From a virus (taxonomy: Duplodnaviria; Caudoviricetes), in the IMG/VR virus record IMGVR_UViG_3300032883_000356, positions 1 through 63,677 of that record: 63,677 nucleotides of DNA. One strand, given 5' to 3'. The position numbers and the translations under genes are program-made. The first letter of the stretch is position 1. Each line of letters begins with the position of its first letter. This document shows, piece by piece, positions 1-63,677 of the stretch. The notes under the pieces are model-generated. The model made no database searches. It saw nothing but the letters and a program-made list of their open reading frames with translations, and was not told the DNA's origin.

Positions 1-57
1 GGGTAGACTATGACCCCTTATCTAGAAAATTACAAGACGGATTTGACATGATGAGGA

Positions 58-651
58 ATGATAACGATGAGTAAGCTATTTCTCACTGAGTCCAAAATCA
101 ACGGACTCTTACAACTGGCAAGCACGAAGCCACGGGACTTTGCCTTGTTCCATCTTGCCCTAGCTACCGGGTTTAGAGCCGGAGACCTGTTATCATTACA
201 AATTTGCGACATAGCCAATAACAGTCTTGGTATAGTACTTCCTACTATCAAAATTAGAATGCAAAAAACTGGCAAGATTGTCGAGCGCAACCTTCCCGAA
301 GCTTGTAGAATAGCCCTATACCTATATATTAACACAAGAAATGACCGGAATCCGTATCTTTTTCCCGGACGAAATGCGATCCAACCGTTGGACAGGAGTA
401 CGCTTCACAGGATCTACAAAAGATACCTGGCTGAATTGCTACCAAAAGCCGACCTTAGGGGTGCCGCCTGCCACACAACCAGGCGCTCGGTTGCTAAAAT
501 AATTTCAGACAAAGCTGGAAGGATAGAGCCCGCCACCAGATTTCTGGGACACACATCTATCGGTACCACAATAGCCTACCTAGATATGGATGGATATGGA
601 AAGCAGGCCGATGAAATAGTGAAATCCTTGCCTTGGAACCATAATTCATGA
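58..651 (+). CDS. Tyrosine recombinase/integrase (catalytic domain only)
   Basis: TGFRAGDLL (Arg I), HTTRR (HxxR), LGHTS and TTIAYL (Tyr) motifs; 197 aa, no arm- or core-binding N-terminal domain. Confidence 0.9.
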   Translation: MITMSKLFLTESKINGLLQLASTKPRDFALFHLALATGFRAGDLLSLQICDIANNSLGIVLPTIKIRMQKTGKIVERNLPEACRIALYLYINTRNDRNPYLFPGRNAIQPLDRSTLHRIYKRYLAELLPKADLRGAACHTTRRSVAKIISDKAGRIEPATRFLGHTSIGTTIAYLDMDGYGKQADEIVKSLPWNHNS

Positions 652-657
652 TATAAT
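628..657 (+). promoter_or_regulatory. Sigma70-like promoter for the glycosyltransferase block
   Basis: TTGCCT-N18-TATAAT with TG at the extended -10 position, 8 nt before the ATG at 666. Confidence 0.5.
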
Positions 658-665
658 CACGGATT

Positions 666-1364
666 ATGGTAAATAGCGTTTCTTTGATCGTGGCTACATT
701 TGGGTCTAGGGAAATATGGGACCCATTAGCCGAAAGAGCATTACAATCAGTCTATATCCAGACCAGACCTCCTGACGAAATTCATCGTATACACAAAGAT
801 ACACTTCACGACGCTCGCAATGAAGGCGCATTTCTATCCAGATCGGACTTGCTATGTTTTCTGGATGCCGATGATGAACTGGAACCGGAATACATAGAAG
901 CAATGATGTTTTGTAATTCCACCATACCATCCTTGCGCTATCCAAAAGTTCGTCGTATTCATGATCCATCTGTTGATCCAGAATCTTATCCTGCGGTATC
1001 CATAGCACCCAGGTCCCTTTATTACGGTAACTACATGGTTATAGGAACCCTGATCAGTAGGGAACAATTCTTAAAACTAAATGGTTTTAGAGACCTTCCA
1101 GCCTACGAAGATTGGGATCTCTGGATAAGATGCTGTAAGGATGGAGCTAGACCAGTTCTGGTTCCACGAGCAATTTACAGGGCTCATGTAAGTAAAAATG
1201 GGCGAAACCTGGTAAAAAACCCAGGAGAACTCTGCAAACAAATACTTTCCTACAATCAAATAAACGGAATTAGACATATAAACAGCAGCAGAAATATAAG
1301 ATTTAGATATGCCGATGAAAAATATAATAGAAGGCAAAAACGATTTCCTATTCCAAACCGATGA
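666..1364 (+). CDS. Glycosyltransferase family 2 (GT-A)
   Basis: VSLIVATF, ARNEGA, FLDADD (DxD) and GF...EDWDLWIR motifs. Confidence 0.9.
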   Translation: MVNSVSLIVATFGSREIWDPLAERALQSVYIQTRPPDEIHRIHKDTLHDARNEGAFLSRSDLLCFLDADDELEPEYIEAMMFCNSTIPSLRYPKVRRIHDPSVDPESYPAVSIAPRSLYYGNYMVIGTLISREQFLKLNGFRDLPAYEDWDLWIRCCKDGARPVLVPRAIYRAHVSKNGRNLVKNPGELCKQILSYNQINGIRHINSSRNIRFRYADEKYNRRQKRFPIPNR

Positions 1365-2229
1365 GTTTGTTATAGAATTAATCACTGGTAAAATTCCACT
1401 CAGTCCAGAGGATACTCAGTCCTGGTTAGAATTGATGAATTCCAGAATTGGAGCTTCAAGGTCTAGGGGAGCTGAATATTTTTTATTTGTTGCACCAGAA
1501 AAGCACGTAGTATACAAAAAATATTTACCAGAGGATGTTATAATATCAACAGACCGACCGGTAATTGACCTAGCCAGAACATTTTCTATTAATAAGCTCG
1601 ATAAACACTTTCTTTATCCGGTAAATGCTTTATCTGGACACGCTCAGATATACTCTCCACGGGCAGAAATGGGCTCTTATGATCGATACGAATCGCACTG
1701 GAATGGATATGGGGTTTTTGTCGCCTATCTCGATCTTTGTAAAAAATTAAACAGTCTCGGAAGAGCGCCTGTTCCGTCAATTGACCCCAGCTGTATGGAT
1801 TTTTCTTATGAAAATCAAGACGGTCATTGCGATCTAGGATTAAGACTTATTCCTCCTAAGATAGAGCCACATCTGGGGGCTAAGAAGATTCACCCGGAAG
1901 GAAGATGTATTTTTGATAACACGAAATTCTCAGCTGGAAATCTCAAGGTTCTTGTTAATAAAGACAAATCATTACCAAGACTTGTAATATTTAGAGATTC
2001 ATTCAGTAACCTCCTACTACCACTCTTGGCTGAGTCATTCAGTAGAATTGTAGCTATAGCCACTTGGCATCTACTTGTTCCGATAATCGAATCAGAGAGA
2101 CCGGATTATGTGGTTACACAGATAGCAGAACGTTATTTGTCTGGACCACATATAAAAATACATGCGGCTAGCCCCGATGTTCATTGCCTTTGTGGGATGA
2201 CGGTGGAACAGATCAAGGATAAAGCATAA
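1309..2229 (+). CDS. AlgX/AlgJ-like SGNH protein, putative polysaccharide O-acetyltransferase
   Basis: GKNDFLF, VAPEKHVVY, ESHWNGYG, RLVIFRDSFS and PDYVVTQIAER motifs. Confidence 0.65.
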   Translation: MPMKNIIEGKNDFLFQTDEFVIELITGKIPLSPEDTQSWLELMNSRIGASRSRGAEYFLFVAPEKHVVYKKYLPEDVIISTDRPVIDLARTFSINKLDKHFLYPVNALSGHAQIYSPRAEMGSYDRYESHWNGYGVFVAYLDLCKKLNSLGRAPVPSIDPSCMDFSYENQDGHCDLGLRLIPPKIEPHLGAKKIHPEGRCIFDNTKFSAGNLKVLVNKDKSLPRLVIFRDSFSNLLLPLLAESFSRIVAIATWHLLVPIIESERPDYVVTQIAERYLSGPHIKIHAASPDVHCLCGMTVEQIKDKA

Positions 2230-3257
2230 TGAAACTAGCAGTTTTCGTAGTTACCAAACGCCCTAACATGATTGGTAATATTTTAAGAAATCTTAAACAC
2301 CAGGCAGTACAACCGGACTCATTAGTAATTATGACAAATGGGTTTGAATTGAATGATGCCGGTGAACAACTATTTAAAGATTTAAAAATTAAAGATACCG
2401 TTTGCCGCAAAGGATCAAATGAACACTATCGACTCGTACAAAACCACGCAATAACTCAGTGCGTACAATTAATAGAAAATGGTATGGTTTGCCTTTTCGA
2501 TGACGATGATTACTATGGCCCTAAATATCTTTCCCAGATCAAAGAAACAAAAGATAAACATCCAGATGCTATAATAATCTGCAAACATGCTTCTCATTAT
2601 AGTGTTGTTAGGGAAGACGGAGAATTTTATTCCAGGGAATTGTTTGAGATGAAGGCAGTGAACGGTACAAAGACTAGGGTGTTTATTGAGGCAACGCTAT
2701 GTATAGATGCCGATTATTGGGCAAATAAAAGCGATATCAGGTTACCCGGCCACGCCAACTTAGCAGAGATCGAATACGCCAACGCAGTGTATCAACGCTG
2801 GATGGAAGATACCTATGCCTACAAAGACGAAATCGAACGAACCGAATATGGTCAACGTATACTCGGAATTATAAAAAATCCATTAATCGTAGTACCACCT
2901 TCAATGCCTTGGGCACCATTCTATACCACCGGACCAGAGGAATTCTATTTTCGAAGATTTGAGCTAGGTGATCATAAACATACCTGGACAGCCGATAGAA
3001 ATAGATTCGTAAAAGGCGCTATACCAACAGAAATAATCAACACATCGATACCCAAAGAAACACCGATATCCCGTTTCAGATCTCACGGTCGAACAATTTA
3101 TCCGGACAAGTTGAAACTTTTAGATTACCTAGGAAAAGAACATGAATTTTGGAATCGTTATACCAAACAAGTACCAAGACGTGATAGGTCCACTTGTAGA
3201 GTCAATCAAAAAATACGAAACCCCTACCAGGATAATAATCATCGCAGACGGACATAG
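2229..3257 (+). CDS. Glycosyltransferase-like protein (GT-A fold)
   Basis: N-terminal VVTKRP, FDDDDYYGPKYL motif; located in the GT cluster. Confidence 0.7.
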   Translation: MKLAVFVVTKRPNMIGNILRNLKHQAVQPDSLVIMTNGFELNDAGEQLFKDLKIKDTVCRKGSNEHYRLVQNHAITQCVQLIENGMVCLFDDDDYYGPKYLSQIKETKDKHPDAIIICKHASHYSVVREDGEFYSRELFEMKAVNGTKTRVFIEATLCIDADYWANKSDIRLPGHANLAEIEYANAVYQRWMEDTYAYKDEIERTEYGQRILGIIKNPLIVVPPSMPWAPFYTTGPEEFYFRRFELGDHKHTWTADRNRFVKGAIPTEIINTSIPKETPISRFRSHGRTIYPDKLKLLDYLGKEHEFWNRYTKQVPRRDRSTCRVNQKIRNPYQDNNHRRRT

Positions 3258-3813
3258 CAATTCCTATAGTTTCGACATAATCCCCTATACCGAAGAACAT
3301 TTCGTCTATTCCAAAGCGGTAAATCTTGGCATAAAAGCTCTTGGTAATGACGACGTAATTTTATTAAACGACGATTGCCGAATAATAGAACCAAATACAT
3401 TCCAACGGTTAGATAAAATAGGTCGCTCCAGGCCAGAAATAGGACTCATCAGTCCTTTAATTAAAGGTGGGGTGGGTAATGAATTTCAACGATGGTATGG
3501 AAGAAATATGTATTGGAAACCCAGCGAACCATTAAAATACATCCATGGTATTAAACCGGTTTGTTTTCCGTGTGTATGGATTAGCAGGCAGTTGATCAAC
3601 ACCATAGGATTACTGAATGAGAACATCGTGGGGTACGGAGGGGATGACAACGAATATTGTATCCGTACAAGAAAGACAAGATTCAGGACCGCAATAACAA
3701 GCTCAATAGTTATTCAGCATGGAGACGGAAGCGACGGAAGTATCAGGGGTAGATCCTGGAGCGTAAGCTTTGCACGTAGACATCCCGTAGTTAAAAAGGA
3801 AAAATCTCGTTAA
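3142..3813 (+). CDS. Glycosyltransferase family 2
   Basis: IVIPN, SKAVNLGI, LLNDD and IGLLNE...YGGDDNEYCIR motifs. Confidence 0.85.
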   Translation: MNFGIVIPNKYQDVIGPLVESIKKYETPTRIIIIADGHSNSYSFDIIPYTEEHFVYSKAVNLGIKALGNDDVILLNDDCRIIEPNTFQRLDKIGRSRPEIGLISPLIKGGVGNEFQRWYGRNMYWKPSEPLKYIHGIKPVCFPCVWISRQLINTIGLLNENIVGYGGDDNEYCIRTRKTRFRTAITSSIVIQHGDGSDGSIRGRSWSVSFARRHPVVKKEKSR

Positions 3814-4642
3814 TAATTGCACTATACCTGTCTTCAACGGAATGATTTAACCTGACAAACGATTGAACCTCTTCCATATCATGTTTCGTTTTCCCATATA
3901 ATACAGAATCGATTTGCTCTACCATCTCGTCTAACGTAACAAAATACGATGTACGTTCGAGCAATCCTGGAAGCAATTGGAGGTCTGGGGTTACTTTTGT
4001 AACAAGTTCTGTTCCATTTCCCAATACTTCAAAAACCCGAAAGTTTAAATCGTCTTTGATTGGATAGTTTATACTTACCCTTGACCTCCTAACGATTGAA
4101 TCCATATTGGTATAATCTGTTACAGCAAGAAATCCATTCCCATATTCTTTTTTTAATCGATCAATACATTCATTCCTGTCCTTAAAAAAAGCCGAGCCCC
4201 ATCTACAAACAAAACTAATATCAATATCTTTAGTAGTATAATTGAGAGCAATTTTATCCCTAGTGGTAGGCCAACATAATGGTAGCCAGTAAACCCTGTC
4301 ATGCCCTACAGCCTGTTTAATACGTGGAATATTTACAGAAACAGCAACGAAAAGCTGATCGAAAAGTTTGGCATATTCTATTCTTTCTGTATAGTTTACG
4401 TGCGAATCGATATACCACCAAGCTTTGGGCACATTGGGAAAGGCGCGATACAGTGGTTCATACAGGGCTATACCGTTGTTTCCTTCGCGTTCAATAATGA
4501 TATCTGGTTGGAATTCCCCAACTTCTGTTATTAATTTTTTCCAGTTCCAGTTTTCTTTGATTACATCGTCTATATCTCGATGCATCGTCTTATGGCCTGG
4601 AAGATCTGGCCAGTGCCAGTAAGATAGATTAAGAATTTGCAT
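3791..4642 (-). CDS. GT-B glycosyltransferase (CgeB/Glyco_trans_1_2-like)
   Basis: DIDISFV, SRVSINY...DDLNFRVFEVLGNG motifs. Confidence 0.75.
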   Translation of the reverse strand: MQILNLSYWHWPDLPGHKTMHRDIDDVIKENWNWKKLITEVGEFQPDIIIEREGNNGIALYEPLYRAFPNVPKAWWYIDSHVNYTERIEYAKLFDQLFVAVSVNIPRIKQAVGHDRVYWLPLCWPTTRDKIALNYTTKDIDISFVCRWGSAFFKDRNECIDRLKKEYGNGFLAVTDYTNMDSIVRRSRVSINYPIKDDLNFRVFEVLGNGTELVTKVTPDLQLLPGLLERTSYFVTLDEMVEQIDSVLYGKTKHDMEEVQSFVRLNHSVEDRYSAIINEIFPF

Positions 4643-5261
4643 TATCTTTTCCTTTTATATATTCATCAAAAACTACCGGTATCCTAATATATGCGTCTTC
4701 GAGGATCATTTCGGCCACCTGACACATTTGAGGATGTGCAGCTTTATCTGTTCGCAATTTAAAGAAGTGTCTCCATTCACGAAGATTGCCAGTAATTACG
4801 ATTTCAGTCTTTAGACAAGTTGGTAATATACCACGAGCGATTTGTGGGAATTGACCTTCAGCTATTTCTAATTCATAAATCTCTTGTGTTCTTTCAAAAT
4901 GTGCTGTGCGACGATGGATTTGGATCAACGTTAAGACATCAGGAAAGATAATCTGTATTCCACCCGTGAATTGGCCTTTGGTGTAGTTGCAGTAACGAGT
5001 AGATTCTTGAGCATAACTAAATAATCTATGCCGGACGATTTCATGGGAAACGCCGCGATCACAAACTACACGATAACCCATACTGGCATGCTCAATCATA
5101 GCCTCATGCCCTCTTCTTAAAAGGTTTCTTACAAATCTTTCCGCTGAATCATCTGTTACTTTATCCTCTGATTTATAACAGGTTCTGGCCGCAATCTCAA
5201 TTGTTTGTAACGGGTTTGGTGACATCCATAAAAATTGGATACTGGGTTCTACTATCTTCAC
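4629..5261 (-). CDS. thyX: Flavin-dependent thymidylate synthase
   Basis: AARTCYKS, GHEAMIEH, RGVSHEIVRHR..SYAQESTRY signature, NLREWRHF; GTG start with GGAGG. Confidence 0.95.
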   Translation of the reverse strand: MKIVEPSIQFLWMSPNPLQTIEIAARTCYKSEDKVTDDSAERFVRNLLRRGHEAMIEHASMGYRVVCDRGVSHEIVRHRLFSYAQESTRYCNYTKGQFTGGIQIIFPDVLTLIQIHRRTAHFERTQEIYELEIAEGQFPQIARGILPTCLKTEIVITGNLREWRHFFKLRTDKAAHPQMCQVAEMILEDAYIRIPVVFDEYIKGKDNANS

Positions 5262-5280
5262 TACTTATCCTCCATAAATC

Positions 5281-5322
5281 ACAAATGGCCCCCTGTATAT
5301 CTTTCATTCGGGAGCCATTCGT
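5281..5322 (-). terminator. 13-bp hairpin (terminator or attenuator) upstream of thyX
   Basis: ACGAATGGCTCCC pairs with GGGGGCCATTTGT using G-U pairs on the minus strand; weak U-tract. Confidence 0.45.
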
Positions 5323-5326
5323 TTTC

Positions 5327-5422
5327 TTACGCTGCCAAAGGCAGCGCTTCTAATTCACTGTTGTTTTTTATTTTGTTTTCTAAACATAACGCTAATTTCA
5401 GCGCACGAATATATAATAGCAT
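5327..5422 (-). other. Short reading frame ending in an SsrA-tag-like sequence (NNSELEALPLAA-stop)
   Basis: Translated by hand as MLLYIRALKLALCLENKIKNNSELEALPLAA*; hairpin CGCTGCC-TTT-GGCAGCG covers the last codons; the ATG lies inside the promoter. Confidence 0.4.
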
Positions 5423-5441
5423 GGTTCTTAGTTCCTGTCAA
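5413..5441 (-). promoter_or_regulatory. Sigma70 promoter, canonical spacing
   Basis: TTGACA-N17-TATTAT with extended -10 TG. Confidence 0.75.
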
Positions 5442-5823
5442 GGATTTTCGCCTTCTCCATAATTGCTTCAGCTTTTTTGTTTTTGTGCTGCTTTACTAAT
5501 TCAGATGCATTAATCTTTCTGCATTTATCAGAGCAAAGCTTCATATGACCATTTGAGGCGTAAAATACAGCCCCACAAACCTTACATACCCTCTTCTGAG
5601 GCCTTGGTACGGGTTTTCCGTCTGCGTTCAATAGCAAGGTTGTTTTGTGGGTAAGATTGGCCTTCTGCTGGGTATCCTCGGGAAGTCCATTAAACAAACG
5701 GATCGTTTCCCGGTTGGCATGGATGATCAACACTTCAGGCATACCGTTTTTAATCCAGATATCTCTTAAGGCTATTTCTCTGGAGCCTCGGGAGATAGGC
5801 TTTTCTGTTGCTCTTCTTGACAT
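5428..5823 (-). CDS. Hypothetical protein with a treble-clef-like zinc finger
   Basis: CKVCG...CSDKC motif. Confidence 0.6.
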   Translation of the reverse strand: MSRRATEKPISRGSREIALRDIWIKNGMPEVLIIHANRETIRLFNGLPEDTQQKANLTHKTTLLLNADGKPVPRPQKRVCKVCGAVFYASNGHMKLCSDKCRKINASELVKQHKNKKAEAIMEKAKILDRN

Positions 5824-6134
5824 AATAGATTTTCCTTAACAATATTTAATCTTCCAACTAGGTCTTCAAAATCCCCGCGTCTGATTACAACAAGATCATT
5901 ACTTCTGATTTCATCAGCTAGGTGGATCGAAAGAATAGGAATCTTCCCTTCTGGGGCATTGTGCTTGGCCTGTTCATACCAATCTCTGAGCTTTTTGGGG
6001 TAATTTTTAAATTCTCTGTGTTTACATTCTATGGAGAAAAGCGGGTGGCTTACATCCTCTTTTTCGAAGTGATTTCTTTTTCCACCTATCTTACTCCACG
6101 ACAATTCATTTTTCTTCCAAGTCTTCGTAGGCAT
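5772..6134 (-). CDS. PD-(D/E)xK nuclease, Holliday junction resolvase-like
   Basis: EDV...FSIECKHR, W..QAK.NA.EGKIPIL pattern. Confidence 0.7.
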   Translation of the reverse strand: MPTKTWKKNELSWSKIGGKRNHFEKEDVSHPLFSIECKHREFKNYPKKLRDWYEQAKHNAPEGKIPILSIHLADEIRSNDLVVIRRGDFEDLVGRLNIVKENLLCQEEQQKSLSPEAPEK

Positions 6135-6135
6135 A

Positions 6136-6678
6136 TTATCTCGCTTGTAAAATTAATATCTGGTTCATAAACATATTTTCGGCTTCTTCGGACGATAATG
6201 GTACAATTGGGGCTGGGAGTATAGGAATATCTGTTGCCCACCCAGGCAGAAGAGGGCCTAATAAACATCTAGCTTCTTCCATTCCTACTATAGCGTCCCA
6301 TTCTTTTACATCTTGCGGTTCTTCTGGGTCGAGGCCGAATTTTTTACACACGGCTTTCATGATGTTATTTTCTATTTCTACATAAGGGATCATATCTTTA
6401 TGATGCTTAACCGGTCTTGCCATATCACAAATATACGCCTCCGAGGCATCATGAAGTAAACCCCAAAGTTTGTTTTCACTTTTGCAATATCTAGAAACCA
6501 AGGCTGAATGTTGGGCCACGCTATAAAATTTTCTAGTATGTCCGGTAAATCTACATATCATAGATAAAGCATGAGCGATATCTTCTATAAAGATATCTTC
6601 TGGCTTTGGATCGAATGGATGAAATTTATGATGACTGTAAGTCTGAATCCAGTTTCCTTTACTATATTCAATTGACAT
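6136..6678 (-). CDS. HD-domain nucleotide phosphohydrolase (YfdR-like)
   Basis: IEDIAHALS..CRFTGH, YSVAQHS, LLHDASEAY; start moved to the ATG at 6678, which has a GGAG RBS. Confidence 0.9.
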   Translation of the reverse strand: MSIEYSKGNWIQTYSHHKFHPFDPKPEDIFIEDIAHALSMICRFTGHTRKFYSVAQHSALVSRYCKSENKLWGLLHDASEAYICDMARPVKHHKDMIPYVEIENNIMKAVCKKFGLDPEEPQDVKEWDAIVGMEEARCLLGPLLPGWATDIPILPAPIVPLSSEEAENMFMNQILILQAR

Positions 6679-6699
6679 TGTAAATTCTCCTATTTTCTT

Positions 6700-6905
6700 C
6701 CTAGGGTCGCTTAGGGTTGGTACGCATCTCTCTAGAGAGAGAGAGAGAGAGATGCTACCCAACTACCCCTGGTCGCACCCGGGGTCTAATGGTTCGACCT
6801 TAGCAACTGTTGATTCTGTTGAGTTTAACAAATCATGGCCTAAATAAGGGTCGCTTTCACCCGGCGTAATTTTTTTCGACCCTAAATTTAGGGGTTCGAC
6901 CGTAT
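6700..6905. repeat. Candidate replication origin: GGTCG/CGACC pentamer repeats and an (AG)n-containing inverted repeat
   Basis: GGTCGC three times (near 6705, 6771, 6849); TTCGACC three times (near 6793, 6875, 6895); GCATCTCTCT...AGAGAGATGC at about 6724-6755. Confidence 0.5.
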
Positions 6906-7404
6906 TACTGTAACTTGAACTCTTTCCAACAGTTAAGATAATCGTGCCTTGCGCCTTACGGAATTGTCTATTACGCTTTACGGTTTCGTTAATACGCTTT
7001 AATTTTACACCAAGAACAGTGGCTAGCTTTTCAGGTGTCATCCTTCCATCTTTTTTAAGTGCCATTTCCATTTTACAACCGAGAGTGATAACCCCTCGGC
7101 GTGTTTTTGACTTTTCCGTACCAGTATAGGCTTCTACCATGATATCAGTTTTTGTTCTAAGTGACATAATTATAGGCTTACCACTCCCCCCACGCTCCAG
7201 ATATTCAGCCATAGCGCGAAGAAGTGTAGGGTTGTCGCCAGCAAGTCCCAACCCAACATTACACCTACCACATAAAAGGCCTCTTACCTTACCATTAATG
7301 TGGTCATGATCCATAGCTAATCTTCTTCGTAAACCTTGAACATCTCCGCATATGGCGCACTTACCATCCTGCAATGCTAAAGTCCGTTCGTAATCAACTT
7401 CCAT
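6763..7404 (-). CDS. Endonuclease VII-family nuclease with a C-terminal HTH
   Basis: QDGKCAICG, MDHDH..GKVRGLLCGRCNVGLG. Confidence 0.85.
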   Translation of the reverse strand: MEVDYERTLALQDGKCAICGDVQGLRRRLAMDHDHINGKVRGLLCGRCNVGLGLAGDNPTLLRAMAEYLERGGSGKPIIMSLRTKTDIMVEAYTGTEKSKTRRGVITLGCKMEMALKKDGRMTPEKLATVLGVKLKRINETVKRNRQFRKAQGTIILTVGKSSSYSNTVEPLNLGSKKITPGESDPYLGHDLLNSTESTVAKVEPLDPGCDQG

Positions 7405-9610
7405 ACGGTAATCCCCTATAAAGATTTGCTATTTCGCCGCTCTTTTCTATAACAAATAACTTATTTTGACGCTTTGCTGTCTCGTTAACTCGCTTGATTG
7501 ATGCGCCAACTATAATTGCCAGGTTCTTGGCTGGCATCGGACCCTTCTTTAGTGCCTCACGCATTCTTTGCGTCAAAGACATCTTATCGGCAAGCTCCGG
7601 AGTATCTGCTACATTATCATTGGTAAAATACGTTTTAATGTCCGCAAACTCAACCCTGAACGCAGCTGGTCTTTGCAGCCTAGAAAGGTTTGCTTTTCGG
7701 TTAAATAGTCCTAACATTAAAACTTTATCGTTCATGGTATCCTGTGATGCTTTTATGTACCAGGTTGCCCTGGCTCCGTTGTGCCAGAAAGTCGAGCCGA
7801 AGGGCTTCTGATCTGCCCCCTCAGCCTTGCTAACATGGGCAATATGAAGCGATCCACCACCAATCTGACGAGTGGCACGGAAATATTTTCCAGCAACTTC
7901 AGCTGCTTCCGGTGGCCCATCACAAGCAAAGGCAACGGAGTCATAAAAACAATACTCAATGTTTTCATCTCGAACAATTCTTCTTAGGCGATCTACTTCA
8001 TGGACTAGTGGCCTTTCACATCGGGCATATATAATTTTGGGCATCCCACTAGGAAACAAACGTTCTAAGCGATCTCGGTGATCTTCTCCGGCAAGTTCCC
8101 AATCAAACAACGCAACATTAATACCCTCTTCGACCATTAAACCAGCTAGATATAACGCAGTATATGATTTAGCCGCTCCACCATCACCAAAAAATATAAT
8201 AGGGTGCCTACGAGGGATCTCTATACCGGCGATTCTAATTGTGTCGTCTGGGTCCGGACGATCCAGCTCTCTAAGATCAAAACTTGCCGCCCCCCTACGT
8301 TCATCAACTAGAACGCGCTGACAAAATTCCTCAATTATCCCGTTCCAATCTATCCATTCTTCTCTTGCCCCAAAATTTGTTCTACCCCCAAGGATTTTTG
8401 CCCTGTCAGAACGTGCTCGGGCAGAGCTAAGATTAAAGTCTGCGATAGATAGAGCCCCATCATAAGACTTAATGCCAGGTAGATCACATCGAACACACAG
8501 TTCACCAACTAGTTCATTGCTATCCCTACGTAGCCTGTCTACTTCGATTGAAATCTTATATTCGGGAACGATTAGCTTATACATCCCCTCACAGTTTAAG
8601 TTAAACGAATGATGGGGGGAAGGTCCCTCTTGCTGGATTGCTAACCGTTCTTCCTGTTCTTCGGTCAATACTCCTGGGAAGTTATCAATAGTTTGATCTG
8701 TAAACTCAATTGGTTCAATATATTCTGGAATATTTACATTATCCCAGTCACTTTCCTTGCCATTGAGAAGATAACCGCGATCCCCAGCTTGCTTATCCGC
8801 CGACTCTATTTTATGATGAAGTTCTTTGTCAGTCCATGGAGGATTACATTTCTTATTCCATTCAGCAAGTAGGACATAGGACTCCGACCTGCCCATGTTA
8901 AATCCAAGGACTAAAATACAAGCAGTTTTAAATGTTTGATTGTGTCCAGCTTCACCGCTTACGGCACCGGGTACACGGTCAAGATAACGGCGGGCTCGCT
9001 CAATTATTGAAGAACGGCTGGTTTTATCCGGTGTGGGTTCCCTTCCGGCTCCATCAATTTTGAAGAAAAAATCATATAGTTCGTTTAATTCTTCTTGGCG
9101 AGACTCTGGTACCGGCGATAGGCCACCAAGACGTTGACCGGTAACACAAAAATAGCGTCCGTGATCGTACGCCTCACATCCTGCAGTCTTACCTTTTATG
9201 GGTGGTTGATTTCTTAGTTTTACATTCTTACCATTACCAAATGGAAACTTTGCCCTAACCCAAATCTTTATGCCGCAGCCACTTGGGCTTACCTCAGAGT
9301 AGCTATTGAGCTTTTTAATCCAAGGCTTAGCCCATTCGGACGTAGCTTTCGTATCAGGGTCCAGGCAAGAGTCCAGATCCACCCCGGTAAAAGGATCTCC
9401 TTCAGAAAACACGTATCCTAATCCGGAGAATTTTTCTACGACCGCTTCGCATTCATCAAACGAAGACCAGGTTGAGGGATCATCAGTCTTGGCTGTAATA
9501 CCACTTGGTTGGAACGGGACTTTTACGTCCCTACCGCCCTTTTGTATAACCTTCCATACTATCCACTGGTTGCGGTCCTTCAACTCCGATGGTACGGATT
9601 CAAAAGACAT
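7394..9610 (-). CDS. Primase-polymerase-like / helicase fusion (replication protein)
   Basis: N-terminal NrS-1-like prim-pol (QWIVWK, GVDLD, YSEVSPSG.G, YD.GRYF.VTG), PriCT-like helical region, Walker A GDGGAAKS, C-terminal HTH. Confidence 0.85.
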   Translation of the reverse strand: MSFESVPSELKDRNQWIVWKVIQKGGRDVKVPFQPSGITAKTDDPSTWSSFDECEAVVEKFSGLGYVFSEGDPFTGVDLDSCLDPDTKATSEWAKPWIKKLNSYSEVSPSGCGIKIWVRAKFPFGNGKNVKLRNQPPIKGKTAGCEAYDHGRYFCVTGQRLGGLSPVPESRQEELNELYDFFFKIDGAGREPTPDKTSRSSIIERARRYLDRVPGAVSGEAGHNQTFKTACILVLGFNMGRSESYVLLAEWNKKCNPPWTDKELHHKIESADKQAGDRGYLLNGKESDWDNVNIPEYIEPIEFTDQTIDNFPGVLTEEQEERLAIQQEGPSPHHSFNLNCEGMYKLIVPEYKISIEVDRLRRDSNELVGELCVRCDLPGIKSYDGALSIADFNLSSARARSDRAKILGGRTNFGAREEWIDWNGIIEEFCQRVLVDERRGAASFDLRELDRPDPDDTIRIAGIEIPRRHPIIFFGDGGAAKSYTALYLAGLMVEEGINVALFDWELAGEDHRDRLERLFPSGMPKIIYARCERPLVHEVDRLRRIVRDENIEYCFYDSVAFACDGPPEAAEVAGKYFRATRQIGGGSLHIAHVSKAEGADQKPFGSTFWHNGARATWYIKASQDTMNDKVLMLGLFNRKANLSRLQRPAAFRVEFADIKTYFTNDNVADTPELADKMSLTQRMREALKKGPMPAKNLAIIVGASIKRVNETAKRQNKLFVIEKSGEIANLYRGLPYGS

Positions 9611-9611
9611 T

Positions 9612-10046
9612 TTAGGTCCAATCTACATCTTTTACCGGCACTTCGGGCTCAGTTGGCTTCTTACGGGTCCGTATTTTTTTAACGGCTGGGGCCGGTACCG
9701 GAATTGACTGTACTTGCTGAACCCCAGCCGCAGGTTGCAGATTTACTTCGAGTTTTTCTACCTTATCACAAACTTGAAAGTTTGTCAAGCAAGTCTTTAA
9801 GTACGGCATTGTACAGATTTTTATCTCTATACAAGCAGCAACAGAACACACAATCGCTAACGGGTCCCCGCGACAATCCCATATTTCCTTTATGGCCTTA
9901 CGACCTTGCCCCTTACGTACAAATCCTTTTCTTTCGAGTACTTTAGGAAGATACTTTTCTAAATCGGCTTTACATAAAGAGTCTGCCGGGGCAACACTAC
10001 CGCTTACCGCTTGCCATATTTTCATCGATTCTTCGGTTGAAATCAT
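9612..10046 (-). CDS. Hypothetical protein
   Basis: 144-aa ORF in operon orientation with a GGAG RBS. Confidence 0.55.
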   Translation of the reverse strand: MISTEESMKIWQAVSGSVAPADSLCKADLEKYLPKVLERKGFVRKGQGRKAIKEIWDCRGDPLAIVCSVAACIEIKICTMPYLKTCLTNFQVCDKVEKLEVNLQPAAGVQQVQSIPVPAPAVKKIRTRKKPTEPEVPVKDVDWT

Positions 10047-10272
10047 TACCTTCTCCTATAGTATTAAGAGGCTGAAGAAGAAACTCAATATTTTTTGCAT
10101 TCCACACTTGGAATTTTTTGAATGATACAATACAGGCTTGCAATTGTTCTTTGGTCCATTCCATATGTGGACATCCCACTTCATGATACCAATTAGTTGG
10201 ATGGAACCTACAATTCCAAATGATATCTTCCTTTTTAATGCTATCTATTTCTTCCTGGTAATTCCTTGTCAT
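9997..10272 (-). CDS. Hypothetical protein
   Basis: Start overlaps the upstream stop (ATGA); C..H...H..GC motif. Confidence 0.55.
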   Translation of the reverse strand: MTRNYQEEIDSIKKEDIIWNCRFHPTNWYHEVGCPHMEWTKEQLQACIVSFKKFQVWNAKNIEFLLQPLNTIGEGNDFNRRIDENMASGKR

Positions 10273-10538
10273 TTCCAGTACCTCGATTTACTCTTAGCTA
10301 CATTATCTTTTTGCTCATGACAATCTGCGCATAAACCTTGAGCGTTGGATTCTTCATCACCACCAAGTTGGCTTCTTTTCCTGATATGATCACGGGTAAG
10401 CGGTTTTAGTCTTCCACATTTAGCACAACGCCAACCCTGTCGTTCAAATATCTCAAGAGATTGCTTTTTGTATTCCTGTTCTGAAAGCTTTACTCTAATT
10501 GTCTTTGGTTCCAATATTCCTCTCGATCCCGGCAGCAA
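10269..10538 (-). CDS. Small HNH endonuclease
   Basis: WRCAKCG...DHI..RSQLGGD..SN.QGLCADCH; true start uncertain. Confidence 0.85.
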   Translation of the reverse strand: MLPGSRGILEPKTIRVKLSEQEYKKQSLEIFERQGWRCAKCGRLKPLTRDHIRKRSQLGGDEESNAQGLCADCHEQKDNVAKSKSRYWK

Positions 10539-11259
10539 TTATCCCTATAAGCATTTCAGAAGTATTTATCTGTGAGAAATCCAACTGTTGGACTAACCCT
10601 TGAATTGTGGACATAATATAAGAATTCTTACCAATAACATGTCCGGTACCGTCGTCCGCAAATTGACTTAAATAATTAGCACAGACCAACTCAAGACAGT
10701 ATCCAAGACCTTTTTCGCTTCCGACTGACTTTGCCATAGTTTCAAGGGCCATATTAACTGTATGGATTGCATCGCCAAATATCCTAAATGTAATAAAGTG
10801 GTCTTCTTGTGTAGGGTTCTGTGCTTTTTCTTTCTTGTTTAAATAGCAACGAATTCTTCTGCGAAAGGCATTCTTGTCATCTGTTTTGGCGCGTTCTACC
10901 CATTCTTGTGGTATTGTACCATCGAAATGAACATGAAGTCTAGTTAAATCTTCGGCCTTGCTACTTCCCATCTCTTCAATTAACTTACGATCATAAAACT
11001 GAAGATTGGTTCCTATTCGGATAAGACGATAATATTGAGCCCTGGACTGAGGAAATATTTTTTCGATATATTCATGTTCTGACTTATATCCTCGGGTTGT
11101 CCAGTATGCCCCTTTCTTCGCTTCCGTCAACAGGAACGCTAGGGACATGAACCCTCTTTCGGCCTTTGTTACTGCCCCTACCGATTCCTCCAGTATTTGG
11201 TCTATTCTTTCTAGGACCTGTTTTGCGACATCTTGATTTACTTTGATTATCTCTTGCAT
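10495..11259 (-). CDS. Hypothetical phage protein
   Basis: 254-aa ORF with an AGGA RBS. Confidence 0.65.
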   Translation of the reverse strand: MQEIIKVNQDVAKQVLERIDQILEESVGAVTKAERGFMSLAFLLTEAKKGAYWTTRGYKSEHEYIEKIFPQSRAQYYRLIRIGTNLQFYDRKLIEEMGSSKAEDLTRLHVHFDGTIPQEWVERAKTDDKNAFRRRIRCYLNKKEKAQNPTQEDHFITFRIFGDAIHTVNMALETMAKSVGSEKGLGYCLELVCANYLSQFADDGTGHVIGKNSYIMSTIQGLVQQLDFSQINTSEMLIGIIAAGIERNIGTKDN

Positions 11260-11599
11260 TTTCTATCCTTAACAAATCAAATCCGGGTGGCACCATTGGT
11301 TGCCCGCTTCGTAATCTTTCTAAACTTTCCGGATCATCTAAAAATCCAAACAGCGGGTCGCCCACTTTGCCTTGCGATTTCCATAATAGTAAGAGTAGCC
11401 TTGCAGCCGTTAGATTAATACTTAACAGTGAACATACTTTGGGCAGGAGAGATTCACCAACACCAAACAGTGTTGATACTGCAGATGCTCTTATTCTTTT
11501 GCTTATATGCGGGGCTAGGTAATCCAGCTCGGCACGACGCAATAAATTAATTACAAGACGTAGCACCGCTACATCTATTTTGGGGCTAACTTGTTGCAT
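11084..11599 (-). CDS. Hypothetical protein
   Basis: Follows ssb; 3' part overlaps the next gene by about 176 nt. Confidence 0.45.
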   Translation of the reverse strand: MQQVSPKIDVAVLRLVINLLRRAELDYLAPHISKRIRASAVSTLFGVGESLLPKVCSLLSINLTAARLLLLLWKSQGKVGDPLFGFLDDPESLERLRSGQPMVPPGFDLLRIENARDNQSKSRCRKTGPRKNRPNTGGIGRGSNKGRKRVHVPSVPVDGSEERGILDNPRI

Positions 11600-11608
11600 T
11601 TAAAGCAC

Positions 11609-12025
11609 TTAGAACGGTATATCATCGTCTGTAATACTACCATCATCCACAACCTCAGTTGGTTTTTGGTAAGATGTAGGCGCTGAGGTATCAGAGCGAC
11701 TACCCAGCATTACCATCTGACCGGCAATCACTTCTACAGTCCTACGCTTCCCCCCCTCGTTGTCGGTCCATTCTCGTGTACGAAGGCGACCTTCAATATA
11801 AACCTGCTTGCCTTTCGACAAATACTTTTCGACAATTTCAGCGAGTTTATTCCAGCATACAATATTGTGCCACTCAGTATGCTCTTCTGGGGAACCATCC
11901 TTGTTGTTCCATTTTTCAGTGGTAGCCATACTGAAGGTAGCCACCCTGGAACCGCTAGGGGTAAACTTAACCTCGGGATCTCTCCCTAGATTACCAATCA
12001 ATAAGATTTTGTTTAACGATGCCAT
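11609..12025 (-). CDS. ssb: Single-stranded DNA-binding protein
   Basis: NKILLIGNLGRDPE, TEWHNIV, KGKQVYIEGRLRTR, acidic DDDIPF tail. Confidence 0.97.
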   Translation of the reverse strand: MASLNKILLIGNLGRDPEVKFTPSGSRVATFSMATTEKWNNKDGSPEEHTEWHNIVCWNKLAEIVEKYLSKGKQVYIEGRLRTREWTDNEGGKRRTVEVIAGQMVMLGSRSDTSAPTSYQKPTEVVDDGSITDDDIPF

Positions 12026-12401
12026 GTTTATTTTTTCCTTTCAGTTCATCAATTATATCTTCCAATTTACTAAATAACCTAACACCTGGGGCGCACCTTA
12101 CAATTCCCATTCTGTAATCTTGTCTGGCATCCACCATCCACACAAGTTTACCTTTTCCGAGAGCATATCCGACCTCAAAAGATAGTCCGTAACCGGAGGG
12201 ATTATCCACCTCCATATAGGCAAGAACCATATCGCAACTCTTAATTGTATTACAATCCCACAATGAATACTCTACGGGATGTCTGTATGAATGAGTTCTA
12301 GGATCTAAAAAAATATGTTTCGGGCATGAACACATAACAATGTTTTGCCATGGTTCACATTCACCGTGTTGTTTCATTCCACCAGATAGATAGATTATCA
12401 T
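11991..12401 (-). CDS. Nucleoside 2-deoxyribosyltransferase-like protein
   Basis: IYLSGGM, FLDPR, SGYGLSFEVGYA..KGK. Confidence 0.8.
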   Translation of the reverse strand: MIIYLSGGMKQHGECEPWQNIVMCSCPKHIFLDPRTHSYRHPVEYSLWDCNTIKSCDMVLAYMEVDNPSGYGLSFEVGYALGKGKLVWMVDARQDYRMGIVRCAPGVRLFSKLEDIIDELKGKNKHGIVKQNLIDW

Positions 12402-12646
12402 TTTACCTCCTTACACCATTCTTTTGCCAATGGTCCCATAATAGAAGAAAAGTGATTGCAACAGACATATTGAGTTAGGTTATGTCTAAATATTTTTGGT
12501 GACTCTTCGAAAATTTCATTAAACTCTTCACCAACTTTATGGGTTGCTGGATTGAGTTTATTTTCACGAAAACACATTCCACATATTTCACCTTCAGCCG
12601 AAGGTGGTGTATAGTGCTTTATAAATTTTTTACGTATAGGCCACAT
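12398..12646 (-). CDS. Hypothetical zinc-binding protein
   Basis: CGMC...CCNH motif. Confidence 0.5.
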   Translation of the reverse strand: MWPIRKKFIKHYTPPSAEGEICGMCFRENKLNPATHKVGEEFNEIFEESPKIFRHNLTQYVCCNHFSSIMGPLAKEWCKEVK

Positions 12647-12861
12647 TCTGTTCCTTTCGTTGATGGATTCTTATGGTGATCTAAATCTAAACAACCTAAG
12701 CAGCGTAACCTTTTTGGAATCTTAACGCCATTTTTTCTATAGGCGGTATGTCCACACTCCAATATCATAAAATAGGCTTTTCGCTTTGTTCCTGGATAAC
12801 GAACAATTGCAGTTCCAAGAACTTGCCGCAGCGGACCACAGAACATCTCTGCCTGCCTCAT
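12619..12861 (-). CDS. Hypothetical zinc-ribbon protein
   Basis: LECGH...CLGC; AGGAG RBS. Confidence 0.55.
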   Translation of the reverse strand: MRQAEMFCGPLRQVLGTAIVRYPGTKRKAYFMILECGHTAYRKNGVKIPKRLRCLGCLDLDHHKNPSTKGTECGLYVKNL

Positions 12862-12866
12862 TTTAT

Positions 12867-12884
12867 TACTCCTTTGTAGGAGTA
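12867..12884 (-). promoter_or_regulatory. RBS-sequestering hairpin
   Basis: TACTCCT-ACAA-AGGAGTA places the Shine-Dalgarno of the ORF at 12861 inside a 7-bp stem. Confidence 0.4.
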
Positions 12885-12933
12885 GCCATTAACTAAAATT
12901 ATTTTAGTATCAGCATTTTCCGTAATTTGCGCT

Positions 12934-13521
12934 TTACCCAACGATGTCACGACCTTCCCTCCCGAGATATTTAGCGGCGGATAACAGAACTACTGGGTTT
13001 TCGCTTGCCAGTCCTATCATTTGATTACATTTACCACAAAGCAGCCCACGTACTTTATTTGTTTTATGATCGTGATCAACATGCGGGCTTTTACTTGTCC
13101 CGGTCCATTTGTTAGTTCCACAAATGGCACATTTTCCACACTGAAGGTCAAAAATCTTCTTAATCCCCTCTACGGAAATGCCATATTTTTTTACAAGAAA
13201 ATCATTCCGGTGTTTGTTATAATAATTTCTAGCATAGAGTTTAAATTTGTCCCTATTATTCTGGTAATATTTTTTGTGATATTCTTTTTCCTCATAGATA
13301 TGTCCCTGATAATAGACCTTTCTGTGCTTTGCATGATAAGCCTTTATCTCAAGTTTGTGTTTTTCGTAATATCTCTTTTGTGCTTTTCTCCGAATAGAAT
13401 TCCAACTATCCCTATTATTGTTCTTTCTATATTCATAATAACACTTACCACTACAGTATTTTTTCCGATAAGGACCCAGGCCGGTTCCACAATTAAGGCA
13501 TACTCTTTTTCTACTCTCCAT
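12934..13521 (-). CDS. Endonuclease VII-family homing-type endonuclease
   Basis: KKYGIS...QCGKCAICG...HVDHDHKTNKVRGLLCGKCN..IG with a basic Tyr/Lys-rich N-terminus. Confidence 0.9.
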   Translation of the reverse strand: MESRKRVCLNCGTGLGPYRKKYCSGKCYYEYRKNNNRDSWNSIRRKAQKRYYEKHKLEIKAYHAKHRKVYYQGHIYEEKEYHKKYYQNNRDKFKLYARNYYNKHRNDFLVKKYGISVEGIKKIFDLQCGKCAICGTNKWTGTSKSPHVDHDHKTNKVRGLLCGKCNQMIGLASENPVVLLSAAKYLGREGRDIVG

Positions 13522-15682
13522 ACTTTATTCGACCATTTTCTACCCTAATCACAGAGTCTGCCATTTCTACCAATCTTGCCTGATGACAAATAAATATTAG
13601 CCTAGAAAACATTCCTAGTTCTTTAGCTTTCCGTAACATTTTGATATAAAGTGGAGCCCGCTGGTCATCAATGGCAGACGAAGCCTCGTCCCTCCATAGT
13701 GACATCCAGCCAGTATTAGATCTACTACGGTTAAACAAAGCTATAGCTAGACTAACCACCTCAGAAGTAATTACCTGCTCACCTCCTGATAGATCGTCAA
13801 TTGAGCCCTCTCTTCCGGTCTGGGAATCTGTTACAAAGATATCAAAATCATCTTTGTATCCAGACTTATCTTCTTTAACGGCTTGAGTAACAAACCTAAT
13901 TGAGAAACGCGGACCGAAACAGCTAAACAATAAATCGTTCGCTATGGAGCTAACGGTTGGACCGGCAGCGTCTATTTCAAGACTTTGAATTCCGGTCTTA
14001 CTAAAGGCCTTGGCTAAAAGTTTATAGCTCTTACGGTCAGAATCAAATCTAGAAAGATTAGGTAACAAAGCATCAATTTCGCTTTGGGCTTTAATAAAAG
14101 CATCGTTAGTAGCTTCCGCCCTGGCTAATTCAGTAACCAATGAATTTAAATCAGATCTAATGCCATCCAATATATCGGTTTCTAGCTCCCGCTTCCTGGT
14201 TACATCAACGATCTCGTGTACAGTTGCACTAAGTGATTCAAGCTGACCGTTAATCGTGGCCAATTCAATCTCTATTTCTCCTATGACAAGTTTAATCTTT
14301 TCTTTCCTTAATGAAAGATCTACTACATTTTTTTGTGCAGCTTCTGCTTTTGCCAATCTCGAACCGGCATGACTAGAACTTTCCAATTCTTTTTCACTAG
14401 CAGAAATAGATCTTTTCAATTCCGAAATCTGACGTTCTACTACCGTGTTTGCAGCAGTATCCGGTTTGGTTAAACCTTTCAGTTGACTATCCAAAGCAAG
14501 ATTTTCAATCTTAAGATTATCAATTTCAACTACTAGCTCTTCCATCTTATCTCTTGCACCGATAGCGTTTACCAGAAACTGACATTCAGCACAATCACCC
14601 TCTGCCCTACACGGAACAGAATCTATAATGGCGGAATCAGTTTGGGAACGACTTAGCGATTGTGTAGCAACACGAGAGGAGGAACGGATTACCGCTAGTT
14701 TTTTTTCTATACCCAAAACTTTATCACTGTATTCTTTTGCTGCCCTACTATAATCTAACTGCTGAGTAGTCAACCTTCCCTGCTGAACACGCATTTTGGC
14801 AAGTTTATCGACTATATCGTCGTAAGCTTCTACCTGTTTTCTAAGGGAGTCTATCTCTTTGGAATATAGCTCTGCCTCTTCAATTGCTCTGAGGATATCG
14901 AAATGATCAGTTTGGCTTGCCCTTATCCTCTGTCTCATTGTTCCAGCCCTGGATTCCAGTTCTGACTTTCCGGATAACCTACTCCTGAGTTCACCAATTG
15001 TTGATTCAAAACCAAGAATCTGTGTTTGCGATAGATCAATCTGGGCCTTTAGATCATCGATCTTTTCACGAATCTGAGTGGTATCTATTTTATTGGCAGC
15101 AATTTTCTTGAGACTTTCTAGTTTTTCGAGTTCCTTTTCGTATCTATAAGTGGATTCTTCTTCGTGAACAGTTGCTAACTCGGAAATCTTTTGAAGCCTA
15201 CCAAGTCCTAACATTTCAATAAATAAAGACTTACGCTCTGCCTTAGGTAATTCCAAGAATGATCCACGCTTATTCTGAGCCCGAAAGGCAGAGGTTAGTA
15301 TTACATTAGATGAACCAATAATTTTTTTGATCGCAGCGTCAAAGGTGTTGTTTTTGCCATCTGTAATCACAGAACCATTTTCATATAGGAATGGCTCCAT
15401 CTCTCTCTTAATAGCATTGATATTAATGACAGATTTATATAAAATCTTGCCAACCATAAACTCAAAAACTATTCGAGCATCTTTACCCTGGCAATATTTA
15501 TAGATGGAATCACGCGATGGAAAGAACCGGTATAGAGCAGCAAAACATGAATCCATAAGAAAGGTTTTGCCACTGCCATTCTCACCAATTATAGCAATTA
15601 CATCACCAGGAATGGAGGAGAAGTCAATTGTCTCATCCTTGAACGGACCAACATTTTTCAGTGTTAGTTTGATTGGGAGCAT
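13511..15682 (-). CDS. sbcC: SbcC/Rad50-like SMC ATPase
   Basis: Walker A GENGSGKT, long coiled coil with a central Cys cluster, LSGGE signature, DE Walker B, ICH H-loop. Confidence 0.9.
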   Translation of the reverse strand: MLPIKLTLKNVGPFKDETIDFSSIPGDVIAIIGENGSGKTFLMDSCFAALYRFFPSRDSIYKYCQGKDARIVFEFMVGKILYKSVININAIKREMEPFLYENGSVITDGKNNTFDAAIKKIIGSSNVILTSAFRAQNKRGSFLELPKAERKSLFIEMLGLGRLQKISELATVHEEESTYRYEKELEKLESLKKIAANKIDTTQIREKIDDLKAQIDLSQTQILGFESTIGELRSRLSGKSELESRAGTMRQRIRASQTDHFDILRAIEEAELYSKEIDSLRKQVEAYDDIVDKLAKMRVQQGRLTTQQLDYSRAAKEYSDKVLGIEKKLAVIRSSSRVATQSLSRSQTDSAIIDSVPCRAEGDCAECQFLVNAIGARDKMEELVVEIDNLKIENLALDSQLKGLTKPDTAANTVVERQISELKRSISASEKELESSSHAGSRLAKAEAAQKNVVDLSLRKEKIKLVIGEIEIELATINGQLESLSATVHEIVDVTRKRELETDILDGIRSDLNSLVTELARAEATNDAFIKAQSEIDALLPNLSRFDSDRKSYKLLAKAFSKTGIQSLEIDAAGPTVSSIANDLLFSCFGPRFSIRFVTQAVKEDKSGYKDDFDIFVTDSQTGREGSIDDLSGGEQVITSEVVSLAIALFNRSRSNTGWMSLWRDEASSAIDDQRAPLYIKMLRKAKELGMFSRLIFICHQARLVEMADSVIRVENGRIKYGE

Positions 15683-16794
15683 AATTCCTCTTCTAATTCT
15701 TGTAACTTATTTTGCATATCTTTCGTGACAGAATCTTCAGGCCTTGATGTCGCTAACCACCATTGTTCAAGCTTGTTAGCCATACTTTCTGCCTTAGATA
15801 TTTCTACCGATCTAACCTGGGCCTGGGTGATTACTTGTGGGTTAATTTTATACTCTAATGCGCCAACTTCCTTAAGCCAATCTTCCACTGCCTTTTTTGC
15901 AAGCGGTAAATTGTCTCCACCATCAACTTTTAAATTAACTCTTACCCTGGCACCATAAAGAAGGCTTGTTTGATTACAATCAATCTCTATTCCATGGGGC
16001 ATCCATGTAGCATTTACATCTTGCCGGTGAACAGTATTAAGCCTGACCTGTTCAACCTTATCAGTTTTTGTATCAAGCACAGAAAACCACTTATCTGGAG
16101 ACTCACCATAATCAAGGGATGCAATCGATCCATTGTAGAAATGTAATGGTGATCCTACTTCCTGCTTCAGATGAATATGTCCAAGAAGGGCAGCATATAC
16201 CCCGGCTTCACGCAAATCGTAAAGTCCAAGTGTGATTCCATCGGCGCTCATTTGCTGATGTGCCTGACACTTAGCCCCAGCAATAGTTAGATGGCCAACC
16301 AGGATATGTTTATACCCACTTCCAAGTGCTACTACATTACGGAGATGCTGTAATACCATCTGGCTTACCGTACTATCGCCTTCTTCTTTTGAAGCTTCTG
16401 GATGCAAGGTCATCCATCTAGCTTTGGTAAGCCATGGAAGGGTATGAATTCTTATACTTACCTCGCTATTGCGATAAAATTCTCTAGTACACGGAATCTC
16501 ATCAACTTCTATCGGATATTTACTCTTTAGTTCAGATAGAATTTTTAGGTCGCCAGGAGCATCATGGTTTCCCTTAACAATTATAATCGGTGCGTGTTCA
16601 GCTAATTGTTGGATGCATTCAGCGGCAAGATTCCTACTCCCAGGCTCGCTTGCTCTTTCGTACACATCGCCGGTAATACATACCAAATCAACGTAATTAT
16701 GGCTAACATATTCGATAATTTGACAAACACTATTCTTTATGTCTTCATCGTAGCCACAATTAAAATGTAAGTCGCCAAAACTAAGAATCTTCAA
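15664..16794 (-). CDS. sbcD: SbcD/Mre11-like nuclease
   Basis: GDLH, GDVY, GNHD, GHIH motifs; adjacent to sbcC; likely TTG start after GGGAG. Confidence 0.9.
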   Translation of the reverse strand: MKILSFGDLHFNCGYDEDIKNSVCQIIEYVSHNYVDLVCITGDVYERASEPGSRNLAAECIQQLAEHAPIIIVKGNHDAPGDLKILSELKSKYPIEVDEIPCTREFYRNSEVSIRIHTLPWLTKARWMTLHPEASKEEGDSTVSQMVLQHLRNVVALGSGYKHILVGHLTIAGAKCQAHQQMSADGITLGLYDLREAGVYAALLGHIHLKQEVGSPLHFYNGSIASLDYGESPDKWFSVLDTKTDKVEQVRLNTVHRQDVNATWMPHGIEIDCNQTSLLYGARVRVNLKVDGGDNLPLAKKAVEDWLKEVGALEYKINPQVITQAQVRSVEISKAESMANKLEQWWLATSRPEDSVTKDMQNKLQELEEELCSQSN

Positions 16795-16805
16795 GTAGTA
16801 CTCCC

Positions 16806-17078
16806 TTATACAAACATAGACAGACAATCATAAGTTTCGTCGTACGTAACCCCATACTGAGCCAATCGCTTAACCTGATCATCCGTAATAACTTCGTTGA
16901 GATTCTTGACATCTATTTTTAGATAGATCCCATCATGTTCTGCTCCACCTACAATATCTGAGGTTCCGGGCTGCAATTCGTTCAATAAAACAAATGCAGC
17001 AAGATCTACCCTAAAACCTTTTTCGTGCTTTAGAAACTCATCTTCAAATAAATCAAATCTTTCTTTAAGGGTTTTCAT
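16806..17078 (-). CDS. Hypothetical phage protein
   Basis: 90 aa, GAEHD motif, GGAGG RBS. Confidence 0.65.
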   Translation of the reverse strand: MKTLKERFDLFEDEFLKHEKGFRVDLAAFVLLNELQPGTSDIVGGAEHDGIYLKIDVKNLNEVITDDQVKRLAQYGVTYDETYDCLSMFV

Positions 17079-17214
17079 CTTTGTCCTCCAGAAACGTATC
17101 GTATTTTTTATCTAAAGCAAGACTAATAACTTCCTCTAACATATCAAGATCGTAAAGGGTTTTTATTTTATCGATTGCTGATAGGACTGAAAATTCTATC
17201 TCCTGGTATGTCAT
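17065..17214 (-). CDS. Small hypothetical protein (49 aa, not in ORF track)
   Basis: MTYQEIEFSVLSAIDKIKTLYDLDMLEEVISLALDKKYDTFLEDKDENP; AGGAG RBS; fills the gap exactly. Confidence 0.6.
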   Translation of the reverse strand: MTYQEIEFSVLSAIDKIKTLYDLDMLEEVISLALDKKYDTFLEDKDENP

Positions 17215-17221
17215 AATACTC

Positions 17222-18175
17222 CTATGTTGTAATATCCGGCCTCACCGATAATAGTTTTTCTAATTCAATAAGCTCTTCTGTAACTATTTCGGCTATCGGT
17301 TGCTTATTCGGTGAACGACCACCACGAACTTTCTTTTTATAAAGCTCTTCTACGCTCTTAATAAGCCTTGTCCTGTTTTCATCTAGCTTCGGTGTGGGCG
17401 CTGCTGGTGGTATGACTTCAACGGCTGGTACATTAATGATTCTCGTTGTTGGTGGGATGTGATCTTTTGCTGCCCGATCATACAACTCCGAAGATATACC
17501 CAGCTGTTCCATGACTACAAGTTTCTTTATGAGCGGATCTGACATATCTAGAACGGGATTAAGTTTTAAAATCACAAACGGTTTCTCGGATAATTCTTTG
17601 CGCGTGAAAGTTCCACGAAGCCCAAGAAGTTCTCGCCTGACTTTGTTTTTAGCCAACGTTTCAGTTTGTGATTTAGTATTTAATCTAGCCCTAGCTAATT
17701 GTTTTCCATCGGGGGAATTTACGAGCATCTTTTTTGTGGTAGCAGAATCATCACGAAGATCAAGAGTCGCGGTACAAACCGAATTTCTCCATTCACCATC
17801 TAGGTCCTGTACCTTGCCTTCTGCCTTAATTACACAGTAATAAGGATGAATTGGATCTTTTTCTTCTAGGGCGTTCCATGTCCCAATCCACTTTATACCA
17901 GCTAGATGGTCCAAGATTTGAAGCCCTTGCTTGGTAAGCACAAGTTGATCCGGCCTCTTATCTAGTTCATAGACTTGCTGATCTGCAGGGTCTGGAGAAA
18001 TGTAGGTAACACGAAATTCGGGACGGAATCCCGACTTAATGCTTTCAAACGTGGTTCTGGCGTATGGAGTAAGAAGAAAAGCCTTCCCTCTCCAGCGTTC
18101 AAGTTCTTTATGGACCCTTTGTAAGTCACTGATTTCAGGTAAGTTTTGATCGCGTACGGCTACTTCTTCTAGCAT
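17222..18175 (-). CDS. Hypothetical protein, possibly a recombination/ssDNA-annealing protein
   Basis: First gene behind a strong promoter and upstream of sbcDC; function inferred from context only. Confidence 0.45.
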   Translation of the reverse strand: MLEEVAVRDQNLPEISDLQRVHKELERWRGKAFLLTPYARTTFESIKSGFRPEFRVTYISPDPADQQVYELDKRPDQLVLTKQGLQILDHLAGIKWIGTWNALEEKDPIHPYYCVIKAEGKVQDLDGEWRNSVCTATLDLRDDSATTKKMLVNSPDGKQLARARLNTKSQTETLAKNKVRRELLGLRGTFTRKELSEKPFVILKLNPVLDMSDPLIKKLVVMEQLGISSELYDRAAKDHIPPTTRIINVPAVEVIPPAAPTPKLDENRTRLIKSVEELYKKKVRGGRSPNKQPIAEIVTEELIELEKLLSVRPDITT

Positions 18176-18197
18176 AGGCCCCTCCCATCAAGCTACT

Positions 18198-18226
18198 ACA
18201 ATACCATAAAAATAATCTTGTGTCAA
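18198..18226 (-). promoter_or_regulatory. Sigma70 promoter, canonical spacing, for the replication/recombination operon
   Basis: TTGACA-N17-TATTGT with extended -10 TG, followed by GGGAGG and ATG. Confidence 0.8.
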
Positions 18227-18233
18227 TGAAAAT

Positions 18234-18494
18234 TTAATGAAGTTTTTCTTCTATGGATTTTAAGCGTAATTTTAGATCTTGGATTCTACACCAAATAGGA
18301 AAACTCCAGCCTGCAATATCAAGAACTTCCTGTTCTAGTTCTTCGCAAAGCTTAGCTGGATCGGCAGAGAATGAACCATCTCCATATTGGTCAGCGCCAG
18401 TTCTCAATCGTTTTATGATTAAACGAAAATATTCAGGAAACATTGAGGATATCTTTTCATCTGATATCGGGTGATCTATTTCTTTCTTGGACAT
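18234..18494 (-). CDS. All-alpha NTP pyrophosphatase-like (MazG-like) protein
   Basis: RLRTGADQYG...EELEQEVLDIAGW pattern. Confidence 0.5.
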   Translation of the reverse strand: MSKKEIDHPISDEKISSMFPEYFRLIIKRLRTGADQYGDGSFSADPAKLCEELEQEVLDIAGWSFPIWCRIQDLKLRLKSIEEKLH

Positions 18495-19477
18495 GGGTAA
18501 TACTGCCTTACTGAATTATGGTCTGTAATAAGATTAACTTGATCAAATATTGTAGCTGCAAGTTTCTGTGGCTTAAGATAAAGACGAGGTTCTAGAGCAT
18601 AAGATTGAATTAGACATAAACATCCTGACTCAACCACCATCGTCCTGCCTACAAAAGTACATCCAGCCATGTGAGTATGCCCAGAAATAACTAGCCTTGG
18701 TCTTTCGAATCCGATATCTTCATGCCAGTTCTGTAACCACTCAGCAAACCACTCTACGGGCCTCAGCGGAAGCTTAGATTGCTTCTCTGGATGCCCTATA
18801 ACTGCATCCCCTACCTGCGTCAACCATCCTATTTTAGTACCATGAACCACTTGATTCTCAATCTGAATATTCGGCATATCTTCTGCACATCTAGACAGAA
18901 TTCCTTTTTGCATTATAAAATTAAGCATTGAAGGATCTAGTCTGCTGGACAGGTACTTCATTACCCGTGCCTCGTGGTTTCCTTCTAAGATCCTAACCGT
19001 TGCAAATGATCGACTCAAGTAGTCCAGAATCTTCCTGGCTTCAATAAATTCCTGCTGAATCGGGATGGCTTTATATTGGTTGAACCGCGACAGGCTGTAA
19101 CAATCAAGAATATCTCCGGCAACATATAGGATTTTTGCGCCTCGTCTTACTAACCATTCGGTAGCCACAACAACTGCATCTTGGTCATGCCAGGGGATAT
19201 GCAAGTCTGAAATCACACCATACCTAATTCTTGGGCCGGTTGGCAATAAAAGGGTTTCTGCCTCTCTCTTTTTGATGATTCCTATGAGGTCACAAAATTT
19301 TAACCATTCAGAGTCATAAGTAGTCTCAACCGTACCTGCATTAATTGCTGGTAGGTCAACCTTAAGTGTTCCTCTTCGCTTACGCGAATCGCACATCGTA
19401 CAAGTGGTTCTTCCCATGCGTACTTTTTTTCTTCCGCAGTGGGGGCAATCCCTAGAACTGTATCCATCTATGGGCAT
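18476..19477 (-). CDS. Calcineurin-like metallophosphoesterase with an N-terminal zinc ribbon
   Basis: SDLHIP, AGDILD, EGNHE, SGHTH; CPHC...CTMC. Confidence 0.9.
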   Translation of the reverse strand: MPIDGYSSRDCPHCGRKKVRMGRTTCTMCDSRKRRGTLKVDLPAINAGTVETTYDSEWLKFCDLIGIIKKREAETLLLPTGPRIRYGVISDLHIPWHDQDAVVVATEWLVRRGAKILYVAGDILDCYSLSRFNQYKAIPIQQEFIEARKILDYLSRSFATVRILEGNHEARVMKYLSSRLDPSMLNFIMQKGILSRCAEDMPNIQIENQVVHGTKIGWLTQVGDAVIGHPEKQSKLPLRPVEWFAEWLQNWHEDIGFERPRLVISGHTHMAGCTFVGRTMVVESGCLCLIQSYALEPRLYLKPQKLAATIFDQVNLITDHNSVRQYYPCPRKK

Positions 19478-19492
19478 TATTTAACTCCAATG

Positions 19493-20230
19493 TTATTTAC
19501 ATCTGTAAATTCCAAGCGTGAGTACACGAGCTATTTTGCATTTGAGACTGGTTTTCTTTGTTACGGATTGATAGAGATCTTTGTAAAAAGTTGCTTGATC
19601 TTTCGCTAAATCTCGTTCTTTTTGAGCTAATTCAGTGGCTTTCTTTTCAAGCTCTAACGCCTGATCTGAATTTGCTTTTTCTTTCTGATGTAGGCTGTCC
19701 TGGTCTTGTACATATCCATTTAAGGCCTTGACTTGAGTTTCAAGTTCTGGAACTTTGATCAACTGTTTTAAGACTTCCTGCTTTTCTGGGTAAGACAGTG
19801 GAGTGGTGGGTGGATTAGCAGGAGGTAATTGAATCTGGGTCCGGATAGCGCCATCGATTTCGCTTGCTGGAATAGCGGTAACTTGTTCTTGTCTGGTCTC
19901 TATCCTGGCATTACTTGCGGTAACAATGGACTTTACCGAGTCAAGCATCATCCGATAGGTATTTTCAAGCGCGACCCGTTGTGTTTCTACGGATTTCTTT
20001 TGCGCGTCAAGCTGATCAGCCATAGCTTTAACTTGATCCATAGCTACTTGCCATTCGGCTTTCTTAGCAACCTCTAATCTGGCAGCTTCGCTTTTTATTC
20101 CCTCGTCATGACCAGCATAGTATTGTTTGTTACCATACCATCTTACGGCCAAACCGAAAACAATAAGGCAAGCAACGACTATGCCAATTTTTCTACCAAG
20201 GGGATTTTGAAAAAGCCAGAGAAACCACAT
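19493..20230 (-). CDS. Membrane-anchored coiled-coil protein, spanin-like
   Basis: N-terminal transmembrane segment plus long coiled coil; in the lysis cassette. Confidence 0.5.
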   Translation of the reverse strand: MWFLWLFQNPLGRKIGIVVACLIVFGLAVRWYGNKQYYAGHDEGIKSEAARLEVAKKAEWQVAMDQVKAMADQLDAQKKSVETQRVALENTYRMMLDSVKSIVTASNARIETRQEQVTAIPASEIDGAIRTQIQLPPANPPTTPLSYPEKQEVLKQLIKVPELETQVKALNGYVQDQDSLHQKEKANSDQALELEKKATELAQKERDLAKDQATFYKDLYQSVTKKTSLKCKIARVLTLGIYRCK

Positions 20231-20625
20231 TAATCGTGATCCTTTTCTTCTGGTGTGCCTACTTTAAATTTCGCAGTAATCCATTTTACAAGAGCAGGTG
20301 CTAGCATTTCCGACATGGAACCGATTAAGAATGCAAAGGATTTTGTATTTGGAATGCCGACAAAACCGCCACCGATAAACCAATTGAGGCCAACCCTATC
20401 GATTACAACGCTTCCTAAAAACCAAACCGCAGCAATCGTAGTAATCCAGCTTACCTGGGAATCTAAAGTGACAATCTCAAACCATTCTCGGCTAGATTTC
20501 CAAAATCCTTTTTTAAGCCTGTAAACCCCAGTAAGACAATATCTTAGCCACTTCCAGGTAAGGGTCAAAATGGCACCAATAAGATAAATTGCCCACAGGG
20601 TTTCGTGTTGTGAGATAGCAATCAT
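20230..20625 (-). CDS. Holin-like membrane protein
   Basis: About 3 hydrophobic segments, charged C-terminus, next to the endolysin. Confidence 0.5.
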   Translation of the reverse strand: MIAISQHETLWAIYLIGAILTLTWKWLRYCLTGVYRLKKGFWKSSREWFEIVTLDSQVSWITTIAAVWFLGSVVIDRVGLNWFIGGGFVGIPNTKSFAFLIGSMSEMLAPALVKWITAKFKVGTPEEKDHD

Positions 20626-20631
20626 GATGAA

Positions 20632-20660
20632 ATTATACGCTCAAATGGAAGGGAAGTCAA
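20632..20660 (-). promoter_or_regulatory. Sigma70 promoter, probably giving a leaderless mRNA
   Basis: TTGACT-N17-TATAAT, 6 nt before the ATG at 20625, no Shine-Dalgarno. Confidence 0.75.
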
Positions 20661-20665
20661 GAGTT

Positions 20666-21079
20666 TTAAGCGTGAAATAGATGGATTCGATCCGGAACCC
20701 ACATCAAGTCAAAGTGAACCCAGGTGATACCGGTTTCCAGCCGTTGGATACGGCAAAGAAGAGGATGGTCCTTGTTGGCTATAATTGCAGCCCTGACATC
20801 ATCGGCTGACATTCCACGGACATCTCCATCGATTGCATTACCAATTCTGTGCTGACTATGAGGAGCACCAAGTTCTTTGGCTTTCTCGGGTGTGCGCCAC
20901 CCACGCCACTCAAAAGATCCACCTGAGTGCCAGTTGTTTATGGTGATGGGAACCCCAAAATATTCACGTAGATTATCAAGTTGGATCAAAACTTCTGGAT
21001 TAAAAACAGAGATAGCCTCATCGCCCCGTTGTTCATACGTTAAACGATCAACGAGTTCGTATACCTGGAAGTACTTCAT
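20666..21079 (-). CDS. Endolysin, peptidase M15-like
   Basis: LDNLREYFG.PITIN, G.R, SQH..GNAID, W.HFD zinc-peptidase motifs. Confidence 0.8.
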   Translation of the reverse strand: MKYFQVYELVDRLTYEQRGDEAISVFNPEVLIQLDNLREYFGVPITINNWHSGGSFEWRGWRTPEKAKELGAPHSQHRIGNAIDGDVRGMSADDVRAAIIANKDHPLLCRIQRLETGITWVHFDLMWVPDRIHLFHA

Positions 21080-21085
21080 AAGTTA

Positions 21086-21397
21086 TTATTTTTTCTGTCC
21101 GTCTGCTTTGATTTTTACATGGTAAGGGTCTATCATGTCCAGCATTCCGGCGACCCTTTCTTGCGACTTTATCATCTCAATTTGTGTAGCCTGCATAACC
21201 TTAATCATATCCAGCATCTTATTGTCGGCATCAACCCTTACAGAACTTTCGTTTTTTTGTGTAGTTTCTACAGCCGTAAGTCTGTGTTCTACTGCAAGTG
21301 CAGCACCAGTAAGAATAAGGACGAGGGTAATAGACTGCAAGATAAACGTTTTTATTCCAGAGGCATTAAGTTTTTCTATCATTAAGTCGCCGTCCAT
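21086..21397 (-). CDS. Single-TM protein (holin/antiholin-like)
   Basis: One transmembrane segment then coiled coil; upstream of the endolysin; start moved to the ATG with an AAGGA RBS. Confidence 0.5.
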   Translation of the reverse strand: MDGDLMIEKLNASGIKTFILQSITLVLILTGAALAVEHRLTAVETTQKNESSVRVDADNKMLDMIKVMQATQIEMIKSQERVAGMLDMIDPYHVKIKADGQKK

Positions 21398-21429
21398 AGA
21401 AGATCCTTTCCCTCTATGCTTTCTAGTAT

Positions 21430-21449
21430 ATGGTATCATGGTCTGTCAA
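21430..21449 (-). promoter_or_regulatory. Short-spacer promoter-like element
   Basis: TTGACA-gaccatga-TACCAT (8-nt spacer). Confidence 0.55.
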
Positions 21450-21450
21450 A

Positions 21451-24400
21451 TTATTCCTCTTCTGGTGGAGGCTGTAGTTGTGTCTCCGGTTCAGGGAGTG
21501 GCTTTTCTTTTCTAAACCCAAGTTCTATCATCTTTTGCATCAATAGTTTTCTAACATCCGGATCTTTATATTTATATACAGTTCCAAGTTTACTGTACAC
21601 ATACGGTCTATAACTTTTTCTTGTACTCTCGTCTGCGGATTCATAGGCCGATAAAGCAGAATCCAAAGGAAATCTCTTAAACTGATCTACGGTTGGAAGA
21701 ACCATCCTATTACCAGTTATTCTTTCCCATAGAGGCGCAGCTGAACGTTCCTTAGCCGGAGCTAAAGTACTCTTTTTATATCCAGACGTTATTTCTCGTT
21801 CACCTTCTGGAACAACATGTCGTGAACGGGCAGCAAAAACAAGAGCACCGAAATACTCTGCTGGATTGTGTTCTTTTCCATCATACAACATTGTTAATGG
21901 TGTTGAGATACTAAATGGAATGGGACCAAGGGTTTCTACGGCATGTATCAAACTTCTGATAGTACCGGCTATTGGTCCTGCCTCTTTGGGTACAATTGGA
22001 CTTCCAAGAAACGTCTTGTTGTTTAATACCTGGATGACATATCGAATGATAGGAGCTGCCTTATTTCCCAAACTCCTTGCCAGTCCACCCACCAATCCCC
22101 AATCAGCAACGTTCGTAGTTAGGTTAACTAGATCATTCGGTCCCCCAGCAAAGAACCAGTTAGAATAAATATCTTTTCCCTTGTTATCTTTTCCAAGATG
22201 TACCTGGGTCGGTTTATCTGACATCTTTCCAGAAACAAGCAAACTCATTCCCGCAGTAAGAGCCATTCCAACGCCGAAACTCGCAGCCCAAAATATACGG
22301 GCAGACTTTCCTGCCGGTCCACCCTTGAATGCCTGACCAGCCGTGTAAACATTAGAATACGTCCAGTCTGGTGCCAACAAAAGCGCTCTTTGGATATATA
22401 CTGAATTCTTGCTCCATCCAAGATTTTCCCAGTGCAATCCACCATAGACCCCATTTACCTCTCTGGCTATTTCTCTACGGGCTTGGTTTAATTCTTCGTC
22501 TGTTGCATTTGGATGTTCTGCAATCCAACCTGCTTCCTTAACAGAAAAATCTCCAACCTTAAATTTTCTTTGCAGTATACCAAAAGTTGCATGAGTTATC
22601 TTATGCGCAACTTCGGTTCCCTGGTCTATCACGGGCAGGCTGGCTACTTTATCTATCCAGTTAGGATCATTAATAGTAGATTGCATGCGTCTATATGTTT
22701 CTATATTTCTACCAAGTATGTCGGTTGTCATTCCAGATTTAATAGCAATAAGTTCCCTGGCTTTCCATTCAGGATTATCCATATCGGCTTTTATGGAATT
22801 AATAGTTTCTACGGGACCCATATTAGCTATAGCGCTAAGTCCTAAAGCTTTCATGTGGAACGTGCTCAATCCAAGTTCAACTGATTTAATATAAGCCTGG
22901 TACAGTCTCATCTGTTGAAGTGCCGGTACAAGATCAAAAAAGTTAGGATCAGTAATAGGATAAAGAGCCTTCACCAGTTTCTGTGGTCCATAGGCATCAC
23001 GGTATGCCATCTGCGGATTACCTTCCCTGTCAAGATAAGTTGTTACGTCTCTCCATAGTGGGTTTGTACCACGAACATAAGTAATCCAGTCTGCCGGAAC
23101 ACCTTCGGACTTCCTTGTTCCCCATTGAATAAGACCATTCTCCTCAAGCGCATTTATGAACTGGTTGGTAGCATACACATTTGCATGGCCTTTACCATAC
23201 AGCGTCATAGCATCAACTGCATTTATAGTAGCTGGGGTTTTGCTAAAAATGATAGCCTTTGCCATGTCGGTAAAAGTACGTTCATTCGCAAATCCAAACT
23301 TACGTGCTAGTTGCCCACCAGTAACATTGGTTCCGGCTCTTTCTCCGCGAAGTGGGGGATAGTCGGATGTTAGTATATGTGTAATATATTCTTCTGGTTT
23401 AATACTGCTGTGTAAGAATCCAAGATCTTGCCCTTCTTTTAGCTTTTCCTCAAAGTACTTGGTTTGCATATCAGAAGCACGTTCTAATTCTTCGTTTGGA
23501 TGCAACACTCTTTCCAACACGGGTTTAAGTTTTTCTATGCGATCTTTTGCCTGTTGAACATGATCATCGACTCTAGGCGCATCCATCCCTTCCTTTGTTA
23601 AATAATTAGCAAATTCTTTATAGTAAGGATGGCTTCCATCAAGAAGCATTTTAATTTCTTCGTCCGGTCTATTTTTAAATTCTCTGTAAAAAGTCAGTGC
23701 TTCTTGGTCCAATACATCAGAAAGTATTTTAGCTATCTCATCACGAAGTTGATTTGTCTGTGCAATCCTAACGTCTCTTTCCCCCGTGTATAAATTCCTA
23801 AATGCCTCATTAAGTTTTTGTGGAGTTTTTCCTTCTGTGGTTATAATGGCATCCGTTATATCTTTTGTTGGTTTTGAGATTCCCTTTGGGACTGGACCTG
23901 GAGCACCAGACTTAATTGGTCGTCCATATTGATCTATTAGACCACCAGTTCTTTCTGCTGGATCTTTAATACCAAGAGGTTCCCCTCCTGGTGGAGCAGC
24001 AATTTTAAGACGCCTACTTAAATCTGTCTCTAGTTTTGGTATTCCTTGTCCGGTAGCAAACACATCATGCGTTCTTGGATCTGTTATATCATACAGTAAT
24101 TTACTGTCGGTATCATTCTCCATCTGTCTCAATGTTCTCATTTGTGATGAAGTTGGAATTCCAAATATTTCAGCAGTAGCTACGCCATCCTGTATTTTTG
24201 TTCTTATCAATCCGTATTGGTTTACAATCTGCCCGAATGTTTTGTCGTAATCAAAATAGTTATGACCAAGAGCATTAAGTAAGGATTGTGCATGACTCCT
24301 AAATCCATTAGCTATTATTCCCCCGTTTGGGGTAATCCATCCATCTCCGCTTCTTGTGTATTCTGGATTATCAAATGAATCAACAAATGTACCGAGCTTC

Positions 24401-27400
24401 TTGAAATCTATCTTGGTCGGAAGTTTGGGCGCTCTTCTTGCTGCTTCTTTTATTCCAAGGGGTTCTTCTTCCGGTCCGGACGGAAAACTTATATCTTCTT
24501 CGGTGGGAGCGGCAAGTTGGGCTGGGGGCGCTTTAAGTGTTTCTGCCATTCCTGGCGTACCTGGCTCACCCCAGCCAAAAATTCCTTGGGCGAAGGCATG
24601 CGCCCCTGGTTCAGAAGCTTCTCGATTATTGGTTGGAACTTTTCCTTCGGGTTGAACGGTTGTTGGTTTTTCATATGGTATCCCATTATCATCTAAATAT
24701 TGTTCAGCTGCTTGAGACAAACTAAACGGTTTGTTAGTTGCCCCGTGTGCAGTATATAACGATTGTTCATAGTACCACAATACAGCTTGAAGTTCTGGTA
24801 TTTTAACCTTCAACACGCTTGCAAGTTGTTGTGAGGCTTTACGCATTAATTGGTTTTCCGCCCAACTACGAGGAGCATCCCTTGTGGTCCAAACATATTG
24901 TTGTTCATTCTGGTCCCACTTTTTTACCAGATCAACCGTACCCATTATACGATTCCACCCCCTGGTCCACCATCGATCCATGGTCAACTCAGATGAAACA
25001 CCAAGTAGGTTAGGAACAAAAGCCCCGACTTTTTCACCAAACATATATGTTCCAAGGCGCATAGTTTCGGCACCGCCTGGAATTTCCGCACCACGTTTAG
25101 CCTCAGAATATTTAACTGCATTCAATTCTTTTACGGGATGTTCGGTTAACAACCAATTAATAGCCTTGTTAATATCTCCATCATTCATATCAATTACACG
25201 TTGTAGTGTAATTAGATTATGAGTAAAGGCTTTTGTAGCAGCATTTCCCCAACTTCCTGATTCTGTGTCTGGGTTCTTAATTGGAACGGTTCCGTTTTCC
25301 GCCCACATATCGTAGGCCTTCATCGCAGTACCAAAATTTCCCTTAACTTCGTTCCCTGGACTTAGTATTCCAAATAGAATGGAGAATAACTTCCTCTGTG
25401 ATGGATCTTCAAAATCAGCTCGTGCATGAGTAAGTAGTTGATTCATGCGTTCAATATCTTTTTGATACCATTCCATCATTGAATTATCTTTTGCAATCTG
25501 GTAAAGAAATTCATTGCCTGCATGTTTAATGAAACGGTTGATCATGGATTTTTCTTGAGCGCGCTCGATAGTTCTTTTTGGAGGTAAAAGCTTACCATAT
25601 TTACTCTCCATAAAATCACTCATGGCTTTACCGATATCAATAACATTGGGGGTCCCTTCAACATCAAGCTTAAGGGGTTTATCTAACCATTTCGTAGATA
25701 AAAATCGTGGGGGGTCTCCTATTTCACGGGCATCTTTAATTCCTATGAGTTCGTTTGGAGGTGGGGCTGGAAGGCCTTCAAGATTCGGATGTCCGACCCA
25801 GTCGCTTGCCCATAAATCATAAAGAGCAACTGTATTTCTTATTTTTTCCTGATTGTTATTGCTTAGATAATCTTCTAGTTTTTGTGTCTGTTGATCAAGA
25901 AGTGGTTTATGTTCATCAAGGGCATTATTCAATAATTCATGAAAAGGTTCGTCGTGGGTACGATTCTTTTGATGAACCAATTCATGCACCATGCTAACAA
26001 CTGCCTGCCTTGCCACTTGTTTATGTATGTCATCTGTGTGTACGTGACCATTAACCACTAACCTAAACGCTTCTTCAAGTGATGTTAATGGGTTATAAAA
26101 TACAGGACAATTACTATCTGTACCGAATACTCGATCTCCATTATAATTTATTGCAAATGCCGTAGGATCTAAGGTATTACCGGCAAATACAGCCTTATTG
26201 TAATCGGGATCTATTCCACCAGATAAGGCATTTTTTAATTCATCAAATATTTCCGCAACCTTTCCTGTTAGACCTTGAATCCCACCATGGTGAGCTACTG
26301 TTGCCATAGTCCTTCGGCTAACCGTTCCGCTCTCGTCTACAACCTTATATACGTTATCTCCAACTCTATATGATGGAGCACGTTCTATAGCTTGAGCAAG
26401 TTCATATCCAGTTGGTGATTGCCCTGGCTTTAAATCAATAGGTGGAGTTAATCCAATAAATCCGGGTTCACCTGCTCCAAGTTGGGGGCTGATCCCAGAT
26501 ACTTCGGGCGCGACTGTAGGAGGGCGCTGTAAAGATTTTTCCAGTCCACTCCATCCCTCTGGGCTCGGCCCAATAGCATCTGCAAAACCTTGGGGTCCGG
26601 GTTCTCTCGTCTCAGGTGTGCGCTCACCGTAGCGAGATGCTCTATCCACTTCGGATCTCGCTGCCCGGTCAAGTTGTCGTTCGTCATCAATTCTGATTTG
26701 CTCACTTCCGGTTCTGGCGGTTGGTTGAGCCTCTCTTGGTCTTTCGAATATTCTTGCAAGATCTAATCCTCCCTCTATTGTTGGCAATCCATTAAAAGTT
26801 TCTTCTATTACTTGTCCCGCTGATTTACCGGTAGTTGGTTCTCTATCTAACTGCTGACTGGAAAAATCAAACACTCCTTTATGGAATCTATTTGCTACAG
26901 CAGGATCTTCCATCCAGGATTTTTCAATAATATTTTCGTCTCGGTCAGCCTGAGTCTTTGCTTCTAATTTTCGCCCTAGTTCGGCTTCATCATAAAGAGC
27001 AAGGTTATAAATATTGGCATGTGATATAATATCCCTGTTTGCGTTAAGCCAATCCATTGTTTTAGCATAAGTCTCAGGTGTTTCTCCCGGTAACCCAACC
27101 ATGATATTGGGAATTAATACCGCACCCGCATCTCTTATTTTCTGTGCTGCTTCGTTAATAAGAGTTTCGTTGGCAGGCTTTTTCATTGCCTTAAGAATTG
27201 GATCGTTATAAGACTCAATTCCAAGTTCGATGTATTTTATTCCAGCTCTGTTAATAAAATCAGAAGTAAATTTTTTCATCTGAGCAGCGGTAGTCTGAAT
27301 TATAAATCCGTCAAAGTCTGGATTTTGACCCTTAATCCTATTGTATATTTCAGGAAGCATAGTATGATTACTTGCCTGCCCAAATGTTTTATCGTTTATA

Positions 27401-29682
27401 TAAATAAGCCTTGATGGTAGATCCCTGGCAAAGGTATCTACCTGTTGCATAATCTGATCTCTTCCTGTCTCTGTTATGGCTTTTAGAATAGAACAGAAAA
27501 CACATGAATGCCTACATCCATCACTCATTGTAAGGCGCGGAACTGTCTTGGTACCAGAAAACAATCTGTAATCATATCCTGGATTATATACTGCGCCTTC
27601 GCTTTCTGTAAAATCTTTAATTGTTGGATAGACAGTTACATTAGGATGATTTTTAAAAATATCCATATCGGTATAGCCACCAACAACCAAATGGATTTTC
27701 GGAACCTCAGTAGCTATTTTATCGATAAGATCTCTATTTACATCCAACGCACTAAAAGCGATATTCTTATATCCGGAATTTTTGAAAAAATCTATCGCTT
27801 CGTCTATGTTTCTGATTGTATAGTGATCTGTAGTTTCTGGAAGGGCATATGACATATGAGCTTGCCACTGAGGTAATTCCCAAAAATCAGTTGGCCTATC
27901 ATATCCGGTTCTATTTTGGTAAAGTTTATCGTATGTAGTCCTTGGGCCTTTCTGTAAAAGGTCACTAGAAAACTGAACCATGAGGGTTCTATTACCATTG
28001 TCTGGGTCCAATGACTGACGAGCCCATATATTCTTATTTGCTACATCTTCTCCCTTAGTTCTGTTTGAAACTCCCTCACCGTAAGTAAGGGATGGAGTAG
28101 TTGTTTTAGATCCCGGTACTGGGGTTGGTGGCTCCATACCCGTTGGAACACCAGTTCTTTCTCGTAGGTTCTTTAGATCGATAAAGTCTAATCTCTCAAG
28201 ACCTTGTTTAATATCTTCGCTGACAGTTGGTGCTGGAGGTGGAAGTAACTTGCCCGCCTGGACTATCTGTTGGCGTTCTGTTGACCTCTTAAAGTCATCA
28301 AGAGATACTGGCATAACTGAAGGAGGTACAAGTTTTGCAGGTGTTGGCGCTGGAGGTACAGCCATACCTGGACCACGACCTACGATATCAAATTGTCCTG
28401 GCCTTACTGGAGGTAATCCACCCGTTTGTCCAGGTATGATAGGTCCCTTTACTATTAGCCCACTAGGTATTCCAACAGTTGGACCGGGTGGTAGGGCTAG
28501 TGGCGCTCGGGCTGGTTGTGGTAATCCTGCAAATGGTCCCGGTGCAAACTTTCCTGGTGCTGTTATTGCTTCTGGAATTGTTGGTGGTAATCCTTCTGGC
28601 GGAGCTAGTTGTAATGGTTGTGGAAATGTTCCTGGTACTCTTGAACCTGGAACTTCCTCGGGGGGTGGCAATGGTTCCCTCGTTGTTTGGAATTTAGCTG
28701 TTTGTGAAGCCAAATGTTCTTTAATTCTAGCTGGCGCATTTGTTAATCCTAAAACCGCAAAAGTTGCTTGTACCCCAGCATCGGCATAGTCACCTCTTTG
28801 AAAGGCATCCCACGCGCCCTTTGCATTTGCTGCGGTAAAAATTGCATCCATAGCATAACGCAAAGCTGGGCGAGTTCCATATATCAAACTAGCACCCTCT
28901 CCAAGAGGAACACCACTAGCAGCAAAAGCTATGTTAACAGGATCTGTAAAAAACTTTGCCGTATTACGAAGAAGCTGAACCGGAAGATTAGATATAAATG
29001 CCTCTGCTGGACTATCTACCTGTGGTGGTTCTGGGAATATCTTATTGATTACACTTTCTCGTAACTTATTAAATTCTTCCTGTCCTTTAGCGATTGGTTG
29101 AAGTATTCCAAGGGCACCGGCCTGTATAGGATGTTGTTCTTCCCAACTTGGTGGAATTGGTTCTTTAACGAATCCTACTGGTGGTCCCTGTATAGGCGGA
29201 GATGCTAATCCAGTTGTTTTTATAACATCGGCAGATACTCCAGGAGGGGGAGTAAGTCCATATCCTGGTGGCGGAGTAAACTGTCTAGTTGGAATATTAC
29301 CCGGTTCTACTAATTTTGGTGGCGGAGTTGGTTTGGAAACCGGCTTAGGAAGTTCCGTAACCGGAGGCATTAATCCTTCCCCTCGTGGTCCCTTTAACAG
29401 CTGCCATACTTTTTCAAATATTCCAGGTTCAGCAACCTTGGTTTCCGCTTTAATACCAAAGTAATTTTTCCATTCGTCCACAGTTGCGTTTATGGTTCTA
29501 TCTTGAATCTCGGGAGTATCTTTAAGGAAGTCCGGACGAAGTTTTCCTAATATATATTTCTTGGTTTCTTTGTCTGAACCGTGATATCGTTGAGATAGAA
29601 GTATATCCCGTGGCTTTAATGAGCCCCAATCCGGTTCCTGTTGGTTTTGAGTGGTACTCTTTTCGTCCAGATTGTCTGCCAT
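21451..29682 (-). CDS. Giant polyvalent internal virion/ejection protein with radical SAM, zinc metallopeptidase and HhH glycosylase-like domains
   Basis: 2743 aa; last gene of the ejection cluster; CRHSCVFC (CxxxCxxC), HELVH...HDEPF, FGEKVGAF...TMDRWWTR...ELQAVLWYYE. Confidence 0.8.
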   Translation of the reverse strand: MADNLDEKSTTQNQQEPDWGSLKPRDILLSQRYHGSDKETKKYILGKLRPDFLKDTPEIQDRTINATVDEWKNYFGIKAETKVAEPGIFEKVWQLLKGPRGEGLMPPVTELPKPVSKPTPPPKLVEPGNIPTRQFTPPPGYGLTPPPGVSADVIKTTGLASPPIQGPPVGFVKEPIPPSWEEQHPIQAGALGILQPIAKGQEEFNKLRESVINKIFPEPPQVDSPAEAFISNLPVQLLRNTAKFFTDPVNIAFAASGVPLGEGASLIYGTRPALRYAMDAIFTAANAKGAWDAFQRGDYADAGVQATFAVLGLTNAPARIKEHLASQTAKFQTTREPLPPPEEVPGSRVPGTFPQPLQLAPPEGLPPTIPEAITAPGKFAPGPFAGLPQPARAPLALPPGPTVGIPSGLIVKGPIIPGQTGGLPPVRPGQFDIVGRGPGMAVPPAPTPAKLVPPSVMPVSLDDFKRSTERQQIVQAGKLLPPPAPTVSEDIKQGLERLDFIDLKNLRERTGVPTGMEPPTPVPGSKTTTPSLTYGEGVSNRTKGEDVANKNIWARQSLDPDNGNRTLMVQFSSDLLQKGPRTTYDKLYQNRTGYDRPTDFWELPQWQAHMSYALPETTDHYTIRNIDEAIDFFKNSGYKNIAFSALDVNRDLIDKIATEVPKIHLVVGGYTDMDIFKNHPNVTVYPTIKDFTESEGAVYNPGYDYRLFSGTKTVPRLTMSDGCRHSCVFCSILKAITETGRDQIMQQVDTFARDLPSRLIYINDKTFGQASNHTMLPEIYNRIKGQNPDFDGFIIQTTAAQMKKFTSDFINRAGIKYIELGIESYNDPILKAMKKPANETLINEAAQKIRDAGAVLIPNIMVGLPGETPETYAKTMDWLNANRDIISHANIYNLALYDEAELGRKLEAKTQADRDENIIEKSWMEDPAVANRFHKGVFDFSSQQLDREPTTGKSAGQVIEETFNGLPTIEGGLDLARIFERPREAQPTARTGSEQIRIDDERQLDRAARSEVDRASRYGERTPETREPGPQGFADAIGPSPEGWSGLEKSLQRPPTVAPEVSGISPQLGAGEPGFIGLTPPIDLKPGQSPTGYELAQAIERAPSYRVGDNVYKVVDESGTVSRRTMATVAHHGGIQGLTGKVAEIFDELKNALSGGIDPDYNKAVFAGNTLDPTAFAINYNGDRVFGTDSNCPVFYNPLTSLEEAFRLVVNGHVHTDDIHKQVARQAVVSMVHELVHQKNRTHDEPFHELLNNALDEHKPLLDQQTQKLEDYLSNNNQEKIRNTVALYDLWASDWVGHPNLEGLPAPPPNELIGIKDAREIGDPPRFLSTKWLDKPLKLDVEGTPNVIDIGKAMSDFMESKYGKLLPPKRTIERAQEKSMINRFIKHAGNEFLYQIAKDNSMMEWYQKDIERMNQLLTHARADFEDPSQRKLFSILFGILSPGNEVKGNFGTAMKAYDMWAENGTVPIKNPDTESGSWGNAATKAFTHNLITLQRVIDMNDGDINKAINWLLTEHPVKELNAVKYSEAKRGAEIPGGAETMRLGTYMFGEKVGAFVPNLLGVSSELTMDRWWTRGWNRIMGTVDLVKKWDQNEQQYVWTTRDAPRSWAENQLMRKASQQLASVLKVKIPELQAVLWYYEQSLYTAHGATNKPFSLSQAAEQYLDDNGIPYEKPTTVQPEGKVPTNNREASEPGAHAFAQGIFGWGEPGTPGMAETLKAPPAQLAAPTEEDISFPSGPEEEPLGIKEAARRAPKLPTKIDFKKLGTFVDSFDNPEYTRSGDGWITPNGGIIANGFRSHAQSLLNALGHNYFDYDKTFGQIVNQYGLIRTKIQDGVATAEIFGIPTSSQMRTLRQMENDTDSKLLYDITDPRTHDVFATGQGIPKLETDLSRRLKIAAPPGGEPLGIKDPAERTGGLIDQYGRPIKSGAPGPVPKGISKPTKDITDAIITTEGKTPQKLNEAFRNLYTGERDVRIAQTNQLRDEIAKILSDVLDQEALTFYREFKNRPDEEIKMLLDGSHPYYKEFANYLTKEGMDAPRVDDHVQQAKDRIEKLKPVLERVLHPNEELERASDMQTKYFEEKLKEGQDLGFLHSSIKPEEYITHILTSDYPPLRGERAGTNVTGGQLARKFGFANERTFTDMAKAIIFSKTPATINAVDAMTLYGKGHANVYATNQFINALEENGLIQWGTRKSEGVPADWITYVRGTNPLWRDVTTYLDREGNPQMAYRDAYGPQKLVKALYPITDPNFFDLVPALQQMRLYQAYIKSVELGLSTFHMKALGLSAIANMGPVETINSIKADMDNPEWKARELIAIKSGMTTDILGRNIETYRRMQSTINDPNWIDKVASLPVIDQGTEVAHKITHATFGILQRKFKVGDFSVKEAGWIAEHPNATDEELNQARREIAREVNGVYGGLHWENLGWSKNSVYIQRALLLAPDWTYSNVYTAGQAFKGGPAGKSARIFWAASFGVGMALTAGMSLLVSGKMSDKPTQVHLGKDNKGKDIYSNWFFAGGPNDLVNLTTNVADWGLVGGLARSLGNKAAPIIRYVIQVLNNKTFLGSPIVPKEAGPIAGTIRSLIHAVETLGPIPFSISTPLTMLYDGKEHNPAEYFGALVFAARSRHVVPEGEREITSGYKKSTLAPAKERSAAPLWERITGNRMVLPTVDQFKRFPLDSALSAYESADESTRKSYRPYVYSKLGTVYKYKDPDVRKLLMQKMIELGFRKEKPLPEPETQLQPPPEEE

Positions 29683-31313
29683 TATTGCTTAAATGCTCCA
29701 GATATTGGTGGCGGAGTTGTCTTCTTAGTTTTTTCTTTGTCTTCTATAATATTGCTTATAGTAGCATTTGCCTTTACTTGTGGCGTAACAGCCGGTATGC
29801 CCCCACGAAGAGTTTTCTGGAAATCGTCCCATGATATGTCTAAACCGGTTTTTGAGTTGGTAATAATACTAGGAATTAGTTCTTCAACTCTCTTTCTATA
29901 TTCTGGTGTTGCCGGATCTAGTTGTTCCGAAAGAGCCATCTGAGCTGCTTCTTTTTTGGCACCCTCTAAATACATACGAGCTGTAGGCGGGGTTATTCCC
30001 TTACCTTTTGCCTTTTCTGCTGCTGCCGTATCTCTTAGTTTTTGATTTGCTCGCCTTATATTTACAAGTTCTTTCGAAGCCGCAATGGACTGTTTTGTTC
30101 GGGCAAGAACTGTATCAGCTTTTTCTATATTCCTTCTTCCGACTTCCGCTTCGGCCTGAGACCAGGTAGCATCTGGCTTTGTTTTCTTCATTTCGTTAAA
30201 TACATCTTCAATCTGACCTTCTCTTGTATTAAATGGTTGTTCTATTGAACTATAAACATTACCAGTCATTACGTCTTGTTGTTCCAGAATCCTATGATGG
30301 GTTTCTGGGTCCCTGTGTTCGATCTTGGTCATAACCGGTGCCTGATTGGGTAATGCAACTCCGGCTCGTAGTTGAGCCTCAATTCTATCATATAGTAATG
30401 GATTTTTTGTCTTAATATCCAACATTGCCGGAGTTTTAATTAAAGCATCAACTCTTTCGTTCCTATGCTTATCTTCCAAGTCAAGTCTGGCACCCTCTGT
30501 TTTAAGAGTTAAAGCAGCTTGGTAATCCGCCTGATCTTTATTTAATCCTTTCTGTAATTGAAGTTGCGCTGAATAAGTATTAAAATCTTGCGCATGCTGA
30601 TCACTTACCGGCATTCCCTCAAGGTAAGTCTGAATATTACCACCGGATGTCTGAACTCTTTCAAGTCCCTTTCCTACCATAGTATTCTGCTTTATAACAC
30701 CAGGAGGTAGTGGTTTTTCGTATGCTCCCGACACTGTTATGTTTGATGCTCTAGCAAGGGTTGGAAGTGCAGACGGAGCCTGTTCTGGAACCGGAAGATG
30801 AGTTTCTTGCGATGGTGGTTCTGGAATGGTAATTCCCATGTCACCAGAGACCGGTACATTCATTGGTCTTTGCTGAGGCAATTCTGATTCCGATACAGTA
30901 CCTTTCGGTCTTGGAAGTTGTGATTCTGGTGTTTGTGTTTGTGTTGTTGGTGCAGTTTCCGGTGACATAGTTGTGCCCTGAGCACCAAGACCAGAGAGAG
31001 GTTGGGGTCCACCACTACCACCCTTTTTACCGCCAATTAATCCCTTTATTAAGTTCCAGGCACCAGACTTCTGGGTCATAAGTTTATGCGCTTCATCCAT
31101 GTATTCTTGCGCATGTTGGCGAGCAAATGCAGCTAGGTCTGCATTTTGCATTCCTTCTGCGGCCTTCTGTTGTTCTATGGCCATTTGCATAAGGCCACTA
31201 GCCTTCTGCATTTTAAGGGCACTTTGTTGTACAGTGCCCTGATGATATCCCTTAAGGAATTCAGAAAAGAGAAAACCACCACCAGCTCCAGCTGGTCCTA
31301 CTCCATCTGCCAT
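29682..31313 (-). CDS. Probable internal virion/ejection protein
   Basis: 543 aa, Gly/Gln/Pro-rich N-terminus and helical C-terminus; position matches podovirus ejection genes. Confidence 0.6.
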   Translation of the reverse strand: MADGVGPAGAGGGFLFSEFLKGYHQGTVQQSALKMQKASGLMQMAIEQQKAAEGMQNADLAAFARQHAQEYMDEAHKLMTQKSGAWNLIKGLIGGKKGGSGGPQPLSGLGAQGTTMSPETAPTTQTQTPESQLPRPKGTVSESELPQQRPMNVPVSGDMGITIPEPPSQETHLPVPEQAPSALPTLARASNITVSGAYEKPLPPGVIKQNTMVGKGLERVQTSGGNIQTYLEGMPVSDQHAQDFNTYSAQLQLQKGLNKDQADYQAALTLKTEGARLDLEDKHRNERVDALIKTPAMLDIKTKNPLLYDRIEAQLRAGVALPNQAPVMTKIEHRDPETHHRILEQQDVMTGNVYSSIEQPFNTREGQIEDVFNEMKKTKPDATWSQAEAEVGRRNIEKADTVLARTKQSIAASKELVNIRRANQKLRDTAAAEKAKGKGITPPTARMYLEGAKKEAAQMALSEQLDPATPEYRKRVEELIPSIITNSKTGLDISWDDFQKTLRGGIPAVTPQVKANATISNIIEDKEKTKKTTPPPISGAFKQ

Positions 31314-31315
31314 AT

Positions 31316-31615
31316 TTACCTTCTTCCAGATTTACGTGATATCTTACGCTTTTCTAGTCTCTTAACAATTTTAGCCGGTATAACCAGTTCACCCTTATGT
31401 AATCTGTAGACAGCCGTTTTCTTTACCCTACCACCCTTTTTCATTTCATCGGTAGGATCATAATCTGTCTTGGTTGCCGTATCTTGAACTGCCTGTTTTC
31501 CAGCCGCCCTAGATTTAATATCACTAACTATATCATAACTTTGTTTAAATGCTGGATTCATAGCGCTACCCATACCAATTAGTGCCTTTTTCCAACCTGC
31601 CTTATCTTCTGCCAT
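31316..31615 (-). CDS. Small basic protein with KGGRVK/HKGE C-terminal module
   Basis: MKKGGRVKKTAVYRLHKGELVI...KISRKSGRR. Confidence 0.7.
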   Translation of the reverse strand: MAEDKAGWKKALIGMGSAMNPAFKQSYDIVSDIKSRAAGKQAVQDTATKTDYDPTDEMKKGGRVKKTAVYRLHKGELVIPAKIVKRLEKRKISRKSGRR

Positions 31616-31623
31616 ATATCCTC

Positions 31624-32139
31624 CTAAATTCCAGCCAAGGCACCACCAAGACCACCAAACATAGAAGCGGCTTGGGCACCCTTTGACGATGCAAGACTTC
31701 CGTATCCTTGGGCTACCTGGCCCATTGTTTGTCCAGCTGTACCATAAGCACCAACACCGGTCTGGGTACCACCCATACCAAGAGATGCCAACCTAGCCGT
31801 AGATTCAGAAACACCACCAGAATAGATCTGGTTCTTAGAGGCGGATTCCTGAAGGTTTACATCCCTAAGGGCCTGGTCTCTCTGCCCTCCTGGTGGAAGT
31901 GCCAGGGCAGCCCTTCTGGCTTGATAGAATTGTTGTGTAGCAGCATTGATTTGAGGAGCAACATATGCCTGGATTCCAGGCATATTTCCCTTAGACAGTC
32001 CAGTATAGGTAGAGAGCGCCTGCTGCCTGGCTGGAGCCGTTTCACCTAAAAGTTGTTTTCCTATGTCTAGTTCTTGCTGTGCTATGCCAGATTGTGCTGC
32101 TAGGGCAGTCTCACTTTGTTTCGCAGCGCCTTTACCCAT
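31624..32139 (-). CDS. Probable DNA pilot/ejection protein
   Basis: Ala/Gly/Gln-rich, MGKG start, GGLGGALAGI end; follows the GNAT gene as in many podoviruses. Confidence 0.6.
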   Translation of the reverse strand: MGKGAAKQSETALAAQSGIAQQELDIGKQLLGETAPARQQALSTYTGLSKGNMPGIQAYVAPQINAATQQFYQARRAALALPPGGQRDQALRDVNLQESASKNQIYSGGVSESTARLASLGMGGTQTGVGAYGTAGQTMGQVAQGYGSLASSKGAQAASMFGGLGGALAGI

Positions 32140-32142
32140 GGG

Positions 32143-32730
32143 TTACTCCGGATACTGAAACTGGTTTCGCGTCATAAGCGTAACCACTCCAGTTGTCACC
32201 TCACCCTTATAGGTTGTATAATTGGGGAGTCTCCCAACTTCCCTGAAACCGGCTCTCTTAACATAAATTAAAGCCGCTCTGTTTTCTTCCGGCGTAACCC
32301 CAACAATTGTATCGATTTTAAGAACATTAAACCAGTAATCTATTACCATCCAGGCGAACTGATCAGTGTATGCTGGCTTCTGATAATCTTTAAAGAAAAC
32401 AAACGATCCCACCGCACGAGTAAGCTTCCCAGCACAGACTGCAATGTCTGTAACCCATGCCATTCCAACAATATCAACTATCTTATCACCATCAACCAAA
32501 CTGAATATTTGGGATAGTGATTTAGACGGATCACTGAAAAAATTCATGAACTGAAGAGGGGTCATATTTGTGGATTCATGGAATACGATATCAAATAACT
32601 CTTCTATTTTCAATCTGTTATAAATAGAAATCAGCGCATCTTCCTTGTAAACTCCGAAGGTTGGTGAATATGGAAGCAACATTAAATTACCACGCACAAA
32701 TTCAAAATCTTTTTTGACGGTTTCTGTCAT
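32143..32730 (-). CDS. GNAT-fold acetyltransferase-like protein
   Basis: GVTPEENRAAL.Y.KRAGFREVG motif; start at the ATG with an AAGGAG RBS. Confidence 0.75.
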   Translation of the reverse strand: MTETVKKDFEFVRGNLMLLPYSPTFGVYKEDALISIYNRLKIEELFDIVFHESTNMTPLQFMNFFSDPSKSLSQIFSLVDGDKIVDIVGMAWVTDIAVCAGKLTRAVGSFVFFKDYQKPAYTDQFAWMVIDYWFNVLKIDTIVGVTPEENRAALIYVKRAGFREVGRLPNYTTYKGEVTTGVVTLMTRNQFQYPE

Positions 32731-32748
32731 AAATATCTCCTTAGGTAT

Positions 32749-32769
32749 ATAATACCACAACCAGGTCAA
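32749..32769 (-). promoter_or_regulatory. Short-spacer promoter-like element
   Basis: TTGACC-tggttgtgg-TATTAT (9-nt spacer). Confidence 0.45.
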
Positions 32770-32772
32770 GAC

Positions 32773-33141
32773 TTAAATGGGAACGTGAAAGAAGTCAGAA
32801 CCGTGTCCTACCTGAGCACTACTTAGTCCGTCAATGTCTGTTTCAAAAGATTTTCCATTCATGGCGGATACCCTATATCCATAACCGATTCCAGAAGAAA
32901 AGATGTTAGTGGACTTCACTTGTAAATTCACGGGATTTTTTCCTACCTCATCATACCTGGCACGTACTCCAAACATACCAAGACAAAAACCACGTTCAGA
33001 TATTGTCCAGCTTCCCAATGTTCTATATCCATAACCGATTCCGGAAGAGAAAATATTGGTAGATTTTATCTGCAGGTTTACGGGGTTTTTGCTTTGTTCG
33101 TCATAATGTTTTTTTAAATTTAGAAATCTAAGTATTGGCAT
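32773..33141 (-). CDS. Hypothetical protein with an internal 28-aa duplication
   Basis: YDE..KNPVNLQ.KSTNIFSSGIGYGYR occurs twice. Confidence 0.65.
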   Translation of the reverse strand: MPILRFLNLKKHYDEQSKNPVNLQIKSTNIFSSGIGYGYRTLGSWTISERGFCLGMFGVRARYDEVGKNPVNLQVKSTNIFSSGIGYGYRVSAMNGKSFETDIDGLSSAQVGHGSDFFHVPI

Positions 33142-33926
33142 TAGTCTGCCCTTATGGCAAATCTTCTGTGAGAATTTGATGATACTGACGATATAACCAT
33201 AAAAATTGCGGTCGTTGCAATGTCAATTGGAACGGTATATGTACTTCCAAATGCAAGCGTTGTGTCTGCTGCCATAACTTGCGGTATAAATCCGCTTATA
33301 AAAACTAACGAAGTTAATGTTACGTATACACCAAATGGAGCAAAGATAAATGTTCCGGATATACTTTTAAGAGATGAAAGAGTACTGCCTGGACATACAG
33401 ACAAACATCTTTCTGCCGATGCGGGGGTTCCGGCAATTATTGCAACCCACATTTCTAAACTTGTGGTTTCCGCGTTTGCACCAGCACCATCATAATATCC
33501 ACGACAAAATATGTACACAAAACTTGCAGATTTTGAATCTGGAGTTGGATCTACCATAAACGACCCTAAGTGTTCTGGAGTTACCGCCCTAACAGAGACT
33601 ACGTGACAATGCATTTCTCCAGTAAAATACCTAACTGTGTTACCGGCGACATCAAGTTTTATCCTTCTGGTAGCAACAGTTGTACCATTTTGATCGTATG
33701 TTACAACTTGCAATGTCGTTGCATCTATCCTTGTAGCAAGAATAGACCAGAATCTACCTGAAGAATCAACTGGAGATTTAAAATTGCCAGCACCAAGCAA
33801 GGTCCAGGTACCGTTCGTTACCAACTCAGATTGAAGATTTGATATTATAGTATTAACATCTACCACAGCTGCGGTTTGAAGATATCTATGTGTTGTTGCA
33901 AGAAATGATGGAACTGCCATATTCAC
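33141..33926 (-). CDS. Putative tail/structural protein (paralog A1)
   Basis: Beta-rich; similar to 33927-34772 (VP.FL start, DQN..T..TR.I, Y.PID). Confidence 0.6.
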   Translation of the reverse strand: MNMAVPSFLATTHRYLQTAAVVDVNTIISNLQSELVTNGTWTLLGAGNFKSPVDSSGRFWSILATRIDATTLQVVTYDQNGTTVATRRIKLDVAGNTVRYFTGEMHCHVVSVRAVTPEHLGSFMVDPTPDSKSASFVYIFCRGYYDGAGANAETTSLEMWVAIIAGTPASAERCLSVCPGSTLSSLKSISGTFIFAPFGVYVTLTSLVFISGFIPQVMAADTTLAFGSTYTVPIDIATTAIFMVISSVSSNSHRRFAIRAD

Positions 33927-34772
33927 CTACGCTATTCGAATACAAAGCAAACTATTATTATTTCCAGCTTGTCTTCCAAATACCTTAAACTTTCCAACCA
34001 CCCCAACGTCTATAGGAATGTACATTTCTGAACTGTATGGCAGCGAACTTGAACATATGTAAACCCCATACATTCTTCCCGCCCACCGCGCAGCACCACC
34101 GGTATCAAGAACTCCAATATTTGCCTCACAAAAAAAATATACACCTTGGGGGGTAACAAGTCTTGGGGTGCTAGAAGTAAATAGTCCCCATTCGTATAAT
34201 CTTGTGGTAGCAACAGCGGCAGCATTGTCCCACATGAAAGACGTATCTATGTAATCTCCTCCTCTATATGTATATCCAGGACCAGTATTAATCCTCCCGG
34301 CGTCTCCATAGCATCCATGATTTGGATTGCTATTTTGTGCTTCTGGGGTCTGATCTAAATAACCAGCAATTGCGAATTCTGGAATAGCCTGTGTTGGTCT
34401 ATATACACAAACCCAACAATAGAATGGTGATCCGAATATCTGAACGGTATTTCCGTTTGCAGCATCTATTACTATTACCCTAGTACAAAGAGTGTTAGTA
34501 TTTTGATCCACAACAGTCCATGTTAGGGTGGCATCGTCAACTACTGTCATTGTAATTTTTACTTGTCTACCGGCTCCATCGGGATCTGCAGGAGTGGTGA
34601 ATGTGTTTGGAGAACTTCCATGAGCAGCGGAATGCGCCCATCCACCAGCGGTAACCAATAAATCATAAACATAATCTATTATTCTCTGTGTGCCGTGGTC
34701 CGCTCCATCACCGATAATATTTATGTGTTCGGAATACAATGGGGCGAAATTCAAAAATACTGGTACTGACAT
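33927..34772 (-). CDS. Putative tail/structural protein (paralog A2)
   Basis: Similar to the adjacent 33141-33926. Confidence 0.6.
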   Translation of the reverse strand: MSVPVFLNFAPLYSEHINIIGDGADHGTQRIIDYVYDLLVTAGGWAHSAAHGSSPNTFTTPADPDGAGRQVKITMTVVDDATLTWTVVDQNTNTLCTRVIVIDAANGNTVQIFGSPFYCWVCVYRPTQAIPEFAIAGYLDQTPEAQNSNPNHGCYGDAGRINTGPGYTYRGGDYIDTSFMWDNAAAVATTRLYEWGLFTSSTPRLVTPQGVYFFCEANIGVLDTGGAARWAGRMYGVYICSSSLPYSSEMYIPIDVGVVGKFKVFGRQAGNNNSLLCIRIA

Positions 34773-34773
34773 A

Positions 34774-35625
34774 TTAATATCCTTTTAGAAACCCACTAAT
34801 AATCCATTGATCACGAGCTAAAACATAGAAGGCTGTAAAAATATCCATTACCCCAGGGTCCGTGCTAAGTATAATCGGTGGGGTATCAATGCCAGCTGCG
34901 AACTTACTATCTAACAATATCGTTCTGTTTCCAGTGCCATCTTGGTATATAAGCCAAATTATACGTTGTCCGTCAGTTGGATTGGTTGGGTTACCAAGCA
35001 ATCTGTTTCCGCCGAATATTACAACGAAAGTATTTCCAAGACTGGCATCGGTTGCAACAGTAGCAGCATCAACAAGTGTAATAATTGTTGCTGGCTTAAA
35101 CGCTCCGGTCATTTCTCGTATACCGCTTCTATTTAGATACTGAAGATGATCATCACTAACAAGACCACTTAGATTTCCGTGTGTAATTCCAGCCTGATTC
35201 AATCCTATAGTTCTGTCAGCACTTAAATCCCCACCACCAGTAATAGGGGCAATAGCCGTAATAAGCCTTGTTAAGGGTACGCCCCCGCCCCCCCCACCAC
35301 TAGACGGCGTACCCGGTGATCCGGTTATCTGAAGTGGAGTGCTTCCAACAGAAGAAATCAAACTAAGAATAAGACGACCAAATTCCAGGGAACTAAGATA
35401 ACTTTTGGTTATAAAGTCTGTTTGTTTAGCAGTTTTTTGTATGGGGCCATCTATGATCGGGTTACCGCTCATGTCCATGGAATTCTCATTGATAATAGTT
35501 CCATGGCTACCAGTAAGATTTCCAATAGCATCAAATATACGGCGAAGGATAAAGTTAAGCTTTTCCCATTTTACGTAGTCTTTATCGTTCTTGTTGTCTA
35601 ATGCTATCTGATAGAATTCACTCAT
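34774..35625 (-). CDS. Tail fibre-like protein
   Basis: GGGDLSADRTI, H..LSGL..DDH.QY and QDGTGNRT motifs typical of phage fibres. Confidence 0.65.
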   Translation of the reverse strand: MSEFYQIALDNKNDKDYVKWEKLNFILRRIFDAIGNLTGSHGTIINENSMDMSGNPIIDGPIQKTAKQTDFITKSYLSSLEFGRLILSLISSVGSTPLQITGSPGTPSSGGGGGGVPLTRLITAIAPITGGGDLSADRTIGLNQAGITHGNLSGLVSDDHLQYLNRSGIREMTGAFKPATIITLVDAATVATDASLGNTFVVIFGGNRLLGNPTNPTDGQRIIWLIYQDGTGNRTILLDSKFAAGIDTPPIILSTDPGVMDIFTAFYVLARDQWIISGFLKGY

Positions 35626-35627
35626 AA

Positions 35628-38600
35628 TTACATAGTCTGCGGAGGTATCATTCGTTCACGACGATAACCGTCTTCAGCATTACAGTCCTTAATTTCCCAT
35701 TCACTGCGTTCCCAATAAAGTTGGAATGGAAATACTCCACTAAAAAATATACGTATCAACCTACCTTTGATTGCACTCTCTACATCGATTCTTCTTTTTG
35801 AGAATCCGGTTGCTCTTTGGTCCTGGGGTATAATCTTGGTAGTCTTTAGAACCTCATCGACATAAATCTGCATCGTTACATCGCAGTCTGGATTTTTCAT
35901 AGCAACCCAGAATTTACGTATAACCTTCAAACGGTCATACGAGAATAACTGATCGTATGAATCTGAAAACGTAACATCTGCCGGTTCCTTGTCTGTAACA
36001 AATTCGGTATTGTAAGGTCTTATCCCTTGTATTGTACAACATGTAGGATCAAACATCGGTTCATTTACAGTAATACGCCCTAGTTTACCAAATATATCTT
36101 TTGGTAATGAATGGGTTACTCGCTCCCTACCGTTTGTTTTAACCGAAAACGTATCAACAATTTTATTGTCTACCCAAAAATTAAAGTCTGTCGGTGTAAG
36201 ATTTGTATCTACATCCAGGATCACTTCTTTCCATAGTTTTGGATATGGCCAACCTTCGTTGCTCCACGGAGTTTGAAATGCATTGACCAATGGTGGTTCT
36301 GGAATAAACTGGAACGAGTGAGTATAAACCTTAACCTCATTGCCTCCTCGTGGCACAAACTTTAATCTAGCGAGTGTACCGCGAATATCAGGTAATAAAC
36401 CAAAAAATAATCTGGTTTGACCAGTTACTGCCGGAACGGGACTAATCACCTGTCCTATTCCTTGATCCGTTTGAACTTCTATAGAATCCAATGCCTGCCC
36501 AAATGTATCAAGTTCAACCCATAGTTCACGCCAATATTTAGGACCAGGGGACCCGTAATCGCTCCAATCGGTAACAAAGGTTCTATGCCTTAATGGCTCG
36601 GGAAGTATCCTATGTGTAACCTTAAACAACCTGGTAGATGCAGTTGCGCTAGGATGAGTCTGAGCCAAAATTCTCAATGCAACCCTAACTGCAAGCACGC
36701 TATTTCCCTCCCCTAGTGGAGTTGGAAGAACGGTTCTTTGCCTTCCTATTGTTTGCACGATTCCAATAGATTCATATGGAGGAAGAAGTGCAGTTGTATC
36801 GGAATTTGGAATATCCAATGCAACTTCTATATTAAGCTGTTCTCCTTGGGTATCTGCATCTACCACAAAATCAAAAAATCTTTTTTCCTGATCTGGCATT
36901 CCAAGATCGTAGTCTTTGGTATCAACTACCCAAAATATACCTCTAAAGTTATCGGGAGGTTGGCATTGATCCGCAAATCCTGATTCTAACACCATGGGCC
37001 ATGCCCCAGAATAATGGAAATTAGACGGTAGTCCAGCGACTATAGAATCCCACTGAGTTAAATTTCCACCAACGAGTATATTGTTTTCAGGCTCCATAAA
37101 TAGATCTTGAGCCCCATATAGATAAAAATGCCATCTTTCATATATGGTATCCCAGACCAAAATACCATCGTTGGTTATATCCGGATCACTTGTTCTGGGA
37201 TATGAAAAATATACTTTGCTGTTCCAAAATGCCATTGCGGTTTGATATTCTCTTCCAGCCGCAACCGGAGGTATCTCATTTGTGGTTTGTCCGAAGAATA
37301 TAGGATTTATTACTTCGCTTATCTTTCTACCACTTGGAAATTCATATATGCCATCGTAAGCATACATGTAAATAGACCTAATACCTTTCGCCAAAGCATG
37401 GGGAGACTTCAATCCCTGATTAACAGATGTGCTGAGAGCACGATAAACACCGTTGCTCCCTATAACCCTATATACCCTTGTCAAAGTAAAAACAAATAAT
37501 TCACCATCGTATTCTATGCAGTTCTGTATTTCCTCGGCACCGGTACCAACATACAAAAAGTTATCAACAGGGAATTCTTCAATCCTTACTCCCTTAGAAA
37601 ATCTTAATCTATTAGGCGGCTCAAGAACAGCTGGACCGGTAATAGGTGTTACACTACCACCCCATGTAAACAATCTATCATCATATAAAACAACTCCCTT
37701 AACATTATCTGGCGGCAACTGGTTGTCCGTCTCAAGTACAATTCCAAGTATAGAATCGGCCTTGTCGTCAATATAATCGGGAGGGACTATTCCAGGAGTA
37801 TAGGCTACTTCTTCTACAAGTTGATACTGCGCCAGCGTTCCACCAAGTCGATAAATTCTAATTGTATCCGGATCTGCGAGCGGTGGGGTTATGGCTGGAC
37901 AAGCCGGAAATGTAAGTCTATATTGATCATATTCTGCTCCAGGATAAGGAACGCCAATTGGATCAGCGTAGTCGCTCTCTATTCCAGTTAGAGAATTGTA
38001 ATACGTATATACCCACTGATAATCTATCCCTATAAGTCTTCCGGTCCTAAGATAGGTAAAGTCATCAAAATAAATAGTGCAATCTTTTGAACCAATAGCT
38101 GAATCTATGTTCTTGATATCTATTCTTATAGCTGCAACGGTGTCCCAATTTAAAAGTGGATTTGTTAATGCACTTTCTCCTGCTCGCGTAAACTCACTTT
38201 TTTTAACACGTATTCTATTCCATATACCAGTACCGGGTCGCATTTCGGTCGGTTGGCCAGTGTTAAATTGATTAACCTGATTGTAGTCTCCGGGATCGAT
38301 GTATTCCTCATCCCCAACTCTTCTATATGCCAATGAATCGCCAGAACCAGGAACGGCAGTATCATACGTCTCGGTTCTTCCGGTAGAGCCAACCTGACTT
38401 GCTGCTTCAAAGGCACTTGGAGATACAGATTTTTCAAATCTAGTTTGGAAACCGGTATCACCAATGGTAGTGCTTAGGCCAAAAGTTACAACAATCTCAG
38501 AACAGTTAAGGGCTGAAGTATCATCAGGAAACTGCATCCACATTTCAATAATGCCATCTACGTCAAGAACATCTAAATCAATAATAGTTGGGTAACCACC

Positions 38601-39290
38601 AACTGTTATTGATTTGTATGCCCCACCAACTGTCTTGTCCCCAGTAATCTTAATTGATATTCCATCACCAACCTCACCAGGAGATACTTGCGCCACGATA
38701 GAATTATCAACTGTCCAATCTAAATAGTTTTCAAATAATTCTATATCAACCAATGTAGCCGGTTCTAATGTTATCGATGTTATTGGATTAACGGGTTTTG
38801 GAATTCCAATTCTAGTTGCATTGCCAAGACCACCAGAATGTTTTAAAAACTGCGTTCCGTCAGCCATGAACATATATGGCTTCATTTCATATCCAGACAA
38901 ACTATATGTTGTCCAGAACGGTCTTGGATCTACACCGGCTGATAATCCAGATCCCCCAACAACAGCACCGAAATCATTACCCAGTATAAGAGGCCAGATA
39001 GCAGGATTACCGGGATTTAATACCGGTGCCACATAAAGCTGGTTGCCGGTTATAGCGTAACGCCACTGACGACCATTCTGGTCTTTTAAAAAATAGAATG
39101 CATATGGAGGGGAAGGTAATCCGTTATTTAATCGTGCAAATCCATGACGTACAGAGACTGTATTTTCTCGGTCGGTCTGAACATTAATCAATGCCTTGTA
39201 GGCAGTAATCGGAATTTCATCCGGACTGGACTTTAATACAATCCCGGTATTGCTAAAAGTTATGGGAATCGACTGAATATCTCTTGGCAC
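35628..39290 (-). CDS. Tail nozzle / packaged-DNA stabilization protein
   Basis: 1220 aa beta-rich; downstream of adaptors, upstream of ejection genes. Confidence 0.65.
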   Translation of the reverse strand: MPRDIQSIPITFSNTGIVLKSSPDEIPITAYKALINVQTDRENTVSVRHGFARLNNGLPSPPYAFYFLKDQNGRQWRYAITGNQLYVAPVLNPGNPAIWPLILGNDFGAVVGGSGLSAGVDPRPFWTTYSLSGYEMKPYMFMADGTQFLKHSGGLGNATRIGIPKPVNPITSITLEPATLVDIELFENYLDWTVDNSIVAQVSPGEVGDGISIKITGDKTVGGAYKSITVGGYPTIIDLDVLDVDGIIEMWMQFPDDTSALNCSEIVVTFGLSTTIGDTGFQTRFEKSVSPSAFEAASQVGSTGRTETYDTAVPGSGDSLAYRRVGDEEYIDPGDYNQVNQFNTGQPTEMRPGTGIWNRIRVKKSEFTRAGESALTNPLLNWDTVAAIRIDIKNIDSAIGSKDCTIYFDDFTYLRTGRLIGIDYQWVYTYYNSLTGIESDYADPIGVPYPGAEYDQYRLTFPACPAITPPLADPDTIRIYRLGGTLAQYQLVEEVAYTPGIVPPDYIDDKADSILGIVLETDNQLPPDNVKGVVLYDDRLFTWGGSVTPITGPAVLEPPNRLRFSKGVRIEEFPVDNFLYVGTGAEEIQNCIEYDGELFVFTLTRVYRVIGSNGVYRALSTSVNQGLKSPHALAKGIRSIYMYAYDGIYEFPSGRKISEVINPIFFGQTTNEIPPVAAGREYQTAMAFWNSKVYFSYPRTSDPDITNDGILVWDTIYERWHFYLYGAQDLFMEPENNILVGGNLTQWDSIVAGLPSNFHYSGAWPMVLESGFADQCQPPDNFRGIFWVVDTKDYDLGMPDQEKRFFDFVVDADTQGEQLNIEVALDIPNSDTTALLPPYESIGIVQTIGRQRTVLPTPLGEGNSVLAVRVALRILAQTHPSATASTRLFKVTHRILPEPLRHRTFVTDWSDYGSPGPKYWRELWVELDTFGQALDSIEVQTDQGIGQVISPVPAVTGQTRLFFGLLPDIRGTLARLKFVPRGGNEVKVYTHSFQFIPEPPLVNAFQTPWSNEGWPYPKLWKEVILDVDTNLTPTDFNFWVDNKIVDTFSVKTNGRERVTHSLPKDIFGKLGRITVNEPMFDPTCCTIQGIRPYNTEFVTDKEPADVTFSDSYDQLFSYDRLKVIRKFWVAMKNPDCDVTMQIYVDEVLKTTKIIPQDQRATGFSKRRIDVESAIKGRLIRIFFSGVFPFQLYWERSEWEIKDCNAEDGYRRERMIPPQTM

Positions 39291-39291
39291 T

Positions 39292-39942
39292 TTACACCTC
39301 TGGGAATTTAACTACTGAATTCCCAAGTACAAAACGTTTCGCTAGGGCTACTCCTAATAAATATCTTTGATGAGCATATGAGGATCTAACGGTATCCTGG
39401 TTATCCCCATCTTTTCCCAATGCCAACGATACAACCTCCCATCTAATATAAGGTTCCCAGCAATCATTTACCGCGATTAATTCATTCAGATTGGTAGTAT
39501 GCTCAGGTGGCAATGTATCGCAGAACATTCGATATGATCCCCCCTGTACCGGTACATGATCAAGTTCAAATTGATTAATTGGTAAATGATCCTCATGGTA
39601 GTAATTTGGAGACCCGTTTGGGTGTGTTCTCCAAGTTCGATCCTCTCGTTCAAGATCCCATGTACTTACTCTACGCAATCTCTTATAATCGAAAGACACT
39701 CTTTCGATGTCCATTACCCCCACTGGTTTGTTAAACAAAACGACACTACCAGGAGCAATTGGTACTGTAACGTCATCTTTTCTTATTCCGGTTCTGCGCA
39801 TAAAATCCCGCTCTGCGTAATCAATGTAATCCAACATTTCGGCTAAATTCCAAAGATTGTTTGCCCCAGGAGGAAAAGATGCCGGGTTTTCTTGAAGGTC
39901 TATTGCTACTCTTTGCAGAAAATCTGCCACTGTAACAGACAT
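39292..39942 (-). CDS. Head-tail adaptor-like protein (paralog B1)
   Basis: W...EMLDYI..AE, ALGKDGD; resembles 39942-40625. Confidence 0.6.
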   Translation of the reverse strand: MSVTVADFLQRVAIDLQENPASFPPGANNLWNLAEMLDYIDYAERDFMRRTGIRKDDVTVPIAPGSVVLFNKPVGVMDIERVSFDYKRLRRVSTWDLEREDRTWRTHPNGSPNYYHEDHLPINQFELDHVPVQGGSYRMFCDTLPPEHTTNLNELIAVNDCWEPYIRWEVVSLALGKDGDNQDTVRSSYAHQRYLLGVALAKRFVLGNSVVKFPEV

Positions 39943-40625
39943 TACTTGCCACCCCCTGGTAACTCAGCACCTTCACGAAGAGTAGTTTCCGAAATCTTAG
40001 TTTCTTTGACATCCCATTGTGGGTAGGCACGTAGTATATTACGTCCACTAAGTTGCTGTACTGCATCTAGGAACCTATTGTAATAAGTAACACCCTGTTG
40101 AAATTCCGCTCCACCTTCTTTAAACATAGCCCTTGATACCATATAATCTTCAAGTGCTCGCTCATATTCTGGCCTTATTGGCAGCGCTACTGCGGCATCT
40201 GTCACGGCTGTATGTTCAGCTAAGACTTCCACGTTAATTGTCTTAGTGCTTGGCGATCTAGGATAAACTACCATTTTGTAAAGACCAAGCGGACACCATA
40301 TCTTTGGGGCTCTTTGAGCAAGAGAAGGATCTTCCCACTTAGCTTCTTTGTCCAAGTCTTCAATTGGTTCCCTTACCAAACATATAGTTCCCAATCTCGC
40401 TGATAATGGAGCTATAACTCCAGAAGGAAGATCCCATACTACCGCAGTATTATCAACCGTAACTGGAACTGTTAGTTGATGATCTTGAGATAGAAGATTT
40501 AATTCGGAAATTCCATCATTCAAAAAGGTAAGTAGTTCGGGTCTAGTCCAATGAACTGGCGCAGTTATAGATAGTTCGTTAAGTCTTCTGATTGACTGAT
40601 CTATAATCTCGTTTGCAAGTGCCAT
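39942..40625 (-). CDS. Head-tail adaptor-like protein (paralog B2)
   Basis: WTRPELLTFLNDG, ALEDYMVSRAMFKEG. Confidence 0.65.
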   Translation of the reverse strand: MALANEIIDQSIRRLNELSITAPVHWTRPELLTFLNDGISELNLLSQDHQLTVPVTVDNTAVVWDLPSGVIAPLSARLGTICLVREPIEDLDKEAKWEDPSLAQRAPKIWCPLGLYKMVVYPRSPSTKTINVEVLAEHTAVTDAAVALPIRPEYERALEDYMVSRAMFKEGGAEFQQGVTYYNRFLDAVQQLSGRNILRAYPQWDVKETKISETTLREGAELPGGGK

Positions 40626-40631
40626 TTTTCA

Positions 40632-40982
40632 TTATATAGTAATTGTCACATCCGGTATAACAATAATATTGCCCGATGCAACAGTAAAGACATTTCCACT
40701 GAAATCTTCAACCTGACAATCCCAAACAAGCAAAACCTTGGACGGTGGTAATCCAGAAGTATCAGCTGGGTCTATAACAACAGTTGCCATTCCCAAAAGG
40801 GGATTTGTAATCGTAATACCAGAGCCTATTGTTTTCTGGAAAATCGCGGATATGTCCGGATCTGAATAGGTCCATTTAGCCGTAAACCACATCTGGCATC
40901 CAGTTAAAGGAAACGCCGCACCAGACGCACTAACCACTATATTCAAGGTTACGGTATCTCCACGATATATTGACAAGTCCAT
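40632..40982 (-). CDS. BppU N-terminal-like structural protein
   Basis: IYRGDT...LTG...FTAK...WDCQV...G.I.V.PDVT pattern. Confidence 0.6.
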   Translation of the reverse strand: MDLSIYRGDTVTLNIVVSASGAAFPLTGCQMWFTAKWTYSDPDISAIFQKTIGSGITITNPLLGMATVVIDPADTSGLPPSKVLLVWDCQVEDFSGNVFTVASGNIIVIPDVTITI

Positions 40983-40993
40983 AACTTAACCCC

Positions 40994-41302
40994 TTACGAG
41001 ATTGCGCATCTTACAGTAGCGCTAGGTCTCGGAGAAACTATCACAGTTGCTACCGGTACACAAAACTGATTAGGTACCGGAGAACAGCCAGGAATAACTA
41101 ATCCACCACTTTGCGTTCCAGATTTAGAAACCATGGTTTGCATTATCTGTTTTATTTTATAAATAGAACTTACGGAAGAACCACCACCACCAAGTGTATA
41201 GAATGGAAGAGGAGCAGACCTGTTGGTATCCGTAGGTATCTCTGACTCAAACGGGGCCTTTCTATATTGACCTCTTCTTGGGAATGTTCTAAGTATTTGC
41301 AT
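40994..41302 (-). CDS. Hypothetical protein
   Basis: ORF fills the gap in the structural operon. Confidence 0.5.
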   Translation of the reverse strand: MQILRTFPRRGQYRKAPFESEIPTDTNRSAPLPFYTLGGGGSSVSSIYKIKQIMQTMVSKSGTQSGGLVIPGCSPVPNQFCVPVATVIVSPRPSATVRCAIS

Positions 41303-41305
41303 TAT

Positions 41306-42421
41306 TTATTTCCATGGTTTGTAAACAAGAATTCCCTTAGAAATATCAAACTCCAAAACCGCCATAATGTTTGAATCCGCACCCCTTCCAAACATCCCAA
41401 TAAATACACGGAAACCAGCATAATATCCATCGTGAAAATCATGGCCGGTATTTACTGCGCTTGCACTTATATAGCGTGGTATCGGCATAAGGCTATCTGT
41501 GTAAATAAAACTAAAAGATTTAAGACTTGCAAAGTGAGTTCCACTAGGATACGCACCTTGCCATCTTCCCCACATTTCAAGGGTTTGCTGTGGATCAGCG
41601 GGAATCCCCCAGGCAGAAGCAACGGCTGCAGCATATGAATCGATATTTGTTACTATACATCCACACACGGAAATAGACGGAGCTGGAAGTAGGATTAACC
41701 CCGTTGCTAAACCACACCCAGATATAATATTACCACGACTTATTAAATACATACCAGAATACGAATCTAAATTCCATGCGGTGGGGTTACTCCATGTACA
41801 AAAACCAGATAGTAAATGCATATCAATACTATGCGATACAAGATCTGGGTATACCTTAAAATTAGAAATTACTCCGGCTATTCCTCCAACATTGGGAGCA
41901 TGTGCTCCTTGTGCAATACGTAAGGTTCCCAATCCTGGAAATGACACATGCGCATATCCAGATTGCGGATATACTGGGGTCCAATCTAATGGGTCAGTAA
42001 AATCAGTAAATGTCTTTACGTATGTAAATTGATTAACCGATGCTTCATACACAATCGTTATATTATAGGTTCTACCACTACCTGCATTATTGGTTATTTT
42101 AATATGAAGCATATGATTAGTATCAAGATCTTCATATGCACAAACATAACCCTCTCCTCTTTCTAGGTAAACACCAGAATTATCATTATCTGCCGGATCA
42201 ACAATAGTACCATCAAATGCTGTTGTTCCATAAACAAGATCCCCCAATAATCCGGTTGTTCGTTTAAATATACTTACTTCGGTTGTTCCACCACCAGAAC
42301 TGGGAACAATTTTTATTTTGTATATATCTATATTATCTAAAGCAATAGGCTGGTCGATCATTAGTGACGATCCACCAGAAATTAGTGCGGTAGTAAACGA
42401 GAGAGTGGTATATCTAGACAT
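41306..42421 (-). CDS. Putative receptor-binding/structural protein (paralog C1)
   Basis: First ~170 aa clearly similar to 42430-43497. Confidence 0.6.
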   Translation of the reverse strand: MSRYTTLSFTTALISGGSSLMIDQPIALDNIDIYKIKIVPSSGGGTTEVSIFKRTTGLLGDLVYGTTAFDGTIVDPADNDNSGVYLERGEGYVCAYEDLDTNHMLHIKITNNAGSGRTYNITIVYEASVNQFTYVKTFTDFTDPLDWTPVYPQSGYAHVSFPGLGTLRIAQGAHAPNVGGIAGVISNFKVYPDLVSHSIDMHLLSGFCTWSNPTAWNLDSYSGMYLISRGNIISGCGLATGLILLPAPSISVCGCIVTNIDSYAAAVASAWGIPADPQQTLEMWGRWQGAYPSGTHFASLKSFSFIYTDSLMPIPRYISASAVNTGHDFHDGYYAGFRVFIGMFGRGADSNIMAVLEFDISKGILVYKPWK

Positions 42422-42429
42422 GAAGTATC

Positions 42430-43497
42430 CTATTCAGCAACATATGATAATCCCTCTTCAATCTCAACCTCACTTAGGGTTCCATATGTATTTGTATTCG
42501 CTCCCGCAGCAAGACATCCGACAAAAAATCTCAATCCTGCCACATAAGCATCAACCAGGTCAAAACTACCAGTTCCAACGGCCAATGTATTCCAACCCGC
42601 TCCATCTAAATTATAATCGAATGTAAGTATTCCAAAAGTCTTACCATTACCACCACCAAAAGTTAATTCAATTTCTAGGGATGAAGTAATTGGCGATATT
42701 CCAAGAGACACACTGGTAGAATATATCGCTCCACTGTCAATATTTTCGTACATCAGTTTCAGTTTATTAGAAGAATCAACATGAACCACTGCTCCCCAAA
42801 GGGTAATCCCAACGCTTCCTACAAATATACCCCAGTACTGATCTTGATTAGGAGCGGCTCTCACCGGAAGTTTCATATTGATAAATTTTGCCCTTAGCTT
42901 AATTTGCTGTGTAGCAGGATCTGGATAAAGACCAAATCTGCTTGCCACTCCCATAAAACCACCAGCATTGGGAGTATTGTTAGCACTAGTCATAACAGCC
43001 TGATTACTACCATTAAATGCAAGTGTTCCAAGTGCGGATTGTGGATATATGGGAATCCAGAATAAAGGATCAACGAATTCGATAAACGTCTGAATGGTCT
43101 GTGGTGGATTTCCTCTTTGTTCGTAGATAATTGTTACATCATACGTTTGCGCAAGACCTCCGTTATTTGTGATCGAGATATGTAAATTAGAATAGTTATC
43201 AAGATCTTCATATGGGAACAGAAACCCTTCGTTAACTTCTACCGGTGGGGAAACCCCATCGTTAAGAACCGGATCGATAAGATCTCCTGAAAACGGAAGA
43301 GTATTGTATACACAATCCACAGCAAGTGCGGTTGATCTCTTGAAAATTCCCACCTGACTAGTACCGGTACCAGCACTTGGAACTACTTTTACTTTATGAA
43401 CATTAATATAATTTACCGGAATTGCTTCGTCTATTACAAGTGAATTTCCATTGGGGATGGATGCGCTTGTAAAACTTAAAGTTTCAAATCGAGACAT
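42430..43497 (-). CDS. Putative receptor-binding/structural protein (paralog C2)
   Basis: MSRFETLSFT...YEDLD...LHI.ITNN shared with C1; lectin-like beta C-terminus. Confidence 0.6.
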   Translation of the reverse strand: MSRFETLSFTSASIPNGNSLVIDEAIPVNYINVHKVKVVPSAGTGTSQVGIFKRSTALAVDCVYNTLPFSGDLIDPVLNDGVSPPVEVNEGFLFPYEDLDNYSNLHISITNNGGLAQTYDVTIIYEQRGNPPQTIQTFIEFVDPLFWIPIYPQSALGTLAFNGSNQAVMTSANNTPNAGGFMGVASRFGLYPDPATQQIKLRAKFINMKLPVRAAPNQDQYWGIFVGSVGITLWGAVVHVDSSNKLKLMYENIDSGAIYSTSVSLGISPITSSLEIELTFGGGNGKTFGILTFDYNLDGAGWNTLAVGTGSFDLVDAYVAGLRFFVGCLAAGANTNTYGTLSEVEIEEGLSYVAE

Positions 43498-43506
43498 ACA
43501 TTACTC

Positions 43507-43893
43507 CTAAGCCCTAACATCCTGGAACTTAAATACAAAGTTTAAAATATCACCTAAGCCCAGTGTAACTCCTGGTAATTGGACTTCCCGGCAAAGCATA
43601 TTTCCACCAGCAACATTATCAAAAAGTGCCCACTCTGTAATTTGTAGCGGGGCCAAGGCGGTAAGAGACCCACTAATCTGATATGTATCACCAGCAACCG
43701 AAATAGTTATAATCGCACTTACGCCAGTTGCTCTTACGTAACCTCCAGTTGTGTCTTCAGTCTCAAGATCGGTATCACCAGCAACTGGAACCGTTGTCCC
43801 AATACCCCAACCAATATAAAGAGGTTCGGTACCAAGACCTTTGATGCGACTAGTTACAATTGCCAACCCAATATCTGTTACAATTTTAGACAT
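43507..43893 (-). CDS. Structural protein (tail-fibre N-terminal-like)
   Basis: YIGWG.GT...DTDL.TE, ITEWALFD...GGNML. Confidence 0.6.
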   Translation of the reverse strand: MSKIVTDIGLAIVTSRIKGLGTEPLYIGWGIGTTVPVAGDTDLETEDTTGGYVRATGVSAIITISVAGDTYQISGSLTALAPLQITEWALFDNVAGGNMLCREVQLPGVTLGLGDILNFVFKFQDVRA

Positions 43894-43904
43894 CTAGATA
43901 GCTC

Positions 43905-44201
43905 CTAGAATACTTCATATAGAACATTAACGCTCTCACCAGTCGTACCAACAGCGTAGATTTGATTAAGGTCTAAGTTATTACCTACACCATAGGCCCT
44001 AAGTTCGATCCTGTCGTAACCAAACATAAAGAATGGAATTATAAGAATTCCATTACCAGCTAATAGGGTGTCATCTCCAACTTCGATTCCGCCTTGATTA
44101 TTCTGGTCGGCCTGAATAATAGCAAATGAGCATTTTATATTTACTGGAGACAATGGTTCTGCGTTAGCCGAACCAAGAGTTTTCTTTAATAGTTTAAACA
44201 T
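43905..44201 (-). CDS. Small beta protein (paralog D1)
   Basis: AEPLSPV...AIIQA..N...GVGNN.DL shared with 44212-44511. Confidence 0.6.
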   Translation of the reverse strand: MFKLLKKTLGSANAEPLSPVNIKCSFAIIQADQNNQGGIEVGDDTLLAGNGILIIPFFMFGYDRIELRAYGVGNNLDLNQIYAVGTTGESVNVLYEVF

Positions 44202-44211
44202 TTATATACCT

Positions 44212-44511
44212 CTAATAAATTTCATATAAAATATTTACTCCGTCATCAATGCTTCCCAAGATGGATAAATCTTTTAAGTCAAAGTTGTTTCCAACACCAG
44301 TCGCTCCAATTGTAACACTTGGAAGCTGAACATCATCAGTGGGTTTAACCAACTCAATACCTTTTCCTAACACCAGGGAATTATCACTAATTTCAACTAC
44401 GTTGTCATTGCTACGCTTAGCCTGAATGATCGCTTGAGATATTATTAGTGATACTGGAGACAATGGTTCTGGGTTTGTGGACTCAATAACCTTCTCCAAA
44501 AATACAAACAT
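44212..44511 (-). CDS. Small beta protein (paralog D2)
   Basis: PEPLSPV...AIIQA..N...GVGNNFDL. Confidence 0.6.
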   Translation of the reverse strand: MFVFLEKVIESTNPEPLSPVSLIISQAIIQAKRSNDNVVEISDNSLVLGKGIELVKPTDDVQLPSVTIGATGVGNNFDLKDLSILGSIDDGVNILYEIY

Positions 44512-44521
44512 TTAATCGTCT

Positions 44522-44749
44522 TTAAAATCCCTGTCTGTTACGTTCACAATCAGGCTTTGTCGGAAGATCCTCATCATCAAGAATGAATGGAGTTATGAAT
44601 TCACCACCAGCTTTAACACCACAATCAGGTACACGAAATGCCATGGATGGATCATCCGGAGAACGTCCTTCGGGTGGAATATGCCCCGTAGGCTCTTGGT
44701 TAAATTCAGGATCTGGACGACATTGTTCTCTTGGGACTTCTTTTCTCAT
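44522..44749 (-). CDS. Hypothetical protein
   Basis: 75 aa, AGGAG RBS. Confidence 0.6.
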   Translation of the reverse strand: MRKEVPREQCRPDPEFNQEPTGHIPPEGRSPDDPSMAFRVPDCGVKAGGEFITPFILDDEDLPTKPDCERNRQGF

Positions 44750-44767
44750 TATTAATCTCCTGTACTT

Positions 44768-44787
44768 ATGATATCATTGCTTGTCAA
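44768..44787 (-). promoter_or_regulatory. Short-spacer promoter-like element
   Basis: TTGACA-agcaatga-TATCAT (8-nt spacer). Confidence 0.55.
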
Positions 44788-44792
44788 TATTT

Positions 44793-45494
44793 TTAATATT
44801 CATAACCTATGATTGTCATTCCCACCGTACAAGTATTTGCGCTTGTAAACCACGTAAAGGTAATCTGTTGTCCAGTTGCCACTTCAAGTCCATCAGGTAT
44901 CGGAATGCAGATAACATCTCCTGCACCGGCTGTTACGGCCCCAGCGGAACTTCCAGGCAAAACAACATCGAATATAATCGGACTACTGTTTAAAATTGGG
45001 ATTGCTTGACGGATACGGAATCTCGCTAAATTGGTAACTGTACCAGTTGCCTTAACGTAGACACTTACCTGTTGAATCCTTAGAGTTTTACCTGGTGAAA
45101 CTTGTAGGAAATTGCCCGCTCCAAGAACGGAACACCCACGAGTTCCACTGGTGAAATTCGTAAGAGCCGATTCCACGGCGGCTGTACCAGCCATTTCCTC
45201 CCAGACTAGACAAACCTGACTCCGCCCAGCGTCCTTCATTTCCTGTACGGATAACCCAAAAGTCCCCTGGTTTCCCTTTTCGGTAACCTCGATTGTATCT
45301 CCGTCGGAATCAACAATCTTGGAAATAATAGAACTTTGATCCGAAGCAAGAACGACCGGTATACTTGCAGCCATATCTTTTTGTCCGGGGGAGAATTCAA
45401 TTCCATCAGTGCTGTAAAGTGTTGTTCTGGCTGCTTTGCTAACAGGATCGACTTTGAGAATGTCAGTACTGTCACCACTCTTTATGAGAGCCAT
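44793..45494 (-). CDS. Structural protein
   Basis: GQK.MA.S.PVVLASDQS motif seen in phage fibre/decoration proteins; ends IIGYEY. Confidence 0.6.
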   Translation of the reverse strand: MALIKSGDSTDILKVDPVSKAARTTLYSTDGIEFSPGQKDMAASIPVVLASDQSSIISKIVDSDGDTIEVTEKGNQGTFGLSVQEMKDAGRSQVCLVWEEMAGTAAVESALTNFTSGTRGCSVLGAGNFLQVSPGKTLRIQQVSVYVKATGTVTNLARFRIRQAIPILNSSPIIFDVVLPGSSAGAVTAGAGDVICIPIPDGLEVATGQQITFTWFTSANTCTVGMTIIGYEY

Positions 45495-45503
45495 CCCTAT
45501 TCC

Positions 45504-45800
45504 TTAATCCACCACATAATTAATTTTGAATTTATCAGCCACATATCCGTCGATCCCTCTGGCATAGATCTTTAACTCGCCAGTCCCCGGTCCAAACTTT
45601 AAGTCTAGTCCATCCATTTCAAGTTCATCCAGATCTTTTCCTGTTGGAGCTTCATAGGCCACACAACCGGTAATCTTCGATGTTGGACAAACCAATACAT
45701 CGACCACGGTAAATTCAGCCTCAGAAACTCCCAATACACCGAAATCAATCTCAACTTGTCTAATGGGAAGACGGAAGGATATCTGAAAATCCCAACTCAT
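45504..45800 (-). CDS. Small structural protein
   Basis: Beta-rich ORF in the structural operon. Confidence 0.55.
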   Translation of the reverse strand: MSWDFQISFRLPIRQVEIDFGVLGVSEAEFTVVDVLVCPTSKITGCVAYEAPTGKDLDELEMDGLDLKFGPGTGELKIYARGIDGYVADKFKINYVVD

Positions 45801-45801
45801 A

Positions 45802-45993
45802 TTATGCTAACTTGTAGACATTTCCATTATCAGTATCCAAATAAAGATCTCCAGCCAATGATCCCGGAACCACGTCGGGTACGCCAGCCCCAGTAAACCA
45901 GGTCGCCCCCCTAACTCCGGTATCACCGGTATCACCTTTATCGCCCGTGTCACCTTGCGGTCCCTTTATATTTGTAATCTCACTCCATGCCAT
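45802..45993 (-). CDS. Mini collagen/fibre-repeat protein
   Basis: (Gxy)n followed by G.P...G..GDLYLDTDNGNVY. Confidence 0.65.
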   Translation of the reverse strand: MAWSEITNIKGPQGDTGDKGDTGDTGVRGATWFTGAGVPDVVPGSLAGDLYLDTDNGNVYKLA

Positions 45994-46153
45994 GATTTAT
46001 CCATTCCAATTCATAAAGATTTCCGGTATCAACATCAAGATAAAAATCACCATCGGTCGCACCTTCTACGAAAGATGGTGGACCGGACCCGTGAAATACT
46101 TTAATCTTTTGTGGTTGATTTGTTTCGCCACCATATATTGTTATTTGAGCCAA
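45980..46153 (-). CDS. Small fibre-repeat protein (57 aa, not in ORF track)
   Basis: TTG start; ...FHGSGPPSFVEGATDGDFYLDVDTGNLYEL..., a paralog of 45802-45993. Confidence 0.6.
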   Translation of the reverse strand: MAQITIYGGETNQPQKIKVFHGSGPPSFVEGATDGDFYLDVDTGNLYELEWINHGME

Positions 46154-46180
46154 TCAACGTACCAATCCCCCAATTTAATT

Positions 46181-46831
46181 CTACACCTTCTCTGTCAATA
46201 CCAGATACTGCTGTTCCCCAACCGATACTGGCAAACTCATTTGCCCTATCTTAATAGAGCTATCACACCAAGATCGAAATCCGAGTTCACGAGCCCGCTT
46301 ACAAAATTCCACATCTTCACCATAGGGCAAACCAGCAGAGCCTCCCCAGATGGGTATATCCATCGCTTTTAGTACCTCTGTCTTGATCAACATCACACCA
46401 GTGCCGCTTCCACCCGGTGTTTCAAATAAAGCATTTTCTGGATAGTCATATATCGGAACGTAGTTTCCTAGTTCATCAATATCAAATATTAACGGTTCAA
46501 TTGGCGGGGTTGATCTAAAAAATAATGGCGATACTATATCAACATCATGAACTAGCAGTTTATCGATGAGGCCTGGAACAACAACCATGTCATCATCAAT
46601 AAGCAAAAGAAAGTCTGCACCACCCTCTATGGCAGTATGTGAGGCTGTATTTCTGGCTATAATTGTTTTCATTTTTGGACCTGGCACACACCATCTAACT
46701 TCATACTTTCTAATAGTTTCTGCGTAACCAGTGTATTGTGAGAATATTAAAAAACGGATAAATGGTTCTGGTTGGACAGAATGATAAACCGGTACCGCTA
46801 TTAAGATCTTTGGTATGTTTTTACTTGACAT
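46181..46831 (-). CDS. GT-A glycosyltransferase within the virion gene cluster
   Basis: KILIAVP, IARN, LLLIDDDM, GTGVMLIK.EVL, GEDVEFC; start moved to the ATG with a GGAG RBS. Confidence 0.85.
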   Translation of the reverse strand: MSSKNIPKILIAVPVYHSVQPEPFIRFLIFSQYTGYAETIRKYEVRWCVPGPKMKTIIARNTASHTAIEGGADFLLLIDDDMVVVPGLIDKLLVHDVDIVSPLFFRSTPPIEPLIFDIDELGNYVPIYDYPENALFETPGGSGTGVMLIKTEVLKAMDIPIWGGSAGLPYGEDVEFCKRARELGFRSWCDSSIKIGQMSLPVSVGEQQYLVLTEKV

Positions 46832-46853
46832 GTGGCGGCTCCTATGATATAAT
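46825..46853 (+). promoter_or_regulatory. Consensus sigma70 promoter for the inverted HNH gene
   Basis: TTGACA-N17-TATAAT with extended -10 TG. Confidence 0.8.
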
Positions 46854-46874
46854 ACATTTTGAAAGGATGGAATT

Positions 46875-47777
46875 ATGACACAAGATAGAATTATGAGAAA
46901 ATGTCCCGGATGTGAGACCGAATACGAAACATATATTAAACACAACGGAATGCCATATCGTGAATTTTGCAGTATGGCATGCTCTAATCGTTCTAGGGCT
47001 GAAAGGGCTGCTAATACACTTTGGGAAAAAAGACATGAGGTTGGCGATCTTAGAGCCCCAAGGAATGTCAATAAAATTTCTATAGAGGAGGATCTTGCTA
47101 TTAAAAATTCTCCAAAGCCGCTTTGTGCTTGCGGTTGTGGTCAACCAGTTAAAAGAATTGACAGAAAATACATATTCGGACACTACGCCAACGTTACAAG
47201 AACTACAAGAATTACAAAGCGGTGTCTGTGGTGTCAGAAAGAAATCGTAGTTGCTGAAAAGTACAAAGACAGACATAATTATTGCAGCAAAACATGTGAG
47301 ATGAAGCATAGAATGACAGGAACAAAAAGAACTGGGTGGGTAAAAAGAATTTGTCCAATTTGCCAATCTGAATATGAAACAACGGCTGGAGATCTTGAAT
47401 CCGGGCGGCGGGTTACCTGTTCTTATGCTTGTGGAATTGAGGCTAGTAGGAGAAGCAGGATTATTAGTCCTGATGGATATCCAACGGCTAGGGAACCACA
47501 AAGAGATCAAACTCTTCAATCTAGACAAAAATGTGATAATTGTGAGTATGGGGAAATTACCGACCTTCTGGTTATTCATCACATTGATCACAATCCAAGA
47601 AATGGCAATCCGGCCAATATCTTACTCCTGTGCCCTATGTGCCATGCAAAGGAACACCATAGACTAAAAACCGGATGGTTCACTGAAACTAAACATGGAT
47701 ACAAAAAAGATATTGGGTATACTGACAATATCGAAATACGGCAAGAAAACGGCACAGTTAACATAGATGAAATTTGA
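46875..47777 (+). CDS. HNH endonuclease with multiple zinc fingers, opposite to the structural operon
   Basis: CxxC...CS..C repeats, CACGCG, IHHIDHNPRN..PANILLLCPMCH..EH. Confidence 0.85.
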   Translation: MTQDRIMRKCPGCETEYETYIKHNGMPYREFCSMACSNRSRAERAANTLWEKRHEVGDLRAPRNVNKISIEEDLAIKNSPKPLCACGCGQPVKRIDRKYIFGHYANVTRTTRITKRCLWCQKEIVVAEKYKDRHNYCSKTCEMKHRMTGTKRTGWVKRICPICQSEYETTAGDLESGRRVTCSYACGIEASRRSRIISPDGYPTAREPQRDQTLQSRQKCDNCEYGEITDLLVIHHIDHNPRNGNPANILLLCPMCHAKEHHRLKTGWFTETKHGYKKDIGYTDNIEIRQENGTVNIDEI

Positions 47778-47805
47778 TTTCAAAGTACCCATAAGTCCTT
47801 TATTT

Positions 47806-48996
47806 CTAAGTATATCCGAAGACAGAATCTACATCGTGCGCTTGCCAATATGCGGCTCCGTGCTGAGTAAAAGGATAACGACTGAAAGCCCACTGAAGAT
47901 TCTGCATATACAAACTATCATCCGAAATCGCAGCCGCTTGTAAGTCTAGTTCGAATTGTTGAGCAAACGCTGAAGCGAGGGTGGGATCATAATATGGACT
48001 CTTTCGATTAAACATCATGACATCCGCAATCGCTCCATCAACAAGCAAGTGAGAAGGGATAGCTGGTGGTGGGGTATCCTCGTCATCAACCATATTATCT
48101 ACTGTGCGATAGGCCAAATATGGGAACCCCTGTTCCATACTTGGGGTTGGATAAAGTTCATACTGAAACCTGCCAATCTCGTCTGGAACATAATCATTAA
48201 GCATATATACCCATCCAGTAGTTTGTCGCCAGGTATCGTATGTATTTAAGACTTCCTGTGGCATGTTAAGTCGTAGTCTCCAGCCCTGTGCTGTATTAAC
48301 CACTGACCAAACCATTCGTAGGTTTTGTCCCAATGTAACATAAACTTGTACTATATTATAATTAGAACCAAGAGCGCTTGGATGTCCATATGGAAGATCT
48401 AGTATAAGCTGTTGAGATGAAGTAACAGCTCTTATGTTATAGAATGGTCTTACGGTTCCAAGCCTAAACTGTCGTCTAACCAGAGACGACTTACTTATAG
48501 TACATCCAACGGAATGGGCAATTCTTGGTTTCGCTTTAAAACTGGCTGGCCCGGCTGATATAACCAGAACTGGCTCCATCGATGGTGTTCCATCGTCAAA
48601 TAGAACCCAATCTCCGGTATCAATGTTAACCATTGAGCTAGGATAAACATCTTGATATTCACCAAGAAGTGTGATAGCCGTAGACAATACAGTAGTAAGT
48701 GGCACCAAATCGTCTACTGGCCATAATGTACTATGGCCAGTTACTATATTAGAACCCCTAGTAACGTCTACTGATCCAATAGGGTATGCTGCAGGAACGG
48801 ACAACTCTCCACGCACAAGAAGACCGCCCCACATTCTGCGATCTTGTACTTGACGCAAACGAGTATTTAGCCTACGCTTTGCTAGCTGAGCTGGGCAATC
48901 AGGATTGTACGAGAGAACATGGTCCACCATCTGGACAAAATTCTCCTGTACCATCGCTCCGCCCGCTAAGGGTTGAGTTGGTCCAGTGTATGGCAT
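47806..48996 (-). CDS. Head-tail connector/adaptor protein
   Basis: Downstream of the capsid genes; YELYPTP and V.V..GS..VTG..T.W motifs. Confidence 0.55.
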   Translation of the reverse strand: MPYTGPTQPLAGGAMVQENFVQMVDHVLSYNPDCPAQLAKRRLNTRLRQVQDRRMWGGLLVRGELSVPAAYPIGSVDVTRGSNIVTGHSTLWPVDDLVPLTTVLSTAITLLGEYQDVYPSSMVNIDTGDWVLFDDGTPSMEPVLVISAGPASFKAKPRIAHSVGCTISKSSLVRRQFRLGTVRPFYNIRAVTSSQQLILDLPYGHPSALGSNYNIVQVYVTLGQNLRMVWSVVNTAQGWRLRLNMPQEVLNTYDTWRQTTGWVYMLNDYVPDEIGRFQYELYPTPSMEQGFPYLAYRTVDNMVDDEDTPPPAIPSHLLVDGAIADVMMFNRKSPYYDPTLASAFAQQFELDLQAAAISDDSLYMQNLQWAFSRYPFTQHGAAYWQAHDVDSVFGYT

Positions 48997-49015
48997 GTTC
49001 CACTCTTATAGAACA

Positions 49016-49040
49016 GGCCGGAACTGTTTAGGTTCCGGCC
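49016..49040 (-). terminator. Rho-independent terminator after the capsid genes
   Basis: GGCCGGAAC-N7-GTTCCGGCC 9-bp stem followed by TGTTCTAT. Confidence 0.7.
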
Positions 49041-49048
49041 CATAAAGA

Positions 49049-49315
49049 CTAGTTGAATCCGTAAGCTATAATTGATACTGTTGGTGTTGGAAATCCAGCT
49101 ACGTCAAATGTAATAGTTCCACTTGGTGGTGGCGTTGATGGCAATACCGCACCAACTACCGAAGCAGCTGAAAATGAATTAACGCTAACATGTTCAACCA
49201 CTGATAGTCCGGTTTCAAATGTATCTCCATCACTTACCGCAACAAACACAGCTACAACACCATCGATATTTCCCAGATTCAATTTCCTGGAATAAAAAGG
49301 GGTTAAGACACCCAT
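49049..49315 (-). CDS. Small capsid-associated protein
   Basis: Second gene after the major capsid gene, beta-rich. Confidence 0.55.
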   Translation of the reverse strand: MGVLTPFYSRKLNLGNIDGVVAVFVAVSDGDTFETGLSVVEHVSVNSFSAASVVGAVLPSTPPPSGTITFDVAGFPTPTVSIIAYGFN

Positions 49316-49327
49316 GGTTTCACCCCC

Positions 49328-49873
49328 TTACCAAATCAAGTTCTGTAATAGAACCATGGTATATCCGGTTGATGGATCTGTTGGTTCGATAATCACACCG
49401 AACACACAATCAGTTACCACTGCTCCAAGAGCGATACTTGCTGCGTCAAATATAGCAGCACTACCAATCATCTTGTCACCTGCATTAGCAGGAGCGGTTA
49501 ATCTAACCGGTGTAATACCACCAACCTGGATAAATGTATAGTTACCTACATCCACTCCTGGATCAGGAAGTCTACCAATTCCTGCCAATGCGTTGATGCC
49601 GGCAATACTATCATCTGAATCTGGGCATACATCAAAGATACCCTTTACTGGATCAAGAGCATACCAGTATTCGGCATCAGCTAACCACATATTATCACCG
49701 ACATTACCGGTACCCTGTGGGTTAACATAATGCACATAACGATAAACATTGCCTTGGTGACGATACAGTACTCCAATAGGGCATAGTGGTTTTGGGTTAT
49801 TGGCCAAACCAGGTCCACCCTGAGGAATTTCAACAGTTTCTAACGTTCCAAAGGTATATAGTCCGTCTGTCAT
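49328..49873 (-). CDS. Capsid decoration/cement-like protein
   Basis: Directly after the major capsid gene; GNVYRYV and Y.FIQVGG motifs. Confidence 0.6.
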   Translation of the reverse strand: MTDGLYTFGTLETVEIPQGGPGLANNPKPLCPIGVLYRHQGNVYRYVHYVNPQGTGNVGDNMWLADAEYWYALDPVKGIFDVCPDSDDSIAGINALAGIGRLPDPGVDVGNYTFIQVGGITPVRLTAPANAGDKMIGSAAIFDAASIALGAVVTDCVFGVIIEPTDPSTGYTMVLLQNLIW

Positions 49874-49885
49874 ATTCTTCTCCTC

Positions 49886-50863
49886 TTATGCTACCACGCC
49901 GTTAAGTTTGAAGAACAAACGGGGTGCTGGAATCAAGATGTTACCGGCAAATAGGTATTGACCTGCAACATCATCAGTATTTTGAGCTTCTTTAAAACCT
50001 GTGAAGCCAAACTGATATTTAGGTAAAGTGCTGATCCAGAACTGGATATACTTGGTATTCAAACCAAAAATCTTTCCGGCTGGGCAGTACTGATCTACCG
50101 TAACTGAAGCACCATTCCAACGCAATGACTGGAATCCGATTTTGGCAACATCAGTAGATTCTTCCATAAATCTTTGCTGCGGAAGGATCTTGTTCCAAAT
50201 CAAGTTCCAAATCAACTGTGTGGTTGCGATCAAATCAATATGTTCATTACCAAACCACGCTGCACCATAGGCAAGCTGCATAGCCTGCATGTTGAAGATA
50301 GGTAGTGTATTTACATATGAATTGATTCCTTGATTATTAGTACCTGCTGGTACACCAAGATCGGTACGGGTAATTCCACCATAAGAGGCATATCCTCCAA
50401 GGCCACCGTTATCTAACGCCTGGTCGAAACCATCAAGATTGATAGTTCCGGAATTCACTCCGGTTCCATCCAAAAATATATCCGTACCAAGAAGTTTGGC
50501 CATTTTACCACTGGCATTAACCATCTTGGATTCAACGTAATTCATCGCAGCTTCTGGGCCGCGAGCAAGCACGTTGTCGGTTCCAAACAAGGTGATATTA
50601 ACATAGTAGTACTTTGGTACAACTTCAAGAGCTGTATCGGTTTGTACGTAACTGATGTTAAATGTTCCACCACGCTGGAACGCACCACCGTTCAATTCAG
50701 CAAATGCGATTGGGTGACGAATGCTCGTACCACCTTCAAATCGTTCTGCATTCCTTGTACGTAGGCGGGTAAAAACTGGTGAGCTTTTATACACGTTATC
50801 CACTAAGCGCGGAATAATGTGCTTGTTAACTTTACCAGTAATATCGTCCCATGTTAAAGGCAT
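49886..50863 (-). CDS. Major capsid protein (HK97 fold)
   Basis: 325 aa after the scaffold; LVDNVY.SSP, GG.SI..PI, YGGI.R, C-terminal GN....PR; strong AGGAGG RBS. Confidence 0.85.
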   Translation of the reverse strand: MPLTWDDITGKVNKHIIPRLVDNVYKSSPVFTRLRTRNAERFEGGTSIRHPIAFAELNGGAFQRGGTFNISYVQTDTALEVVPKYYYVNITLFGTDNVLARGPEAAMNYVESKMVNASGKMAKLLGTDIFLDGTGVNSGTINLDGFDQALDNGGLGGYASYGGITRTDLGVPAGTNNQGINSYVNTLPIFNMQAMQLAYGAAWFGNEHIDLIATTQLIWNLIWNKILPQQRFMEESTDVAKIGFQSLRWNGASVTVDQYCPAGKIFGLNTKYIQFWISTLPKYQFGFTGFKEAQNTDDVAGQYLFAGNILIPAPRLFFKLNGVVA

Positions 50864-51104
50864 AAATAAATTTAACCTCCTAAGGTTAAAGTTAAGTTGT
50901 TGATAAAAACAAACAAACGCAAATGTTATTGGGCTTCAATGGCTATATTTCAACCATTCACAATTGGCATCTACCTCTGCTTGTCTTACCTTCCAACTCT
51001 GGGCTCTGCCTTTATGGCTTCCCATCACCGGTTCGGGTAACGCTAGGAGTTAGGCCCCAGAAGAGAATAACCGATAGCCCTGGTCATCCTCTTCTGTATT
51101 ACAA
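50864..51104 (-). promoter_or_regulatory. Structured 240-nt intergenic region/leader of the capsid gene
   Basis: 15-bp stem at 51058-51096, 7-bp stem near 50938-50958, 8-bp stem at 50871-50890 covering the Shine-Dalgarno. Confidence 0.5.
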
Positions 51105-51986
51105 TTAAAACTTTCCTTCCGCACGAAGCTCTTGTCCAGCAAGAGTACCTAAACGGCCAGATCCATCGGCTTCGATTTCATCAGGAATTCCAGTTCCTTT
51201 TTTCTGAAGTCTCTGTTGTAGTGGTCCGATAACCGGTTCCCCACCTTCAACATAAGGAATATTCTGGGTTCTCAGCTTTTCCTTGTACTTTGCTTCAACT
51301 TCGATTTCAATGTCTTTACGAAGTTTAACAGCACGAGCTTCTTTAGTTACTTCCTCATAAGCTTGTGCTAAATTACCACCGCGCTTATGAGCTTCTTCAA
51401 TTAAATTCTTTCGATCAATATCTGTACCGAATTCTTGTCTGTGCTTATTCTGAAGATCGATAATATCTAGTAAAGCAGCACCAAGGGCATCACCACGTTT
51501 ATTAATTTCTTCTTCGAATTTTTCAGGTGTAATAAGTTTGCCTTCTTTGATCATTGCGTTAACTGATTCAACTGCTCCTGACAAACCATCAAGCCTTTTA
51601 TTGGCAGTCTCAAAATCTTTTCTTGCTGCAGCTAACTGCTTCTTAACTTCTGCTTCTTCTGCCGGTGATTCCAAACCGGACTCATGAACGGTTTCCAATG
51701 CAGCAACACGTTCATTTGCAGCTCTTAAATCGGCCTGGGCCTTTTCAAATTGATCCTTGGCACCCATAATTCCTTTGTTTGGGTTACCAAAAAACCATTC
51801 CTTGTTTTTTGCATGCTGTGCATCGTGCTCCGCTTTTGTAACATTGGCTTCATTCATCTTACGAGAATAGTCAGCTTGACGCAAACCATTATCGGACAAT
51901 TCGGTTAGTTCTTTCTTTCTCGCTTCTCGTTCAACTGGATCTGTAATCAAACCCAGAAGTTTTTCGAGTTCCGCTGAGAGTGGCAT
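51105..51986 (-). CDS. Capsid scaffolding protein
   Basis: Helical and charged; GLRQADYSRK motif; upstream of the major capsid gene. Confidence 0.75.
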   Translation of the reverse strand: MPLSAELEKLLGLITDPVEREARKKELTELSDNGLRQADYSRKMNEANVTKAEHDAQHAKNKEWFFGNPNKGIMGAKDQFEKAQADLRAANERVAALETVHESGLESPAEEAEVKKQLAAARKDFETANKRLDGLSGAVESVNAMIKEGKLITPEKFEEEINKRGDALGAALLDIIDLQNKHRQEFGTDIDRKNLIEEAHKRGGNLAQAYEEVTKEARAVKLRKDIEIEVEAKYKEKLRTQNIPYVEGGEPVIGPLQQRLQKKGTGIPDEIEADGSGRLGTLAGQELRAEGKF

Positions 51987-52008
51987 AATATATCCTCTTA
52001 CTCATTCA

Positions 52009-52028
52009 ATTATACAATCCCGAGTCCA
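52009..52028 (-). promoter_or_regulatory. Short-spacer promoter-like element
   Basis: TGGACT-cgggattg-TATAAT (8-nt spacer); palindrome ATCCAAC-A-GTTGGAT just upstream. Confidence 0.5.
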
Positions 52029-52054
52029 TTAGTATCCAACAGTTGGATTAATGG

Positions 52055-52459
52055 CTACCCTAGTGGCGGAACCCCGCCCCCAGTACCCGGAGGTGGAGGG
52101 GGAGGACCAGCGGTACCGGCTTCTGTCGGTCCACGTCCTGGTGTTGCCCCACCAGTTGGAGCAGTGCTAACGGCTGACACTCCTGTATCAATAATCTGCT
52201 GAGCCTTCTGGGCAAACGGAGCGAATAATGGTTCCGTACCCGCAATCTGCTCTAAAACTTTTTTAATTGCGTCCACCTGAGCCAAAAGAAATCCATGCGG
52301 ATTTGGTGCCCCAAGAGCTGCCCCCTGTGGCCCTGGTGCAGTATTTCTTTGCGCCAAGGTAGCAAGCCCACCACCCGATGGTGGTTTTTGTGGCATTCCC
52401 ATCTGCGTCTGGATATCTGGACTAGGCAATGGTGGCTGATCCATTCCAGGCAGTGCCAT
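52055..52459 (-). CDS. Pro/Gly-rich hypothetical protein
   Basis: Start overlaps the upstream stop; central helix with low-complexity flanks. Confidence 0.65.
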   Translation of the reverse strand: MALPGMDQPPLPSPDIQTQMGMPQKPPSGGGLATLAQRNTAPGPQGAALGAPNPHGFLLAQVDAIKKVLEQIAGTEPLFAPFAQKAQQIIDTGVSAVSTAPTGGATPGRGPTEAGTAGPPPPPPGTGGGVPPLG

Positions 52460-52644
52460 TATTCTACCTTACCCTTTTTACCAAGATCTGGCGTTTTTAC
52501 GTTTGCGCTCTTTGCTTCAGTTGCCAAAGGTGCAAATGTTGCCGGGGACTGAATTCCCGCTGGCTGCGTTTTGTCGCCATGGCCTTCGTAATCCTGACCT
52601 TCCAAAATTACGTTTCCACCTGCTCCTGCATCTTTCTTTGCCAT
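52459..52644 (-). CDS. Small hypothetical protein
   Basis: 61 aa, AAGGAG RBS. Confidence 0.65.
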   Translation of the reverse strand: MAKKDAGAGGNVILEGQDYEGHGDKTQPAGIQSPATFAPLATEAKSANVKTPDLGKKGKVE

Positions 52645-52667
52645 CTAAATACTCCTTAAAGTTAACG

Positions 52668-52841
52668 TTAACTTCGATCAGTTTTTCGCATACCGCGTTT
52701 AGCTGATCGATATTGCTTCAATTCCGAGGCCTGTTCTTTGGCTTCGGTAAGTCGTTCTTTTCGACTTCCTTTTCTTAGTGTCTTTACTAAATGCTCATGT
52801 TCACCAACAAGAGCTTTTTTGGACATTTGAATTTTGTCCAT
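52668..52841 (-). CDS. Small basic protein (57 aa, not in ORF track)
   Basis: MDKIQMSKKALVGEHEHLVKTLRKGSRKERLTEAKEQASELKQYRSAKRGMRKTDRS. Confidence 0.6.
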   Translation of the reverse strand: MDKIQMSKKALVGEHEHLVKTLRKGSRKERLTEAKEQASELKQYRSAKRGMRKTDRS

Positions 52842-52851
52842 AGAAGTCTAC

Positions 52852-52989
52852 TTATCCCTTTCGGGTATATATCCTAGAAGCCTTACGTCCTTTTGCCTTG
52901 CCACGCTTCTGGTACCTTGCGTACAGCATTTCTTCTTTGGCTTCCTTTGAGGGCGATTCCGCTGCTTCGTGTTTATCGCTCTTTTTCAT
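52852..52989 (-). CDS. Small basic protein (45 aa, not in ORF track)
   Basis: MKKSDKHEAAESPSKEAKEEMLYARYQKRGKAKGRKASRIYTRKG; TAATG coupling with the upstream gene. Confidence 0.6.
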   Translation of the reverse strand: MKKSDKHEAAESPSKEAKEEMLYARYQKRGKAKGRKASRIYTRKG

Positions 52990-53204
52990 TACCTTCTCCC
53001 CTTTGATCTAGAAGTTTTTCTAGATTTATCTTTCCTTGCTTGACCGGACTCTGAAAGGGCAATCGCTTCTGCCTGAGCCCTGGATTTAACAACCGGTCCT
53101 GTTTTAGATCCACTATGTAACGAGCCACGTTTAAACTTACCCATTTCTTCGTGAACTCGTTCTTGTTTGGCTTCTCTTGAAGCTCCTGGTCCCAATTTAG
53201 GCAC
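52989..53204 (-). CDS. Small basic protein (DUF6496-like)
   Basis: EMGKFKRGSLHSGSKTGPVVKSRAQAEAIALSE motif. Confidence 0.7.
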   Translation of the reverse strand: MPKLGPGASREAKQERVHEEMGKFKRGSLHSGSKTGPVVKSRAQAEAIALSESGQARKDKSRKTSRSKGRR

Positions 53205-53457
53205 GGCTTATATTCCTCGCCATAACTTTTCTACCAGCCCTTGCTAACATTCTTGGTTGCTCGGTAGTCTCATCTCCATCATCTAGGCCTATAATTGCGC
53301 TGTGTTCTGTTTTTATTCTACTCATTGCCTTTGAATGACGATTTTTATTTGACCTTAACTCAGCATACCTTCTAATTTTGTCAGCATCATCCCGAACCTG
53401 ATAGTCTTCATCTGGAGTAGAAATTGATGGAATTGTTTTTCTGTTTTTTCTTGCCAT
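53197..53457 (-). CDS. Small hypothetical protein
   Basis: 86 aa, GAGG RBS, basic C-terminus. Confidence 0.6.
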   Translation of the reverse strand: MARKNRKTIPSISTPDEDYQVRDDADKIRRYAELRSNKNRHSKAMSRIKTEHSAIIGLDDGDETTEQPRMLARAGRKVMARNISRA

Positions 53458-53470
53458 CTATAAATCCTCG

Positions 53471-53522
53471 GATATTGCCAAGAATCGAGCGGATGAGTAA
53501 AAACTCAATCCTTGGCAATATC
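53471..53522 (-). other. 19-bp RNA hairpin over the GIY-YIG stop codon
   Basis: GATATTGCCAAGGATTGAG pairs fully with CTCGATTCTTGGCAATATC using two G-U pairs on the minus strand. Confidence 0.65.
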
Positions 53523-54098
53523 ACTCGGGAGTTTGCCGTCCCTTATAGAATACCATTGTTTGTCAATACCCCAGATACTTTTTCCTCTTTTCCCATTAAC
53601 GGTCAAACGGATAGCGTCACAAGAAACATTAAATATTTTTGCTATACGAGCACATGAAACACCTTGAGCGTGCATCATTACTATATTTCTTCTTTGAGAA
53701 TCTGACAATTTTGATTTTGGATGCCTAGAACCATAGAACGGATTTTTATTTCCAATCTTAGCAGCCCGCATTTTCTCTATCGCTTCTGCACTAAATTTAC
53801 GGCCAGGCGTTCCGTCACCACCATCAGTAAGATTGGTTAGCTTGGCCCCTGTTTGTTTAAATCCTAAAATCCATGCCTTCTCAGCATCTTCTCGCTGATT
53901 ATCGTCACATTCTTCCAAAATTTCAACAATTGGTTTTAAATTATTAGAAATCAAGGATTTAATCCAACAAGTTTTATAGGTATTATCATCGAAATATAAA
54001 TGATCAGTCATGCGATGTTTTAAATTATTCGTTACCCCAACGTATCTTGGTTCCATATTTCTTGGATCACTTAAAAGATATATAAAATTTACACTCAT
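53505..54098 (-). CDS. GIY-YIG homing endonuclease with NUMOD3/HTH
   Basis: FIYLLSDPR...RYVGVT...R...H, E..WI, LTNLTDGGDG, KIGNKNPFYG. Confidence 0.9.
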   Translation of the reverse strand: MSVNFIYLLSDPRNMEPRYVGVTNNLKHRMTDHLYFDDNTYKTCWIKSLISNNLKPIVEILEECDDNQREDAEKAWILGFKQTGAKLTNLTDGGDGTPGRKFSAEAIEKMRAAKIGNKNPFYGSRHPKSKLSDSQRRNIVMMHAQGVSCARIAKIFNVSCDAIRLTVNGKRGKSIWGIDKQWYSIRDGKLPSDIAKD

Positions 54099-54102
54099 CC
54101 CA

Positions 54103-54282
54103 TTATCTACGATTCTTTTTACGAGAAAGTTTCCTAACTACAACCTCACCCTTATGAAGTTTAGCCACTCCTGTTTTCTTAACTCTTCCACCTTTGTGAT
54201 AACCGCCAGCCCCTATAGGAGTACCGCTATTAGCAACGGCTGGTACATTAGCAGATAATTGTCCTGATTCACCCTCTGGCAT
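54103..54282 (-). CDS. Small basic protein with KGGRVK/HKGE module (59 aa, not in ORF track)
   Basis: MPEGESGQLSANVPAVANSGTPIGAGGYHKGGRVKKTGVAKLHKGEVVVRKLSRKKNRR; GAGG RBS. Confidence 0.7.
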   Translation of the reverse strand: MPEGESGQLSANVPAVANSGTPIGAGGYHKGGRVKKTGVAKLHKGEVVVRKLSRKKNRR

Positions 54283-54284
54283 AA

Positions 54285-54641
54285 CTACCTCGAACTCTTT
54301 CTAGTTTTCTTTCTAGAAGTTTTACGTACAACAGACTCACCTTTGTGTACCAGTGCGGGTCCAGTTTCTTTTACCCTTCCACCCTTTCTGTACTGTTGCA
54401 TCGTTTGAGCACCCTGCTCAGCTCTTTCTTTACGTAAAAGATCCATGCCCATCTTGCGAGCTTGTAGTTCATGGTCAGACAAAAGTTTCGAGTAATCATC
54501 TTGGAGTGGTCCTGGGTTGGCTGGTTGACCTGTAATAGTTCGCGCACCATGATACGCTTTAAATTCTGATAACTTTTTATCTGCATAAGCCAACCAGTCG
54601 GTAGATTTACCAGATTTCGGTAATGATTCGTTTTCGGCCAT
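54285..54641 (-). CDS. Small basic protein with KGGRVK/HKGE module
   Basis: YRKGGRVKETGPALVHKGESVVRKTSRKKTRKSSR. Confidence 0.7.
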   Translation of the reverse strand: MAENESLPKSGKSTDWLAYADKKLSEFKAYHGARTITGQPANPGPLQDDYSKLLSDHELQARKMGMDLLRKERAEQGAQTMQQYRKGGRVKETGPALVHKGESVVRKTSRKKTRKSSR

Positions 54642-54650
54642 AACTTTCTC

Positions 54651-54977
54651 CTATGCTACCAGGACAGGAATAATAACCCCATCCCCTGCATTATCGGCAT
54701 CAATATAAACTTCTGCCATGTTTGTACCATTCAATTCTACGGTTATCCCGGCACTGAAAGACGGTTGAGATTGGTCAAGAATAGCCAGTATGTATCTAAG
54801 TGGTATTCTATCATCGGTGGGGGAAAGAGAAATATATACATTCCCCACGTTTGTTTTTAATCTCTGTGTTGCGTAAGCATGAACGTAAAGCGGCTCGGCT
54901 GGATCTGGTAAGTTAATCGTTGCCCTTACCGGTTGTCCAGGTGTAGTTACCACCACTTTTCCAAGTGAACCTTGCAT
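54651..54977 (-). CDS. Small beta structural protein
   Basis: N.GNVYI and EVYIDADNAGDGV; distantly like paralogs D1/D2. Confidence 0.55.
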   Translation of the reverse strand: MQGSLGKVVVTTPGQPVRATINLPDPAEPLYVHAYATQRLKTNVGNVYISLSPTDDRIPLRYILAILDQSQPSFSAGITVELNGTNMAEVYIDADNAGDGVIIPVLVA

Positions 54978-55164
54978 ACCTTTTTCCTAATTCTTATGAG
55001 TATATTCTTGATTTTAACAAGAAACATCTTCCACCATGATTGTGACACACAAACGTCAATAGGTTGCTCGCCCATGGTTGGTAGTTTGCCGAAGAAAAAA
55101 ACACTTTCTCCCGGTTCCCCATGCTCTGTTGATATTAAATCTTGGCCCAGTTGAAATGCATATC

Positions 55165-55956
55165 TCATATACACTGTCCACCGGTAGATGAACCTCCTGC
55201 CGAATTTCCGGGAATGTAGTTTGCTCCTCCCCCATTAGTTTGCAACACGCCATTACCAAAAACATTATATCTTGTACCGGTTACTGTATTTCCATTAACA
55301 AAGGTCAAACCAGCGCACTGCAACTCTGACAAAATACCGCATACAAAATTAGTCGCCGAGAACACCGGATTATTAGAATAGGTAATCTGGTGTGCGCTTA
55401 TAAAGGCTTGGGCTTGATCTCCAACAAATATATGATACGGAGCACTTCCAATTACGGAGTAGTCCCCCTTCATCTCCATATAAGAACCGTAAATACAGTA
55501 AATATGACCGCTAAACGAAGTATCAAAAACAAGATTTTGAAAATAAATTGCACCAAAAATCTCAGCGATAAGACACCAGGATGCGGTAGATTTCAACTTC
55601 ATATCCTGAACCCAAACAGGAGATTGCCTGTTTTCTATAGCATTAAAACAAGGACCGGAAGTAATAATGGAAACGTTATCTGGATTCGACAAATTACCTT
55701 TTATTTTGACTTGGCCCCCACCGGATACATATGGTTTTAAAACCGTCGAGGATGTATATACACCATCCCCAATCTTAATTGTGACATTGTAATACGATAA
55801 ATCCAGAATTTTTATTATATGATCATATGCAGCCTGAATAGTCAAAAAAGCATGTGCTACATCATCGGCAGATCCATCATTGTTATCGTTGCCATCCGTT
55901 CTAACATAGTAAGTTCGGTCAGCTAAAAGTTGCGTCCTGTAGGAATCTATTCTCAT
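55165..55956 (-). CDS. Pectin-lyase-like beta-helix fibre/spike protein
   Basis: RTYYVRTDGNDNNDG...AFLTIQAA, TIKIGDGVY, IKGN.SNP.NV; start moved to MRIDS. Confidence 0.7.
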   Translation of the reverse strand: MRIDSYRTQLLADRTYYVRTDGNDNNDGSADDVAHAFLTIQAAYDHIIKILDLSYYNVTIKIGDGVYTSSTVLKPYVSGGGQVKIKGNLSNPDNVSIITSGPCFNAIENRQSPVWVQDMKLKSTASWCLIAEIFGAIYFQNLVFDTSFSGHIYCIYGSYMEMKGDYSVIGSAPYHIFVGDQAQAFISAHQITYSNNPVFSATNFVCGILSELQCAGLTFVNGNTVTGTRYNVFGNGVLQTNGGGANYIPGNSAGGSSTGGQCI

Positions 55957-55964
55957 ACTCGCCC

Positions 55965-57083
55965 TTACTGAATCTCCATCGTTGTAACAAAACTTACATA
56001 AGTCGCATTCACCGAAGCGGACCAATTTAAGGGCGCTAGGATCTTATTTATAACGATTTGATTTGTTCCGGCAATTACATATCCACCAGCAATTACCGCA
56101 ACGCCATTATCGGTACATAAAGCACTAAACTGACTGTAGTTATTTCTGGCAGTATACCCACCAGGAATCTTTATTTTTAGATCTGTGTTTAATGTTCCCC
56201 CAACACTCGATGTTGATACGCTTAGACTTATCCAAAGTAACTTGCCAACAACAAAATAACGAAAACAGATCAGATCTCCAGCATCAACGGTCCATGTCAT
56301 TAATCCGTTCGCTGTAAAATCTCCTGCATTGTAGGCTTGATCCTGAAATGCAGGGGTCCATGTTGGACCACTTGGTCCAACGGGACCAACCGAACCAGAA
56401 GGACCTGGGATCATTATTGGTTCGTCTGGTTCGTCCGCATCTAAACCAGGAGGACCCGTAGGACCCCGTGGGCCACCTGGTCCGGCACCCATAGTTGCAA
56501 TAATAGTACCGCTGGTCAAAACAGCAAATGTTACAGTGAAATCATTAATGGAATTGTGAACTATTGTTAATGGAATTAAAACCGCTAAAGTGCTATCTAT
56601 AATTTGAACTTCGGGATAAGAACCGAGATTGTGAGTTACGGTTACCGATGTTTGATTTAAAAACGGTTGTGTCACATATCCAGGAGCCACGGTGGGTCCC
56701 GTTGGACCAGGTGGTCCAGAAGGACCGAAAGGACCTGGGATCATCATTGGTTCGTCTGGTTCATCCACATCTAGACCTGGAGGACCTGGCATGCCCATGA
56801 CCCCCGGAGGACCAGAAGAACCTACATATAAAACCCAGTTACCGTTATTTGATAAATTATGATCACCGGAATCCTGTAATCGATAGGCGTCTCCAGTTGA
56901 ACTCAGGTATACGACCATTCCCCATTCCCTACGATCTACTGGAATGGCATCGCGTTCAACCGTACCAAGAGCTACGGTCCATCCCCCTTTTCCATATATA
57001 CTGTCGTGAGTTGGGTAAATATCGGTACTATCTGTCGGACAAATAAAACCTGTAACCCGAACCCCTCCTGGTATAACTGGCAT
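55965..57083 (-). CDS. Collagen-like fibre protein
   Basis: Gxy runs, V.HNLG.YP.VQ domain, duplicated PGLD.DEPDEP.MIPGP. Confidence 0.75.
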   Translation of the reverse strand: MPVIPGGVRVTGFICPTDSTDIYPTHDSIYGKGGWTVALGTVERDAIPVDRREWGMVVYLSSTGDAYRLQDSGDHNLSNNGNWVLYVGSSGPPGVMGMPGPPGLDVDEPDEPMMIPGPFGPSGPPGPTGPTVAPGYVTQPFLNQTSVTVTHNLGSYPEVQIIDSTLAVLIPLTIVHNSINDFTVTFAVLTSGTIIATMGAGPGGPRGPTGPPGLDADEPDEPIMIPGPSGSVGPVGPSGPTWTPAFQDQAYNAGDFTANGLMTWTVDAGDLICFRYFVVGKLLWISLSVSTSSVGGTLNTDLKIKIPGGYTARNNYSQFSALCTDNGVAVIAGGYVIAGTNQIVINKILAPLNWSASVNATYVSFVTTMEIQ

Positions 57084-57085
57084 AA

Positions 57086-57997
57086 TTAACTCACTATTAT
57101 ATCAATTGCTGATCCCAAAATATTTGTAGATCTATGTACGTTATAGTTGGTGGTAATACCATTTACATTGGTTACTGATACTGTATATACAGTTTCAAAT
57201 GGCACATTCAATAATGTTAACGAATCTTTAAACAACGTAGCTGTACCAAGTACCGATGGATAGCATAAATATTTATACCCACCAGCAAGATAAGAATATG
57301 TACTGGCTATTGCTGCTTTTAAAACGCCAATCCTTAGGGCTTTTATATCTGCTTCAATTAACGGTCCTGCGTTTATTGATTCTCCGTAATAAAACATCCA
57401 TTCCCATGCTACCGTAAGAGTTTTGCTAAATACCTGCACTTTTGTATTTGTGGCTCTAATCGTCCATACATTTGTTGTAGCGGTAATCTTTTGAACTACT
57501 CCAATATTTACGTTTTCCGTTCCATCATCCACAAGTCCTACAGCTAAATCAACCGCACCGGTTGTATCCCTAATTGCCACACTATTAACTTGAACATTTG
57601 TCGGATTGGAATCCGCCCAAGTGAAAGTCTTAATTCCGGATATAGTATCGCCAACTTCCACTGGACTAGAAACCCCGACCATAACAAATGATGTAAATGA
57701 AGGATACTGATAGGGATACAATAATCCATCCCACAGTTGTTGCAAAGTATCGTTTGAAAACGTAGACCCTGTTTCCCATCCACCTACTGTAGATGGCATT
57801 GGAGTGGCATTGTTGTACGTAAAACTTGGACCTGGTGGACCGGGAACCATAATCGGTTCATCAAATTCTTCAATATCAAATCCGGGAGGACCTTGTAAAC
57901 CTCCAGGACCCTGAAGTCCGGGAGGTCCTGGAGGTCCCGGTACACCAGCCCCGCCACCAGCAGTAATGCCGATATCTCCACCAACCGAAAATGACAT
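57086..57997 (-). CDS. Collagen-like structural protein
   Basis: N-terminal Gxy run with PGFDIEEFDEPIMVPGP, Ig-like remainder. Confidence 0.7.
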   Translation of the reverse strand: MSFSVGGDIGITAGGGAGVPGPPGPPGLQGPGGLQGPPGFDIEEFDEPIMVPGPPGPSFTYNNATPMPSTVGGWETGSTFSNDTLQQLWDGLLYPYQYPSFTSFVMVGVSSPVEVGDTISGIKTFTWADSNPTNVQVNSVAIRDTTGAVDLAVGLVDDGTENVNIGVVQKITATTNVWTIRATNTKVQVFSKTLTVAWEWMFYYGESINAGPLIEADIKALRIGVLKAAIASTYSYLAGGYKYLCYPSVLGTATLFKDSLTLLNVPFETVYTVSVTNVNGITTNYNVHRSTNILGSAIDIIVS

Positions 57998-58012
57998 ATA
58001 TTATTCCCAGAA

Positions 58013-58357
58013 CTATCCAAGAACTATTTCGTCGCCGTCAAGGGTAAGGGTTAGGACATTATTTGTGCCAGAAAACGCTTGAATAATTTCTGCGACATCT
58101 AAAACATAATAACAAAACCAATCCACCACGGAAGCCGTAACACCAGCCGCTGCAGCTGGAATGCTGAAAGCATCAATAATACGAGCCGCAGCCGCATCAG
58201 CCCCTATAGACATAGTGAATGTTACTGGAGACCCCGATGGATTTTGGACGTGAATATGGCGCAGGATTGTTTTGGTTAGGGCAGGAACTGTATACTTAGT
58301 AGCCGCCGCGTTTGAGACCTGTGCTGGTCCCGCTAATCTTTTTGGTACTCTAGCCAT
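58013..58357 (-). CDS. Small structural protein
   Basis: T.YTVPA...I...I.V.N...G.E pattern common in phage virion proteins. Confidence 0.6.
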   Translation of the reverse strand: MARVPKRLAGPAQVSNAAATKYTVPALTKTILRHIHVQNPSGSPVTFTMSIGADAAAARIIDAFSIPAAAAGVTASVVDWFCYYVLDVAEIIQAFSGTNNVLTLTLDGDEIVLG

Positions 58358-58390
58358 GAGATTTTATTACCTTATTTAAATGTTAAATTG

Positions 58391-58603
58391 TTAACGTGAT
58401 CCACCACGAGATTTATGTCTTTTACCAGCGAATCTCTTTCCAGTACGAGCAAGAGAAACCATCTTTCTCATATGAGGATCTTTGCTACTTTTAGCCGAAG
58501 CCATCTTAGACTCCGGAATCTTTTCACCTTCTTTTACACCCAATGCACGATGAAGCCTTCCCGGATGTGCCCCAAATGCTTTCCGCATCCATTTTTCAGC
58601 CAT
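58391..58603 (-). CDS. Small basic phage protein
   Basis: KW...A....PG.LH.ALGV..GEKIP..K motif; RHKSRGGSR tail. Confidence 0.7.
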   Translation of the reverse strand: MAEKWMRKAFGAHPGRLHRALGVKEGEKIPESKMASAKSSKDPHMRKMVSLARTGKRFAGKRHKSRGGSR

Positions 58604-58605
58604 CT

Positions 58606-58956
58606 CTAACTCCTAATCGGTTTTCCGTCCGGACCCAACAATCCAATTTCTTTGGCTGAAGAATTCGGACCTAAAATTATCTTTGTTGATTCTGGGCGGG
58701 CAACCTCAATTTCCCGATAACATCTATGACACTTAAAGGAAATAGATTCTCCGGAAGATCCTTTCGCTTCATATGCAGATCTTTTATTTCTTTGGCCACA
58801 TCCGGGGCATTCAAAAACAATGTAATCCGTACCCTTCTCTCTTGGGCCAATCCTTGTAACGTATCTTCCTTTATTTATTTTTTTCGTACTACATTTATGA
58901 CCACCACCATGATTGACGACTTTCAAGGATTTACCTTGTAAGATTATTCCCGACAT
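58606..58956 (-). CDS. Zinc-ribbon protein
   Basis: CPGC...CHRC; ends LLGPDGKPI. Confidence 0.6.
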   Translation of the reverse strand: MSGIILQGKSLKVVNHGGGHKCSTKKINKGRYVTRIGPREKGTDYIVFECPGCGQRNKRSAYEAKGSSGESISFKCHRCYREIEVARPESTKIILGPNSSAKEIGLLGPDGKPIRS

Positions 58957-58979
58957 ACTACATCCCTATCTTAATAACA

Positions 58980-59234
58980 CTAAACCGATTCATTGACACA
59001 CCAAATAACAGGAAGTTCTGGATACATAGGTGGACAATATGGTATTGCCGGAGGCGCAACATACCAGGGATAAGGAATAGGATATGGGTATGGATAGTAT
59101 TTTTCTGTTAATACTATGGCTTCTCTTTTACCTAAGATTACATCTAACGTTGTTCTAAGTTCCTCGGCTTCTTCTTTGGATAACTCAAGTTCTTTGTCGC
59201 CGATTTTAATTTTAATTGATTTAATTTCTATCAT
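58980..59234 (-). CDS. Hypothetical protein
   Basis: IKIGDKELELS.EEA..L plus a Tyr/Pro-rich tail. Confidence 0.6.
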   Translation of the reverse strand: MIEIKSIKIKIGDKELELSKEEAEELRTTLDVILGKREAIVLTEKYYPYPYPIPYPWYVAPPAIPYCPPMYPELPVIWCVNESV

Positions 59235-59243
59235 AAATTATTC

Positions 59244-61136
59244 CTATACCGTAGGAGTGGGTGCCCCACCACCTGCAGGCGAACTATCCAAGCCCTTGAG
59301 CACTTCTGGGGATACCGCACCACCCCCACCGGCACCAGACATCTTTTGTCTGATCATATTAACAAAGAATTCTTTTCCTTCTTGGTCAAGATTCTTCTGT
59401 ATACTTTCCTTTAGACCACCAAGGTCCAAAGCTTCCAACATGTTATCCCGATCCATATCACCCATACGCCTCAAATTAAGCATAAGCATTTGCTGTGGAA
59501 TACGAGCGGATTTTAACAATGATCCAGGTTGAATCATAAATTGGAACGATCTCCAATGTTCTTCTTTTGGTACACCATGTGGAACCATTGTTCCGGGGTC
59601 AAAATCAAAATCCTCAAAAGTCTTTCCGTCTTCGCCCAACATTTGAATTCTTCTCTTTAGTCCATAAAACTGGAAAATATTAGGAATAAATTGCTTACCT
59701 ATATCCTTTAGAAATCCTTCGATGTATCTTACCTTTAATCGAACTAGTGTTTGTTGTCCCTCTTTCATCTGTTCCAGTGTATCTGCGGCGGGTACAATGC
59801 CCTTTCTGCTCACGGAACTTAAATCAATAAATCCAGATTGGGCATCCAGTTCCTGTTGTGCGTATAACATGGTCTGGAAAACAAATCCTGGTAATGCTGG
59901 AGTGGGAGCATACTGAGGTGGGTTAATAGCCGCTGGATTATAGAATACTTTGGCTCCTGGCATATTAGGATCTAGATTTCTCTTAACAGCTAAACTGAAT
60001 GCATTATCCGGAGAAACAAGAGGTGGATTTACTGCTTTCTTAACCGCATCTAAAATACCAGCTAGAATGTTATTCATTACATCCTGTAATGGTATCTGGT
60101 TCCTGAATTCAGAAACACCAGGCCACTGCCAAGGAACCCTATTCAATCTTAGTGCAGCAAAAGGAAAAGCTCCATGCCAAAACGGGTTTGGGCCATCGTA
60201 CAACACGACCGGCCCACCCATTGTTATCAATCGTCCCCTTGGATACAATCTCTGTCCTGATTGGACAACGTACCCGTATCCTTTATCTATATCCCCTACA
60301 AATACGGATTTATCCGATGTATTTTTCTGATTATCACGAATCCAGAACTCTCTATATAGGGCCATTGGGATAACAGAATCGCGGTACTGCGAAGCTGATT
60401 GTCCAAAGAGACGACGCATTTGGGGGGATAGTACTTGCCATGCCCTCCCCCACATTCCTTGACCGGCACCAGATGATGCCGTATTAATATATTGTGAATA
60501 CTCTCTATCTATTGGTACCGCAAAACCCTTAGTAGGATACTTCTCCTGAAACCAGGTTAATGGTTTAGGTACTCTGTAGATAACCCCAAGGGCCTTCTGA
60601 AGGTTATGTCCAGGTCTAATTGGAATCACATCCATCGGTCCACATGCGGTAAGCTCGAATTCGCCGTCACCATTCATTAAATCCGGATTCCAGGTTAATC
60701 TTCCGTATCCAATTGTAAGAGCACTATGGATGATGATCATAGCCATAGTCATATCAATGTCTTCGTTAAAAAACCAAGCTTTGATCAACTGATTTAATAT
60801 TTTAGCATGCTTATCATAAAGTCTGTTGTTAGCCTTAACTTCAAACGTTTGACGAATATCTGTAAGGTAAGAAACAAGTTGAATTAGATTGGTCCACAAC
60901 CGGTTTGCTACTGGGGCTGATTTGTATGACGGTCTTCGTTCTACCCATTGCTTTCCCATAAGATAATTGATATTTCTATCAATCATTACGATTTCTTCGT
61001 ATTTTTCTAATTCGTCCTTTGCTTCTTCAAAAACCGCCTGACACCACGATCCTACACTCTTGTCGTGTTCGGTCAACTGAAGATTCGTTTCCATTCCAGC
61101 AGAATCATACGAATAAAACCCAGGAAGATTTGGCAT
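59244..61136 (-). CDS. Portal protein
   Basis: 630 aa near the terminase; YL.GKQW, G.VVLYDGPNPF, FPF, IPLQ..MN; P22/T7-type layout. Confidence 0.85.
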   Translation of the reverse strand: MPNLPGFYSYDSAGMETNLQLTEHDKSVGSWCQAVFEEAKDELEKYEEIVMIDRNINYLMGKQWVERRPSYKSAPVANRLWTNLIQLVSYLTDIRQTFEVKANNRLYDKHAKILNQLIKAWFFNEDIDMTMAMIIIHSALTIGYGRLTWNPDLMNGDGEFELTACGPMDVIPIRPGHNLQKALGVIYRVPKPLTWFQEKYPTKGFAVPIDREYSQYINTASSGAGQGMWGRAWQVLSPQMRRLFGQSASQYRDSVIPMALYREFWIRDNQKNTSDKSVFVGDIDKGYGYVVQSGQRLYPRGRLITMGGPVVLYDGPNPFWHGAFPFAALRLNRVPWQWPGVSEFRNQIPLQDVMNNILAGILDAVKKAVNPPLVSPDNAFSLAVKRNLDPNMPGAKVFYNPAAINPPQYAPTPALPGFVFQTMLYAQQELDAQSGFIDLSSVSRKGIVPAADTLEQMKEGQQTLVRLKVRYIEGFLKDIGKQFIPNIFQFYGLKRRIQMLGEDGKTFEDFDFDPGTMVPHGVPKEEHWRSFQFMIQPGSLLKSARIPQQMLMLNLRRMGDMDRDNMLEALDLGGLKESIQKNLDQEGKEFFVNMIRQKMSGAGGGGAVSPEVLKGLDSSPAGGGAPTPTV

Positions 61137-61166
61137 AATTATATTCTTTCGATTATCATCACTCTT

Positions 61167-61186
61167 AGTTTATCACCCAATGTCAA
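61167..61186 (-). promoter_or_regulatory. Short-spacer promoter-like element
   Basis: TTGACA-ttgggtga-TAAACT (8-nt spacer). Confidence 0.55.
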
Positions 61187-61191
61187 GATAT

Positions 61192-61479
61192 CTAGGGCGT
61201 TTCTGACTGCGGAGGAGAACCACAATCTGCCATCTTAACACCGTGCTCAGCCTCAAGTTGGCGCAATTGTCCAGAACCTGTTACGGTAACTGGCGTTCCG
61301 TCTTCCATTATATTTTTTGTAGTAAATACAGGAAACACATGCACATTCGCTAAGGAGTACAATCTGTCTCCCGCTCCACCACATACCTGACACGTTTCGA
61401 ACATTATTGCATGAGGAATTGAAGAAAAAGATTCCCAGACCTTGCTACATTTTTTGCATTGATATTCGTATAGTGGCAT
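61192..61479 (-). CDS. FmdB-family zinc-ribbon protein
   Basis: MPLYEYQCKKC...CQVCGG...R.YS. Confidence 0.85.
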   Translation of the reverse strand: MPLYEYQCKKCSKVWESFSSIPHAIMFETCQVCGGAGDRLYSLANVHVFPVFTTKNIMEDGTPVTVTGSGQLRQLEAEHGVKMADCGSPPQSETP

Positions 61480-62216
61480 TAGAAAAGCTCCGTTCTTTCA
61501 ATCCTTCCCATAGAAATCTTATTCTTCCATGGTCTAAAAATAATCTCTTGAATGACACTAAAAGCTCTTTCATCTATAGACTCAAAATATATTTCTACCG
61601 TGAATGTGTAATCATCAAACAGTTCATTGATAGTAGTAGGATCACTAGATTTATGCAATACCTTATGTAACATGAACCTTTCAATTGGACCACCCGGTTT
61701 GTATTCCACGCTTAATTGAATAGACTTTCCCGGACCAAGACTAGAAATATCTTTAGGGGAAAATGACACTTCTTCTTGAGTCCACTCTTTATCGTATTCG
61801 TATTCTATCCCTCGTCTTATTACCTGATCCTTCCTAACAAGTTGTGGGATTTTCACCCTAACAGGAAGTACGGTAATATTTACTGCTGTATTATTTACAG
61901 ATAAATTTCTCAGAGTAATCTCATAAGATTTGGGTTCTGGTACATTGGTAGGTAATATCATAATCGGAACCGGTTCCAATACCTTGTCTTTCTTTTTTCT
62001 GGATTTTTTGGGTAATGGCTTCGCTTCCTGTGGATCTTCGTTGGAAATTGTCCTGTCTGCAACATTAGGCGGTAGCATTGGTTCTTCATGTTCATATTCC
62101 AATGCAAGTAAAAGGTCTGTAGGCTGGGGCTTCTTTTTAAACCAATCTTTGAAACTTTTCATAACAACTCCTTTAATTTTATACGAATTAATAATACCAC
62201 TGACAATCCAATCCAT
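61479..62216 (-). CDS. Hypothetical protein
   Basis: ORF in operon; the true start is probably MKSFKD near 62162 (AAGGAG RBS). Confidence 0.55.
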   Translation of the reverse strand: MDWIVSGIINSYKIKGVVMKSFKDWFKKKPQPTDLLLALEYEHEEPMLPPNVADRTISNEDPQEAKPLPKKSRKKKDKVLEPVPIMILPTNVPEPKSYEITLRNLSVNNTAVNITVLPVRVKIPQLVRKDQVIRRGIEYEYDKEWTQEEVSFSPKDISSLGPGKSIQLSVEYKPGGPIERFMLHKVLHKSSDPTTINELFDDYTFTVEIYFESIDERAFSVIQEIIFRPWKNKISMGRIERTELF

Positions 62217-62796
62217 CTTCTACCTTGGCATTCATGTATCTTGTAATGTCCATCCCATTGGCCTCGGCAATGTCCTTTATAGGTTCAACGTGACGTTCCG
62301 GAATGACAAGCTGTATCACGGCATCCCCTCCGACTCCACGAACTGTTCCTGGTCCGCTTCCTGTTCCGCGCACCTTCTGTGCAGCTTCAGCGCGAGCTAA
62401 TAATTCTTTAGTGTCTTGAAGCGCCTGGTGGAGAGCGAACACTGCACCGAACAAACTAGAACTATCGGTAAAATGTCCAATAAGTTGAGTCATTCGGGTA
62501 ACATCAACAGGTGTTAATTTTAATGCCGAAACACCTGCTGCATCAATGGGATCTGTTATATCTTTGGCAACTTCCAACGGTTGGACTGGTGGCGCGGGTG
62601 GTTTGGGTGGTTCCTTGGCTTTCTTTTGTTCGTTCATTGTTCTTGTTAAATTACTTAATTCTTCACGGTCTTCGTAGACATGTTCCCTGCCACATCTTAA
62701 TGGTTGAGTAGAACCAAGCCTATACTGAAGAGCCTCATCTATTCCATCCTGAAGGTAACATTTCGGGCACATGTCCGGTTTTCTTTCTTTTATCAT
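62188..62796 (-). CDS. Zinc-finger/coiled-coil protein with a C-terminal ribbon-helix-helix-like domain
   Basis: CPKC...CGREH; VIQLVIPERHVEPIKDIAEANGMDITRYM fits an RHH pattern. Confidence 0.5.
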   Translation of the reverse strand: MIKERKPDMCPKCYLQDGIDEALQYRLGSTQPLRCGREHVYEDREELSNLTRTMNEQKKAKEPPKPPAPPVQPLEVAKDITDPIDAAGVSALKLTPVDVTRMTQLIGHFTDSSSLFGAVFALHQALQDTKELLARAEAAQKVRGTGSGPGTVRGVGGDAVIQLVIPERHVEPIKDIAEANGMDITRYMNAKVEDGLDCQWYY

Positions 62797-62815
62797 TTAA
62801 AACTCCTTGTATCTT

Positions 62816-62835
62816 TTAATACCAGATAGTGGCAA
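62816..62835 (-). promoter_or_regulatory. Short-spacer promoter-like element
   Basis: TTGCCA-ctatctgg-TATTAA (8-nt spacer), 20 nt before an AAGGAG-led ATG. Confidence 0.45.
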
Positions 62836-62838
62836 TTT

Positions 62839-63360
62839 TTAGTCATTATCTGGTTTAACTAAATATTGTATTGCTTTTGTTAATAATTCGGGGTCATCTT
62901 CAAAAAACCCTATCCCGGTATTACATTTATGACACAATAAACCCCTGACCGTACCAGTATTATGACAATGATCAACATCGAATTCATCCACATTGTTTGC
63001 GGGTTTACCACATATGGCACACGAATCGTTCTGAGATTTTAATATTTCTTCTCGATTTTCCCTGGTTATACCATATGAATATTGCATGTGCCATTCGTGT
63101 ACTTTTTCTTTGTTTTTTAGGTAATATCTTTTGGATTGAATCCTTCTTTTATCTTTGTTTTTATTGTTCCATTCCCTATTCCTGGTTTTTGTTTTTTCTG
63201 GGTCTTTGTGGTAACACTTCAACCTGGATACTCTTCTCGATTCCTCATATTTTTCCTTGCTGCAAGACTTGCAATATGTCTGAAGCCCATCGTACCTATT
63301 TTTATGGATACCAAATTTATCGTTTTCCAATTCTAGCTTGCAACCTGGACATGTTTTCAT
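62839..63360 (-). CDS. Endonuclease VII-family homing-type endonuclease
   Basis: KTCPGC...DGLQTYCKSC, YGIT, QNDSCAICG, VDHCHNTGTVRGLLCHKCNTGIG. Confidence 0.9.
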   Translation of the reverse strand: MKTCPGCKLELENDKFGIHKNRYDGLQTYCKSCSKEKYEESRRVSRLKCYHKDPEKTKTRNREWNNKNKDKRRIQSKRYYLKNKEKVHEWHMQYSYGITRENREEILKSQNDSCAICGKPANNVDEFDVDHCHNTGTVRGLLCHKCNTGIGFFEDDPELLTKAIQYLVKPDND

Positions 63361-63362
63361 AA

Positions 63363-63677
63363 TTATAGTTCCTCAAAACGAGGCGTTCCTGGATCTTGTC
63401 CATATTCGGGAGAGTCCTTGTCCCAAAATAATGAAAAATCCGTATTTTGGTAGTCAACGTCTGGTGCTGGTTTTTCCTCAATTGGTGCATTGGTTCGTGG
63501 ACGCAATTGTGTAGCTACATAGTAACAAATCATATGTGTCATTACACAGTCGTCCGTAGCTCCCACTCTTGCGCTGTATCTTCCGCTACCCTCTTCTTCT
63601 TCAACAAAGTCGAAGAACTCATCAATGTCTTCCTCGCAACGAATTATTACCGTCCACTCGTTTAGGGCCTCCCTGTA
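63363..63677 (-). CDS. terL: Terminase large subunit, C-terminal nuclease end (partial)
   Basis: Frame open from the window edge: ...IDEFFDFVEEEGSGRYSARVGATDDCVMTHMICYYVA..., matching G.hDD.Vm; upstream of the portal. Confidence 0.75.
   Translation of the reverse strand, partial: YREALNEWTVIIRCEEDIDEFFDFVEEEEGSGRYSARVGATDDCVMTHMICYYVATQLRPRTNAPIEEKPAPDVDYQNTDFSLFWDKDSPEYGQDPGTPRFEEL

Follow-up and report, generated by a model that had tools for sequence, protein, structure and literature searches.

The question raised by this locus is what could be signalled by a recurring pair of hexamers which match those of a bacterial promoter and yet stand only 8 or 9 nt apart. The window, by which we designate the whole stretch of 63,677 nt that was analysed, has no megablast match among named phages, its portal is only ~24% identical to theirs, and the sole hint of a host comes from a single 6.4-kb contig that was assigned to an Alphaproteobacteria MAG. 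A sequence-only reading had listed six such sites on the minus strand, all of which lie where it placed them and read as it gave them. Two of the six proved to be conserved members of a class, and the list had omitted 53566, which scores best, as well as 46198, a possible further site. The features that carry the argument are the following.

61167..61186, minus strand: putative short-spacer promoter, TTGACA-8-TAAACT with TGa, of the portal gene (59244-61136).
53547..53566, minus strand: putative short-spacer promoter, TTGACA-8-TATTCT with TGg, within the 3' end of a homing-endonuclease ORF.
53458..53540, minus strand: 5' leader RNA of gene 53197-53457, both conserved and structured, past the 53566 site.
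44768..44787, minus strand: putative short-spacer promoter of the tail operon, TTGACA-8-TATCAT, before its 75-aa first gene (44522-44749).

The element is a bipartite DNA sequence, directional and conserved, with the consensus (C/A)TTGACA - N4/5 - RTGn - TA(T/A)n(C/A)T. It shares with the canonical σ70 promoter both hexamer consensuses, the TGn and the geometry from -10 to +1, and differs from it in the spacer, which is 8 or 9 nt at all sites and thus falls outside the canonical 16-18 nt (tolerated 15-19). In the 18 training sites the TTGACA box is the best conserved part, ahead of the -10 and of the TG, with agreement in 17 or 18 of 18 at each position; the extended -10 feature appears as T at -15 in 17/18 and G at -14 in 12/18. 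The -10 hexamer begins with TA in 18/18 and ends with T in 17/18 of these sites, which were partly picked by the TAnnnT pattern itself, whereas the leader set described below is unselected and carries TAnnnT in 8/10. TGn had been claimed before the -10 at five of the six listed sites, and this holds, the exception being 52028, where TG sits one base too close.

Downstream of the second hexamer the spacing is equally regular: conserved RNA or Shine-Dalgarno (SD) sequence starts at its 6th-8th following base, all but one of the 21 distinct gene-proximal sites have an SD core that starts 5-8 nt past the -10, and the start codon lies 18-32 nt from the -10 at the six listed sites. The whole forms a compact cassette of ~45 nt, with box, -10 and SD at the predicted +1. 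For transcription to begin at the very first SD base would be unusual and counts against a promoter reading. Searched for by eye, an alternative -10 at 17 nt past each TTGACA falls on the SD and yields no consistent hexamer. The σ54 promoter consensus is TGGCAC-N5-TTGC; neither its GG at -24 nor its GC at -12 is present in the site sequences.

The enrichment over shuffled sequence and over other spacer lengths that had been expected is borne out. The window contains 7 exact copies of TTGACA-N{8,9}-TAnnnT where 1.86 would be expected; 1 of 100 shuffles reached this number, and all 7 matches lie on the minus strand, which is the coding strand. On that strand the spacer-length profile has its maximum at 8 and 9, with 5 and 2 sites respectively, and the plus strand of the window has no sites at either length. 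The version with a 16-18-nt spacer is not enriched in the window (4 vs 2.83 expected), nor are classical promoter-like sites in the late region (52 vs 47.4). On the coding strand of six non-redundant genomes, 21 sites have a spacer of 8 or 9, where the remaining spacer lengths would predict 2.7; the P value of this count is too strong because orthologous sites are not independent. In the intergenic stretches that precede the minus-strand genes of five genomes, no hexamer is more enriched than TTGACA (18 vs 2.65). Two of the exact matches in the window, 37484 and 42740, lie within genes and are not conserved; their number is close to the chance expectation.

The relatives form a clade of ~110-kb IMG/VR phages with a GC content of 41-58%, and in them the element occupies three orthologous places: ahead of the portal gene, ahead of the 75-aa gene at the head of the tail operon, and ahead of the structured leader RNA. 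At these positions the hexamers are kept while spacer and flanks diverge. Before the portal gene, TTGACA-N8/9-TAnnnT is found in L002-L009 (8 of the 14 portal loci with upstream sequence) and also in G006 and L171/L172; in a 9-sequence alignment of portal upstream regions TTGACA is the sole invariant block. The 75-aa gene has an orthologue in 10 of 26 MCP loci, all 10 with TTGACA-N9-TAnnnT directly upstream, and the same arrangement precedes it in L160 and at G006 69703. The class is small, since the conserved sites number only three per genome in the complete relatives.

The third place bears on where transcription might begin. The 53566 site has the top PWM score of the window and has orthologues at G001 84209, G002 19934, G005 3180 and G006 76034, as well as in L171, L172 and L178; among leader loci TTGACA is present in 10/10, with TAnnnT at spacer 8 or 9 in the eight already mentioned. 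In the window the first conserved base of the leader RNA is the 7th nt past the -10, and in the genomes compared the invariant leader begins 5-6 nt past it, which is where a σ70-type start is expected; GACGGCAA(A)CTCCCGA is invariant across 5 genomes. The leader has a long hairpin whose stem sequence differs in every relative. RNAalifold, run on a MAFFT alignment, yielded a poor consensus; in the single-sequence folds taken instead, base pairing joins the 5' CUCC to the SD. The leader matches no Rfam family; in a DNA pattern scan for it, L055, L101 and L116 were the true relatives among the at least 80 loci listed.

The conservation that had been looked for thus holds for 61186 and 44787, whereas three other listed sites are without counterpart among the relatives examined and the sixth belongs to a different element. 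These sites, with the possible additional one, are:

32749..32769, minus strand: short-spacer site TTGACC-9-TATTAT with TGg, before gene 32143-32730.
21430..21449, minus strand: short-spacer site of the lysis region, TTGACA-8-TACCAT, before a 103-aa gene and an M15 endolysin (20666-21079).
62816..62835, minus strand: weak site TTGCCA-8-TATTAA without T at -7, before gene 62188-62796; PWM score 14.6.
46178..46198, minus strand: possible further site ahead of a small ORF, TTGACA-9-TAGAAT with GGGGG after another 7 nt; PWM score 14.8.
52009..52028, minus strand: site before the scaffold gene, TGGACT-8-TATAAT, inside a different conserved block.

Of the genomes examined, this one alone has the 32769 site: the G001 orthologue of gene 32143-32730 directly adjoins the next gene and lacks any such site, and a search for closer relatives of the locus found none. 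For 21449, the relatives offer no orthologous lysis locus, only endolysin loci at 32% identity. G001, G002, G004 and G005 lack the 62835 site, the upstream gene there extending to the SD; the window has an EndoVII gene inserted ahead of 62188-62796. The 46198 site is not conserved in G005. As for 52028, we rejected it as a member of the class: what 9 genomes conserve there is a covarying hairpin with GGAC(T)nnGGG, with no TAnnnT at spacer 8 or 9, and the site can also be read as TGGATA-18-TATAAT.

The same genomes also carry promoters of the ordinary kind. All four 17-nt-spacer promoters reported earlier in the window are real:

20632..20660, minus strand: classical promoter TTGACT-17-TATAAT, with an ATG that starts at 20625, the 7th nt past the -10.
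18198..18226, minus strand: classical promoter TTGACA-17-TATTGT with TGg.
46825..46853, plus strand: perfect classical promoter TTGACA-17-TATAAT of an HNH homing endonuclease (46875-47777).
5441-5413, minus strand: classical 17-nt promoter.

Clear promoters with 17-18-nt spacers stand ahead of early genes, of endonuclease genes and of a gene for a HARE-HTH protein discussed below. The coexistence of both spacings within one genome, the orthologous conservation and the RNA that begins at the predicted +1 together argue for a distinct class about one helical turn shorter, as had been proposed.

The reading that we favour, with somewhat more confidence than doubt, is that the sites would be transcription start signals of clade-specific promoters for the virion genes, and here also for lysis genes, served by the host σ70 together with a phage factor. 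A spacing of 8-9 bases is unusable by the ordinary bacterial RNA polymerase, so that the phage probably redirects the host enzyme. The TGn and TAnnnT would serve as an extended -10, recognised by regions 3 and 2 of a σ70-family holoenzyme, most likely that of the host; early genes in these genomes depend on classical TTGACA-N17/18-TAnnnT promoters. Spanning roughly -27/-26 to -22/-21, the TTGACA box would be beyond the reach of a σ region 4 docked on the β-flap, and hence an early phage product would have to act. It could free region 4 and reposition it ~9 bp closer, or it could itself bind the box and contact the polymerase; either action would switch the virion genes on and could switch the 17-nt promoters off. 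In its most specific form, which we offer tentatively as one possibility, an early protein would detach region 4 of the host σ70 from the β-flap and keep it nearer to region 2 by about one helical turn, so that this -35-reading domain recognises TTGACA 8-9 bp from the -10 and the whole holoenzyme passes from 17-nt (host and early) to 8/9-nt (virion) promoters. No re-spaced holoenzyme of this sort is described in the literature searched, nor is a TTGACA box 8-9 nt from the -10 in phage late promoters, supplementary promoter tables being outside the scope of that search.

Several known systems come close to parts of this scheme. At λ PR', in the work of Nickels et al. 2002, a region 4 freed from the flap reportedly binds a -35-like TTGACT that adjoins the pause-inducing -10-like element. 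The likeness is that region 4 off the flap would read a hexamer much nearer to region 2. The displacement of region 4 from the flap in the PR' paused complex is stated in PMC4914094. However, PR' is an early-elongation complex past a normal promoter and serves Q loading, whereas here no promoter lies 20-30 nt upstream. In Thermus phage P23-45, gp39 moves region 4 and favours TGn-TAnnnT over -10/-35 promoters; it relocates the region by ~45 Å, and DNA binding of region 4 is unblocked (PMC3950348). The extended -10 middle and late promoters of P23-45 are without a discernible -35-like box, while a perfect one stands here at a fixed short distance. The T4 middle promoters resemble our sites in combining a host σ70 -10, often with TGn, and a -35-replacing box nearer than 17 nt; they need a phage early factor, and the promoter class switches during infection (PMC2988021). 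The T4 MotA box is (a/t)(a/t)(a/t)TGCTTtA, centred at -30 and 12+/-1 bp from the -10 (PMC2988021), whereas the box found here departs from that sequence, being TTGACA, identical to the -35 consensus, at 8-9 bp from the -10. As to the T4 proteins, AsiA and MotCF domains were not found in the five genomes searched (PF09010 and PF09158, no match at E<=1 in G000, G001, G006, G007 and G008, with controls that did not include T4).

According to one rival explanation, which we regard as unlikely, a divergent phage-encoded σ missed by profiles, with an intrinsically short distance between regions 2 and 4, reads both boxes; indeed, both resemble elements of the σ family. No σ factor or RNA polymerase had been recognised in the window, and profile searches uphold this and extend it to four complete relatives. 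Sigma70_r2, r4, r4_2 and TIGR02937 have no match above cut-off in G000, G001, G002 and G006, PF04542 has no profile match in the genomes searched, and the complete relatives show no match to T7-type RNAP / RNA_pol, nor to PF00940, whose control was also without match. These negative σ searches are weak, because divergent phage σ factors escape Pfam, as phage σ factors often do. Most G001 early proteins are without a family match, which speaks for this rival. Against a divergent σ, only a few early genes are common across the clade, and all known members of the σ70 family have region 4 docked on the flap, with promoter spacers of ~16-17 nt. The Sigma70_r4-like match at 53607-53711 was rejected as a regulator, being a homing endonuclease (PHROG 314), and the weak r4-like matches proved to be a homing endonuclease, an SbcC-like protein and XRE-type HTH proteins, not σ factors. 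The small XRE-type HTH proteins of G002, G004 and G001 are ordinary Cro-like proteins, not conserved in G006.

As to the phage factor that the favoured reading calls for, PHROG and Pfam searches of 30 proteins of the window and 20 of the relatives left most without a family, HTH matches being the only ones related to transcription. An early HARE-HTH protein of 119-149 aa, with a coiled coil and a winged helix, is encoded behind a classical promoter in a gene that adjoins the packaging genes; in G001 it lies at 99250-99657, and two neighbouring genes, 100013-100234 and 100247-100594, are conserved with it. The gene is present in 6/6 close-clade records and absent from 2/2 distant ones, a contrast that phylogeny alone could give, and it is absent from the window. 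A word-based homologue search with the protein returned the query alone, and Foldseek gave nothing at E<=0.001, only weak winged-helix matches. Two of the weak Foldseek matches are chains of B. subtilis RNAP complexes. The HARE-HTH protein, restricted to the element-bearing clade, is a candidate retargeting factor, a lead and not a finding.

It could also be supposed that the host holoenzyme alone uses the sites as ordinary extended -10 promoters, with TTGACA as the operator to which a phage repressor or timing factor binds, or in another role. TGn is indeed frequent, and extended -10 promoters work without a -35 (PMC3950348). Nevertheless, the box, which this explanation leaves aside from initiation, is better conserved than the parts on which initiation would depend, G at -14 being missing in 6/18 sites, and hexamers such as TAGGCT and TAACCT would be poor for unaided initiation; we therefore hold it to be improbable. 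No better founded, in our estimation, is a non-promoter role, either as a cassette that acts on read-through mRNA at the level of RNA or translation (a site for binding or processing before the SD) or as a σ-dependent pause or loading site, for which the constant distance from motif to SD, the invariable coding strand and the further conserved RNA-like elements of the region would speak, but two hexamers around an unconserved spacer of 8 or 9 are typical of DNA recognition, the leader site has no nearby SD, RNA conservation begins only past the element, and the sites stand at operon heads, within the few intergenic gaps.

In conclusion, our observations describe a canonical -35 hexamer kept, across widely diverged genomes, ~9 bp nearer to an extended -10. 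The element offers a practical marker to annotate late operons in an uncultivated phage clade. Phage polymerase switches such as T4 AsiA/MotA and P23-45 gp39 have taught much on how σ and the flap set promoter geometry. Which protein, then, reads TTGACA at -24: a repositioned σ region or a phage protein bound to the box? Either answer would be a new way to re-aim the bacterial RNA polymerase.

The sequence-only reading had grouped six minus-strand sites (62835, 61186, 52028, 44787, 32769 and 21449) into one class of promoter-like elements with a short spacer. These sites read as described, and spacers of 8 and 9 nt are enriched in the window over shuffled sequence and over other spacer lengths. 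Exact TTGACA-N8/9-TAnnnT matches number 7 against 1.86 expected, a count reached by 1 of 100 shuffles, and all 7 lie on the coding strand; when matches are counted by spacer length, the minus strand alone shows a sharp maximum, at 8 and 9. The TTGACA-N16-18 version (4 vs 2.83 expected) is not enriched. Over the window's late half, the number of classical promoter-like sites (52 vs 47.4 expected) matches background, and the sole perfect one serves an HNH endonuclease gene on the other strand. The record is linear, 63,677 bases long and about 60% complete (CheckV), and no close relative was found for it among named phages. From 3.8 kb on, nearly all its genes are on the minus strand and tightly packed, and the sites fill most of the few gaps of at least about 40 nt. 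Besides a P22/SU10-type portal gene, a major capsid protein (82-87% identity to relatives), an M15-type endolysin and an SbcC-like ATPase, the window carries the following features, with three homing-type endonuclease genes among them:

21451-29682, minus strand: Radical_SAM-domain protein of 2743 aa (domain at aa 719-879)
46875-47777, plus strand: inserted HNH endonuclease gene with a perfect consensus promoter, opposite in strand to the late genes
52015-52050, minus strand: covarying hairpin and GGAC(T)nnGGG, just past the stop codon of gene 52055-52459 and before the scaffold gene
53458-53540, minus strand: structured 5' leader of gene 53197-53457, conserved in relatives; RNA form of the 5' end GACGGCAA(A)CUCCCGA
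53505-54098, minus strand: inserted homing endonuclease gene, overlapping the putative promoter at 53566
62839-63360, minus strand: inserted EndoVII gene, upstream of site 62835

In the related genomes G001 and G006, orthologues of the Radical_SAM protein reach 4529 aa and about 5950 aa, respectively. The G001 orthologue (52% identity) of window gene 58-651 (plus strand) matches the tyrosine recombinase (Phage_integrase) family, and the gene is also kept in G006, adjoining glycosyltransferase genes. At 20625-20660 (minus strand), gene 20230-20625 has the A of its ATG at the seventh base downstream of a classical TTGACT-17-TATAAT, and its mRNA is predicted to be leaderless.

IMG/VR searches retrieved 17 loci with the portal and 26 with the capsid protein, and 8 records were taken whole, all oriented on the late-gene coding strand; G001 (110,116 b), G006 (110,207 b), G008 (106,946 b, with direct terminal repeats) and G010 (101,761 b) are rated 100% complete and G011 95%. 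GC content spans 41% in the window to 58% in the relatives. In the close clade (capsid identity of at least 83%), the element occupies three orthologous places: before the portal gene, before a 75-aa gene opening the tail operon, and before the leader RNA. Of 14 portal loci that extend upstream of the gene, 8 (L002-L009) have the element before it and 6, with portals 68-70% identical, do not; G006 and L171/L172 have it there as well; when 9 portal-upstream sequences are aligned (51% mean column identity), the only invariant blocks are TTGACA and the start codon. The 75-aa gene was detected in 10 of the 26 capsid loci, each time with TTGACA-N9-TAnnnT directly 5' of it, and L160 likewise has the element there. 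At the leader, TTGACA is present in 10/10 and TAnnnT at spacer 8/9 in 8/10, the remaining two having GAAGAT and a degenerate sequence. Of the 23 TTGACA on the coding strand of G006, exactly the three orthologous ones have a spacer-9 TAnnnT. Duplicates of G001, G002/G003, G005 and G006 are among the 26 capsid loci, which together hold 22 coding-strand sites at spacer 9, 1 at spacer 8 and 0-3 at any other spacer, against 2 on the opposite strand. Across six non-redundant genomes, spacers 8 and 9 give 21 sites vs 2.7 expected, a statistic inflated by common descent. In five genomes, TTGACA is the top-enriched hexamer of the intergenic DNA ahead of minus-strand genes (18 vs 2.65 expected). The distant clade (G010 and G011, capsid 67-71% identical) has no spacer-8/9 peak. 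In G001, a 211-aa ORF, perhaps part of an intron or intein-type insertion, cuts the capsid gene (79908-81627; L027/L193) in two.

The proposed class holds in part: 61186 and 44787 are conserved members, while 32769, 21449 and 62835 (the last without the T at -7) fit the pattern only, with no counterpart in G001, G002, G004 or G005, which have no gap at those positions; no closer relatives were found. We left 52028 out of the class: its block keeps in 9 genomes the covarying hairpin and GGAC(T)nnGGG and not a spacer-8/9 TAnnnT, and TGGATA-18-TATAAT is another possible reading of the site. The best-scoring site, 53566, was absent from the original list, as was 46198, possibly an additional member.

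The consensus of 18 sites is (C/A)TTGACA, 4-5 variable bases, R-T-G-n and TA(T/A)n(C/A)T, with each box position kept in 17-18 of them, T at -15 in 17 and G at -14 in 12. The window, G004 and L008 have a spacer of 8, the others one of 9. Distinct gene-proximal sites number 21, and 20 of them have the SD core starting 5-8 nt past the -10 (mode 6), so that a start at the usual seventh base would put the SD right at the mRNA 5' end. At the leader site, the invariant GACGGCAA(A)CTCCCGA starts 5-6 nt past the -10. The predicted +1 is exactly where conservation of the RNA sets in, and this onset is the best available evidence for TAnnnT as a sigma70-type -10. After the invariant 5' end come a hairpin of 13-18 bp, with a stem that has another sequence in each genome and covaries in every relative, and then the SD, which is predicted to pair with the 5' CUCC; the leader matches no Rfam family and looks like a translational control element. 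The 241-nt scaffold-capsid spacer (50864-51104, minus strand), conserved at the nucleotide level with G002, may be another RNA element. Genomes of the distant clade have repeated GCAGCC...GAAGG motifs ahead of their scaffold and capsid genes.

The model we favour is that the host holoenzyme, together with an early phage factor, would read the short-spacer element, for the following reasons. Genomes that have the element also have clear TTGACA-N16-18-TAnnnT promoters, which stand ahead of early, replication, endonuclease and regulator genes; this indicates that the host enzyme uses the normal spacing. The box lies at about -27/-26 to -22/-21, where, by established holoenzyme geometry, region 4 docked on the flap cannot reach it. 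Profile searches gave no match to Sigma70_r2, TIGR02937 or the AsiA and MotA C-terminal domains, only weak and otherwise explained matches to sigma region 4, and none to a T7-type RNAP in a search whose control matched nowhere either, in agreement with the original remark that no phage sigma factor or RNAP was recognised. Finally, gp39 relocates region 4 by about 45 A (PMC3950348) and AsiA/MotA use a box set 12+/-1 bp from the -10 (PMC2988021), precedents for phage proteins able to move or replace region 4. Less probable rivals are a divergent phage sigma, unaided extended -10 use by the polymerase, and a reading of the element as a cassette that is no promoter.

As to the early factor of the favoured model, few early genes are common to the clade. 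One, a neighbour of the packaging genes (G001, G006, G004), encodes a 119-149-aa protein with 158 homologues at E<=1e-3 in a profile search; Pfam HARE-HTH is matched by 25 of 56 aligned homologues (best E = 1.3e-14), and the G001 protein itself has no match. Its confident AlphaFold model (pLDDT 90.8) consists of a long helix and then a winged helix, for which Foldseek returned weak winged-helix matches only. The gene, preceded by a classical 17-18-nt promoter in 5 of 6 genomes, also occurs in G007, G008 and G009; it is absent from G010 and G011 at E<=0.01, and from the window, which stops short of the terminase region. We consider it rather unlikely that this protein would be the factor, the link to the element being a single clade contrast, silent on binding. 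The only host hint, a weak one, is the binning of L160 (a 6432-b GTDB contig, fragment of this phage clade) in an Alphaproteobacteria MAG.

In conclusion, the promoter class as a whole is deduced from sequence, and searches of the main texts of the literature turned up no account of a phage promoter class whose -35 consensus box stands 8-9 nt from the -10. It is of a known kind, a phage-specific promoter in which the host -10 is kept and the upstream element changed; what would be new is the geometry, together with a box identical to the -35 consensus.
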